DNA from: Eledone cirrhosa
Taxonomy: Eukaryota
Assembly (NCBI GenBank): GCA_964016885.1
Contig: OZ024744.1
Coordinates: 130,324,001-130,388,000 of the forward strand
Direction of reading: 5' to 3'
Length of the DNA stretch: 64,000 nucleotides
Position numbers and translations under genes: made by a program. Numbering within the stretch: position 1 is the stretch's first letter; each line of letters begins with the position of its first letter. The notes under the pieces were generated by a model. The model saw only the letters and a list, made by a program, of their open reading frames with translations. It was not told where the DNA came from and ran no database searches. This document shows positions 1 to 64,000 of the stretch, piece after piece.

Positions 1-1602
1 TAAATTAAGTTGGGGTTACGTTAAGTTGGTGTTAAGTTAAGTTGGGGTTAATTTAAGTTGGGGTTAATTAAGTTGGGGTTAAGTTAAGTTGGGGTTAAGT
101 TAAGTTGGGGTTAATTTAAGTTGGGGTTGAGTTAAGTTGGGGTTAAGTTAAGTTGGGGTTATATTAAGTTGGGGTTAAGTTAAGTTGGGGTTCAGTTAAG
201 TTGGGGTTAAGTTAAGTTGGGGTTAAGTTAAGTTGGGGCTAAGTTAAGTTGGGGCTGAGTTAAGTTGGGGCTGAGTTAAGTTGGGGCTAAGTTAAGTTGG
301 TGTTGAGTTAAGTTGGGGTTAAGTTGGGGTTAAGTTAAGTTAGGTTTAAGTTAAGTTGGGGTTAAGTTAAGTTGGGGTTACGTTAAGTTGGGGTTAAGTT
401 AAGTTGGGGTTAAGTTAAGTTGGGGTTAAGTTAATTTGTGGTTAAGTTAAGTTGTGGTTAAGTTAAGTTGGGGTTAAGTTAAGTTGGGCTTAAGTTAAGT
501 CGGGGTTAAGTTAAGTTGGGGTTAAGTTAAGTTGGGGTTAATTTAAGTTGGGGTTAAGTTAAGTTGGGGTTATGTTAAGTTGGGTTTAAGTTAAGTTGGG
601 GTTAAGTTAAGTTGAGGTTAAGTTAAGTTGGGGTTAAATTAAGTTGGGGTTAAGTTAAGTTGGGGTTAAGTTAAGTTGGGGTTAAGTTAAGTTGGGGATA
701 AGTTAAGTTGGGGATAATTTAAGTTGGGGTTAAGTTAAGTTGGGTTTAAGTTAAGTTGGGTTTAAGTTAAGTTGGGGTTAAGTTAAGTTGGGGTTAAGTT
801 AAGTTGGGGTTAAGTTAAGTTGGGGCTAAGTTAAGTTGGGGCTGAGTTAAGTTGGGGTTAAGTTAAATTGGGGTTAAGTTAAGTTGGGGTTAAGTTAAGT
901 TGGGGTTAAGTTAAGTTGGGGTTTATTTAAGTTGGGGTTAAGTTAAGTTGGGGTTCAGTTAAGTTGGGGTTCAGTTAAATGGGGTTAAGTTAAGTTGGGG
1001 TTAAGATGGGGTTAAATTAAGTTGGGGTTAAGTTAAGTTGGGGTTAAGCTAAGTTGGGGTTAAGTTAAGTCGGGGTTAAGTTAAGTCGGGGTTAAGTTAA
1101 GTTAGGGTTCAGTTAAGTTGGGGTTAAGTTAAGTTGGGGTTGAGTTAAGTTGGGGTTGAGTTAAGTTGGGGTTAAGTTAAGTTGGGGTTAAGTTAAGTTG
1201 CAGTTAAGTTAAGTTGAGGTTAAGTTAAGGTGCGGTTAAGTTAAGTTGGGGTTAAGTTAAGTTGGGGCTAAGTTAAGTTGGGGCTAAGTTAAGTTGGGGC
1301 TAAGTTAAGTTGGGGTTAAGTTAAGTCGGGGTTAAGTTAACTTGGGGTTAAGTTAAGTTGGGGTTAATTTAAGTTGGGGTTAAGTTAAGTTGGGGTTAAG
1401 TTAAGTTGGGGTTAAGTTAAGTTGGGGTTGAGTTAAGTTGGGTTTAATTTAAGTTGGGGTTAAGTTAAGTTGGGGTCAAGTTAAGTTGGGGTTAAGTTAA
1501 GTTGGTTAGTTAAGTTGAGTTTAAGTTAAGTTGGGGTTAATTTATGTTGGGGTTAAGTTAAGTTGGGGTTAAGTTAAGTTGGGGTTAAGTTAAGTTGGGG
1601 TT

Positions 1603-1802
1603 AACCCCAACTTAACTTAACCCCAACTTCACTCAACCCCAACGTAACTCAACCCCAACTTAACTTAACCCCAACTTCACTCAACCCCAACTTAACTTAA
1701 CCCCAACTTCACTCAACACCAACTTAAGTCAACCCCAACTTAACTTAACCCCAACTTGACTTAACCCCAACTTAAATTAGCCCCAACTTAACTTAAGCCC
1801 AA
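1603..1802 (-). repeat. Inverted satellite segment 1 (200 bp, unique allele)
   Basis: AACCCCAACTTAACTT monomers from GGGGTT|AACCCC to AAGCCCAA; carries the AAGTC monomer, private AACACC and AAATT variants, right junction CCCAAAATCGGGG. Confidence 0.95.
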
Positions 1803-3663
1803 AATCGGGGTTAAGTTAAGTTGGCGTTATGTTCAGTCAGGCTTAACTTAAGTTGGGGTTCAGTTAAGTTGGGGGTAAGTTAAGTTGGGGTTAAGTTAAG
1901 TTGCGGTTAAGTTGGGGTTAAGTTAAGTTAGGGTTAAGTTAAGTTGGGGTTGAGTTAAGTTGGGGTTAATTAAGTGGTGGTTATGTTAAGTTGGGGTTAA
2001 TTTAAATTGGGGTTAAGTTAACTTTGTGGTTAAGTTAAGTTGAGGTTAAGTTAAGTTGGGGTTAAGTTAAGTTGGGGTTAAGTTAAGTTGGGGCTAAGTT
2101 AAGTTGGGGCTAAGTTAAGTTGGGGCTAAGTTAAGTTGGGGTTAAGTTAAGTTGGGGTTAATTTAAGTTGGGGTTAAGTTAAGTTGGGGTTAAGTTAAGT
2201 TGGGGTTAAGTTAAGTTGGTGTTAAGTTAAGTTGGGGCTAAGTTAAGTTGGGGCTGAGTTAAGTTGGGGCTGAGTTAAGTTGGGGTTAAGTTAAGTTGGG
2301 GTTGAGTTAAGTTGGGGTTAAGTTAAGTTGGGGTCAAGTTAAGTTGGGGTTAAGTTGGTGTTAAGTTAAGTTAGGTTTAAGTTAAGTTGGGGTTAAGTTA
2401 AGTTGGGGTTAAGTTAAGTTGGGGTTAAGTTAAGTTGGGGTTAAGTTAATTTGTGGTTAAGTTAAGTTGGGGTTAAGTTAAGTTGGGGTTAAGTTAAGTC
2501 GGGGTTAAGTTAAGTTGGGGTTAAGTTAAGTTGGGGTTAATTTAAGTTGGGGTTAAGTTAAGTTGGGGTTAAGTTAAGTTGGGGATAATTTAAGTTGGGG
2601 TTAAGTTAAGTTTGGGTTTAAGTTAAGTTGGGGTTAAGTTAAGTTGGGGTTAAGTTAAGTTGGGGTTAAGTTAAGTTGGTTAGTTAAGTTGAGTTTAAGT
2701 TAAGTTGGGGTTAATTTAAGTTGGGGTTAAGTTAAGCTGGGGTTAAGTTAAGTTGGGGTTAAGTTAAGTTGGGGTTAATTTAAGTTGGGGTTAAGTTAAG
2801 TTGCGGGTAATTTAAGTTGGGGTTAAGTTAAGTTGGGGTTAAGTTAAGTTGGGGTTAAGTTAAGTTGGGGTTAAGTTAAGTTGGGGCTAATTTAAGTTGG
2901 GGCTGAGTTAAGTTGGGGTTAAGTTAAGTTGGGGTTAAGTTAAGTTGGGGTTAAGTTAAGTTGGGGTTAAGTTAAGTTGGGGTTTATTTAAGTTGGGGTT
3001 AAGTTAAGTTGGGGTTCAGTTAAGTTGGGGTTCAGTTAAGTTGGGGTTAAGTTAAGTTGGGGTTAAGATGGGGTTAAATTACGTTGGAGTTAAGTTAAGT
3101 TGGGGTTAAGTTAAATGGGGTTAAGTTAAGTTGGGGTTAAGTTAAGTCGGGGTTAATTTAAGTCGGGGTTAAGTTAAGTTAGGGTTCAGTTAAGTTGGGG
3201 TTAAGTTAAGTTGGGCTTGAGTTAAGTTGGGGTTGAGTTAAATTGGGGTTGAGTTAAGTTGGGGTTGAGTTAAGTTGGTGTTGAGTTAAGTTGGGGTTAA
3301 GTTAAGTTGGGGTTAAGTTAAGTTGCAGTTAAGTTAAGTTGAGGTTAAGTTAAGGTGCGGTTAAGTTAAGTTGGGCTTAAGTTAAGTTGGGGCTAAGTTA
3401 AGTTGGGGCTAAGTTAAGTTGGGGCTAAGTTAAGTTGGGGTTAAGTTAAGTTGGGGTTAAGTTAAGTCGGGGTTAAGTTAAGTTGGGGTTAAGTTAAGTT
3501 GGGGTTAAGTTAAGTTGGGGTTAAGTTAAGTTGGTTAGTTAAGTTGAGTTTAAGTTAAGTTGGGGTTAATTTAAGTTGGGGTTAAGTTAAGTTGGGGTTA
3601 AGTTAAGTTGGGGTTAAGTTAAGTTGGGGTTAAGTTAAGTTGGGGTTAAGTTAAGTTGGGGTT

Positions 3664-3838
3664 AACCCCAACTTAACTTAACCCCAACTTCACTCAACCC
3701 CAACGTAACTCAACCCCAACTTAACTTAACCCCAACTTCACTCAACCCCAACTTAACTTAACCCCAACTTCACTCAACCCCAACTTCCAACTTGACTTAA
3801 CCCCAACTTAACTTAGCCCCAACTTAACTTAAGCCCAA
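3664..3838 (-). repeat. Inverted segment 2 (175-bp class)
   Basis: Reverse-orientation monomers with the CAACTTCCAACTTGAC deletion scar. Confidence 0.95.
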
Positions 3839-5917
3839 AGTCGGGGTTAAGTTAAGTTGGCGTTAAGTTAAGTTGGCGTTAAGTTAAGTTAGGCTTAACT
3901 TAAGTTGGGGTTCAGTTAAGTTGGGGGTAAGTTAAGTTGGGGTTAAGTTAAGTTAGGGTTAAGTTAAGTTGGGGTTGAGTTAAGTTGGGGTTAATTAAGT
4001 GGTGGTTATGTTAAGTTGGGGTTAAGTTAAGTTGCGGTTAAGTTGGGGTTAAGTTAAGTTAGGGTTAAGTTAAGTTGGCGTTGAGTTAAGTTGGGGTTAA
4101 TTAAGTGGTGGTTATGTTAAGTTGGGGTTAATTTAAATTGGGGTGAAGTTAACTTTGTGGTTAAGTTAAGTTGGGGTTAAGTTAAGTTGGGGTTAAGTTG
4201 GGGTTGAGTTAAGTTGGGGTTGAGTGAAGTTGGGGTTAAGTTAAGTTGGGGTAAAGTTAAGTTGGGGTTAAGTTAAGTCGGGGTTAAGTTAAGTTGTGGT
4301 TGAGTTAAGTTGGGGTTAATTTAAGTTGGGGCTAAGTTAATTTGTGGTTAAGTTAAGTTGGGGTTAAGTTAAGTTGGGGTTAAGTTAAGTTGGGGTTAAG
4401 TTAAGTTGCAGTTAAGTTAAGTTGAGGTTAAGTTAAGTTGGGGTTAAGTTAAGTTGGGGCTAAGTTAAGTTGGGGCTAAGTTAAGTTGGGGCTAAGTTAA
4501 GTTGGGGTTAAGTCAAGTTGGGGTTAAGTTAACTTGGGGTTAAGTTAAGTTGGGGTTAAGTTAAGTTGGGGTTAAGTTAAGTTGGTGTTAAGTTAAGTTG
4601 GGGCTAAGTTAAGTTGGGGCTGAGTTAAGTTGGGGCTGAGTTAAGTTGGGGTTAAGTTAAGTTGGGGTTGAGTTAAGTTGGGGTTAAGTTAAGTTGGGGT
4701 CAAGTTAAGTTGGGGTTAAGTTGGGGTTAAGTTAAGTTAGGTTTAAGTTAAGTTGGGGTTAAGTTAAGTTGGGGTTAAGTTAAGTTGGGGTTAAGTTAAG
4801 TTGGGGTTAAGTTAATTTGTGGTTAAGTTAAGTTGGGGTTAAGTTAAGTTGGGGTTAAGTTAAGTCGGGGTTAAGTTAAGTTGGGGTTAAGTTAAGTTGG
4901 GGTTAATTTAAGTTGGGGTTAAGTTAAGTTGGGGTTAAGTTAAGTTGGTTAGTTAAGTTGAGTTTAAGTTAAGTTGGGGTTAATTTAAGTTGGGGTTAAG
5001 TTAAGCTGGGGTTAAGTTAAGTTGGGGTTAAGTTAAGTTGGGGTTAATTTAAGTTGGGGTTAAGTTAAGTTGCGGGTAATTTAAGTTGGGGTTAAGTTAA
5101 GTTGGGGTTAAGTTAAGTTGGGGTTAAGTTAAGTTGGGGTTAAGTTAAGTTGGGGCTAATTTAAGTTGGGGCTGAGTTAAGTTGGGGTTAAGTTAAGTTG
5201 GGGTTAAGTTAAGTTGGGGTTAAGTTAAGTTGGGGTTAAGTTAAGTTGGGGTTTATTTAAGTTGGGGTTAAGTTAAGTTGGGGTTCAGTTAAGTTGGGGT
5301 TCAGTTAAGTTGGGGTTAAGTTAAGTTGGGGTTAAGATGGGGTTAAATTACGTTGGAGTTAAGTTAAGTTGGGGTTAAGTTAAGTTGGGGTTAAGTTAAG
5401 TTGGGGTTAAGTTAAGTCGGGGTTAATTTAAGTCGGGGTTAAGTTAAGTTAGGGTTCAGTTAAGTTGGGGTTAAGTTAAGTTGGGCTTGAGTTAAGTTGG
5501 GGTTGAGTTAAATTGGGATTGAGTTAAGTTGGGGTTGAGTTAAGTTGGTGTTGAGTTAAATTGGGGTTAAGTTAAGTTGGGGTTAAGTTAAGTTGCAGTT
5601 AAGTTAAGTTGAGGTTAAGTTAAGGTGCGGTTAAGTTAAGTTGGGCTTAAGTTAAGTTGGGGCTAAGTTAAGTTGGGGCTAAGTTAAGTTGGGGCTAAGT
5701 TAAGTTGGGGTTAAGTTAAGTTGGGGTTAAGTTAAGTCGGGGTTAAGTTAAGTTGGGGTTAAGTTAAGTTGGGGTTAAGTTAAGTTGGGGTTAAGTTAAG
5801 TTGGTTAGTTAAGTTGAGTTTAAGTTAAGTTGGGGTTAATTTAAGTTGGGGTTAAGTTAAGTTGGGGTTAAGTTAAGTTGGGGTTAAGTTAAGTTGGGGT
5901 TAAGTTAAGTTGGGGTT

Positions 5918-6092
5918 AACCCCAACTTAACTTAACCCCAACTTCACTCAACCCCAACGTAACTCAACCCCAACTTAACTTAACCCCAACTTCACTCAAC
6001 CCCAACTTAACTTAACCCCAACTTCACTCAACCCCAACTTCCAACTTGACTTAACCCCAACTTAACTTAGCCCCAACTTAACTTAAGCCCAA
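5918..6092 (-). repeat. Inverted segment 3 (175-bp class)
   Basis: Same junctions and CTTCCAAC scar. Confidence 0.95.
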
Positions 6093-7623
6093 AGTCGGGG
6101 TTAAGTTAAGTTGGCGTTAAGTTAAGTTGGCGTTAAGTTAAGTTAGGCTTAACTTAAGTTGGGGTTCAGTTAAGTTGGGGTTAAGTTAAGTTGGTGTTAA
6201 GTTAAGTTGGGGCTAAGTTAAGTTGGGGCTGAGTTAAGTTGGGGCTGAGTTAAGTTGGGGTTAAGTTAAGTTGGGGTTGAGTTAAGTTGGGGTTAAGTTA
6301 AGTTGGGGTCAAGTTAAGTTGGGGTTAAGTTGGGGTTAAGTTAAGTTAGGTTTAAGTTAAGTTGGGGTTAAGTTAAGTTGGGGTTAAGTTAAGTTGGGGT
6401 TAAGTTAAGTTGGGGTTAAGTTAATTTGTGGTTAAGTTAAGTTGGGGTTAAGTTAAGTTGGGGTTAAGTTAAGTCGGGGTTAAGTTAAGTTGGGGTTAAG
6501 TTAAGTTGGGGTTAATTTAAGTTGGGGTTAAGTTAAGTTGGGGTTAAGTTAAGTTGGGGATAATTTAAGTTGGGGTTAAGTTAAGTTTGGGTTTAAGTTA
6601 AGTTGGGGTTAAGTTAAGTTGGGGTTAAGTTAAGTTGGGGTTAAGTTAAGTTGGTTAGTTAAGTTGAGTTTAAGTTAAGTTGGGGTTAATTTAAGTTGGG
6701 GTTAAGTTAAGCTGGGGTTAAGTTAAGTTGGGGTTAAGTTAAGTTGGGGTTAATTTAAGTTGGGGTTAAGTTAAGTTGCGGGTAATTTAAGTTGGGGTTA
6801 AGTTAAGTTGGGGTTAAGTTAAGTTGGGGTTAAGTTAAGTTGGGGTTAAGTTAAGTTGGGGCTAATTTAAGTTGGGGCTGAGTTAAGTTGGGGTTAAGTT
6901 AAGTTGGGGTTAAGTTAAGTTGGGGTTAAGTTAAGTTGGGGTTAAGTTAAGTTGGGGTTTATTTAAGTTGGGGTTAAGTTAAGTTGGGGTTCAGTTAAGT
7001 TGGGGTTCAGTTAAGTTGGGGTTAAGTTAAGTTGGGGTTAAGATGGGGTTAAATTACGTTGGAGTTAAGTTAAGTTGGGGTTAAGTTAAGTTGGGGTTAA
7101 GTTAAGTTGGGGTTAAGTTAAGTCGGGGTTAATTTAAGTCGGGGTTAAGTTAAGTTAGGGTTCAGTTAAGTTGGGGTTAAGTTAAGTTGGGCTTGAGTTA
7201 AGTTGGGGTTGAGTTAAATTGGGGTTGAGTTAAGTTGGGGTTGAGTTAAGTTGGTGTTGAGTTAAGTTGGGGTTAAGTTAAGTTGGGGTTAAGTTAAGTT
7301 GCAGTTAAGTTAAGTTGAGGTTAAGTTAAGGTGCGGTTAAGTTAAGTTGGGCTTAAGTTAAGTTGGGGCTAAGTTAAGTTGGGGCTAAGTTAAGTTGGGG
7401 CTAAGTTAAGTTGGGGTTAAGTTAAGTTGGGGTTAAGTTAAGTCGGGGTTAAGTTAAGTTGGGGTTAAGTTAAGTTGGGGTTAAGTTAAGTTGGGGTTAA
7501 GTTAAGTTGGTTAGTTAAGTTGAGTTTAAGTTAAGTTGGGGTTAATTTAAGTTGGGGTTAAGTTAAGTTGGGGTTAAGTTAAGTTGGGGTTAAGTTAAGT
7601 TGGGGTTAAGTTAAGTTGGGGTT

Positions 7624-7798
7624 AACCCCAACTTAACTTAACCCCAACTTCACTCAACCCCAACGTAACTCAACCCCAACTTAACTTAACCCCAACTTCA
7701 CTCAACCCCAACTTAACTTAACCCCAACTTCACTCAACCCCAACTTCCAACTTGACTTAACCCCAACTTAACTTAGCCCCAACTTAACTTAAGCCCAA
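7624..7798 (-). repeat. Inverted segment 4 (175-bp class)
   Basis: Same junctions and scar. Confidence 0.95.
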
Positions 7799-8787
7799 AG
7801 TCGGGGTTAAGTTAAGTTGGCGTTAAGTTAAGTTGGCGTTAAGTTAAGTTAGGCTTAACTTAAGTTGGGGTTCAGTTAAGTTGGGGGTAAGTTAAGTTGG
7901 GGTTAAGTTAAGTTAGGGTTAAGTTAAGTTGGGGTTGAGTTAAGTTGGGGTTAATTAAGTGGTGGTTATGTTAAGTTGGGGTTAAGTTAAGTTGGGGTTA
8001 ATTTAAATTGGGGTTAAGTTAACTTTGTGGTTAAGTTAAGTTGGGGTTAAGTTAAGTTGGGGTAAAGTTGGGGTTGAGTTAAGTTGGGGTTGAGTGAAGT
8101 TGGGGTTAAGTTAAGTTGGGGTTAAGTTAAGTTGGGGTTAAGATAAGTCGGGGTTAAGTTAAGTTGTGGTTGAGTTAAGTTGGGGTTAATTTAAGTTGGG
8201 GCTAAGTTAATTTGTGGTTAAGTTAAGTTGGGGTTAAGTTAAGTTGGGGTTAAGTTAAGTTGGGGTTGAGTTAAGTTGGGGCTAAGTTAATTTGGGGTTA
8301 AGTTAAGTTGGGGTTGAGTTAAGTTGGTGTTGAGTTAAGTTGGGGTTAAGTTAAGTTGGGGTTAAGTTAAGTTGCAGTTAAGTTAAGTTGAGGTTAAGTT
8401 AAGGTGCGGTTAAGTTAAGTTGGGGTTAAGTTAAGTTGGGGCTAAGTTAAGTTGGGGCTAAGTTAAGTTGGGGCTAAGTTAAGTTGGGGTTAAGTTACGT
8501 TGGGGTTAAGTTAAGTCGGGGTTAAGTTAAGTTGGGGTTAAGTTAAGTTGGGGTTAATTTAAGTTGGGGTTAAGTTAAGTTGGGGTTAAGTTAAGTTGGG
8601 GTTAAGTTAAGTTGGGGTTAAGTTGGGTTTAAGTTAAGTTGGGGTTAAGTTAAGTTGGGGTCAAGGTAAGTTGGGGTTAAGTTAAGTTGGTTAGTTAAGT
8701 TGAGTTTAAGTTAAGTTGGGGTTAATTTAAGTTGGGGTTAAGTTAAGTTGGGGTTAAGTTAAGTTGGGGTTAAGTTAAGTTGGGGTT

Positions 8788-9003
8788 AACCCCAACTTAA
8801 CTTAACCCCAACTTAACTTAACCCCAACTTCACTCAACCCCAACGTAACTCAACCCCAATTTAACTTAACCCCAACTTCACTCAACCCCAACTTAACTTA
8901 ACCCCAACTTCACTCAATCCCAACTTAAGTCAACCCCAACTTAACTTAACCCCAACTTGACTTAACCCCAACTTAACTTAGCCCCAACTTAACTTAAGCC
9001 CAA
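8788..9003 (-). repeat. Inverted segment 5 (216-bp class)
   Basis: Extra consensus monomer, CCCCAATTTAAC and CAATCCCAAC variants, no scar. Confidence 0.95.
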
Positions 9004-10141
9004 AGTCGGGGTTAAGTTAAGTTGGCGTTAAGTTAGGCTTAACTTAAGTTGGGGGTAAGTTAAGTTGGGGGTAAGTTAAGTTGGGGTTAAGTTAAGTTGC
9101 GGTTAAGTTGGGGTTAAGTTAAGTTAGGGTTAAGTTAAGTTGGCGTTGAGTTAAGTTGGGGTTAATTAAGTGGTGGTTATGTTAAGTTGGGGTTAATTTA
9201 AATTGGGGTGAAGTTAACTTTGTGGTTAAGTTAAGTTGGGGTTAAGTTAAGTTGGGGTTAAGTTGGGGTTGAGTTAAGTTGGGGTTGAGTGAAGTTGGGG
9301 TTAAGTTAAGTTGGGGTAAAGTTAAGTTGGGGTTAAGTTAAGTCGGGGTTAAGTTAAGTTGTGGTTGAGTTAAGTTGGGGTTAATTTAAGTTGGGGCTAA
9401 GTTAATTTGTGGTTAAGTTAAGTTGGGGTTAAGTTAAGTTGGGGTTAAGTTAAGTTGGGGTTAAGTTAAGTTGCAGTTAAGTTAAGTTGAGGTTAAGTCA
9501 AGTTGGGGTTAAGTTAAGTTGGGGTTAAGTTAACTTGGGGTTCAGTTAAGTTGGGGCTAAGTTAAGTTGGGGTTAAGATGGGGTTAAATTAAGTTGGGGT
9601 TAAGTTAAGTTGTGGTTAAGTTAAGTTGGGGTTAAGTTAAGTTGGGGTTAAGTTAAGTCGGGGTTAAGTTAAGTCGGGGTTAAGTTAAGTTAGGGTTCAG
9701 TTAAGTTGGGGTTAAGTTAAGTTGGGGTTCAGTTAAGTTGGGGTTGAGTTAAATTGGGGTTGAGTTAAGTTGGGGTTGAGTTAAGTTGGTGTTGAGTTAA
9801 GTTGGGGTTAAGTTAAGTTGGGGTTAAGTTAAGTTGCAGTTAAGTTAAGTTGAGGTTAAGTTAAGGTGCGGTTAAGTTAAGTTGGGCTTAAGTTAAGTTG
9901 GGGCTAAGTTAAGTTGGGGCTAAGTTAAGTTGGGGCTAAGTTAAGTTGGGGTTAAGTTAAGTTGGGGTTAAGTTAAGTCGGGGTTAAGTTAAGTTGGGGT
10001 TAGTTAAGTTGGGGTTAAGTTAAGTTGGGGTTAAGTTAAGTTGGTTAGTTAAGTTGAGTTTAAGTTAAGTTGGGGTTAATTTAAGTTGGGGTTAAGTTAA
10101 GTTGGGGTTAAGTTAAGTTGGGGTTAAGTTAAGTTGGGGTT

Positions 10142-10316
10142 AACCCCAACTTAACTTAACCCCAACTTCACTCAACCCCAACGTAACTCAACCCCAACTT
10201 AACTTAACCCCAACTTCACTCAACCCCAACTTAACTTAACCCCAACTTCACTCAACCCCAACTTCCAACTTGACTTAACCCCAACTTAACTTAGCCCCAA
10301 CTTAACTTAAGCCCAA
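10142..10316 (-). repeat. Inverted segment 6 (175-bp class)
   Basis: Same junctions and scar. Confidence 0.95.
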
Positions 10317-12492
10317 AGTCGGGGTTAAGTTAAGTTGGCGTTAAGTTAAGTTGGCGTTAAGTTAAGTTAGGCTTAACTTAAGTTGGGGTTCAGTTAAGTT
10401 GGGGGTAAGTTAAGTTGGGGTTAAGTTAAGTTAGGGTTAAGTTAAGTTGGGGTTGAGTTAAGTTGGGGTTAATTAAGTGGTGGTTATGTTAAGTTGGGGT
10501 TAAGTTAAGTTGCGGTTAAGTTGGGGTTAAGTTAAGTTAGGGTTAAGTTAAGTTGGCGTTGAGTTAAGTTGGGGTTAATTAAGTGGTGGTTATGTTAAGT
10601 TGGGGTTAATTTAAATTGGGGTGAAGTTAACTTTGTGGTTAAGTTAAGTTGGGGTTAAGTTAAGTTGGGGTTAAGTTGGGGTTGAGTTAAGTTGGGGTTG
10701 AGTGAAGTTGGGGTTAAGTTAAGTTGGGGTAAAGTTAAGTTGGGGTTAAGTTAAGTCGGGGTTAAGTTAAGTTGTGGTTGAGTTAAGTTGGGGTTAATTT
10801 AAGTTGGGGCTAAGTTAATTTGTGGTTAAGTTAAGTTGGGGTTAAGTTAAGTTGGGGTTAAGTTAAGTTGGGGTTAAGTTAAGTTGCAGTTAAGTTAAGT
10901 TGAGGTTAAGTTAAGTTGGGGTTAAGTTAAGTTGGGGCTAAGTTAAGTTGGGGCTAAGTTAAGTTGGGGCTAAGTTAAGTTGGGGTTAAGTTAAGTTGGG
11001 GTTAAGTTAACTTGGGGTTAAGTTAAGTTGGGGTTAAGTTAAGTTGGGGTTAAGTTAAGTTGGTGTTAAGTTAAGTTGGGGCTAAGTTAAGTTGGGGCTG
11101 AGTTAAGTTGGGGCTGAGTTAAGTTGGGGTTAAGTTAAGTTGGGGTTGAGTTAAGTTGGGGTTAAGTTAAGTTGGGGTCAAGTTAAGTTGGGGTTAAGTT
11201 GGGGTTAAGTTAAGTTAGGTTTAAGTTAAGTTGGGGTTAAGTTAAGTTGGGGTTAAGTTAAGTTGGGGTTAAGTTAAGTTGGGGTTAAGTTAATTTGTGG
11301 TTAAGTTAAGTTGGGGTTAAGTTAAGTTGGGGTTAAGTTAAGTCGGCGTTAAGTTAAGTTGGGGTTAAGTTAAGTTGGGGTTAATTTAAGTTGGGGTTAA
11401 GTTAAGTTGGGGTTAAGTTAAGTTGGGGATAATTTAAGTTGGGGTTAAGTTAAGTTTGGGTTTAAGTTAAGTTGGGGTTAAGTTAAGTTGGGGTTAAGTT
11501 AAGTTGGGGTTAAGTTAAGTTGGTTAGTTAAGTTGAGTTTAAGTTAAGTTGGGGTTAATTTAAGTTGGGGTTAAGTTAAGCTGGGGTTAAGTTAAGTTGG
11601 GGTTAAGTTAAGTTGGGGTTAATTTAAGTTGGGGTTAAGTTAAGTTGCGGGTAATTTAAGTTGGGGTTAAGTTAAGTTGGGGTTAAGTTAAGTTGGGGTT
11701 AAGTTAAGTTGGGGTTAAGTTAAGTTGGGGCTAATTTAAGTTGGGGCTGAGTTAAGTTGGGGTTAAGTTAAGTTGGGGTTAAGTTAAGTTGGGGTTAAGT
11801 TAAGTTGGGGTTAAGTTAAGTTGGGGTTTATTTAAGTTGGGGTTAAGTTAAGTTGGGGTTCAGTTAAGTTGGGGTTCAGTTAAGTTGGGGTTAAGTTAAG
11901 TTGGGGTTAAGATGGGGTTAAATTACGTTGGAGTTAAGTTAAGTTGGGGTTAAGTTAAGTTGGGGTTAAGTTAAGTTGGGGTTAAGTTAAGTCGGGGTTA
12001 ATTTAAGTCGGGGTTAAGTTAAGTTAGGGTTCAGTTAAGTTGGGGTTAAGTTAAGTTGGGCTTGAGTTAAGTTGGGGTTGAGTTAAATTGGGGTTGAGTT
12101 AAGTTGGGGTTGAGTTAAGTTGGTGTTGAGTTAAGTTGGGGTTAAGTTAAGTTGGGGTTAAGTTAAGTTGCAGTTAAGTTAAGTTGAGGTTAAGTTAAGG
12201 TGCGGTTAAGTTAAGTTGGGCTTAAGTTAAGTTGGGGCTAAGTTAAGTTGGGGCTAAGTTAAGTTGGGGCTAAGTTAAGTTGGGGTTAAGTTAAGTTGGG
12301 GTTAAGTTAAGTCGGGGTTAAGTTAAGTTGGGGTTAAGTTAAGTTGGGGTTAAGTTAAGTTGGGGTTAAGTTAAGTTGGTTAGTTAAGTTGAGTTTAAGT
12401 TAAGTTGGGGTTAATTTAAGTTGGGGTTAAGTTAAGTTGGGGTTAAGTTAAGTTGGGGTTAAGTTAAGTTGGGGTTAAGTTAAGTTGGGGTT

Positions 12493-12667
12493 AACCCCAA
12501 CTTAACTTAACCCCAACTTCACTCAACCCCAACGTAACTCAACCCCAACTTAACTTAACCCCAACTTCACTCAACCCCAACTTAACTTAACCCCAACTTC
12601 ACTCAACCCCAACTTCCAACTTGACTTAACCCCAACTTAACTTAGCCCCAACTTAACTTAAGCCCAA
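12493..12667 (-). repeat. Inverted segment 7 (175-bp class)
   Basis: Same junctions and scar. Confidence 0.95.
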
Positions 12668-13640
12668 AGTCGGGGTTAAGTTAAGTTGGCGTTAAGTTAA
12701 GTTGGCGTTAAGTTAAGTTAGGCTTAACTTAAGTTGGGGTTCAGTTAAGTTGGGGTTAAGTTAAGTTGGTGTTAAGTTAAGTTGGGGCTAAGTTAAGTTG
12801 GGGCTGAGTTAAGTTGGGGCTGAGTTAAGTTGGGGTTAAGTTAAGTTGGGGTTGAGTTAAGTTGGGGTTAAGTTAAGTTGGGGTCAAGTTAAGTTGGGGT
12901 TAAGTTGGGGTTAAGTTAAGTTAGGTTTAAGTTAAGTTGGGGTTAAGTTAAGTTGGGGTTAAGTTAAGTTGGGGTTAAGTTAAGTTGGGGATAAGTTAAT
13001 TTGTGGTTAAGTTAAGTTGGGGTTAAGTTAAGTTGGGGTTAAGTTAAGTCGGGGTTAAGATGGGGTTAAATTACGTTGGAGTTAAGTTAAGTTGGGGTTA
13101 AGTTAAGTTGGGGTTAAGTTAAGTTGGGGTTAAGTTAAGTCGGGGTTAATTTAAGTCGGGGTTAAGTTAAGTTAGGGTTCAGTTAAGTTGGGGTTAAGTT
13201 AAGTTGGGCTTGAGTTAAGTTGGGGTTGAGTTAAATTGGGGTTGAGTTAAGTTGGGGTTGAGTTAAGTTGGTGTTGAGTTAAGTTGGGGTTAAGTTAAGT
13301 TGGGGTTAAGTTAAGTTGCAGTTAAGTTAAGTTGAGGTTAAGTTAAGGTGCGGTTAAGTTAAGTTGGGCTTAAGTTAAGTTGGGGCTAAGTTAAGTTGGG
13401 GCTAAGTTAAGTTGGGGCTAAGTTAAGTTGGGGTTAAGTTAAGTTGGGGTTAAGTTAAGTCGGGGTTAAGTTAAGTTGGGGTTAAGTTAAGTTGGGGTTA
13501 AGTTAAGTTGGGGTTAAGTTAAGTTGGTTAGTTAAGTTGAGTTTAAGTTAAGTTGGGGTTAATTTAAGTTGGCGTTAAGTTAAGTTGGGGTTAAGTTAAG
13601 TTGGGGTTAAGTTAAGTTGGGGTTAAGTTAAGTTGGGGTT

Positions 13641-13815
13641 AACCCCAACTTAACTTAACCCCAACTTCACTCAACCCCAACGTAACTCAACCCCAACTTA
13701 ACTTAACCCCAACTTCACTCAACCCCAACTTAACTTAACCCCAACTTCACTCAACCCCAACTTCCAACTTGACTTAACCCCAACTTAACTTAGCCCCAAC
13801 TTAACTTAAGCCCAA
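13641..13815 (-). repeat. Inverted segment 8 (175-bp class)
   Basis: Same junctions and scar. Confidence 0.95.
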
Positions 13816-15442
13816 AGTCGGGGTTAAGTTAAGTTGGCGTTAAGTTAAGTTGGCGTTAAGTTAAGTTAGGCTTAACTTAAGTTGGGGTTCAGTTAAGTTG
13901 GGGTTAAGTTAAGTTGGTGTTAAGTTAAGTTGGGGCTAAGTTAAGTTGGGGCTGAGTTAAGTTGGGGCTGAGTTAAGTTGGGGTTAAGTTAAGTTGGGGT
14001 TGAGTTAAGTTGGGGTTAAGTTAAGTTGGGGTCAAGTTAAGTTGGGGTTAAGTTGGGGTTAAGTTAAGTTAGGTTTAAGTTAAGTTGGGGTTAAGTTAAG
14101 TTGGGGTTAAGTTAAGTTGGGGTTAAGTTAAGTTGGGGTTAAGTTAATTTGTGGTTAAGTTAAGTTGGGGTTAAGTTAAGTTGGGGTTAAGTTAAGTCGG
14201 GGTTAAGTTAAGTTGGGGTTAAGTTAAGTTGGGGTTAATTTAAGTTGGGGTTAAGTTAAGTTGGGGTTAAGTTAAGTTGGGGATAATTTAAGTTGGGGTT
14301 AAGTTAAGTTTGGGTTTAAGTTAAGTTGGGGTTAAGTTAAGTTGGGGTTAAGTTAAGTTGGGGTTAAGTTAAGTTGGTTAGTTAAGTTGAGTTTAAGTTA
14401 AGTTGGGGTTAATTTAAGTTGGGGTTAAGTTACGCTGGGGTTAAGTTAAGTTGGGGTTAAGTTAAGTTGGGGTTAATTTAAGTTGGGGTTAAGTTAAGTT
14501 GCGGGTAATTTAAGTTGGGGTTAAGTTAAGTTGGGGTTAAGTTAAGTTGGGGTTAAGTTAAGTTGGGGTTAAGTTAAGTTGGGGCTAATTTAAGTTGGGG
14601 CTGAGTTAAGTTGGGGTTAAGTTAAGTTGGGGTTAAGTTAAGTTGGGGTTAAGTTAAGTTGGGGTTAATTTAAGTTGGGGTTTATTTAAGTTGGGGTTAA
14701 GTTAAGTTGGGGTTCAGTTAAGTTGGGGTTCAGTTAAGTTGGGGTTAAGTTAAGTTGGGGTTAAGATGGGGTTAAATTACGTTGGAGTTAAGTTAAGTTG
14801 GGGTTAAGTTAAGTTGGGGTTAAGTTAAGTTGGGGTTAAGTTAAGTCGGGGTTAATTTAAGTCGGGGTTAAGTTAAGTTAGGGTTCAGTTAAGTTGGGGT
14901 TAAGTTAAGTTGGGCTTGAGTTAAGTTGGGGTTGAGTTAAATTGGGGTTGAGTTAAGTTGGGGTTGAGTTAAGTTGTTGTTGAGTTAAGTTGGGGTTAAG
15001 TTAAGTTGGGGTTAAGTTAAGTTGCAGTTAAGTTAAGTTGAGGTTAAGTTAAGGTGCGGTTAAGTTAAGTTGGGCTTAAGTTAAGTTGGGGCTAAGTTAA
15101 GTTGGGGCTAAGTTAAGTTGGGGCTAAGTTAAGTTGGGGTTAAGTTAATTTGGGGTTAAGTTAAGTCGGGGTTAAGTTAAGTTGGGGTTAAGTTAAGTTG
15201 GGGTTAAGTTAAGTTGGGGTTAAGTTAAGTTGGGGTTAAGTTAAGTTGGGGTTAAGTTAAGTTGGGGTTAAGTTAATTTGTGGTTTAGTTAAGTTGGGGT
15301 TAAGTTAAGTTGGGGTTAAGTTAAGTTGGGGTTAAGTTAAGTTGGTTAGTTAAGTTGAGTTTAAGTTAAGTTGGGGTTAATTTAAGTTGGGGTTAAGTTA
15401 AGTTGGGGTTAAGTTAAGTTGGGGTTAAGTTAAGTTGGGGTT

Positions 15443-15617
15443 AACCCCAACTTAACTTAACCCCAACTTCACTCAACCCCAACGTAACTCAACCCCAACT
15501 TAACTTAACCCCAACTTCACTCAACCCCAACTTAACTTAACCCCAACTTCACTCAACCCCAACTTTCAACTTGACTTAACCCCAACTTAACTTAGCCCCA
15601 ACTTAACTTAAGCCCAA
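15443..15617 (-). repeat. Inverted segment 9 (175-bp class)
   Basis: Scar reads AACTTTCAAC (one substitution). Confidence 0.95.
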
Positions 15618-16722
15618 AGTCGGGGTTAAGTTAAGTTGGCGTTAAGTTAAGTTGGCGTTAAGTTAAGTTAGGCTTAACTTAAGTTGGGGTTCAGTTAAGT
15701 TGGGGGTAAGTTAAGTTGGGGTTAAGTTAAGTTAGGGTTAAGTTAAGTTGGGGTTGAGTTAAGTTGGGGTTAATTAAGTGGTGGTTATGTTAAGTTGGGG
15801 TTAAGTTAAGTTGGGGTTAATTTAAATTGGGGTTAAGTTAACTTTGTGGTTAAGTTAAGTTGGGGTTAAGTTACGTTGGGGTAAAGTTGGGGTTGAGTTA
15901 AGTTCGGGTTGAGTGAAGTTGGGGTTAAGTTAAGTTGGGGTTAAGTTAAGTTGGGGTTAAGATAAGTCGGGGTTAAGTTAAGTTGTGGTTGAGTTAAGTT
16001 GGGGTTAATTTAAGTTGGGGCTAAGTTAATTTGTGGTTAAGTTAAGTTGGGGTTAAGTTAAGTTGGGGTTAAGTTAAGTTGGGGTTGAGTTAAGTTGGGG
16101 CTAAGTTAATTTGGGGTTAAGTTAAGTTGGGGTTAAGTTAAGTTGGGTTTAAGTTAAGTTGGGGTTAAATTAAGTTGGGGTTAAATTAAGTTGGGGTTAA
16201 GTTAAGTTGGGGGTAAGTTAAGTTGGGGCTGAGTTAAGTTGGGGTTAAGTTAAGTTGAGGTTAAGTTAAGTTGGGGTTAAATTAAGTTGGGGTCAAGTTA
16301 AGTTGGGGTTAAGTTAAGTTGGGGATAAGTTAAGTTGGGGATAATTTAAGTTGGGGTTAAGTTAAGTTGGGGTTAAGTTAAGTTGGGGTTAAGTTAAGTT
16401 GGGGATAAGTTAAGTTGGGGTTAAGTTAAGTTGGGGTTAAGTTAAGTTGGGGTTAAGTTAAGTTGGGGCTAAGTTAAGTTGGGGCTGAGTTAAGTTGGGG
16501 TTAAGTTAAGTTGGGGGTTAAGTTAAGTTGGGGTTAATTTAAGTTGGGGTTTATTTAAGTTGGGGTTAAGTTAAGTTGGGGTTCAGTTAAGTTGGGGTTA
16601 AGTTAAGTTGGGGTTAAGATGGGGTTAAATTAAGTTGGGGTTAAGTTAAGTTGGGGTTAAGTTAAGTTGGGTTTAAGTTAAGTTGGGGTTAAGTTAAGTT
16701 GGGGTTAAGTTAAGTTGGGGTT

Positions 16723-16881
16723 AACCCCAACTTAACTTAACCCCAACTTCACTCAACCCCAACGTAACTCAACCCCAACTTAACTTAACCCCAACTTCAC
16801 TCAACCCCAACTTAACTTAACCCCAACTTCACTCAACCCCAACTTCCAACTTGACTTAACCCCAACTTAACTTAAGCCCAA
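16723..16881 (-). repeat. Inverted segment 10 (159 bp; 175-bp class minus one monomer)
   Basis: Scar present, AGCCCC monomer missing. Confidence 0.95.
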
Positions 16882-19025
16882 AGTCGGGGTTAAGTTAAGT
16901 TGGCGTTAAGTTAAGTTGGCGTTAAGTTAAGTTAGGCTTAACTTAAGTTGGGGTTCAGTTAAGTTGGGGGTAAGTTAAGTTGGGGTTAAGTTAAGTTAGG
17001 GTTAAGTTAAGTTGGGGTTGAGTTAAGTTGGGGTTAATTAAGTGGTGGTTATGTTAAGTTGGGGTTAAGTTAAGTTGCGGTTAAGTTGGGGTTAAGTTAA
17101 GTTAGGGTTAAGTTAAGTTGGCGTTGAGTTAAGTTGGGGTTAATTAAGTGGTGGTTATGTTAAGTTGGGGTTAATTTAAATTGGGGTGAAGTTAACTTTG
17201 TGGTTAAGTTAAGTTGGGGTTAAGTTAAGTTGGGGTTAAGTTGGGGTTGAGTTAAGTTGGGGTTGAGTGAAGTTGGGGTTAAGTTAAGTTGGGGTAAAGT
17301 TAAGTTGGGGTTAAGTTAAGTCGGGGTTAAGTTAAGTTGTGGTTGAGTTAAGTTGGGGTTAATTTAAGTTGGGGCTAAGTTAATTTGTGGTTAAGTTAAG
17401 TTGGGGTTAAGTTAAGTTGGGGTTAAGTTAAGTTGGGGTTAAGTTAAGTTGCAGTTAAGTTAAGTTGAGGTTAAGTTAAGTTGGGGTTAAGTTAAGTTGG
17501 GGCTAAGTTAAGTTGGGGCTAAGTTAAGTTGGGGCTAAGTTAAGTTGGGGTTAAGTTAAGTTGGGGTTAAGTTAACTTGGGGTTAAGTTAAGTTGGGGTT
17601 AAGTTAAGTTGGGGTTAAGTTAAGTTGGTGTTAAGTTAAGTTGGGGCTAAATTAAGTTGGGGCTGAGTTAAGTTGGGGCTGAGTTAAGTTGGGGTTAAGT
17701 TAAGTTGGGGTTGAGTTAAGTTGGGGTTAAGTTAAGTTGGGGTCAAGTTAAGTTGGGGTTAAGTTGGGGTTAAGTTAAGTTAGGTTTAAGTTAAGTTGGG
17801 GTTAAGTTAAGTTGGGGTTAAGTTAAGTTGGGGTTAAGTTAAGTTGGGGTTAAGTTAATTTGTGGTTAAGTTAAGTTGGGGTTAAGTTAAGTTGGGGTTA
17901 AGTTAAGTCGGGGTTAAGTTAAGTTGGGGTTAAGTTAAGTTGGGGTTAATTTAAGTTGGGGTTAAGTTAAGTTGGGGTTAAGTTAAGTTGGGGATAATTT
18001 AAGTTGGGGTTAAGTTAAGTTTGGGTTTAAGTTAAGTTGGGGTTAAGTTAAGTTGGGGTTAAGTTAAGTTGGGGTTAAGTTAAGTTGGTTAGTTAAGTTG
18101 AGTTTAAGTTAAGTTGGGGTTAATTTAAGTTGGGGTTAAGTTAAGCTGGGGTTAAGTTAAGTTGGGGTTAAGTTAAGTTGGGGTTAATTTAAGTTGGGGT
18201 TAAGTTAAGTTGCGGGTAATTTAAGTTGGGGTTAAGTTAAGTTGGGGTTAAGTTAAGTTGGGGTTAAGTTAAGTTGGGGTTAAGTTAAGTTGGGGCTAAT
18301 TTAAGTTGGGGCTGAGTTAAGTTGGGGTTAAGTTAAGTTGGGGTTAAGTTAAGTTGGGGTTAAGTTAAGTTGGGGTTAAGTTAAGTTGGGGTTTATTTAA
18401 GTTGGGGTTAAGTTAAGTTGGGGTTCAGTTAAGTTGGGGTTCAGTTAAGTTGGGGTTAAGTTAAGTTGGGGTTAAGATGGGGTTAAATTACGTTGGAGTT
18501 AAGTTAAGTTGGGGTTAAGTTAAGTTGGGGTTAAGTTAAGTTGGGGTTAAGTTAAGTCGGGGTTAATTTAAGTCGGGGTTAAGTTAAGTTAGGGTTCAGT
18601 TAAGTTGGGGTTGAGTTAAATTGGGGTTGAGTTAAGTTGGGGTTGAGTTAAGTTGGTGTTGAGTTAAGTTGGGGTTAAGTTAAGTTGGGGTTAAGTTAAG
18701 TTGCAGTTAAGTTAAGTTGAGGTTAAGTTAAGGTGCGGTTAAGTTAAGTTGGGCTTAAGTTAAGTTGGGGCTAAGTTAAGTTGGGGCTAAGTTAAGTTGG
18801 GGCTAAGTTAAGTTGGGGTTAAGTTAAGTTGGGGTTAAGTTAAGTCGGGGTTAAGTTAAGTTGGGGTTAAGTTAAGTTGGGGTTAAGTTAAGTTGGGGTT
18901 AAGTTAAGTTGGTTAGTTAAGTTGAGTTTAAGTTAAGTTGGGGTTAATTTAAGTTGGGGTTAAGTTAAGTTGGGGTTAAGTTAAGTTGGGGTTAAGTTAA
19001 GTTGGGGTTAAGTTAAGTTGGGGTT

Positions 19026-19200
19026 AACCCCAACTTAACTTAACCCCAACTTCACTCAACCCCAACGTAACTCAACCCCAACTTAACTTAACCCCAACTT
19101 CACTCAACCCCAACTTAACTTAACCCCAACTTCACTCAACCCCAACTTCCAACTTGACTTAACCCCAACTTAACTTAGCCCCAACTTAACTTAAGCCCAA
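19026..19200 (-). repeat. Inverted segment 11 (175-bp class)
   Basis: Same junctions and scar. Confidence 0.95.
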
Positions 19201-19827
19201 AGTCGGGGTTAAGTTAAGTTGGCGTTAAGTTAAGTTGGGGTTAAGTTAAGTTAGGCTTAACTTAAGTTGGGGTTCAGTTAAGTTGGGGTTAAGTTAAGTT
19301 GGTGTTAAGTTAAGTTGGGGCTAAGTTAAGTTGGGGCTGAGTTAAGTTGGGGCTGAGTTAAGTTGGGGTTAAGTTAAGTTGGGGTTGAGTTAAGTTGGGG
19401 TTAAGTTAAGTTGGGGTCAAGTTAAGTTGGGGTTAAGTTGGGGTTAAGTTAAGTTAGGTTTAAGTTAAGTTGGGGTTAAGTTAAGTTGGGGTTAAGTTAA
19501 GTTGGGGTTAAGTTAAGTTGGGGTTAAGTTAATTTGTGGTTAAGTTAAGTTGGGGTTAAGTTAAGTTGGGGTTAAGGTAAGTCGGGGTTAAGTTAAGTTG
19601 GGGTTAAGTTAAGTTGGGGTTAATTTAAGTTGGGGTTAAGTTAAGTTGGGGTTAAGTTAAGTTGGGGATAATTTAAGTTGGGGTTAAGTTAAGTTTGGGT
19701 TTAAGTTAAGTTGGGGTTAAGTTAAGTTGGGGTTAAGTTAAGTTGGGGTTAAGTTAAGTTGGTTAGTTAAGTTGAGTTTAAGTTAAGTTGGGGTTAATTT
19801 AAGTTGGGGTTAAGTTAAGCTGGGGTT

Positions 19828-20002
19828 AACCCCAACTTAACTTAACCCCAACTTCACTCAACCCCAACGTAACTCAACCCCAACTTAACTTAACCCCAAC
19901 TTCACTCAACCCCAACTTAACTTAACCCCAACTTCACTCAACCCCAACTTCCAACTTGACTTAACCCCAACTTAACTTAGCCCCAACTTAACTTAAGCCC
20001 AA
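19828..20002 (-). repeat. Inverted segment 12 (175-bp class)
   Basis: Same scar; left flank atypical (AAGCTGGGGTT|AACCCC). Confidence 0.95.
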
Positions 20003-21501
20003 AGTCGGGGTTAAGTTAAGTTGGCGTTAAGTTAAGTTGGGGTTAAGTTAAGTTAGGCTTAACTTAAGTTGGGGTTCAGTTAAGTTGGGGTTAAGTTAAG
20101 TTGGTGTTAAGTTAAGTTGGGGCTAAGTTAAGTTGGGGCTGAGTTAAGTTGGGGCTGAGTTAAGTTGGGGTTAAGTTAAGTTGGGGTTGAGTTAAGTTGG
20201 GGTTAAGTTAAGTTGGGGTCAAGTTAAGTTGGGGTTAAGTTGGGGTTAAGTTAAGTTAGGTTTAAGTTAAGTTGGGGTTAAGTTAAGTTGGGGTTAAGTT
20301 AAGTTGGGGTTAAGTTAAGTTGGGGTTAAGTTAATTTGTGGTTAAGTTAAGTTGGGGTTAAGTTAAGTTGGGGTTAAGTTAAGTCGGGGTTAAGTTAAGT
20401 TGGGGTTAAGTTAAGTTGGGGTTAATTTAAGTTGGGGTTAAGTTAAGTTGGGGTTAAGTTAAGTTGGGGATAATTTAAGTTGGGGTTAAGTTAAGTTTGG
20501 GTTTAAGTTAAGTTGGGGTTAAGTTAAGTTGGGGTTAAGTTAAGTTGGGGTTAAGTTAAGTTGGTTAGTTAAGTTGAGTTTAAGTTAAGTTGGGGTTAAT
20601 TTAAGTTGGGGTTAAGTTAAGCTGGGGTTAATTTAAGTTGGGGTTAAGTTAAGTTGCGGGTAATTTAAGTTGGGGTTAAGTTAAGTTGGGGTTAAGTTAA
20701 GTTGGGGTTAAGTTAAGTTGGGGTTAAGTTAAGTTGGGGCTAATTTAAGTTGGGGCTGAGTTAAGTTGGGGTTAAGTTAAGTTGGGGTTAAGTTAAGTTG
20801 GGGTTAAGTTAAGTTGGGGTTAAGTTAAGTTGGGGTTTATTTAAGTTGGGGTTAAGTTAAGTTGGGGTTCAGTTAAGTTGGGGTTCAGTTAAGTTGGGGT
20901 TAAGTTAAGTTGGGGTTAAGATGGGGTTAAATTACGTTGGAGTTAAGTTAAGTTGGGGTTAAGTTAAGTTGGGGTTAAGTTAAGTTGGTGTTAAGTTAAG
21001 TCGGGGTTAATTTAAGTCGGGGTTAAGTTAAGTTAGGGTTCAGTTAAGTTGGGGTTAAGTTAAGTTGGGCTTGAGTTAAGTTGGGGTTGAGTTAAATTGG
21101 GGTTGAGTTAAGTTGGGGTTGAGTTAAGTTGGTGTTGAGTTAAGTTGGGGTTAAGTTAAGTTGGGGTTAAGTTAAGTTGCAGTTAAGTTAAGTTGAGGTT
21201 AAGTTAAGGTGCGGTTAAGTTAAGTTGGGCTTAAGTTAAGTTGGGGCTAAGTTAAGTTGGGGCTAAGTTAAGTTGGGGCTAAGTTAAGTTGGGGTTAAGT
21301 TAAGTTGGGGTTAAGTTAAGTCGGGGTTAAGTTAAGTTGGGGTTAAGTTAAGTTGGGGTTAAGTTAAGTTGGGGTTAAGTTAAGTTGGTTAGTTAAGTTG
21401 AGTTTAAGTTAAGTTGGGGTTAATTTAAGTTGGGGTTAAGTTAAGTTGGGGTTAAGTTAAGTTGGGGTTAAGTTAAGTTGGGGTTAAGTTAAGTTGGGGT
21501 T

Positions 21502-21676
21502 AACCCCAACTTAACTTAACCCCAACTTCACTCAACCCCAACGTAACTCAACCCCAACTTAACTTAACCCCAACTTCACTCAACCCCAACTTAACTTAAC
21601 CCCAACTTCACTCAACCCCAACTTCCAACTTGACTTAACCCCAACTTAACTTAGCCCCAACTTAACTTAAGCCCAA
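21502..21676 (-). repeat. Inverted segment 13 (175-bp class)
   Basis: Same junctions and scar. Confidence 0.95.
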
Positions 21677-23301
21677 AGTCGGGGTTAAGTTAAGTTGGCG
21701 TTAAGTTAAGTTGGCGTTAAGTCAAGTTAGGCTTAACTTAAGTTGGGGTTCAGTTAAGTTGGGGGTAAGTTAAGTTGGGGTTAAGTTAAGTTAGGGTTAA
21801 GTTAAGTTGGGGTTGAGTTAAGTTGGGGTTAATTAAGTGGTGGTTATGTTAAGTTGGGGTTAAGTTAAGTTGGGGTTAATTTAAATTGGGGTTAAGTTAA
21901 CTTTGTGGTTAAGTTAAGTTGGGGTTAAGTTAAGTTGGGGTAAAGTTGGGGTTGAGTTAAGTTGGGGTTGAGTGAAGTTGGGGTTAAGTTAAGTTGGGGT
22001 TAAGTTAAGTTGGGGTTAAGATAAGTTGGGGTTAAGTTAAGTTGTGGTTGAGTTAAGTTGGGGTTAATTTAAGTTGGGGCTAAGTTAATTTGTGGTTAAG
22101 TTAAGTTGGGGTTAAGTTAAGTTGGGGTTAAGTTAAGTTGGGGTTGAGTTAAGTTGGGGCTAAGTTAATTTGGGGTTAAGTTAAGTTGGGGTTAAGTTAA
22201 GTTGGGTTTAAGTTAAGTTGGGGTTAAATTAAGTTGGGGTTAAATTAAGTTGGGGTTAAGTTAAGTTGGGGGTAAGTTAAGTTGGGGCTGAGTTAAGTTG
22301 GGGTTAAGTTAAGTTGAGGTTAAGTTAAGTTGGGGTTAAATTAAGTTGGGGTTAAGTTAAGTTGGGGTTAAGTTAAGTTGGGGATAAGTTAAGTTGGGGA
22401 TAATTTAAGTTGGGGTTAAGTTAAGTTGGGGTTAAGTTAAGTTGGGGTTAAGTTAAGTTGGGGATAAGTTAAGTTGGGGTTAAGTTAAGTTGGGGTTAAG
22501 TTAAGTTGGGGTTAAGTTAAGTTGGGGCTAAGTTAAGTTGGGGCTGAGTTAAGTTGGGGTTAAGTTAAGTTGGGGGTTAAGTTAAGTTGGGGTTAATTTA
22601 AGTTGGGGTTTATTTAAGTTGGGGTTAAGTTAAGTTGGGGTTCAGTTAAGTTGGGGTTAAGTTAAGTTGGGGTTAAGATGGGGTTAAATTAAGTTGGGGT
22701 TAAGTTAAGTTGGGGTTAAGTTAAGTTGGGGTTAAGTTAAGTTGGGGTTAAGTTAAGTCGGGGTTAAGTTAAGTCGGGGTTAAGTTAAGTTAGGGTTCAG
22801 TTAAGTTGGGGTTAAGTTAAGTTGGGGTTGAGTTAAGTTGGGGTTGAGTTAAATTGGGGTTGAGTTAAGTTGGGGTTGAGTTAAGTTTGTGTTGAGTTAA
22901 GTTGGGGTTAAGTTAAGTTGGGGTTAAGTTAAGTTGCAGTTAAGTTAAGTTGAGGTTAAGTTAAGGTGCGGTTAAGTTAAGTTGGGGTTAAGTTAAGTTG
23001 GGGCTAAGTTAAGTTGGGGCTAAGTTAAGTTGGGGTTAAATTACGTTGGGGTTAAGTTAAGTCGGGGTTAAGTTAAGTTGGGGTTAAGTTAAGTTGGGGT
23101 TAATTTAAGTTGGGGTTAAGTTAAGTTGGGGTTAAGTTAAGTTGGGGTTAAGTTAAGTTGGGGTTAAGTTGGGTTTAAGTTAAGTTGGGGTTAAGTTAAG
23201 TTGGTTAGTTAAGTTGAGTTTAAGTTAAGTTGGGGTTAATTTAAGTTGGGGTTAAGTTAAGTTGGGGTTAAGTTAAGTTGGGGTTAAGTTAAGTTGGGGT
23301 T

Positions 23302-23517
23302 AACCCCAACTTAACTTAACCCCAACTTAACTTAACCCCAACTTCACTCAACCCCAACGTAACTCAACCCCAATTTAACTTAACCCCAACTTCACTCAAC
23401 CCCAACTTAACTTAACCCCAACTTCACTCAATCCCAACTTAAGTCAACCCCAACTTAACTTAACCCCAACTTGACTTAACCCCAACTTAACTTAGCCCCA
23501 ACTTAACTTAAGCCCAA
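23302..23517 (-). repeat. Inverted segment 14 (216-bp class)
   Basis: CAATTT and CAATCCC variants. Confidence 0.95.
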
Positions 23518-26500
23518 AGTCGGGGTTAAGTTAAGTTGGCGTTAAGTTAAGTTAGGCTTAACTTAAGTTGGGGGTAAGTTAAGTTGGGGTAAGTTAAGTT
23601 GGGGTTAAGTTAAGTTGCGGTTAAGTTGGGGTTAAGTTAAGTTAGGGTTAAGTTAAGTTGGCGTTGAGTTAAGTTGGGGTTAATTAAGTGGTGGTTATGT
23701 TAAGTTGGGGTTAATTTAAATTGGGGTGAAGTTAACTTTGTGGTTAAGTTAAGTTGGGGTTAAGTTAAGTTGGGGTTAAGTTGGGGTTGAGTTAAGTTGG
23801 GGTTGAGTGAAGTTGGGGTTAAGTTAAGTTGGGGTAAAGTTAAGTTGGGGTTAAGTTAAGTCGGGGTTAAGTTAAGTTGTGGTTGAGTTAAGTTGGGGTT
23901 AATTTAAGTTGGGGCTAAGTTAATTTGTGGTTAAGTTAAGTTGGGGTTAAGTTAAGTTGGGGTTAAGTTAAGTTGGGGTTAAGTTAAGTTGCAGTTAAGT
24001 TAAGTTGAGGTTAAGTCAAGTTGGGGTTAAGTTAAGTTGGGGTTAAGTTAACTTGGGGTTCAGTTAAGTTGGGGCTAAGTTAAGTTGGGGTTAAGATGGG
24101 GTTAAATTAAGTTGGGGTTAAGTTAAGTTGGGGTTAAGTTAAGTTGGGGTTAAGTTAAGTTGGGGTTAAGTTAAGTCGGGGTTAAGTTAAGTCGGGGTTA
24201 AGTTAAGTTAGGGTTCAGTTAAGTTGGGGTTAAGTTAAGTTGGGGTTGAGTTAAGTTGGGGTTGAGTTAAATTGGGGTTGAGTTAAGTTGGGGTTGAGTT
24301 AAGTTGGTGTTGAGTTAAGTTGGGGTTAAGTTAAGTTGGGGTTAAGTTAAGTTGCAGTTAAGTTAAGTTGAGGTTAAGTTAAGGTGCGGTTAAGTTAAGT
24401 TGGGGTTAAGTTAAGTTGGGGCTAAGTTAAGTTGGGGCTAAGTTAAGTTGGGGCTAAGTTAAGTTGGGGTTAAGTTACGTTGGGGTTAAGTTAAGTCGGG
24501 GCTAAGTTAAGTTGGGGTTAAGTTAAGTTGGGGTTAATTTAAGTTGGGGTTGAGTTAAGTTGGGGTTAAGTTTAGTTGGGGTTAAGTTAAGTTGGGGTTA
24601 AGTTAAGCTGGGGTTAAGTTAAGTTGGGGTTAAGTTAAGTTGGGATTAATTTAAGTTGGGGTTAATTTAAGTCGGGGTTAAGTTAAGTTGTGGTTGAGTT
24701 AAGTTTGGGTTAATTTAAGTTGGGGCTAAGTTAATTTGTGGTTAAGTTAAGTTGGGGTTAAGTTAAGTTGGGGTTAAGTTAAGTTGGGGTTGAGTTAAGT
24801 TGGGGTTGAGTTAATTTGGGGTTAAGTTAAGTTGGGGTTAAGTTAAGTTGGGTTTAAGTTAAGTTGGGGTTAAATTAAGTTGGGGTTAAATTAAGTTGGG
24901 GTTAAGTTAAGTTGGGGGTAAGTTAAGTTGGGGGCAAGTTAAGTTGGGGTTAATTTAAGTTGGGGTTAAATTAAGTTGGGGTTACGTTAAGTTGGTGTTA
25001 AGTTAAGTTGGGGTTAATTTAAGTTGGGGTTGAGTTAAGTTGGGGTTCAGTTAAGTTGGGGATAAGTTAAGTTGGGGTTAAGTTAAGTTGGGGTTAATTA
25101 AGTTGGGGTTAAGTTAAGTTGGGGTTAAGTTAAGTTGGGGCTAAGTTAAGTTGGGGCTGAGTTAAGTTGGGGCTGAGTTAAGTTGGGGTTAAGTTAAGTT
25201 GGGGTTGAGTTAAGTTGGGGTTAAGTTAAGTTGGGGTCAAGTTAAGTTGGGGTTAAGTTGGGGTTAAGTTAAGTTAGGTTTAAGTTAAGTTGGGGTTAAG
25301 TTAAGTTGGGGTTAAGTTAAGTTGGGGTTAAGTTAAGTTGGGGTTAAGTTAAGTTGGGGTTAAGTTAATTTGTGGTTTATTTAAGTTGGGGTTAATTTAA
25401 GTTGGGGTTAAGTTAATTTGGGGTTAAGTTAAGTCGGGGTTAAGTTAAGTTGGGGTTAAGTTAAGTTGGGGTTAAGTTAAGTTGGGGTTAAGTTAAGTTG
25501 GGGTTAAGTTAAGTTGGGGTTAAGTTAAGTTGAGGTTAAGTTAAGTTGGGGTTAAATTAAGTTGGGGTTAAGTTAAGTTGGGGTTAAGTTAAGTTGGGGT
25601 TAAGTTAAGTTGGGGATAAGTTAAGTTGGGTTTAAGTTAAGTTGGGGTTAAGTTAAGTTGGGGATAAGTTAAGTTGGGGTTAAGTTAAGTTGGGGTTAAT
25701 TTAAGTTGGGGTTAAGTTAAGTTGGGGCTAAGTTAAGTTGGGGCTGAGTTAAGTTGGGGTTAAGTTAAGTTGGGGTTAAGTTAAGTTGGGGTTAATTTAA
25801 GTTGGGGTTTATTTAAGTTGGGGTTAAGTTAAGTTGGGGTTCAGTTAAGTTGGGGTTAAGTTAAGTTGGGGTTAAGATGGGGTTAAATTAAGTTGGGGTT
25901 AAGTTAAGTTTGAGTTTAAGTTAAGTTGGGGTTAAGTTAAGTTGGGGTTAAGTTAAGTTGGGATTAAGTTAAGTTGGTTAGTTAAGTTGAGTTTAAGTTA
26001 AGTTGGGGTTAATTTAAGTTGGGGTTAAGTTAAGCTGGGGTTAAGTTAAGTTGGGGTTAAGTTAAGTTGGGGTTAATTTAAGTTGGGGTTAATTTAAGTC
26101 GGGGTTAAGTTAAGTTGTGGTTGAGTTAAGTTGGGGTTAATTTAAGTTGGGGCTAAGTTAATTTGTGGGTAAGTTAAGTTGGGGTTAAGTTAAGTTGGGG
26201 TTAAGTTAAGTTGGGGTTGAGTTAAGTTGGGGTTGAGTTAATTTGGGGTTAAGTTAAGTTGGGGTTAAGTTAAGTTGGGTTTAAGTTAAGTTGGGGTTAA
26301 ATTAAGTTGGGGTTAAATTAAGTTGGGGTTAAGTTAAGTTGGGGGTAAGTTAAGTTGGGGGCAAGTTAAGTTGGGGTTAATTTAAGTTGGGGTTAAATTA
26401 AGTTGGGGTTACGTTAAGTTGGTGTTAAGTTAAGTTGGGGTTAATTTAAGTTGGGGTTGAGTTAAGTTGGGGTTCAGTTAAGTTGGGGATAAGTTAAGTT

Positions 26501-27960
26501 GGGGTTAAGTTAAGTTGGGGTTAATTAAGTTGGGGTTAAGTTAAGTTGGGGTTAAGTTAAGTTCGGGCTAAGTTAAGTTGGGGCTGAGTTAAGTTGGGGC
26601 TGAGTTAAGTTGGGGTTAAGTTAAGTTGGGGTTGAGTTAAGTTGGGGTTAAGTTAAGTTGGGGTCAAGTTAAGTTGGGGTTAAGTTGGGGTTAAGTTAAG
26701 TTAGGTTTAAGTTAAGTTGGGGTTAAGTTAAGTTGGGGTTAAGTTAAGTTGGGGTTAAGTTAAGTTGGGGTTAAGTTAAGTTGGGGTTAAGTTAATTTGT
26801 GGTTTAGTTAAGTTTGGGTTAAGTTAAGTTGGGGTTAAGTTAAGTTGGGGTTAAGTTAAGTCGTGGTTAAGTTAAGTTGGGGTTAAGTTAAGTTGGAGTT
26901 AAGTTAAGTTGGGGTTAAGTTAAGTTGGGGTTAAGTTAAGTTGGGGTTAAGTTAAGTTGGGGTTAAGTTAAGTTGAGGTTAAGTTAAGTTGGGGTTAAAT
27001 TAAGTTGGGGTTAAGTTAAGTTGGGGTTAAGTTAAGTTGGGGATAAGTTAAGTTGGGGATAATTTAAGTTGGGGTTAAGTTAAGTTGGGGTTAAGTTAAG
27101 TTGGGGTTAAGTTAAGTTGGGGATAAGTTAAGTTGGGGTTAAGTTAAGTTGGGGTTAAGTTAAGTTGGGGTTAAGTTAAGTTGGGGCTAAGTTAAGTTGG
27201 GGCTGAGTTAAGTTGGGGTTAAGTTAAGTTGGGGGTTAAGTTAAGTTGGGGTTAATTTAAGTTGGGGTTTATTTAAGTTGGGGTTAAGTTAAGTTGGGGT
27301 TCAGTTAAGTTGGGGTTAAGTTAAGTTGGGGTTAAGATGGGGTTAAATTAAGTTGGGGTTAAGTTAAGTTGGGGTTAAGTTAAGTTGGGGTTAAGTTAAG
27401 TTGGGGTTAAGTTAAGTCGGGGTTAAGTTAAGTCGGGGGTAAGTTAAGTTAGGGTTCAGTTAAGTTGGGGTTAAGTTAAGTTGGGGTTGAGTTAAGTTGG
27501 GGTTGAGTTAAATTGGGGTTGTGTTAAGTTGGGGTTGAGTTAAGTTGGTGTTGAGTTAAGTTGGGGTTAAGTTAAGTTGAGGTTAAGTTAAGGTGCGGTT
27601 AAGTTAAGTTGGGGTTAAGTTAAGTTGGGGCTAAGTTAAGTTGGGGCTGAGTTAAGTTGGGGCTAAGTTAAGTTGGGGTTAAGTTACGTTGGGGTTAAGT
27701 TAAGTCGGGGTTAAGTTAAGTTGGGGTTAAGTTAAGTTGGGGTTAATTTAAGTTGGGGTTAAGTTAAGTTGGGGTTAAGTTAAGTTGGGGTTAAGTTAAG
27801 TTGGGGTTAAGTTGGGTTTAAGTTAAGTTGGGGTTAAGTTAAGTTGGGGTCAAGTTAAGTTGGGGTTAAGTTAAGTTGGTTAGTTAAGTTGAGTTTAAGT
27901 TAAGTTGGGGTTAATTTAAGTTGGGGTTAAGTTAAGTTGGGGTTAAGTTAAGTTGGGGTT

Positions 27961-28176
27961 ATCCCCAACTTAACTTAACCCCAACTTAACTTAACCCCAA
28001 CTTCACTCAACCCCAACGTAACTCAACCCCAATTTAACTTAACCCCAACTTCACTCAACCCCAACTTAACTTAACCCCAACTTCACTCAATCCCAACTTA
28101 AGTCAACCCCAACTTAACTTAACCCCAACTTGACTTAACCCCAACTTAACTTAGCCCCAACTTAACTTAAGCCCAA
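27961..28176 (-). repeat. Inverted segment 15 (216-bp class, junction variant TTAT)
   Basis: Left junction reads GGGGTTATCCCC. Confidence 0.95.
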
Positions 28177-30047
28177 AGTCGGGGTTAAGTTAAGTTGGCG
28201 TTAAGTTAAGTTAGGCTTAACTTAAGTTGGGGGTAAGTTAAGTTGGGGGTAAGTTAAGTTGGGGTTAAGTTAAGTTGCGGTTAAGTTGGGGTTAAGTTAA
28301 GTTAGGGTTAAGTTAAGTTGGCGTTGAGTTAAGTTGGGGTTAATTAAGTGGTGGTTATGTTAAGTTGGGGTTAATTTAAATTGGGGTGAAGTTAACTTTG
28401 TGGTTAAGTTAAGTTGGGGTTAAGTTAAGTTGGGGTTAAGTTGGGGTTGAGTTAAGTTGGGGTTGAGTGAAGTTGGGGTTAAGTTAAGTTGGGGTAAAGT
28501 TAAGTTGGGGTTAAGTTAAGTCGGGGTTAAGTTAAGTTGTGGTTGAGTTAAGTTGGGGTTAATTTAAGTTGGGGCTAAGTTAAGTTGGGGTTAAGTTAAG
28601 TTGGGGTTAAGTTAAGTTGGGGTTAAGTTAAGTTGGTGTTAAGTTAAGTTGGGGCTAAGTTAAGTTGGGGCTGAGTTAAGTTGGGGCTGAGTTAAGTTGG
28701 GGTTAAGTTAAGTTGGGGTTGAGTTAAGTTGGGGTTAAGTTAAGTTGGGGTCAAGTTAAGTTGGGGTTAAGTTGGGGTTAAGTTAAGTTAGGTTTAAGTT
28801 AAGTTGGGGTTAAGTTAAGTTGGGGTTAAGTTAAGTTGGGGTTAAGTTAAGTTGGGGTTAAGTTAAGTTGGGGTTAAGTTAATTTGTGGTTTAGTTAAGT
28901 TTGGGTTAAGTTAAGTTGGGGTTAAGTTAAGTTGGGGTTAAGTTAAGTCGTGGTTAAGTTAAGTTGGGGTTAAGTTAAGTTGGAGTTAAGTTAAGTTGGG
29001 GTTAAGTTAAGTTGGGGTTAAGTTAAGTTGGGGTTAAGTTAAGTTGGGGTTAAGTTAAGTTGAGGTTAAGTTAAGTTGGGGTTAAATTAAGTTGGGGTTA
29101 AGTTAAGTTGGGGTTAAGTTAAGTTGGGGATAAGTTAAGTTGGGGATAATTTAAGTTGGGGTTAAGTTAAGTTGGGGTTAAGTTAAGTTGGGGTTAAGTT
29201 AAGTTGGGGATAAGTTAAGTTGGGGTTAAGTTAAGTTGGGGTTAAGTTAAGTTGGGGTTAAGTTAAGTTGGGGCTAAGTTAAGTTGGGGCTGAGTTAAGT
29301 TGGGGTTAAGTTAAGTTGGGGGTTAAGTTAAGTTGGGGTTAATTTAAGTTGGGGTTTATTTAAGTTGGGGTTAAGTTAAGTTGGGGTTCAGTTAAGTTGG
29401 GGTTAAGTTAAGTTGGGGTTAAGATGGGGTTAAATTAAGTTGGGGTTAAGTTAAGTTGGGGTTAAGTTAAGTTGGGGTTAAGTTAAGTTGGGGTTAAGTT
29501 AAGTCGGGGTTAAGTTAAGTCGGGGGTAAGTTAAGTTAGGGTTCAGTTAAGTTGGGGTTAAGTTAAGTTGGGGTTGAGTTAAGTTGGGGTTGAGTTAAAT
29601 TGGGGTTGTGTTAAGTTGGGGTTGAGTTAAGTTGGTGTTGAGTTAAGTTGGGGTTAAGTTAAGTTGAGGTTAAGTTAAGGTGCGGTTAAGTTAAGTTGGG
29701 GTTAAGTTAAGTTGGGGCTAAGTTAAGTTGGGGCTGAGTTAAGTTGGGGCTAAGTTAAGTTGGGGTTAAGTTACGTTGGGGTTAAGTTAAGTCGGGGTTA
29801 AGTTAAGTTGGGGTTAAGTTAAGTTGGGGTTAATTTAAGTTGGGGTTAAGTTAAGTTGGGGTTAAGTTAAGTTGGGGTTAAGTTAAGTTGGGGTTAAGTT
29901 GGGTTTAAGTTAAGTTGGGGTTAAGTTAAGTTGGGGTCAAGTTAAGTTGGGGTTAAGTTAAGTTGGTTAGTTAAGTTGAGTTTAAGTTAAGTTGGGGTTA
30001 ATTTAAGTTGGGGTTAAGTTAAGTTGGGGTTAAGTTAAGTTGGGGTT

Positions 30048-30263
30048 ATCCCCAACTTAACTTAACCCCAACTTAACTTAACCCCAACTTCACTCAACCC
30101 CAACGTAACTCAACCCCAATTTAACTTAACCCCAACTTCACTCAACCCCAACTTAACTTAACCCCAACTTCACTCAATCCCAACTTAAGTCAACCCCAAC
30201 TTAACTTAACCCCAACTTGACTTAACCCCAACTTAACTTAGCCCCAACTTAACTTAAGCCCAA
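30048..30263 (-). repeat. Inverted segment 16 (216-bp class, junction variant TTAT)
   Basis: Left junction reads GGGGTTATCCCC. Confidence 0.95.
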
Positions 30264-33200
30264 AGTCGGGGTTAAGTTAAGTTGGCGTTAAGTTAAGTTA
30301 GGCTTAACTTAAGTTGGGGGTAAGTTAAGTTGGGGGTAAGTTAAGTTGGGGTTAAGTTAAGTTGCGGTTAAGTTGGGGTTAAGTTAAGTTAGGGTTAAGT
30401 TAAGTTGGCGTTGAGTTAAGTTGGGGTTAATTAAGTGGTGGTTATGTTAAGTTGGGGTTAATTTAAATTGGGGTGAAGTTAACTTTGTGGTTAAGTTAAG
30501 TTGGGGTTAAGTTAAGTTGGGGTTAAGTTGGGGTTGAGTTAAGTTGGGGTTGAGTGAAGTTGGGGTTAAGTTAAGTTGGGGTAAAGTTAAGTTGGGGTTA
30601 AGTTAAGTCGGGGTTAAGTTAAGTTGTGGTTGAGTTAAGTTGGGGTTAATTTAAGTTGGGGCTAAGTTAAGTTGGGGTTAAGTTAAGTTGGGGTTAAGTT
30701 AAGTTGGGGTTAAGTTAAGTTGGGGTTAAGTTAAGTTGGTGTTAAGTTAAGTTGGGGCTAAGTTAAGTTGGGGCTGAGTTAAGTTGGGGCTGAGTTAAGT
30801 TGGGGTTAAGTTAAGTTGGGGTTGAGTTAAGTTGGGGTTAAGTTAAGTTGGGGTCAAGTTAAGTTGGGGTTAAGTTGGGGTTAATTTAAGTTAGGCTTAA
30901 GTTAAGTTGGGGTTAAGTTAAGTTGGGGTTAAGTTAAGTTGGGGTTAAGTTAAGTTGGGGTTAAGTTAAGTTGGGGTTAAGTTAATTTGTGGTTAAGTTA
31001 AGTTGGGGTTAATTTAAGTTGGGGTTAAGTTAAGTTGGGGTTAAGTTAAGTCGGGGTTAAGTTAAGTTGGGGTTAAGTTAAGTTGGGGTTAATTTTAGTT
31101 GGGGTTAAGTTAAGTTGGGGTTAAGTTAAGTTGGGGTTAAGTTAAGTTGGGGATAATTTAAGTTGGGGTTAAGTTAAGTTTGGGTTTAAGTTAAGTTGGG
31201 GTTAAGTTAAGTTGGGGTTAAGTTAAGTTGGGGTTAAGTTAATTTGTGGTTAAGTTAAGTTGGGGTTAAGTTAAGTTGGGGTTGAGTTAAGTTGGGGCTG
31301 AGTTAATTTGGGGTTAAGTTAAGTTGGGGTTAAGTTAAGTTGGGTTTAAGTTAAGTTGGGGTTAAATTAAGTTGGGGTTAAATTAAGTTGGGGTTAAGTT
31401 AAGTTGGGGGTAAGTTAAGTTGGGGGCAAGTTAAGTTGGGGTTAATTTAAGTTGGGGTTAAATTAAGTTGGGGTTACGTTAAGTTGGTGTTAAGTTAAGT
31501 TGGGGTTAAGTTAAGTTGGGGTTAAGTTAAGTTGGGGTTAAGTTAATTTGTGGTTAAGTTAAGTTGGGGTTAAGTTAAGTTGGGGTTGAGTTAAGTTGGG
31601 GCTGAGTTAATTTGGGGTTAAGTTAAGTTGGGGTTAAGTTAAGTTGGGTTTAAGTTAAGTTGGGGTTAAATTAAGTTGGGGTTAAGTTAAGTTGGGGGTA
31701 AGTTAAGTTGGGGGCAAGTTAAGTTGGGGTTAATTTAAGTTGGGGTTAAATTAAGTTGGGGTTACGTTAAGTTGGTGTTAAGTTAAGTCGGGGTTAATTT
31801 AAGTTGGGGTTAATTAAGTTGGGGTTAAGTTAAGTTGGGGTTAAGTTAAGTTGGGGTTAATTTAAGTTGGGGTTGAGTTAAGTTGGGGTTAAGTTAAGTT
31901 GGGGTTATATTAAGTTGGGGTTAAGTTAAGTTGGGGTTCAGTTAAGTTGGGGTTAAGTTAAGTTGGGGTTAAGTTAAGTTGAGGTTAAGTTAAGTTGGGG
32001 TTAAGTTAAGTTGGTGTTAAGTTAAGTTGGGGCTAAGTTAAGTTGGGGCTGAGTTAAGTTGGGGCTGAGTTAAGTTGGGGCTAAGTTAAGTTGGGGTTGA
32101 GTTAAGTTGGGGTTAAGTTGGGGTTAAGTTAAGTTAGGTTTAAGTTAAGTTGGGGTTAAGTTAAGTTGGGGTTAAGTTAAGTTGGGGTTAAGTTAAGTTG
32201 GGGTTAAGTTAAGTTGGGGTTAAGTTAAGTTGGGGTTGAGTTAATTTGTGGTTAAGTTAAGTTGTGGTTAAGTTAAGTTGGGGTTAAGTTAAGTTGGGGT
32301 TAAGTTAAGTCGGGGTTAAGTTAAGTTGGGGTTAAGTTAAGTTGGGGTTAATTTAAGTTGGGGTTAAGTTAAGTTGGGGTTAAGTTAAGTTGGGGTTAAG
32401 TTAAGTCGGGGTTAAGTTAAGTTGGGGTTAAGTTAAGTTGGGGTTAATTTAAGTTGGGGTTAAGTTAAGTTGGGGTTAAGTTAAGTTGGGGTTAAGTTAA
32501 GTTGGGGTTAAGTTAAGTTGGGGATAATTTAAGTTGGGGTTAAGTTAAGTTTGAGTTTAAGTTAAGTTGGGGTTAAGTTAAGTTGGGGTTAAGTTAAGTT
32601 GGGGTTAATTTAAGTTGGTTAGTTAAGTTGAGTTTAAGTTAAGTTGGGGTTAATTTAAGTTGGGGTTAAGTTAAGCTGGGGTTAAGTTAAGTTGGGGTTA
32701 AGTTAAGTTGGGGTTAATTTAAGTTGGGGTTAATTTAAGTCGGGGTTAAGTTAAGTTGTGGTTGAGTTAAGTTTGGGTTAATTTAAGTTGGGGCTAAGTT
32801 AATTTGTGGTTAAGTTAAGTTTGGGTTAAGTTAAGTTGGGGTTAAGTTAAGTTGGGGTTGAGTTAAGTTGGGGTTGAGTTAATTTGGGGTTAAGTTAAGT
32901 TGGGGTTAAGTTAAGTTGGGTTTAAGTTAAGTTGGGGTTAAATTAAGTTGGGGTTAAATTAAGTTGGGGTTAAGTTAAGTTGGGGGTAAGTTAAGTTGGG
33001 GGCAAGTTAAGTTGGGGTTAATTTAAGTTGGGGTTAAATTAAGTTGGGGTTACGTTAAGTTGGTGTTAAGTTAAGTTGGGGTTAATTTAAGTTGGGGTTG
33101 AGTTAAGTTGGGTTTCAGTTAAGTTGGGGATAAGTTAAGTTGGGGTTAAGTTAAGTTGGGGTTAATTAAGTTGGGGTTAAGTTAAGTTGGGGTTAAGTTA

Positions 33201-36028
33201 AGTTGGGGCTGAGTTAAGTTGGGGCTGAGTTAAGTTGGGGCTGAGTTAAGTTGGGGTTAAGTTAAGTTGGGGTTGAGTTAAGTTGGGGTTAAGTTAAGTT
33301 GGGGTCAAGTTAAGTTGGGGTTAAGTTGGGGTTAAGTTAAGTTAGGTTTAAGTTAAGTTGGGGTTAAGTTAAGTTGGGGTTAAGTTAAGTTGGGGTTAAG
33401 TTAAGTTGGGGTTAAGTTAAGTTGGGGTTAAGTTAAGTTGGGGTTAAGTTAAGTCGGAGTTAAGTTAAGTTGGGGTTAAGTTAAGTTGGGGTTAAGTTAA
33501 GTTGGGGTTAAGTTAAGTTGGGGTTAAGTTAAGTTGGGGTTAAGTTAAGTTGGGGTTAAGTTAAGTTGAGGTTAAGTTAAGTTGGGGTTAAATTAAGTTG
33601 GGGTTAAGTTAAGTTGGGGTTAAGTTAAGTTGGGGTTAAGTTAAGTTGGGGATAAGTTAAGTTGGGGATAATTTAAGTTGGGGTTAAGTTAAGTTGGGTT
33701 TAAGTTAAGTTGGGGTTAAGTTAAGTTGGGGATAAGTTAAGTTGGGGTTAAGTTAAGTTGGGGTTAAGTTAAGTTGGGGTTAAGTTAAGTTGGGGCTAAG
33801 TTAAGTTGGGGCTGAGTTAAGTTGGGGTTAAGTTAAGTTGGGGTTAAGTTAAGTTGGGGTTAATTTAAGTTGGGGTTTATTTAAGTTGGGGTTAAAATAA
33901 GTTGGGGTTCAGTTAAGTTGGAGTTAAGTTAAGTTGGGGTTAAGATGGGGTTAAATTAAGTTGGGGTTAAGTTAAGTTTGAGTTTAAGTTAAGTTGGGGT
34001 TAAGTTAAGTTGGGGTTAAGTTAAGTTGGGATTAAGTTAAGTTGGTTAGTTAAGTTGAGTTTAAGTTAAGTTGGGGTTAATTTAAGTTGGGGTTAAGTTA
34101 AGCTGGGGTTAAGTTAAGTTGGGGTTAAGTTAAGTTGGGGTTAATTTAAGTTGGGGTTAATTTAAGTCGGGGTTAAGTTAAGTTGTGGTTGAGTTAAGTT
34201 GGGGTTAATTTAAGTTGGGGCTAAGTTAATTTGTGGTTAAGTTAAGTTGGGGTTAAGTTAAGTTGGGGTTAAGTTAAGTTGGGGTTGAGTTAAGTTGGGG
34301 TTGAGTTAATTTGGGGTTAAGTTAAGTTGGGGTTAAGTTAAGTTGGGTTTAAGTTAAGTTGGGGTTAAATTAAGTTGGGGTTAAATTAAGTTGGGGTTAA
34401 GTTAAGTTGGGGGTAAGTTAAGTTGGGGGCAAGTTAAGTTGGGGTTAATTTAAGTTGGGGTTAAATTAAGTTGGGGTTACGTTAAGTTGGTGTTAAGTTA
34501 AGTTGGGGTTAATTTAAGTTGGGGTTGAGTTAAGTTGGGGTTCAGTTAAGTTGGGGATAAGTTAAGTTGGGGTTAAGTTAAGTTGGGGTTAATTAAGTTG
34601 GGGTTAAGTTAAGTTGGGGTTAAGTTAAGTTGGGGCTAAGTTAAGTTGGGGCTGAGTTAAGTTGGGGCTGAGTTAAGTTGGGGTTAAGTTAAGTTGGGGT
34701 TGAGTTAAGTTGGGGTTAAGTTAAGTTGGGGTCAAGTTAAGTTGGGGTTAAGTTGGGGTTAAGTTAAGTTAGGTTTAAGTTAAGTTGGGGTTAAGTTAAG
34801 TTGGGGTTAAGTTAAGTTGGGGTTAAGTTGAGTTGGGGTTAAGTTAATTTGTGGTTTAGTTAAGTTTGGGTTAAGTTAAGTTGGGGTTAAGTTAAGTTGG
34901 GGTTAAGTTAAGTCGTGGTTAAGTTAAGTTGGGGTTAAGTTAAGTTGGAGTTAAGTTAAGTTGGGGTTAAGTTAAGTTGGGGTTAAGTTAAGTTGGGGTT
35001 AAGTTAAGTTGAGGTTAAGTTAAGTTGGGGTTAAATTAAGTTGGGGTTAAGTTAAGTTGGGGTTAAGTTAAGTTGGGGATAAGTTAAGTTGGAGATAATT
35101 TAAGTTGGGGTTAAGTTAAGTTGGGGTTAAGTTAAGTTGGGGTTAAGTTAAGTTGGGGATAAGTTAAGTTGGGGTTAAGTTAAGTTGGGGTTAAGTTAAG
35201 TTGGGGTTAAGTTAAGTTGGGGCTAAGTTAAGTTGGGGCTGAGTTAAGTTGGGGTTAAGTTAAGTTGGGGGTTAAGTTAAGTTGGGGTTAATTTAAGTTG
35301 GGGTTTATTTAAGTTGGGGTTAAGTTAAGTTGGGGTTCATTTAAGTTGGGGTTAAGTTAAGTTGGGGTTAAGATGGGGTTAAATTAAGTTGGGGTTAAGT
35401 TAAGTTGGAGTTAAGTTTAGTTGGGGTTAAGTTAAGTTGGGGTTAAGTTAAGTCGGGGTTAAGTTAAGTCGGGGTTAAGTTAAGTTAGGGTTGAGTTAAG
35501 TTGGGGTTAAGTTAAGTTGGGGTTGAGTTAAGTTGGGGTTGAGTTAAATTGGGGTTGAGTTAAGTTGGGGTTGAGTTAAGTTGGTGTTGAGTTAAGTTGG
35601 GGTTAAGTTAAGTTGGGGTTAAGTTAAGTTACAGTTAAGTTAAGTTGAGGTTAAGTTAAGGTGCGGTTAAGTTAAGTTGGGGTTAAGTTAAGTTGGGGCT
35701 AAGTTAAGTTGGGGCTAAGTTAAGTTTGGGCTAAGTTAAGTTGGGGTTAAGTTACGTTGGGGTTAAGTTAAGTCGGGGTTAAGTTAAGTTGGGGTTAAGT
35801 TAAGTTGGGGTTAATTTAAGTTGGGGTTAAGTTAAGTTGGGGTTAAGTTAAGTTGGGGTTAAGTTAAGTTGGGGTTAAGTTGGGTTTAAGTTAAGTTGGG
35901 GTTAAGTTAAGTTGGGGTCAAGGTAAGTTGGGGTTAAGTTAAGTTGGTTAGTTAAGTTGAGTTTAAGTTAAGTTGGGGTTAATTTAAGTTGGGGTTAAGT
36001 TAAGTTGGGGTTAAGTTAAGTTGGGGTT

Positions 36029-36244
36029 AACCCCAACTTAACTTAACCCCAACTTAACTTAACCCCAACTGCACTCAACCCCAACGTAACTCAACCCCAA
36101 TTTAACTTAACCCCAACTTCACTCAACCCCAACTTAACTTAACCCCAACTTCACTCAATCCCAACTTAAGTCAACCCCAACTTAACTTAACCCCAACTTG
36201 ACTTAACCCCAACTTAACTTAGCCCCAACTTAACTTAAGCCCAA
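36029..36244 (-). repeat. Inverted segment 17 (216-bp class)
   Basis: Class variants plus private AACTGCACTC. Confidence 0.95.
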
Positions 36245-37430
36245 AGTCGGGGTTAAGTTAAGTTGGCGTTAAGTTAGGCTTAACTTAAGTTGGGGGTAAG
36301 TTAAGTTGGGGGTAAGTTAAGTTGGGGTTAAGTTAAGTTGCGGTTAAGTTGGGGTTAAGTTAAGTTAGGGTTAAGTTAAGTTGGGGTTAAGTTAAGTTGG
36401 GGTTGAGTTAAGTTGGGGTTGAGTTAATTTGGGGTTAAGTTAAGTTGGGGTTAAGTTAAGTTGGGTTTAAGTTAAGTTGGGGTTAAATTAAGTTGGGGTT
36501 AAATTAAGTTGGGGTTAAGTTAAGTTGGGGGTAAGTTAAGTTGGGGGCAAGTTAAGTTGGGGTTAATTTAAGTTGGGGTTAAATTAAGTTGGGGTTACGT
36601 TAAGTTGGTGTTAAGTTAAGTTGGGGTTAATTTAAGTTGGGGTTGAGTTAAGTTGGGGTTCAGTTAAGTTGGGAATAAGTTAAGTTGGGGTTAAGTTAAG
36701 TTGGGGTTAATTAAGTTGGGGTTAAGTTAAGTTGGGGTTAAGTTAAGTTCGGGCTAAGTTAAGTTGGGGCTGAGTTAAGTTGGGGCTGAGTTAAGTTGGG
36801 GTTAATTTAAGTTGGGGTTGAGTTAAGTTGGGGTTAAGTTAAGTTGGGGTCAAGTTAAGTTGGGGTTAAGTTGGGGTTAAGTTAAGTTGGGGTTAAGTTA
36901 AGTTGGGGTTAAGTTAAGTTGGGGTTAAGTTAAGTTGGGGTTAAGTTAAGTTGGGGTTACGTTAATTTGTGGTTTAGTTAAGTTTGGGTTAAGTTAAGTT
37001 GGGGTTAAGTTAAGTTGGGGTTAAGTTAAGTAGTGGTTAAGTTAAGTTGGGGTTAAGTTAAGTTGGAGTTAAGTTAAGTTGGGGTTAAGTTAAGTTGGGG
37101 TTAAGTTAAGTTGGGGTTAAGTTAAGTTGGGGTTAAGTTAAGTTGAGGTTAAGTTACGTTGGGGTTAAGTTAAGTCGGGGTTAAGTTAAGTTGGGGTTAA
37201 GTTAAGTTGGGGTTAATTTAAGTTGGGGTTAAGTTAAGTTGGGGTTAAGTTAAGTTGGGGTTAAGTTAAGTTGGGGTTAAGTTGGGTTTAAGTTAAGTTG
37301 GGGTTAAGTTAAGTTGGGGTCAAGTTAAGTTGGGGTTAAGTTAAGTTGGTTAGTTAAGTTGAGTTTAAGTTAAGTTGGGGTTAATTTAAGTTGGGGTTAA
37401 GTTAAGTTGGGGTTAAGTTAAGTTGGGGTT

Positions 37431-37646
37431 AACCCCAACTTAACTTAACCCCAACTTAACTTAACCCCAACTTCACTCAACCCCAACGTAACTCAACCCC
37501 AATTTAACTTAACCCCAACTTCACTCAACCCCAACTTAACTTAACCCCAACTTCACTCAATCCCAACTTAAGTCAACCCCAACTTAACTTAACCCCAACT
37601 TGACTTAACCCCAACTTAACTTAGCCCCAACTTAACTTAAGCCCAA
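37431..37646 (-). repeat. Inverted segment 18 (216-bp class)
   Basis: Class variants CAATTT and CAATCCC. Confidence 0.95.
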
Positions 37647-40600
37647 AGTCGGGGTTAAGTTAAGTTGGCGTTAAGTTAAGTTAGGCTTAACTTAAGTTGG
37701 GGGTAAGTTAAGTTGGGGGTAAGTTAAGTTGGGGTTAAGTTAAGTTGCGGTTAAGTTGGGGTTAAGTTAAGTTAGGGTTAAGTTAAGTTGGCGTTGAGTT
37801 AAGTTGGGGTTAATTAAGTGGTGGTTATGTTAAGTTGGGGTTAATTTAAATTGGGGTGAAGTTAACTTTGTGGTTAAGTTAAGTTGGGGTTAAGTTGGGG
37901 TTGAGTTAAGTTGGGGTTGAGTGAAGTTGGGGTTAAGTTAAGTTGGGGTAAAGTTAAGTTGGGGTTAAGTTAAGTCGGGGTTAAGTTAAGTTGTGGTTGA
38001 GTTAAGTTGGGGTTAATTTAAGTTGGGGCTAAGTTAATTTGTGGTTAAGTTAAGTTGGGGTTAAGTTAAGTTGGGGTTAAGTTAAGTTGGGGTTAAGTTA
38101 AGTTGCAGTTAAGTTAAGTTGAGGTTAAGTTAAGTTGGGGTTAAGTTAAGTTGGGGTTAAGTTAAGTTGGGGCTAAGTTAAGTTGGGGCTAAGTTAAGTT
38201 GGGGCTAAGTTAAGTTGGGGTTAAGTTAAGTTGGGGTTAAGTTAAGTTGGGGTTAAGTTAAGTTGGGGTTAAGTTAAGTTGGTGTTAAGTTAAGTTGGGG
38301 CTAAGTTAAGTTGGGGCTGAGTTAAGTTGGGGCTGAGTTAAGTTGGGGTTAAGTTAAGTTGGGGTTGAGTTAAGTTGGGGTTAAGTTAAGTTGGGGTCAA
38401 GTTAAGTTGGGGTTAAGTTGGGGTTAATTTAAGTTAGGCTTAAGTTAAGTTGGGGTTAAGTTAAGTTGGGGTTAAGTTAAGTTGGGGTTAAGTTAAGTTG
38501 GGGTTAAGTTAAGTTGGGGTTAAGTTAATTTGTGGTTAAGTTAAGTTGGGGTTAATTTAAGTTGGGGTTAAGTTAAGTTGGGGTTAAGTTAAGTCGGGGT
38601 TAAGTTAAGTTGGGGTTAAGTTAAGTTGGGGTTAATTTAAGTTGGGGTTAAGTTAAGTTGGGGTTAAGTTAAGTTGGGGTTAAGTTAAGTTGGGGATAAT
38701 TTAAGTTGGGGTTAAGTTAAGTTTGGGTTTAAGTTAAGTTGGGGTTAAGTTAAGTTGGGGTTAAGTTAAGTTGGGGTTAAGTTAATTTGTGGTTAAGTTA
38801 AGTTGGGGTTAAGCTAAGTTGGGGTTGAGTTAAGTTGGGGCTGAGTTAATTTGGGGTTAAGTTAAGTTGGGGTTAAGTTAAGTTGGGTTTAAGTTAAGTT
38901 GGGGTTAAATTAAGTTGGGGTTAAATTAAGTTGGGGTTAAGTTAAGTTGGGGGTAAGTTAAGTTGGGGGCAAGTTAAGTTGGGGTTAATTTAACTTGGGG
39001 TTAAATTAAGTTGGGGTTACGTTAAGTTGGTGTTAAGTTAAGTTGGGGTTAAGTTAAGTTGGGGTTAAGTTAAGTTGGGGTTAAGTTAATTTGTGGTTAA
39101 GTTAAGTTGGGGTTAAGTTAAGTTGGGGTTGAGTTAAGTTGGGGCTGAGTTAATTTGGGGTTAAGTTAAGTTGGGGTTAAGTTAAGTTGGGTTTAAGTTA
39201 AGTTGGGGTTAAATTAAGTTGGGGTTAAATTAAGTTGGGGTTAAGTTAAGTTGGGGGTAAGTTAAGTTGGGGGCAAGTTAAGTTGGGGTTAATTTAAGTT
39301 GGGGTTAAATTAAGTTGGGGTTACGTTAAGTTGGTGTTAAGTTAAGTTGGGGTTAATTTAAGTTGGGGTTAATTAAGTTGGGGTTAAGTTAAGTTGGGGT
39401 TAATTAAGTTGTGGTTAATTTAAGTTGGGGTTGAGTTAAGTTGGGGTTAAGTTAAGTTGGGGTTATATTAAGTTGGGGTTAAGTTAAGTTGGGGTTCAGT
39501 TAAGTTGGGGTTAAGTTAAGTTGGGGTTAAGTTAAGTTGAGGTTAAGTTAAGTTGGGGTTAAGTTAAGTTGGTGTTAAGTTAAGTTGGGGCTAAGTTAAG
39601 TTGGGGCTGAGTTAAGTTGGGGCTGAGTTAAGTTGGGGCTAAGTTAAGTTGGGGTTGAGTTAAGTTGGGGTTAAGTTGGGGTTAAGTTAAGTTGGGGTTA
39701 AGTTAAGTTGGGGTTAAGTTAAGTTGGGGTTAAGTTAAGTTGGGGTTAAGTTAAGTTGGGGTTAAGTTAAGTTGGGGTTGAGTTAATTTGTGGTTAAGTT
39801 AAGTTGTGGTTAAGTTAAGTTGGGGTTAAGTTAAGTTGGGGTTAAGTTAAGTCGGGGTTAAGTTAAGTTGGGGTTAAGTTAAGTTGGGGTTAAGTTAAGT
39901 TGGGGTTAAGTTAAGTTGGGGTTAAGTTAAGTCGGGGTTAAGTTAAGTTGGGGTTAAGTTAAGTTGGGGTTAATTTAAGTTGGGGTTAAGTTAAGTTGGG
40001 GTTAAGTTAAGTTGGGGTTAAGTTAAGTTGGGGTTAAGTTAAGTTGGGGATAATTTAAGTTGGGGTTAAGTTAAGTTTGAGTTTAAGTTAAGTTGGGGTT
40101 AAGTTAAGTTGGGGTTAAGTTAAGTTGGGGTTAATTTAAGTTGGTTAGTTAAGTTGAGTTTAAGTTAAGTTGGGGTTAATTTAAGTTGGGGTTAAGTTAA
40201 GCTGGGGTTAAGTTAAGTTGGGGTTAAGTTAAGTTGGGGTTAATTTAAGTTGGGGTTAATTTAAGTCGGGGTTAAGTTAAGTTGTGGTTGAGTTAAGTTT
40301 GGGTTAATTTAAGTTGGGGCTAAGTTAATTTGTGGTTAAGTTAAGTTTGGGTTAAGTTAAGTTGGGGTTAAGTTAAGTTGGGGTTGATTTAAGTTGGGGT
40401 TGAGTTAATTTGGGGTTAAGTTAAGTTGGGGTTAAGTTAAGTTGGGTTTAAGTTAAGTTGGGGTTAAATTAAGTTGGGGTTAAATTAAGTTGGGGTTAAG
40501 TTAAGTTGGGGGTAAGTTAAGTTGGGGGCAAGTTAAGTTGGGGTTAATTTAAGTTGGGGTTAAATTAAGTTGGGGTTACGTTAAGTTGGTGTTAAGTTAA

Positions 40601-43234
40601 GTTGGGGTTAATTTAAGTTGGGGTTGAGTTAAGTTGGGTTTCAGTTAAGTTGGGGATAAGTTAAGTTGGGGTTAAGTTAAGTTGGGGTTAATTAAGTTGG
40701 GGTTAAGTTAAGTTGGGGTTAAGTTAAGTTGGGGCTGAGTTAAGTTTGGGCTGAGTTAAGTTGGGGCTGAGTTAAGTTGGGGTTAAGTTAAGTTGGGGTT
40801 GAGTTAAGTTGGGGTTAAGTTAAGTTGGGGTCAAGTTAAGTTGGGGTTAAGTTAAGTTGGGGTTAAGTTGGGGTTAAGTTAAGTTAGGTTTAAGTTAAGT
40901 TGGGGTTAAGTTAAGTTGGGGTTAAGTTAAGTTGGGGTTAAGTTAAGTTGGGGTTAAGTTAAGTTGGGGTTAAGTTAAGTTGGGGTTAAGTTAAGTCGGA
41001 GTTAAGTTAAGTTGGGGTTAAGTTAAGTTGGGGTTAAGTTAAGTTGGGGTTAAGTTAAGTTGGGGTTAAGTTAAGTTGGGGTTAAGTTAAGTTGGGGTTA
41101 AGTTAAGTTGGGGTTAAGATGGGGTTAAATTAAGTTGGGGTTAAGTTAAGTTTGAGTTTAAGTTAAGTTGGGGTTAAGTTAAGTTGGGGTTAAGTTAAGT
41201 TGGGATTAAGTTAAGTTGGTTAGTTAAGTTGAGTTTAAGTTAAGTTGGGGTTAATTTAAGTTGGGGTTAAGTTAAGCTGCAGTTAAGTTAAGTTGGGGTT
41301 AAGTTAAGTTGGGGTTAATTTAAGTTGGGGTTAATTTAAGTCGGGGTTAAGTTAAGTTGTGGTTGAGTTAAGTTGGGGTTAATTTAAGTTGGGGCTAAGT
41401 TAATTTGTGGTTAAGTTAAGTTGGGGTTAAGTTAAGTTGGGGTTAAGTTAAGTTGGGGTTGAGTTAAGTTGGGGTTGAGTTAATTTGGGGTTAAGTTAAG
41501 TTGGGGTTAAGTTAAGTTGGGTTTAAGTTAAGTTGGGGTTAAATTAAGTTGGGGTTAAATTAAGTTGGGGTTAAGTTAAGTTGGGGGTAAGTTAACTTGG
41601 GGGCAAGTTAAGTTGGGGTTAATTTAAGTTGGGGTTAAATTAAGTTGGGGTTACGTTAAGTTGGTGTTAAGTTAAGTTGGGGTTAATTTAAGTTGGGGTT
41701 GAGTTAAGTTGGGGTTCAGTTAAGTTGGGGATAAGTTAAGTTGGGGTTAAGTTAAGTTGGGGTTAATTAAGTTGGGGTTAAGTTAAGTTGGGGTTAAGTT
41801 AAGTTGGGGCTAAGTTAAGTTGGGGCTGAGTTAAGTTGGGGCTGAGTTAAGTTGGGGTTAAGTTAAGTTGGGGTTGAGTTAAGTTGGGGTTAAGTTAAGT
41901 TGGGGTCAAGTTAAGTTGGGGTTAAGTTGGGGTTAATTTAAGTTAGGTTTAAGTTAAGTTGGGGTTAAGTTAAGTTGGGGTTAAGTTAAGTTGGGGTTAA
42001 GTTAAGTTGGGGTTAAGTTAATTTGTGGTTTAGTTAAGTTTGGGTTAAGTTAAGTTGGGGTTAAGTTAAGTTGGGGTTAAGTTAAGTCGTGGTTAAGTTA
42101 AGTTGGGGTTAAGTTAAGTTGGAGTTAAGTTAAGTTGGGGTTAAGTTAAGTTGGGGTTAAGTTAAGTTGGGGTTAAGTTAAGTTGGGGTTAAGTTAAGTT
42201 GAGGTTAAGTTAAGTTGGGGTTAAATTAAGTTGGGGTTAAGTTAAGTTGGGGTTAAGTTAAGTTGGGGATAAGTTAAGTTGGGGATAATTTAAGTTGGGG
42301 TTAAGTTAAGTTGGGGTTAAGTTAAGTTGGGGTTAAGTTAAGTTGGGGATAAGTTAAGTTGGGGTTAAGTTAAGTTGGGGTTAAGTTAAGTTGGGGTTAA
42401 GTTAAGTTGGGGCTAAGTTAAGTTGGGGCTGAGTTAAGTTGGGGTTAAGTTAAGTTGGGGGTTAAGTTAAGTTGGGGTTAATTTAAGTTGGGGTTTATTT
42501 AAGTTGGGGTTAAGTTAAGTTGGGGTTCATTTAAGTTGGGGTTAAGTTAAGTTGGGGTTAAGATGGGGTTAAATTAAGTTGGGGTTAAGTTAAGTTGGGG
42601 TTAAGTTAAGTTGGGGTTAAGTTAAGTTGGGGTTAAGTTAAGTCGGGGTTAAGTTAAGTCGGGGTTAAGTTAAGTTAGGGTTGAGTTAAGTTGGGGTTAA
42701 GTTAAGTTGGGGTTGAGTTAAGTTGGGGTTGAGTTAAATTGGGGTTGAGTTAAGTTGGGGTTGAGTTAAGTTGGTGTTGAGTTAAGTTGGGGTTAAGTTA
42801 AGTTGGGGTTAAGTTAAGTTACAGTTAAGTTAAGTTGAGGTTAAGTTAAGGTGCGGTTAAGTTAAGTTGGGGTTAAGTTAAGTTGGGGCTAAGTTAAGTT
42901 GGGGCTAAGTTAAGTTGGGGCTAAGTTAAGTTGGGGTTAAGTTACGTTGGGGTTAAGTTAAGTCGGGGTTAAGTTAAGTTGGGGTTAAGTTAAGTTGGGG
43001 TTAATTTAAGTTGGGGTTAAGTTAAGTTGGGGTTAAGTTAAGTTGGGGTTAAGTTAAGTTGGGGTTAAGTTGGGTTTAAGTTAAGTTGGGGTTAAGTTAA
43101 GTTGGGGTCAAGGTAAGTTGGGGTTAAGTTAAGTTGGTTAGTTAAGTTGAGTTTAAGTTAAGTTGGGGTTAATTTAAGTTGGGGTTAAGTTAAGTTGGGG
43201 TTAAGTTAAGTTGGGGTTAAGTTAAGTTGGGGTT

Positions 43235-43450
43235 AACCCCAACTTAACTTAACCCCAACTTAACTTAACCCCAACTTCACTCAACCCCAACGTAACTCAA
43301 CCCCAATTTAACTTAACCCCAACTTCACTCAACCCCAACTTAACTTAACCCCAACTTCACTCAATCCCAACTTAAGTCAACCCCAACTTAACTTAACCCC
43401 AACTTGACTTAACCCCAACTTAACTTAGCCCCAACTTAACTTAAGCCCAA
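43235..43450 (-). repeat. Inverted segment 19 (216-bp class)
   Basis: Class variants CAATTT and CAATCCC. Confidence 0.95.
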
Positions 43451-46220
43451 AGTCGGGGTTAAGTTAAGTTGGCGTTAAGTTAGGCTTAACTTAAGTTGGG
43501 GGTAAGTTAAGTTGGGGGTAAGTTAAGTTGGGGTTAAGTTAAGTTGCGGTTAAGTTGGGGTTAAGTTAAGTTAGGGTTAAGTTAAGTTGGCGTTGAGTTA
43601 AGTTGGGGTTAATTAAGTGGTGGTTATGTTAAGTTGGGGTTAATTTAAATTGGGGTGAAGTTAACTTTGTGGTTAAGTTAAGTTGGGGTTAAGTTAAGTT
43701 GGGGTTAAGTTGGGGTTGAGTTAAGTTGGGGTTGAGTGAAGTTGGGGTTAAGTTAAGTTGGGGTAAAGTTAAGTTGGGGTTAAGTTAAGTCGGGGTTAAG
43801 TTAAGTTGGGGTTAAGTTAAGTTGGGGATAAGTTAAGTTGGGGATAATTTAAGTTGGGGTTAAGTTAAGTTGGGTTTAAGTTAAGTTGGGGTTAAGTTAA
43901 GTTGGGGATAAGTTAAGTTGGGGTTAAGTTAAGTTGGGGTTAAGTTAAGTTGGGGTTAAGTTAAGTTGGGGCTAAGTTAAGTTGGGGCTGAGTTAAGTTG
44001 GGGTTAAGTTAAGTTGGGGTTAAGTTAAGTTGGGGTTAATTTAAGTTGGGGTTTATTTAAGTTGGGGTTAAGTTAAGTTGGGGTTCAGTTAAGTTGGAGT
44101 TAAGTTAAGTTGGGGTTAAGATGGGGTTAAATTAAGTTGGGGTTAAGTTAAGTTTGAGTTTAAGTTAAGTTGGGGTTAAGTTAAGTTGGGGTTAAGTTAA
44201 GTTGGGATTAAGTTAAGTTGGTTAGTTAAGTTGAGTTTAAGTTAAGTTGGGGTTAATTTAAGTTGGGGTTAAGTTAAGCTGGGGTTAAGTTAAGTTGGGG
44301 TTAAGTTAAGTTGGGGTTAATTTAAGTTGGGGTTAATTTAAGTCGGGGTTAAGTTAAGTTGTGGTTGAGTTAAGTTGGGGTTAATTTAAGTTGGGGCTAA
44401 GTTAATTTGTGGTTAAGTTAAGTTGGGGTTAAGTTAAGTTGGGGTTAAGTTAAGTTGGTGTTGAGTTAAGTTGGGGTTGAGTTAATTTGGGGTTAAGTTA
44501 AGTTGGGGTTAAGTTAAGTTGGGTTTAAGTTAAGTTGGGGTTAAATTAAGTTGGGGTTAAATTAAGTTGGGGTTAAGTTAAGTTGGGGGTAAGTTAAGTT
44601 GGGGGCAAGTTAAGTTGGGGTTAATTTAAGTTGGGGTTAAATTAAGTTGGGGTTACGTTAAGTTGGTGTTAAGTTAAGTTGGGGTTAATTTAAGTTGGGG
44701 TTGAGTTAAGTTGGGGTTCAGTTAAGTTGGGGATAAGTTAAGTTGGGGTTAAGTTAACTTGGGGTTAATTAAGTTGGGGTTAAGTTAAGTTGGGGTTAAG
44801 TTAAGTTGGGGCTAAGTTAAGTTGGGGCTGAGTTAAGTTGGGGCTGAGTTAAGTTGGGGTTAAGTTAAGTTGGGGTTGAGTTAAGTTGGGGTTAAGTTAA
44901 GTTGGGGTCAAGTTAAGTTGGGGTTAAGTTGGGGTTAAGTTAAGTTAGGTTTAAGTTAAGTTGGGGTTAAGTTAAGTTGGGGTTAAGTTAAGTTGGGGTT
45001 AAGTTAAGTTGGGGTTAAGTTAATTTGTGGTTTAGTTAAGTTTGGGTTAAGTTAAGTTGGGGTTAAGTTAAGTTGGGGTTAAGTTAAGTCGTGGTTAAGT
45101 TAAGTTGGGGTTAAGTTAAGTTGGAGTTAAGTTAAGTTGGGGTTAAGTTAAGTTGGGGTTAAGTTAAGTTGGGGTTAAGTTAAGTTGGGGTTAAGTTAAG
45201 TTGAGGTTAAGTTAAGTTGGGGTTAAATTAAGTTGGGGTTAAGTTAAGTTGGGGTTAAGTTAAGTTGGGGATAAGTTAAGTTGGGGATAATTTAAGTTGG
45301 GGTTAAGTTAAGTTGGGGTTAAGTTAAGTTGGGGTTAAGTTAAGTTGGGGATAAGTTAAGTTGGGGTTAAGTTAAGTTGGGGTTAAGTTAAGTTGGGGTT
45401 AAGTTAAGTTGGGGCTAAGTTAAGTTGGGGCTGAGTTAAGTTGGGGTTAAGTTAAGTTGGGGGTTAAGTTAAGTTGGGGTTAATTTAAGTTGGGGTTTAT
45501 TTAAGTTGGGGTTAAGTTAAGTTGGGGTTCATTTAAGTTGGGGTTAAGTTAAGTTGGGGTTAAGATGGGGTTAAATTAAGTTGGGGTTAAGTTAAGTTGG
45601 GGTTAAGTTAAGTTGGGGTTAAGTTAAGTTGGGGTTAAGTTAAGTCGGGGTTAAGTTAAGTCGGGGTTAAGTTAAGTTAGGGTTGAGTTAAGTTGGGGTT
45701 AAGTTAAGTTGGGGTTGAGTTAAGTTGGGGTTGAGTTAAATTGGGGTTGAGTTAAGTTGGGGTTGAGTTAAGTTGGTGTTGAGTTAAGTTGGGGTTAAGT
45801 TAAGTTGGGGTTAAGTTAAGTTGCAGTTAAGTTAAGTTGAGGTTAAGTTAAGGTGCGGTTAAGTTAAGTTGGGGTTAAGTTAAGTTGGGGCTAAGTTAAG
45901 TTGGGGCTAAGTTAAGTTGGGGCTAAGTTAAGTTGGGGTTAAGTTACGTTGGGGTTAAATTAAGTCGGGGTTAAGTTAAGTTGGGGTTAATTTAAGTTGG
46001 GGTTAATTTAAGTTGGGGTTAAGTTAAGTTGGGGTTAAGTTAAGTTGGGGTTAAGTTAAGTTGGGGTTAAGTTGGGTTTAAGTTAAGTTGGGGTTAAGTT
46101 AAGTTGGGGTCAAGGTAAGTTGGGGTTAAGTTAAGTTGGTTAGTTAAGTTGAGTTTAAGTTAAGTTGGGGTTAATTTAAGTTGGGGTTAAGTTAAGTTGG
46201 GGTTAAGTTAAGTTGGGGTT

Positions 46221-46436
46221 AACCCCAACTTAACTTAACCCCAACTTAACTTAACCCCAACTTCACTCAACCCCAACGTAACTCAACCCCAATTTAACTT
46301 AACCCCAACTTCACTCAACCCCAACTTAACTTAACCCCAACTTCACTCAATCCCAACTTAAGTCAACCCCAACTTAACTTAACCCCAACTTGACTTAACC
46401 CCAACTTAACTTAGCCCCAACTTAACTTAAGCCCAA
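46221..46436 (-). repeat. Inverted segment 20 (216-bp class)
   Basis: Class variants CAATTT and CAATCCC. Confidence 0.95.
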
Positions 46437-47703
46437 AGTCGGGGTTAAGTTAAGTTGGCGTTAAGTTAGGCTTAACTTAAGTTGGGGGTAAGTTAAGTTG
46501 GGGGTAAGTTAAGTTGGGGTTAAGTTAAGTTGCGGTTAAGTTGGGGTTAAGTTAAGTTAGGGTTAAGTTAAGTTGGCGTTGAGTTAAGTTGGGGTTAATT
46601 AAGTGGTGGTTATGTTAAGTTGGGGTTAATTTAAATTGGGGTGAAGTTAACTTTGTGGTTAAGTTAAGTTGGGGTTAAGTTAAGTTGGGGTTAAGTTGGG
46701 GTTGAGTTAAGTTGGGGTTGAGTGAAGTTGGGGTTAAGTTAAGTTGGGGTAAAGTTAAGTTGGGGTTAAGTTAAGTCGGGGTTAAGTTAAGTTGTGGTTG
46801 AGTTAAGTTGGGGTTAATTTAAGTTGGGGCTAAGTTAATTTGTGATTAAGTTAAGTTGGGGTTAAGTTAAGTTGGGGTTAAGTTAAGTTGGGGTTAAGTT
46901 AAGTTGCAGTTAAGTTAAGTTGAGGTTAAGTCAAGTTGGGGTTAAGTTAAGTTGGGGTTAAGTTAACTTGGGGTTCAGTTAAGTTGGGGCTAAGTTAAGT
47001 TGGGGTTAAGATGGGGTTAAATTAAGTTGGGGTTAAGTTAAGTTGGGGTTAAGTTAAGTTGGGGTTAAGTTAAGTTGGGGTTAAGTTAAGTCGGGGTTAA
47101 GTTAAGTCGGGGTTAAGTTAAGTTAGGGTTCAGTTAAGTTGGGGTTAAGTTAAGTTGGGGTTGAGTTAAGTTGGGGTTGAGTTAAATTGGGGTTGAGTTA
47201 AGTTGGGGTTGAGTTAAGTTGGTGTTGAGTTAAGTTGGGGTTAAGTTAAGTTGGGGTTAAGTTAAGTTGCAGTTAAGTTAATTTGAGGTTAAGTTAAGGT
47301 GCGGTTAAGTTAAGTTGGGGTTAAGTTAAGTTGGGGCTAAGTTAAGTTGGGGCTAAGTTAAGTTGGGGCTAAGTTAAGTTGGGGTTAAGTTACGTTGGGG
47401 TTAAGTTAAGTCGGGGCTAAGTTAAGTTGGGGTTAAGTTAAGTTGGGGTTAATTTAAGTTGGGGTTGAGTTAAGTTGGGGTTAAGTTTAGTTGGGGTTAA
47501 GTTAAGTTGGGGTTAAGTTAAGTTGGGTTTAAGTTAAGTTGGGGTTAAGTTAAGTTGGGGTCAAGTTAAGTTGGGGTTAAGTTAAATTGGTTAGTTAAGT
47601 TGAGTTTAAGTTAAGTTGGGGTTAATTTAAGTTGGGGTTAAGTTAAGTTGGGGTTAAGTTAATTTGGGGTTAAGTTAAGTTGGGGTTAAGTTAAGTTGGG
47701 GTT

Positions 47704-47887
47704 AACCCCAACTTAACTTAACCCCAACTTCACTCAACCCCAACGTAACTCAACCCCAACTTAACTTAACCCCAACTTCACTCAACCCCAAATTAACTTA
47801 ACCCCAACTTCACTCAACCCCAACTTAAGTCAACCCCAACTTAACTTAACCCCAACTTGACTTAACCCCAACTTAACTTAAGCCCAA
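47704..47887 (-). repeat. Inverted segment 21 (184-bp class)
   Basis: No scar, lacks the AGCCCC monomer, right junction followed by GTCGGAG. Confidence 0.95.
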
Positions 47888-49904
47888 AGTCGGAGTTAAG
47901 TTAAGTTGGCGTTAAGTTAAGTTAGGCTTAACTTAAGTTGGGGGTAAGTTAAGTTGGGGGTAAGTTAAGTTGGGGTTAAGTTAAGTTGCGGTTAAGTTGG
48001 GGTTAAGTTAAGTTAGGGTTAAGTTAAGTTGGTGTTGAGTTAAGTTGGGGTTACTTAAGTGGTGGTTATGTTAAGTTGGGGTTAATTTAAATTGGGGTGA
48101 AGTTAACTTTGTGGTTAAGTTAAGTTGGGGTTAAGTTAAGTTGGGGTTAAGTTGGGGTTGAGTTAAGTTGGGGTTGAGTGAAGTTGGGGTTAATTTAAGT
48201 TGGGGCTAAGTTAATTTGTGGTTAAGTTAAGTTGGGGTTAAGTTAAGTTGGGGTTAAGTTAAGTTGGGGTTAAGTTAAGTTGCAGTTAAGTTAAGTTGAG
48301 GTTAAGTTAAGTTGGGGTTAAGTTAAGTTGGGGTTAAGTTAAGTTGGGGCTAAGTTAAGTTGGGGCTAAGTTAAGTTGGGGCTAAGTTAAGTTGGGGTTA
48401 AGTTAAGTTGGGGTTAAGTTAAGTTGGGGTTAAGTTAAGTTGGGGTTAAGTTAAGTTGGGGTTAAGTTAAGTTGGTGTTAAGTTAAGTTGGGGCTAAGTT
48501 AAGTTGGGGCTGAGTTAAGTTGGGGCTGAGTTAAGTTGGGGTTAAGTTAAGTTGGGGTTGAGTTAAGTTGGGGTTAAGTTAAGTTGGGGTCAAGTTAAGT
48601 TGGGGTTAAGTTGGGGTTAAGTTAAGTTAGGTTTAAGTTAAGTTGGGGTTAAGTTAAGTTGGGGTTAAGTTAAGTTGGGGTTAAGTTAAGTTGGGGTTAA
48701 GTTAATTTGTGGTTAAGTTAAGTTGGGGTTAAGTTAAGTTGGGGTTAAGTTAAGTCGGGGTTAAGTTAAGTTGGGGTTAAGTTAAGTTGGGGTTAATTTA
48801 AGTTGGGGTTAAGTTAAGTTGGGGTTAAGTTAAGTTGGGGATAATTTAAGTTGGGGTTAAGTTAAGTTTGGGTTTAAGTTAAGTTGGGGTTAAGTTAAGT
48901 TGGGGTTAAGTTAAGTTGGGGTTAAGTTAAGTTGGTTAGTTAAGTTGAGTTTAAGTTAAGTTGGGGTTAATTTAAGTTGGGGTTAAGTTAAGCTGGGGTT
49001 AAGTTAAGTTGGGGTTAAGTTAAGTTGGGGTTAATTTAAGTTGGGGTTAAGTTAAGTTGCGGGTAATTTAAGTTGGGGTTAAGTTAAGTTGGGGTTAAGT
49101 TAAGTTGGGGTTAAGTTAAGTTGGGGTTAAGTTAAGTTGGGGCTAATTTAAGTTGGGGCTGAGTTAAGTTGGGGTTAAGTTAAGTTGGGGTTAAGTTAAG
49201 TTGGGGTTAAATTAAGTTGGGGTTAAGTTAAGTTGGGGTTTATTTAAGTTGGGGTTAAGTTAAGTTGGGGTTCAGTTAAGTTGGGGTTCAGTTAAGTTGG
49301 GGTTAAGTTAAGTTGGGGTTAAGATGGGGTTAAATTACGTTGGAGTTAAGTTAAGTTGGGGTTAAGTTAAGTTGGGGTTAAGTTAAGTTGGGGTTAAGTT
49401 AAGTCGGGGTTAATTTAAGTCGGGGTTAAGTTAAGTTAGGGTTCAGTTAAGTTGGGGTTAAGTTAAGTTGGGCTTGAGTTAAGTTGGGGTTGAGTTAAAT
49501 TGGGGTTGAGTTAAGTTGGGGTTGAGTTAAGTTGGTGTTGAGTTAAGTTGGGGTTAAGTTAAGTTGGGGTTAAGTTAAGTTGCAGTTAAGTTAAGTTGAG
49601 GTTAAGTTAAGGTGCGGTTAAGTTAAGTTGGGCTTAAGTTAAGTTGGGGCTAAGTTAAGTTGGGGCTAAGTTAAGTTGGGGCTAAGTTAAGTTGGGGTTA
49701 AGTTAAGTTGGGGTTAAGTTAAGTCGGGGTTAAGTTAAGTTGGGGTTAAGTTAAGTTGGGGTTAAGTTAAGTTGGGGTTAAGTTAAGTTGGTTAGTTAAG
49801 TTGAGTTTAAGTTAAGTTGGGGTTAATTTAAGTTGGGGTTAAGTTAAGTTGGGGTTAAGTTAAGTTGGGGTTAAGTTAAGTTGGGGTTAAGTTAAGTTGG
49901 GGTT

Positions 49905-50079
49905 AACCCCAACTTAACTTAACCCCAACTTCACTCAACCCCAACGTAACTCAACCCCAACTTAACTTAACCCCAACTTCACTCAACCCCAACTTAACTT
50001 CACCCCAACTTCACTCAACCCCAACTTCCAACTTGACTTAACCCCAACTTAACTTAGCCCCAACTTAACTTAAGCCCAA
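49905..50079 (-). repeat. Inverted segment 22 (175-bp class)
   Basis: Scar present. Confidence 0.95.
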
Positions 50080-52127
50080 AGTCGGGGTTAAGTTAAGTTG
50101 GCGTTAAGTTAAGTTGGCGTTAAGTTAAGTTAGGCTTAACTTAAGTTGGGGTTCAGTTAAGTTGGGGGTAAGTTAAGTTGGGGTTAAGTTAAGTTAGGGT
50201 TAAGTTAAGTTGGGGTTGAGTTAAGTTGGGGTTAATTAAGTGGTGGTTATGTTAAGTTGGGGTTAAGTTAAGTTGCGGTTAAGTTGGGGTTAAGTTAAGT
50301 TAGGGTTAAGTTAAGTTGGCGTTGAGTTAAGTTGGGGTTAATTAAGTGGTGGTTATGTTAAGTTGGGGTTAATTTAAATTGGGGTGAAGTTAACTTTGTG
50401 GTTAAGTTAAGTTGGGGTTAAGTTAAGTTGGGGTTAAGTTGGGGTTGAGTTAAGTTGGGGTTGAGTGAAGTTGGGGTTAAGTTAAGTTGGGGTAAAGTTA
50501 AGTTGGGGTTAAGTTAAGTCGGGGTTAAGTTAAGTTGTGGTTGAGTTAAGTTGGGGTTAATTTAAGTTGGGGCTAAGTTAATTTGTGGTTAAGTTAAGTT
50601 GGGGTTAAGTTAAGTTGGGGTTAAGTTAAGTTGGGGTTAAGTTAAGTTGCAGTTAAGTTAAGTTGAGGTTAAGTTAAGTTGGGGTTAAGTTAAGTTGGGG
50701 CTAAGTTAAGTTGGGGCTAAGTTAAGTTGGGGCTAAGTTAAGTTGGGGTTAAGTTAAGTTGGGGTTAAGTTAACTTGGGGTTAAGTTAAGTTGGGGTTAA
50801 GTTAAGTTGGGGTTAAGTTAAGTTGGTGTTAAGTTAAGTTGGGGCTAAGTTAAGTTGGGGCTGAGTTAAGTTGGGGCTGAGTTAAGTTGGGGTTAAGTTA
50901 AGTTGGGGTTGAGTTAAGTTGGGGTTAAGTTAAGTTGGGGTCAAGTTAAGTTGGGGTTAAGTTGGGGTTAAGTTAAGTTAGGTTTAAGTTAAGTTGGGGT
51001 TAAGTTAAGTTGGGGTTAAGTTAAGTTGGGGTTAAGTTAAGTTGGGGTTAAGTTAATTTGTGGTTAAGTTAAGTTGGGGTTAAGTTAAGTTGGGGTTAAG
51101 TTAAGTCGGGGTTAAGTTAAGTTGGGGTTAAGTTAAGTTGGGGTTAATTTAAGTTGGGGTTAAGTTAAGTTGGGGTTAAGTTAAGTTGGGGATAATTTAA
51201 GTTGGGGTTAAGTTAAGTTTGGGTTTAAGTTAAGTTGGGGTTAAGTTAAGTTGGGGTTAAGTTAAGTTGGGGTTAAGTTAAGTTGGTTAGTTAAGTTGAG
51301 TTTAAGTTAAGTTGGGGTTAAATTAAGTTGGGGTTAAGTTAAGCTGGGGTTAAGTTAAGTTGGGGTTAAGTTAAGTTGGGGTTAATTTAAGTTGGGGTTA
51401 AGTTAAGTTGCGGGTAATTTAAGTTGGGGTTAAGTTAAGTTGGGGTTAAGTTAAGTTGGGGTTAAGTTAAGTTGGGGTTTATTTAAGTTGGGGTTAAGTT
51501 AAGTTGGGGTTCAGTTAAGTTGGGGTTCAGTTAAGTTGGGGTTAAGTTAAGTTGGGGTTAAGATGGGGTTAAATTACGTTGGAGTTAAGTTAAGTTGGGG
51601 TTAAGTTAAGTTGGGGTTAAGTTAAGTTGGGGTTAAGTTAAGTCGGGGTTAATTTAAGTCGGGGTTAAGTTAAGTTAGGGTTCAGTTAAGTTGGGGTTAA
51701 GTTAAGTTGGGCTTGAGTTAAGTTGGGGTTGAGTTAAATTGGGGTTGAGTTAAGTTGGGGTTGAGTTAAGTTGGTGTTGAGTTAAGTTGGGGTTAAGTTA
51801 AGTTGGGGTTAAGTTAAGTTGCAGTTAAGTTAAGTTGAGGTTAAGTTAAGGTGCGGTTAAGTTAAGTTGGGCTTAAGTTAAGTTGGGGCAAAGTTAAGTT
51901 GGGGCTAAGTTAAGTTGGGGCTAAGTTAAGTTGGGGTTAAGTTAAGTTGGGATTAAGTTAAGTCGGGGTTAAGTTAAGTTGGGGTTAAGTTAAGTTGGGG
52001 TTAAGTTAAGTTGGGGTTAAGTTAAGTTGGTTAGTTAAGTTGAGTTTAAGTTAAGTTGGGGTTAATTTAAGTTGGGGTTAAGTTAAGTTGGGGTTAAGTT
52101 AAGTTGGGGTTAAGTTAAGTTGGGGTT

Positions 52128-52302
52128 AACCCCAACTTAACTTAACCCCAACTTCACTCAACCCCAACGTAACTCAACCCCAACTTAACTTAACCCCAAC
52201 TTCACTCAACCCCAACTTAACTTAACCCCAACTTCACTCAACCCCAACTTCCAACTTGACTTAACCCCAACTTAACTTAGCCCCAACTTAACTTAAGCCC
52301 AA
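52128..52302 (-). repeat. Inverted segment 23 (175-bp class)
   Basis: Scar present. Confidence 0.95.
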
Positions 52303-53831
52303 AGTCGGGGTTAAGTTAAGTTGGCGTTAAGTTAAGTTGGCGTTAAGTTAAGTTAGGCTTAACTTAAGTTGGGGTTCAGTTAAGTTGGGGGTAAGTTAAG
52401 TTGGGGTTAAGTTAAGTTAGGGTTAAGTTAAGTTGGGGTTGAGTTAAGTTGGGGTTAATTAAGTGGTGGTTATGTTAAGTTGGGGTTAAGTTAAGTTGGG
52501 GTTAATTTAAATTGGGGTTAAGTTAACTTTGTGGTTAAGTTAAGTTGGGGTTAAGTTAAGTTGGGGTAAAGTTGGGGTTGAGTTAAGTTGGGGTTGAGTG
52601 AAGTTGGGGTTAAGTTAAGTTGGGGTTAAGTTAAGTTGGGGTTAAGATAAGTCGGGGTTAAGTTAAGTTGTGGTTGAGTTAAGTTGGGGTTAAGTTAAGT
52701 TGGGGTTAAGTTAAGTTGGGGTTGAGTTAAGTTGGGGCTAAGTTAATTTGGGGTTAAGTTAAGTTGGGGTTAAGTTAAGTTGGGTTTAAGTTAAGTTGGG
52801 GTTAAATTAAGTTGGGGTTAAATTAAGTTGGGGTTAAGTTAAGTTGGGGGTAAGTTAAGTTGGGGCTGAGTTAAGTTGGGGTTAAGTTAAGTTGAGGTTA
52901 AGTTAAGTTGGGGTTAAATTAAGTTGGGGTTAAGTTAAGTTGGGGTTAAGTTAAGTTGGGGATAAGTTAAGTTGGGGATAATTTAAGTTGGGGTTAAGTT
53001 AAGTTGGGGTTAAGTTAAGTTGGGGTTAAGTTAAGTTGGGGATAAGTTAAGTTGGGGTTAAGTTAAGTTGGGGTTAAGTTAAGTTGGGGTTAAGTTAAGT
53101 TGGGGCTAAGTTAAGTTGGGGCTGAGTTAAGTTGGGGTTAAGTTAAGTTGGGGGTTAAGTTAAGTTGGGGTTAAGTTAAGTTGGGGTTTATTTAAGTTGG
53201 GGTTAAGTTAAGTTGGGGTTCAGTTAAGTTGGGGTTAAGTTAAGTTGGGGTTAAGATGGGGTTAAATTAAGTTGGGGTTAAGTTAAGTTGGGGTTAAGTT
53301 AAGTTGGGGTTAAGTTAAGTTGGGGTTAAGTTAAGTCGGGGTTAAGTTAAGTCGGGGTTAAGTTAAGTTAGGGTTCAGTTAAGTTGGGGTTAAGTTAAGT
53401 TGGGGTTGAGTTAAGTTGGGGTTGAGTTAAATTGGGGTTGAGTTAAGTTGGGGTTAAGTTAAGTTGCAGTTAAGTTAAGTTGAGGTTAAGTTAAGGTGCG
53501 GTTAAGTTAAGTTGGGGTTAAGTTAAGTTGGGGCTAAGTTAAGTTGGGGCTAAGTTAAGTTGGGGTTAAGTTACGTTGGGGTTAAGTTAAGTCGGGGTTA
53601 AGTTAAGTTGGGGTTAAGTTAAGTTGGGGTTAATTTAAGTTGGGGTTAAGTTAAGTTGGGGTTAAGTTAAGTTGGGGTTAAGTTAAGTTGGGGTTAAGTT
53701 GGGTTTAAGTTAAGTTGGGGTTAAGTTAAGTTGGTTAGTTAAGTTGAGTTTAAGTTAAGTTGGGGTTAATTTAAGTTGGGGTTAAGTTAAGTTGGGGTTA
53801 AGTTAAGTTGGGGTTAAGTTAAGTTGGGGTT

Positions 53832-54047
53832 AACCCCAACTTAACTTAACCCCAACTTAACTTAACCCCAACTTCACTCAACCCCAACGTAACTCAACCC
53901 CAATTTAACTTAACCCCAACTTCACTCAACCCCAACTTAACTTAACCCCAACTTCACTCAATCCCAACTTAAGTCAACCCCAACTTAACTTAACCCCAAC
54001 TTGACTTAACCCCAACTTAACTTAGCCCCAACTTAACTTAAGCCCAA
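53832..54047 (-). repeat. Inverted segment 24 (216-bp class)
   Basis: Class variants CAATTT and CAATCCC. Confidence 0.95.
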
Positions 54048-55270
54048 AGTCGGGGTTAAGTTAAGTTGGCGTTAAGTTAAGTTAGGCTTAACTTAAGTTG
54101 GGGGTAAGTTAAGTTGGGGGTAAGTTAAGTTGGGGTTAAGTTAAGTTGCGGTTAAGTTGGGGTTAAGTTAAGTTAGGGTTAAGTTAAGTTGGCGTTGAGT
54201 TAAGTTGGGGTTAATTAAGTGGTGGTTATGTTAAGTTGGGGTTAATTTAAATTGGGGTGAAGTTAACTTTGTGGTTAAGTTAAGTTGGGGTTAAGTTAAG
54301 TTGGGGTTAAGTTGGGGTTGAGTTAAGTTGGGGTTGAGTGAAGTTGGGGTTAAGTTAAGTTGGGGTAAAGTTAAGTTGGGGTTAAGTTAAGTCGGGGTTA
54401 AGTTAAGTTGTGGTTGAGTTAAGTTGGGGTTAATTTAAGTTGGGGCTAAGTTAATTTGTGGTTAAGTTAAGTTGGGGTTAAGTTAAGTTGGGGTTAAGTT
54501 AAGTTGGGGTTAAGTTAAGTTGCAGTTAAGTTAAGTTGAGGTTAAGTCAAGTTGGGGTTAAGTTAAGTTGGGGTTAAGTTAACTTGGGGTTCAGTTAAGT
54601 TGGGGCTAAGTTAAGTTGGGGTTAAGATGGGGTTAAATTAAGTTGGGGTTAAGTTAAGTTGGGGTTAAGTTAAGTTGGGGTTAAGTTAAGTTGGGGTTAA
54701 GTTAAGTCGGGGTTAAGTTAAGTTAGGGTTCAGTTAAGTTGGGGTTAAGTTAAGTTGGGGTTGAGTTAAGTTGGGGTTGAGTTAAATTGGGGTTGAGTTA
54801 AGTTGGGGTTGAGTTAAGTTGGTGTTGAGTGAGTTGGGGTTAATTTAAGTTGGGGTTAAGTTAAGTTGCAGTTAAGTTAAGTTGAGGTTAAGTTAAGGTG
54901 CGGTTAAGTTAAGTTGGGGTTAAGTTAAGTTGGGGCTAAGTTAAGTTGGGGCTAAGTTAAGTTGGGGCTAAGTTAAGTTGGGGTTAAGTTACGTTGGGGT
55001 TAAGTTAAGTCGGGGCTAAGTTAAGTTGGGGTTAAGTTAAGTTGGGGTTAATTTAAGTTGGGGTTGAGTTAAGTTGGGGTTAAGTTTAGTTGGGGTTAAG
55101 TTAAGTTGGGGTTAAGTTAAGTTGGGTTTAAGTTAAGTTGGGGTTAAGTTAAGTTGGGGTCAAGTTAAGTTGGGGTTAAGTTAAGTTGGTTAGTTAAGTT
55201 GAGTTTAAGTTAAGTTGGGGTTAATTTAAGTTGGGGTTAAGTTAAGTTGGGGTTAAGTTAAATTGGGGTT

Positions 55271-55454
55271 AACCCCAACTTAACTTAACCCCAACTTCAC
55301 TCAACCCCAACGTAACTCAACCCCAACTTAACTTAACCCCAACTTCACTCAACCCCAACTTAACTTAACCCCAACTTCACTCAACCCCAACTTAAGTCAA
55401 CCCCAACTTAACTTAACCCCAACTTGACTTAACCCCAACTTAACTTAAGCCCAA
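55271..55454 (-). repeat. Inverted segment 25 (184-bp class)
   Basis: GTCGGAG right flank, AAATTGGGG left flank. Confidence 0.95.
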
Positions 55455-57253
55455 AGTCGGAGTTAAGTTAAGTTGGCGTTAAGTTAAGTTAGGCTTAACT
55501 TAAGTTGGGGGTAAGTTAAGTTGGGGGTAAGTTAAGTTGGGGTTAAGTTAAGTTGCGGTTAAGTTGGGGTTAAGTTAAGTTAGGGTTAAGTTAAGTTGGC
55601 GTTGAGTTAAGTTGGGGTTAATTAAGTGGTGGTTATGTTAAGTTGGGGTTAATTTAAATTGGGGTGAAGTTAACTTTGTGGTTAAGTTAAGTTGCAGTTA
55701 AGTTAAGTTGAGGTTAAGTTAAGTTGGGGTTAAATTAAGTTGGGGTTAAGTTAAGTTGGGGCTAAGTTAAGTTGGGGCTAAGTTAAGTTGGGGCTAAGTT
55801 AAGTTGGGGTTAAGTTAAGTTGGGGTTAAGTTAAGTTGGGGTTAAGTTAAGTTGGGGTTAAGTTAAGTTGGTGTTAAGTTAAGTTGGGGCTAAGTTAAGT
55901 TGGGGCTGAGTTAAGTTGGGGCTGAGTTAAGTTGGGATTAAGTTAAGTTGGGGTTGAGTTAAGTTGGGGTTAAGTTAAGTTGGGGTCAAGTTAAGTTGGG
56001 GTTAAGTTGGGGTTAAGTTAAGTTAGGTTTAAGTTAAGTTGGGGTTAAGTTAAGTTGGGGTTAAGTTAAGTTGGGGTTAAGTTAAGTTGGGGTTAAGTTA
56101 AGTTGGGGTTAAGTTAATTTGTGGTTAAGTTAAGTTGGGGTTAAGTTAAGTTGGGGTTAAGTTAAGTCGGGGTTAAGTTAAGTTGGGGTTAAGTTAAGTT
56201 GGGGTTAATTTAAGTTGGGGTTAAGTTAAGTTGGGGATTAAGTTAAGTTGGGGATAATTTAAGTTGGGGTTAAGTTAAGTTTGGGTTTAAGTTAAGTTGG
56301 GGTTAAGTTAAGTTGGGGTTAAGTTAAGTTGGGGTTAAGTTAAGTTGGTTAGTTAAGTTGAGTTTAAGTTAAGTTGGGGTTAATTTAAGTTGGGGTTAAG
56401 TTAAGCTGGGGTTAAGTTAAGTTGGGGTTAAGTTAAGTTGGGGTTAATTTAAGTTGGGGTTAAGTTAAGTTGCGGGTAATTTAAGTTGGGGTTAAGTTAA
56501 GTTGGGGTTAAGTTAAGTTGGGGTTAAGTTAAGTTGGGGTTAAGTTAAGTTGGGGTTAAGTTAAGTTGGGGCTAATTTAAGTTGGGGCTGAGTTAAGTTG
56601 GGGTTAAGTTAAGTTGGGGTTAAGTTAAGTTGGGGTTAAGTTAAGTTGGGGTTTATTTAAGTTGGGGTTAAGTTAAGTTGGGGTTCAGTTAAGTTGGGGT
56701 TCAGTTAAGTTGGGGTTAAGATGGGGTTAAATTACGTTGGAGTTAAGTTAAGTTGGGGCTAAGTTAAGTTGGGGTTAAGTTAAGTTGGGGTTAAGTTAAG
56801 TCGGGGTTAATTTAAGTCGGGGTTAAGTTAAGTTAGGGTTCAGTTAAGTTGGGGTTAAGTTAAGTTGGGCTTGAGTTAAGTTGGGGTTGAGTTAAATTGG
56901 GGTTGAGTTAAGTTGGGGTTGAGTTAAGTTGGTGTTGAGTTAAGTTGGGGTTAAGTTAAGTTGGGGTTAAGTTAAGTTGCAGTTAAGTTAAGTTGAGGTT
57001 AAGTTAAGGTGCGGTTAAGTTAAGTTGGGCTTAAGTTAAGTTGGGGCTAAGTTAAGTTGGGGCTAAGTTAAGTTGGGGCTAAGTTAAGTTGGGGTTAAGT
57101 TAAGTTGGGGTTAAGTTAAGTCGGGGTTAAGTTAAGTTGGGGTTAAGTTAAGTTGGGGTTAAGTTAAGTTGGGGTTAAGTTAAGTTGGTTAGTTAAGTTG
57201 AGTTTAAGTTAAGTTGGGGTTAATTTAAGTTGGGGTTAAGTTAAGTTGGGGTT

Positions 57254-57428
57254 AACCCCAACTTAACTTAACCCCAACATCACTCAACCCCAACGTAACT
57301 CAACCCCAACTTAACTTAACCCCAACTTCACTCAACCCCAACTTAACTTAACCCCAACTTCACTCAACCCCAACTTCCAACTTGACTTAACCCCAACTTA
57401 ACTTAGCCCCAACTTAACTTAAGCCCAA
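57254..57428 (-). repeat. Inverted segment 26 (175-bp class)
   Basis: Scar present. Confidence 0.95.
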
Positions 57429-59005
57429 AGTCGGGGTTAAGTTAAGTTGGCGTTAAGTTAAGTTGGCGTTAAGTTAAGTTAGGCTTAACTTAAGTTGGGG
57501 TTCAGTTAAGTTGGGGGTAAGTTAAGTTGGGGTTAAGTTAAGTTAGGGTTAAGTTAAGTTGGGGTTGAGTTAAGTTGGGGTTAATTAAGTGGTGGTTATG
57601 TTAAGTTGGGGTTAAGTTAAGTTGGGGTTAATTTAAATTGGGGTTAAGTTAACTTTGTGGTTAAGTTAAGTTGGGGTTAAGTTAAGTTGGGGTAAAGTTG
57701 GGGTTGAGTTAAGTTGGGGTTGAGTGAAGTTGGGGTTAAGTTAAGTTGGGGTTAAGTTAAGTTGGGGTTAAGATAAGTCGGGGTTAAGTTAAGTTGTGGT
57801 TGAGTTAAGTTGGGGTTAATTTAAGTTGGGGCTAAGTTAATTTGTGGTTAAGTTAAGTTGTGGTTAAGTTAAGTTGGGGTTAAGTTAAGTTGGGGTTGAG
57901 TTAAGTTGGGGCTAAGTTAATTTGGGGTTAAGTTAATTTGGGGTTAAGTTAAGTTGGGGTTAAGTTAAGTTGGGTTTAAGTTAAGTTGGGGTTAAATTAA
58001 GTTGGGGTTAAATTAAGTTGGGGTTAAGTTAAGTTGGGGGTAAGTTAAGTTGGGGCTGAGTTAAGTTGGGGTTAAGTTAAGTTGAGGTTAAGTTAAGTTG
58101 GGGTTAAATTAAGTTGGGGTTAAGTTAAGTTGGGGTTAAGTTAAGTTGGGGATAAGTTAAGTTGGGGATAATTTAAGTTGGGGTTAAGTTAAGTTGGGGT
58201 TAAGTTAAGTTGGGGTTAAGTTAAGTTGGGGATAAGTTAAGTTGGGGTTAAGTTAAGTTGGGGTTAAGTTAAGTTGGGGTTAAGTTAAGTTGGGGCTAAG
58301 TTAAGTTGGGGCTGAGTTAAGTTGGGGTTAAGTTAAGTTGGGGGTTAAGTTAAGTTGGGGTTAATTTAAGTTGGGGTTTATTTAAGTTGGGGTTAAGTTA
58401 AGTTGGGGTTCAGTTAAGTTGGGGTTAAGTTAAGTTGGGGTTAAGATGGGGTTAAATTAAGTTGGGGTTAAGTTAAGTTGGGGTTAAGTTAAGTTGGAGT
58501 TAAGTTAAGTTGGGGTTAAGTTAAGTCGGGGTTAAGTTAAGTCGGGGTTAAGTTAAGTTAGGGTTCAGTTAAGTTGGGGTTAAGTTAAGTTGGGGTTGAG
58601 TTAAGTTGGGGTTGAGTTAAATTGGGGTTGAGTTAAGTTGGGGTTAAGTTAAGTTGCAGTTAAGTTAAGTTGAGGTTAAGTTAAGGTGCGGTTAAGTTAA
58701 GTTGGGGTTAAGTTAAGTTGGGGCTAAGTTAAGTTGGGGCTAAGTTAAGTTGGGGTTAAGTTACGTTGGGGTTAAGTTAAGTCGGGGTTAAGTTAAGTTG
58801 GGGTTAAGTTAAGTTGGGGTTAATTTAAGTTGGGGTTAAGTTAAGTTGGGGTTAAGTTAAGTTGGGGTTAAGTTAAGTTGGGGTTAAGTTGGGTTTAAGT
58901 TAAGTTGGGGTTAAGTTAAGTTGGTTAGTTAAGTTGAGTTTAAGTTAAGTTGGGGTTAATTTAAGTTGGGGTTAAGTTAAGTTGGGGTTAAGTTAAGTTG
59001 GGGTT

Positions 59006-59221
59006 AACCCCAACTTAACTTAACCCCAACTTAACTTAACCCCAACTTCACTCAACCCCAACGTAACTCAACCCCAATTTAACTTAACCCCAACTTCACT
59101 CAACCCCAACTTAACTTAACCCCAACTTCACTCAATCCCAACTTAAGTCAACCCCAACTTAACTTAACCCCAACTTGACTTAACCCCAACTTAACTTAGC
59201 CCCAACTTAACTTAAGCCCAA
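59006..59221 (-). repeat. Inverted segment 27 (216-bp class)
   Basis: Class variants CAATTT and CAATCCC. Confidence 0.95.
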
Positions 59222-60492
59222 AGTCGGGGTTAAGTTAAGTTGGCGTTAAGTTAAGTTAGGCTTAACTTAAGTTGGGGGTAAGTTAAGTTGGGGGTAAGTT
59301 AAGTTGGGGTTAAGTTAAGTTGCGGTTAAGTTGGGGTTAAGTTAAGTTAGGGTTAAGTTAAGTTGGCGTTGAGTTAAGTTGGGGTTAATTAAGTGGTGGT
59401 TATGTTAAGTTGGGGTTAATTTAAATTGGGGTGAAGTTAACTTTGTGGTTAAGTTAAGTTGGGGTTAAGTTAAGTTGGGGTTAAGTTGGGGTTGAGTTAA
59501 GTTGGGGTTGAGTGAAGTTGGGGTTAAGTTAAGTTGGGGTAAAGTTAAGTTGGGGTTAAGTTAAGTCGGGGTTAAGTTAAGTTGTGGTTGAGTTAAGTTG
59601 GGGTTAATTTAAGTTGGGGCTAAGTTAATTTGTGGTTAAGTTAAGTTGGGGTTAAGTTAAGTTGGGGTTAAGTTAAGTTGGGGTTAAGTTAAGTTGCAGT
59701 TAAGTTAAGTTGAGGTTAATCAAGTTGGGGTTAAGTTAAGTTGGGGTTAAGTTAACTTGGGGTTCAGTTAAGTTGGGGCTAAGTTAAGTTGGGGTTAAGA
59801 TGGGGTTAAATTAAGTTGGGGTTAAGTTAAGTTGGGGTTAAGTTAAGTTGGGGTTAAGTTAAGTTGGGGTTAAGTTAAGTCGGGGTTAAGTTAAGTCGGG
59901 GTTAAGTTAAGTTAGGGTTCAGTTAAGTTGGGGTTAAGTTAAGTTGGGGTTGAGTTAAGTTGGGGTTGAGTTAAATTGGGGTTGAGTTAAGTTGGGGTTG
60001 AGTTAAGTTGGTGTTGAGTTAAGTTGGGGTTAAGTTAAGTTGGGGTTAAGTTAAGTTGCAGTTAAGTTAAGTTGAGGTTAAGTTAAGGTGCGGTTAAGTT
60101 AAGTTGGGGTTAAGTTAAGTTGGGGCTAAGTTAAGTTGGGGCTAAGTTAAGTTGGGGCTAAGTTAAGTTGGGGTTAAGTTACGTTGGGGTTAAGTTAAGT
60201 CGGGGCTAAGTTAAGTTGGGGTTAAGTTAAGTTGGGGTTAATTTAAGTTGGGGTTGAGTTAAGTTGGGGTTAAGTTTAGTTGGGGTTAAGTTAAGTTGGG
60301 GTTAAGTTAAGTTGGGTTTAAGTTAAGTTGGGGTTAAGTTAAGTTGGGGTCAAGTTAAGTTGGGGTTAAGTTAAGTTGGTTAGTTAAGTTGAGTTTAAGT
60401 TAAGTTGGGGTTAATTTAAGTTGGGGTTAAGTTAAGTTGGGGTTAAGTTAATTTGGGGTTAAGTTAAGTTGGGGTTAAGTTAAATTGGGGTT

Positions 60493-60676
60493 AACCCCAA
60501 CTTAACTTAACCCCAACTTCACTCAACCCCAACGTAACTCAACCCCAACTTAACTTAACCCCAACTTCACTCAACCCCAACTTAACTTAACCCCAACTTC
60601 ACTCAACCCCAACTTAAGTCAACCCCAACTTAACTTAACCCCAACTTGACTTAACCCCAACTTAACTTAAGCCCAA
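60493..60676 (-). repeat. Inverted segment 28 (184-bp class)
   Basis: GTCGGAG right flank, AAATTGGGG left flank. Confidence 0.95.
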
Positions 60677-62475
60677 AGTCGGAGTTAAGTTAAGTTGGCG
60701 TTAAGTTAAGTTAGGCTTAACTTAAGTTGGGGGTAAGTTAAGTTGGGGGTAAGTTAAGTTGGGGTTAAGTTAAGTTGCGGTTAAGTTGGGGTTAAGTTAA
60801 GTTAGGGTTAAGTTAAGTTGGCGTTGAGTTAAGTTGGGGTTAATTAAGTGGTGGTTATGTTAAGTTGGGGTTAATTTAAATTGGGGTGAAGTTAACTTTG
60901 TGGTTAAGTTAAGTTGCAGTTAAGTTAAGTTGAGGTTAAGTTATGTTGGGGTTAAGTTAAGTTGGGGTTAAGTTAAGTTGGGGCTAAGTTAAGTTGGGGC
61001 TAAGTTAAGTTGGGGCTAAGTTAAGTTGGGGTTAAGTTAAGTTGGGGTTAAGTTAAGTTGGGGTTAAGTTAAGTTGGGGTTAAGTTAAGTTGGTGTTAAG
61101 TTAAGTTGGGGCTAAGTTAAGTTGGGGCTGAGTTAAGTTGGGGCTGAGTTAAGTTGGGATTAAGTTAAGTTGGGGTTGAGTTAAGTTGGGGTTAAGTTAA
61201 GTTGGGGTCAAGTTAAGTTGGGGTTAAGTTGGGGTTAAGTTAAGTTAGGTTTAAGTTAAGTTGGGGTTAAGTTAAGTTGGGGTTAAGTTAAGTTGGGGTT
61301 AAGTTAAGTTGGGGTTAAGTTAAGTTGGGGTTAAGTTAATTTGTGGTTAAGTTAAGTTGGGGTTAAGTTAAGTTGGGGTTAAGTTAAGTCGGGGTTAAGT
61401 TAAGTTGGGGTTAAGTTAAGTTGGGGTTAATTTAAGTTGGGGTTAAGTTAAGTTGGGGATTAAGTTAAGTTGGGGATAATTTAAGTTGGGGTTAAGTTAA
61501 GTTTGGGTTTAAGTTAAGTTGGGGTTAAGTTAAGTTGGGGTTAAGTTAAGTTGGGGTTAAGTTAAGTTGGTTAGTTAAGTTGAGTTTAAGTTAAGTTGGG
61601 GTTAATTTAAGTTGGGGTTAAGTTAAGCTGGGGTTAAGTTAAGTTGGGGTTAAGTTAAGTTGGGGTTAATTTAAGTTGGGGTTAAGTTAAGTTGCGGGTA
61701 ATTTAAGTTGGGGTTAAGTTAAGTTGGGGTTAAGTTAAGTTGGGGTTAAGTTAAGTTGGGGTTAAGTTAAGTTGGGGTTAAATTAAGTTGGGGCTAATTT
61801 AAGTTGGGGCTGAGTTAAGTTGGGGTTAAGTTAAGTTGGGGTTAAGTTAAGTTGGGGTTAAGTTAAGTTGGGGTTTATTTAAGTTGGGGTTAAGTTAAGT
61901 TGGGGTTCAGTTAAGTTGGGGTTCAGTTAAGTTGGGGTTAAGATGGGGTTAAATTACGTTGGAGTTAAGTTAAGTTGGGGTTAAGTTAAGTTGGGGTTAA
62001 GTTAAGTTGGGGTTAAGTTAAGTCGGGGTTAATTTAAGTCGGGGTTAAGTTAAGTTAGGGTTCAGTTAAGTTGGGGTTAAGTTAAGTTGGGCTTGAGTTA
62101 AGTTGGGGTTGAGTTAAATTGGGGTTGAGTTAAGTTGGGGTTGAGTTAAGTTGGTGTTGAGTTAAGTTGGGGTTAAGTTAAGTTGGGGTTAAGTTAAGTT
62201 GCAGTTAAGTTAAGTTGAGGTTAAGTTAAGGTGCGGTTAAGTTAAGTTGGGCTTAAGTTAAGTTGGGGCTAAGTTAAGTTGGGGCTAAGTTAAGTTGGGG
62301 CTAAGTTAAGTTGGGGTTAAGTTAAGTTGGGGTTAAGTTAAGTCGGGGTTAAGTTAAGTTGGGGTTAAGTTAAGTTGGGGTTAAGTTAAGTTGGGGTTAA
62401 GTTAAGTTGGTTAGTTAAGTTGAGTTTAAGTTAAGTTGGGGTTAATTTAAGTTGGGGTTAAGTTAAGTTGGGGTT

Positions 62476-62650
62476 AACCCCAACTTAACTTAACCCCAAC
62501 TTCACTCAACCCCAACGTAACTCAACCCCAACTTAACTTAACCCCAACTTCACTCAACCCCAACTTAACTTAACCCCAACTTCACTCAACCCCAACTTCC
62601 AACTTGACTTAACCGCAACTTAACTTAGCCCCAACTTAACTTAAGCCCAA
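62476..62650 (-). repeat. Inverted segment 29 (175-bp class)
   Basis: Scar present. Confidence 0.95.
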
Positions 62651-64000
62651 AGTCGGGGTTAAGTTAAGTTGGCGTTAAGTTAAGTTGGCGTTAAGTTAAG
62701 TTAGGCTTAACTTAAGTTGGGGTTCAGTTAAGTTGGGGGTAAGTTAAGTTGGGGTTAAGTTAAGTTAGGGTTAAGTTAAGTTGGGGTTGAGTTAAGTTGG
62801 GGTTAATTAAGTGGTGGTTATGTTAAGTTGGCGTTAAGTTAAGTTGGGGTTAATTTAAATTGAGGTTAAGTTAACTTTGTGGTTAAGTTAAGTTGGGGTT
62901 AAGTTAAGTTGGGGTAAAGTTGGGGTTGAGTTAAGTTGGGGTTGAGTGAAGTTGGGGTTAAGTTAAGTTGGGGTTAAGTTAAGTTGGGGTTAAGATAAGT
63001 CGGGGTTAAGTTAAGTTGTGGTTGAGTTAAGTTGGGGTTAATTTAAGTTGGGGCTAAGTTAATTTGTGGTTAAGTTAAGTTGTGGTTAAGTTAAGTTGGG
63101 GTTAAGTTAAGTTGGGGTTGAGTTAAGTTGGGGCTAAGTTAATTTGGGGTTAAGTTAAGTTGGGGTTAAGTTAAGTTGGGTTTAAGTTAAGTTGGGGTTA
63201 AATTAAGTTGGGGTTAAATTAAGTTGGGGTTAAGTTAAGTTGGGGGTAAGTTAAGTTGGGGGCAAGTTAAGTTGGGGTTAATTTAAGTTGGGGTTAAATT
63301 AAGTTGGGGTTACGTTAAGTTGGTGTTAAGTTAAGTTGGGGTTAATTTAAGTTGGGGTTAATTAAGTTGGGGTTAAGTTAAGTTGGGGTTAAGTTAAGTT
63401 GGGGTTAATTTAAGTTGGGGTTGAGTTAAGTTGGGGTTAAGTTAAGTTGGGGTTATATTAAGTTGGGGTTAAGTTAAGTTGGGGTTCAGTTAAGTTGGGG
63501 TTAAGTTAAGTTGGGGTTAAGTTAAGTTGAGGTTAAGTTAAGTTGGGGTTAAGTTAAGTTGGTGTTAAGTTAAGTTGGGGCTAAGTTAAGTTGGGGCTGA
63601 GTTAAGTTGGGGCTGAGTTAAGTTGGGGTTAAGTTAAGTTGGGGTTAAGTTAAGTCGGGGTTAAGTTAAGTCGGGGTTAAGTTAAGTTAGGGTTCAGTTA
63701 AGTTGGGGTTAAGTTAAGTTGGGGTTGAGTTAAGTTGGGGTTGAGTTAAATTGGGGTTGAGTTAAGTTGGGGTTGAGTTAAGTTGGTGTTGAGTTAAGTT
63801 GGGGTTAAGTTAAGTTGGGGTTAAGTTAAGTTGCAGTTAAGTTAAGTTGAGGTTAAGTTAAGGTGCGGTTAAGTTAAGTTGGGGTTAAGTTAAGTTGGGG
63901 CTAAGTTAAGTTGGGGCTAAGTTAAGTTGGGGCTAAGTTAAGTTGGGGTTAAGTTACGTTGGGGTTAAGTTAAGTCGGGGCTAAGTTAAGTTGGGGTTAA

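What the first reader, a model, noticed from the sequence alone, without database searches (positions are those of the whole stretch)
1603..62650. Satellite whose higher-order unit carries a built-in short inversion, repeated 29 times
Seen: a strongly strand-asymmetric 16-bp array flips orientation for only about 10-13 monomers and flips back, 29 times, with near-identical junctions and the same ordered private variants (CTTCACTC x3, CGTAACTC, CTTGAC, AAGCCCAA). Established: satellite arrays are mostly head-to-tail, with orientation switches that are rare and usually large, and long near-perfect inverted repeats are usually unstable. Inference: one ancestral inversion was captured in a ~1-2-kb amplification unit, leaving a regular lattice of hairpin/cruciform-capable sites (about one per 2.2 kb on average). 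It may be a passenger, or it may be functional, for example in non-B-DNA-based centromere seeding, as a source of hairpin RNA, or as a recombination initiator driving the amplification. This is the best candidate for an undescribed system in the window.
Basis: partly seen in the sequence, partly recalled or inferred. Interest (0 to 1): 0.75.

Follow-up and report, generated by a model that had tools for sequence, protein, structure and literature searches.

The report
Tiny satellite inversion copied ~970 times
The 29 short back-to-front patches in this 16-letter repeat are real and belong to a family of about 970 in this genome that likely descends from one DNA-copying slip and was likely multiplied as a passenger rather than kept for a job, although such patches likely serve now and then as starting points for much larger flips.

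Summary
Confirmed: 29 inverted islands (158-215 bp) with shared junctions. The tail junction lies in read-derived contigs at depth >1000 (possibly the source sample), so it is not an assembly artefact. It is not a regular lattice or fixed HOR: spacing is 802-5,981 bp and perfect arms are at most 43 bp. The family has 969 tail matches in the genome, none in 3.25 Mb of the same array. Two independent island families exist. Each is an inverted copy of its own left flank, and 6 of 8 independent junctions sit on the monomer's TTAA dyad, pointing to short template switches. Islands show no extra conservation, no breakpoint enrichment and no extra homogeneity, and are sometimes lost: passengers. Three larger inverted blocks outside the window each end inside an island, so islands likely seed bigger inversions. 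The scan had noted this family, and two of those three cases, on other windows of this genome. Closest known: Tribolium conserved inversion sites, human HSat3/beta-satellite switches, small inverted triplications. Centromere or RNA function is untested.

The parts
1..64000 (+). 16-bp satellite array, consensus TTAAGTTAAGTTGGGG, G-rich on +; part of an array of about 8.4 Mb on G000:C28 (about 127.0-135.3 Mb, with interruptions)
1597..1608 (.). example head junction GGGG[TTAA]CCCC: 4-bp TTAA microhomology, centre of a short perfect palindrome
3833..3844 (.). example tail junction GCCCAAAGTCGG: 1-bp overlap, equal to a TTAA-type fold-back lacking 4 central bases; present in read-derived contigs
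1603..1801 (-). island 1, 199 bp
3664..3837 (-). island 2, 174 bp
5918..6091 (-). island 3, 174 bp
7624..7797 (-). island 4, 174 bp
8788..9002 (-). island 5, 215 bp
10142..10315 (-). island 6, 174 bp
12493..12666 (-). island 7, 174 bp
13641..13814 (-). island 8, 174 bp
15443..15616 (-). island 9, 174 bp
16723..16880 (-). island 10, 158 bp (one monomer lost)
19026..19199 (-). island 11, 174 bp
19828..20001 (-). island 12, 174 bp; shortest spacing (802 bp)
21502..21675 (-). island 13, 174 bp
23302..23516 (-). island 14, 215 bp
27961..28175 (-). island 15, 215 bp, head palindrome broken by a substitution
30048..30262 (-). island 16, 215 bp, same broken head
36029..36243 (-). island 17, 215 bp
37431..37645 (-). 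island 18, 215 bp
43235..43449 (-). island 19, 215 bp
46221..46435 (-). island 20, 215 bp
47704..47886 (-). island 21, 183 bp
49905..50078 (-). island 22, 174 bp
52128..52301 (-). island 23, 174 bp
53832..54046 (-). island 24, 215 bp
55271..55453 (-). island 25, 183 bp
57254..57427 (-). island 26, 174 bp
59006..59220 (-). island 27, 215 bp
60493..60675 (-). island 28, 183 bp
62476..62649 (-). island 29, 174 bp
23517..27958 (+). long spacer made of island-free higher-order modules
30263..36026 (+). long spacer made of island-free higher-order modules
37646..43232 (+). long spacer made of island-free higher-order modules

Best explanation
The 29 islands are copies of one small inversion that likely arose by a replication template switch at the self-complementary TTAA words of the 16-bp monomer and was likely multiplied as a passenger when kilobase blocks of the array were duplicated. 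Shown: the anatomy, the shared junctions, the copy number, the uneven distribution, and two further independent island families that copy their own left flank. Inferred: the switch-and-return origin (direct evidence for families B and C, by analogy for family A) and passive amplification by unequal exchange or slippage. A likely side effect: each island is a ready-made inverted template, so in-register recombination or break-induced replication into an island can reverse the array without a new junction and seed blocks of kilobases to hundreds of kilobases.
For: One origin: among 144 family-A tails in all samples, 125 carry the same downstream marker and 128 the same internal marker, with island length varying by whole monomers. 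969 degenerate tail matches genome-wide (882 +, 87 -). Template switch: the family-B marker doublet occurs 15 times on + and 15 times on -, every time beside a head junction; the family-C marker 3 + 3. Each island is thus an inverted copy of its left flank plus an inverted spacer, event type '3-1-2-4' (PMC5453318, passages). 6 of 8 independent junctions carry the TTAA microhomology, against 20/256 expected (binomial p about 6e-6). Sizes of 150-250 bp are close to the 160-bp median of small inverted triplications (PMC13334657). Passenger: private changes 1.82/kb in islands against 1.78/kb outside (k=25, p=0.87; other k, p 0.36-0.46). Spacing CV 0.57 lies within the 0.45-2.16 range of 26 monomer variants of similar copy number. 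Parse breakpoints are not enriched at islands (208 breakpoints, p=0.60). 18 of 33 untargeted 10-kb array samples have no island and are, if anything, more homogeneous (unique 41-mers 0.17 against 0.25, p=0.03). No family-A tail between C28 124.69 and 130.25 Mb. The downstream marker stands without an island in 8 places of the island-rich 132.0-132.75 Mb zone. An AT-rich insert is co-amplified in the same way. Seeding: three larger inverted blocks each have one end inside an island.
Against: The original event of family A could not be reconstructed. Its island shares no marker with the left flank and only one recurrent marker with the right flank (105 of 176 forward copies lie 200-400 bp after a tail), and its tail lacks the full TTAA. 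The conservation test rests on about 10 events in islands, and the 10-kb samples are not independent. Both junctions are kept in 29 of 29 copies, and the density stays near one per 2-3 kb over about 2.5 Mb, which selection could also give. The three 'U-turn' cases rest on the assembly alone, and one block's other end is a 200-N gap. No chromatin, break or RNA data were available.
Confidence: 0.75

Rival explanations
1. Driver: island hairpins or cruciforms stall forks or are cut, start recombination and so drive amplification of the units that carry them.
For: Predicted single-strand folding is far stronger with an island (-185 against -40 kcal/mol for 521 nt; 8 islands -146 to -159 against 8 controls -26 to -35). 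Family A reached about 970 copies. A truncated-island rearrangement (2 copies, C28 130.418 and 130.422 Mb) and two junctions with other satellites fall inside islands.
Against: No breakpoint enrichment at or near islands in the window. The left flank marker is kept in 28-29 of 29 copies. Island-free array is more extensive and at least as homogeneous. Families B (29 hits) and C (3 copies) stayed rare although equally hairpin-capable in layout. Perfect arms are 43 bp or shorter.
Confidence: 0.12
2. Functional lattice: the island-rich zone is selected as non-B-DNA (dyad) sequence for centromere seeding, chromatin folding or hairpin RNA, as proposed but untested for Tribolium.
For: Junctions are conserved in hundreds of copies. 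A similar 'fixed junction, variable repeat number' cassette is discussed as possibly functional in T. madens (PMC13081366, passages). The zone lies in a satellite-rich region 4-6 Mb from the contig end.
Against: Spacing is irregular and island length varies about threefold. Islands mutate at the background rate, including two broken head palindromes. Islands are absent from 3.25 Mb of the same array and nearly absent (3 copies) from a second array on C18, and are locally lost. All listed family-A hits (the first 100 of 969, sorted from contig C28) and all sampled ones are on one contig, unlike Tribolium sites that are shared across chromosomes.
Confidence: 0.08
3. In-place inversion by two breaks and end-joining, or by recombination between TTAA dyads, with no replication switch, followed by the same passive amplification.
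For: Family A shows no clear duplicated flank, and its tail has only a 1-bp overlap, as end-joining would give.
Against: Families B and C duplicate their left flank, which a balanced inversion cannot do. Family A's junctions are not phase-balanced as a clean two-break inversion would be (read from the sequence).
Confidence: 0.2
4. Assembly or library artefact (fold-back chimeras).
For: Palindromic junctions are a known chimera type (recalled). Three other samples' RAD reads show no junction-crossing read among 10 laid.
Against: The exact tail junction is in read-derived contigs at depth 1464.5 and 1040.8, with variant junction contigs at depth 56-363. The islands fall into nested sequence classes that share point variants over megabases.
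Confidence: 0.02

Closest known systems
Tribolium conserved satellite inversion sites / macro-dyad symmetries (T. madens INV_1a, INV_1b and TmSat2 cassettes, PMC13081366; T. freemani six inversion types, PMC12581902; passages read)
   Same: Few junction types, each in hundreds to thousands of near-identical copies; truncated monomers joined with no foreign DNA; fixed junctions with a variable number of repeats; hairpin potential; function proposed but untested.
   Different: There the inverted subarrays are kilobases long, roughly symmetric, flanked by a second satellite and present on many chromosomes. Here they are 10-28-monomer out-and-back islands in a one-directional array, patchy, and on one contig as far as listed and sampled.
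Human HSat3B5 (chr9) and beta-satellite arrays with >200 inversion breakpoints (10.1101/2021.07.12.452052, passages)
   Same: Many strand switches inside large non-alpha satellite arrays.
   Different: The passages read give neither size, shared ancestry nor mechanism. The supplement (Tables S6, S7) was not seen and may.
Short-range template switch, four-point model, types 3-1-2-4 / 1-3-4-2 (PMC5453318, passages)
   Same: Families B and C show an inverted repeat of the left flank plus an inverted spacer.
   Different: Described in unique sequence as single events. Here inside a satellite and later amplified; family A's type is unresolved.
Small inverted triplications, SIT (PMC13334657, abstract and passages)
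   Same: Inverted fragment of about 160 bp, a short spacer and a few bases of reverse-complement microhomology.
   Different: A SIT has direct duplications on both sides. B and C show only the left one. The word 'satellite' (word start) does not occur in that paper's main text.
Inverted-repeat-mediated rearrangements: DUP-TRP/INV-DUP (PMC11293582, abstract) and deer-mouse inversions between satellite arrays (10.1101/2024.05.29.596518, abstract)
   Same: Inverted repeats act as substrates for template switches or ectopic recombination that give larger inverted segments.
   Different: The substrates there are kilobase low-copy repeats or whole arrays. Here they are 150-450-bp islands inside one array, used in 16-bp register.

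Membership tests
Higher-order repeat with built-in inversion (e.g. Tribolium TmSat2 monomer) | fixed-length unit repeated head to tail | tested here: not met
   Spacers of 40-364 monomers, mosaics of modules; spacing 802-5,981 bp
Higher-order repeat with built-in inversion (e.g. Tribolium TmSat2 monomer) | ordered variant monomers shared between units | tested here: met
   Same ordered modules before the head and after the tail in nearly all of 29 units
Higher-order repeat with built-in inversion (e.g. Tribolium TmSat2 monomer) | inversion present in every unit of the satellite | tested here: not met
   18 of 33 untargeted 10-kb samples have none; no family-A tail in 3.25 Mb of array
Tribolium-type macro-dyad symmetry | conserved, amplified inversion junctions without foreign DNA | tested here: met
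   27 of 29 exact heads, 28 of 29 exact tails; 969 tail matches
Tribolium-type macro-dyad symmetry | kilobase-long, roughly symmetric inverted subarrays | tested here: not met
   Islands are 158-215 bp, 8.6% of the window
Tribolium-type macro-dyad symmetry | same junction types on several chromosomes | tested here: inconclusive
   First 100 listed of 969 family-A hits and all sampled ones are on C28; C18 has a different family; 869 hits not listed
Tribolium-type macro-dyad symmetry | (peri)centromeric location | not testable with these tools
   No ChIP or cytology
Four-point template switch (3-1-2-4 / 1-3-4-2) | inverted copy of an adjacent flank plus an inverted spacer (families B, C) | tested here: met
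   B doublet 15 + 15 and C marker 3 + 3, all beside a head junction
Four-point template switch (3-1-2-4 / 1-3-4-2) | same feature for family A, the islands of this window | tested here: inconclusive
   No left-flank marker; one recurrent marker shared with the right flank
Small inverted triplication (SIT) | inverted fragment of about 160 bp with short reverse-complement microhomology | tested here: met
   150 bp (C), 218-250 bp (B), 158-215 bp (A in window); TTAA at 6 of 8 junctions
Small inverted triplication (SIT) | direct duplications on both sides (DUP/IN/DUP) | tested here: not met
   B and C markers occur only left of and inside the island
Small inverted triplication (SIT) | link to Okazaki-fragment ends / FEN1 deficiency | not testable with these tools
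   No replication data

The most novel reading that the evidence does not exclude
The satellite is a self-structuring system. Its TTAA dyads keep generating Okazaki-sized fold-back islands, amplified islands act as in-register U-turns that seed kilobase-to-megabase inversions, and the island-dense zone (C28 about 130.25-132.8 Mb, one hairpin-capable site per 2-3 kb) is retained because it does a job, such as seeding centromeric chromatin through non-B DNA.
Probability: 0.08. Interest if true: 0.75.

Novelty: new variant of a known kind. Interest (0 to 1): 0.33.

Why it matters
Even as a passenger, the family is a natural lineage tracer for how a multi-megabase array grew, was split and was flipped. 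It also gives base-level mechanism where published satellite 'strand switches' are mostly just counted: short template switches at a dyad inside the monomer create islands, and islands then likely lower the barrier to large inversions. That offers a testable route to the hundreds of switches seen in human HSat3/beta-satellite and in Tribolium. One array holds island-rich and island-free megabases of the same repeat, an internal control for the idea that dyad symmetry specifies centromeres.

Tried and rejected
Fixed HOR or regular lattice: rejected. Long near-perfect inverted repeats in the window: rejected, perfect arms are 43 bp or shorter. Head palindrome as a recombination hotspot: shared context around islands is like that of 13 control markers; rejected at this power. 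The first homogeneity test was faulty: the family-B pattern also hit a common variant and the filter left 3 against 3 samples. It was redone on 33 untargeted samples of pure array, leaving out samples mixed with other repeats (L029, L030, L031, L057, L079 and non-array ones) and all samples fetched because they held islands. Reconstruction of family A's ancestral allele failed. Other individuals: RAD runs X7-X9 gave 1, 3 and 6 reads, none across the junction; reduced-representation data, uninformative. Other organisms' runs X4-X6 hold the monomer (35, 7 and 11 contigs laid), but no listed piece spans the junction; 467 pieces were not shown, so absence is not shown. No RNA holder listed. No telomere arrays at either end of C28. 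Paper searches for this satellite's words and for amplified short inversions or inversion seeding in satellite arrays found no direct description. The library is partial and bioRxiv supplements were not seen. PMC12597820 (passages) added nothing. The hits on C4, C14 and C17 were not followed up and not counted as junctions. The organism was not identified.
Full report
1. Observation. The window is a single 16-bp satellite, consensus TTAAGTTAAGTTGGGG, G-rich on +. A skew scan finds 29 C-rich islands, from 1603-1801 to 62476-62649: 14 of 174 bp, 10 of 215, 3 of 183, and one each of 199 and 158. All 301 reverse-strand CCCCAAC words are inside them. Heads are exact in 27 of 29 and tails in 28 of 29. 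Three details need correction. Only CGTAACTC is private; the other markers also occur in the forward array. Spacing is irregular, 802-5,981 bp with CV 0.57. Perfect arms at the head are 25-43 bp in 24 of 29 copies and 8 bp or less in 5. Single strands with an island are predicted to fold strongly (-185 against -40 kcal/mol), because any reverse monomer can pair with any forward one.

2. Not an artefact. A Logan contig built from reads holds the entire 61-base tail junction without differences, at depth 1464.5 in X1 and 1040.8 in X3, with variant junction contigs at depth 56-363. X1 and X3 are one sample that may be the assembly's source, so this tests the assembly and not other individuals. 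RAD reads of three other samples (10 reads, none crossing) are uninformative. Three other organisms' runs hold the monomer; none of the listed pieces spans the junction.

3. Genomic setting. The window is G000:C28:130,324,001-130,388,000 on a 136.5-Mb contig. Sampling places the array at about 127.0-135.3 Mb, with interruptions, plus a reversed block at 124.60-124.69 Mb and a second array on C18 of at least 255 kb. The window's islands (family A) have 433 exact tail matches and 969 degenerate ones. The sorted list jumps from 124.69 to 130.248 Mb, so about 3.25 Mb of array lacks them. Of 144 family-A tails in my samples, 125 share a downstream marker and 128 an internal marker, while island length varies by whole monomers from about 135 to about 450 bp. 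This fits one origin followed by internal slippage. One long island carries a motif otherwise seen in the forward array, which suggests exchange between islands and the bulk array.

4. Origin. Two further, independent families exist. Family B (218-250 bp, 29 hits at C28 128.57-129.60 Mb) and family C (150 bp, 3 copies on C18) each contain an inverted copy of the monomers just left of their head, followed by an inverted spacer. The B doublet occurs 15 times on each strand and the C marker 3 times on each strand, always beside a head. A balanced inversion cannot duplicate a flank; a switch-and-return of type '3-1-2-4' does (PMC5453318, passages). I count eight independent junctions: the heads and tails of A, B and C, a truncated-island tail at 130.418 Mb, and a head at 132,859,230. 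Six carry the monomer's TTAA dyad as microhomology, against 20 of 256 registers expected (p about 6e-6). The other two equal a TTAA fold-back lacking 4-5 central bases. Sizes resemble small inverted triplications (median 160 bp; PMC13334657), but the right-hand duplication is missing. For family A itself the event type is unresolved; I infer the same mechanism by analogy.

5. Passenger or driver. The units between islands are mosaics of 40-364 monomers, and the long spacers contain island-free modules. Private changes occur at 1.82/kb in islands and 1.78/kb outside (about 10 events in islands, low power). Island spacing is no more regular than that of 26 ordinary variants of similar copy number. 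Parse breakpoints are not enriched in or beside islands (p=0.60), and shared context is like that of 13 control markers. Among 33 untargeted 10-kb samples, 18 lack islands and are at least as homogeneous as the 15 with them (samples not independent). The downstream marker stands without an island at 31 of 155 places: 23 in the family-B zone, where it is an ordinary forward marker, and 8 in the family-A zone, one of which still has the forward half of the tail, which suggests loss. An AT-rich insert is co-amplified like any other scar. All this favours hitch-hiking. Against it: junctions are intact in 29 of 29 copies, and no functional data were available.

6. Consequence. Earlier unreviewed notes of this scan suggested that islands seed larger inversions, and I checked this. 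At C28 133,355,367 a reversed block (about 562 kb as sampled; its other end is a 200-N gap) ends two monomers into an island and continues in register as ordinary array. At 132,857,196 a 2,043-bp inverted insert has one end inside an island, a new TTAA junction at the other, and 584 bp identical to the reverse complement of the same locus. A third case I found myself: a perfect palindrome with 1,265-bp arms and a 36-bp spacer at 128,584,615-128,587,180, whose outer end lies 120 bp into a family-B island. So 3 of the 3 larger inverted blocks with a resolved satellite end use an island; two were pointed out by those notes, so this is not a blind sample. None lies in the window, and all rest on the assembly.

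7. Comparison. Conserved, amplified inversion sites in satellites are published for Tribolium (PMC13081366, PMC12581902; passages), and >200 breakpoints for human HSat3B5 and beta-satellite (10.1101/2021.07.12.452052; passages). Inverted repeats as substrates for larger rearrangements are known (PMC11293582 and 10.1101/2024.05.29.596518; abstracts). Searches found no description of this satellite or of sub-300-bp islands amplified in, and seeding inversions within, one array; the library is partial and bioRxiv supplements were not seen.

8. Verdict. Real, mechanistically well explained, most likely without a function of its own: a new variant of a known kind, interest 0.33. The best-supported extra is the chain from dyad to island to larger inversion. 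A selected hairpin lattice remains possible but unlikely (0.08).

Noticed in passing
L042-L043 (G000:C28:128,584,615-128,587,180): Perfect inverted repeat with 1,265-bp arms and a 36-bp spacer, centred in an AT-rich repeat and ending inside a family-B island; such palindromes are usually unstable (recalled), so it is recent or an assembly error.
   Followed up: partly
G000:C28:128.57-129.60 Mb (L013, L041-L050): Independent 218-250-bp island family B, 29 hits, often co-amplified with an AT-rich dyad-rich repeat insert.
   Followed up: yes
L061, L062 (G000:C18:10,129,104; 10,132,204; 10,188,780): Second array of the same satellite (at least 255 kb) with an independent 150-bp island family C in 3 copies.
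   Followed up: yes
L068 (G000:C28:130,418,285 and 130,422,494): Truncated family-A island with a new tail junction that rejoins a copy of its left flank, 2 copies.
   Followed up: partly
L001:1-1700 (G000:C28:124,598,001-124,599,690): The reversed 124.6-Mb block ends inside an island that abuts a different, related-looking G-rich satellite with a longer, diverged unit.
   Followed up: no
L031:6228-6420 and L081-L089 (G000:C28:132.5-132.79 Mb): An AT-rich satellite insert is joined directly to a truncated family-A island; this junction is itself amplified.
   Followed up: partly
L031:8442-8890: A 448-bp island contains a marker series otherwise found in the forward array, hinting at gene conversion between opposite orientations.
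   Followed up: no
L009 (G000:C28:126,000,001-126,010,000): GC-rich tandem repeat of roughly 170 bp about 1 Mb from the array; nucleosome-sized, a possible centromere candidate, untested.
   Followed up: no
L004-L007, L026, L038 (G000:C28:120-126 Mb and 135.5 Mb): Several unrelated satellites flank the array; a similar repeat appears at 123.5, 126.2 and 135.5 Mb, in opposite orientations on the two sides of the 124.6-Mb block.
   Followed up: no
L023 (G000:C28:124.69-124.70 Mb), L025, L040: A roughly 1.6-kb complex tandem unit with internal inverted segments lies next to a 200-N gap at the end of the reversed block.
   Followed up: no
runs X4-X6: Three other coded organisms hold the same 16-bp monomer at lower depth, so the satellite is likely older than this species (or those runs hold its DNA).
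   Followed up: partly
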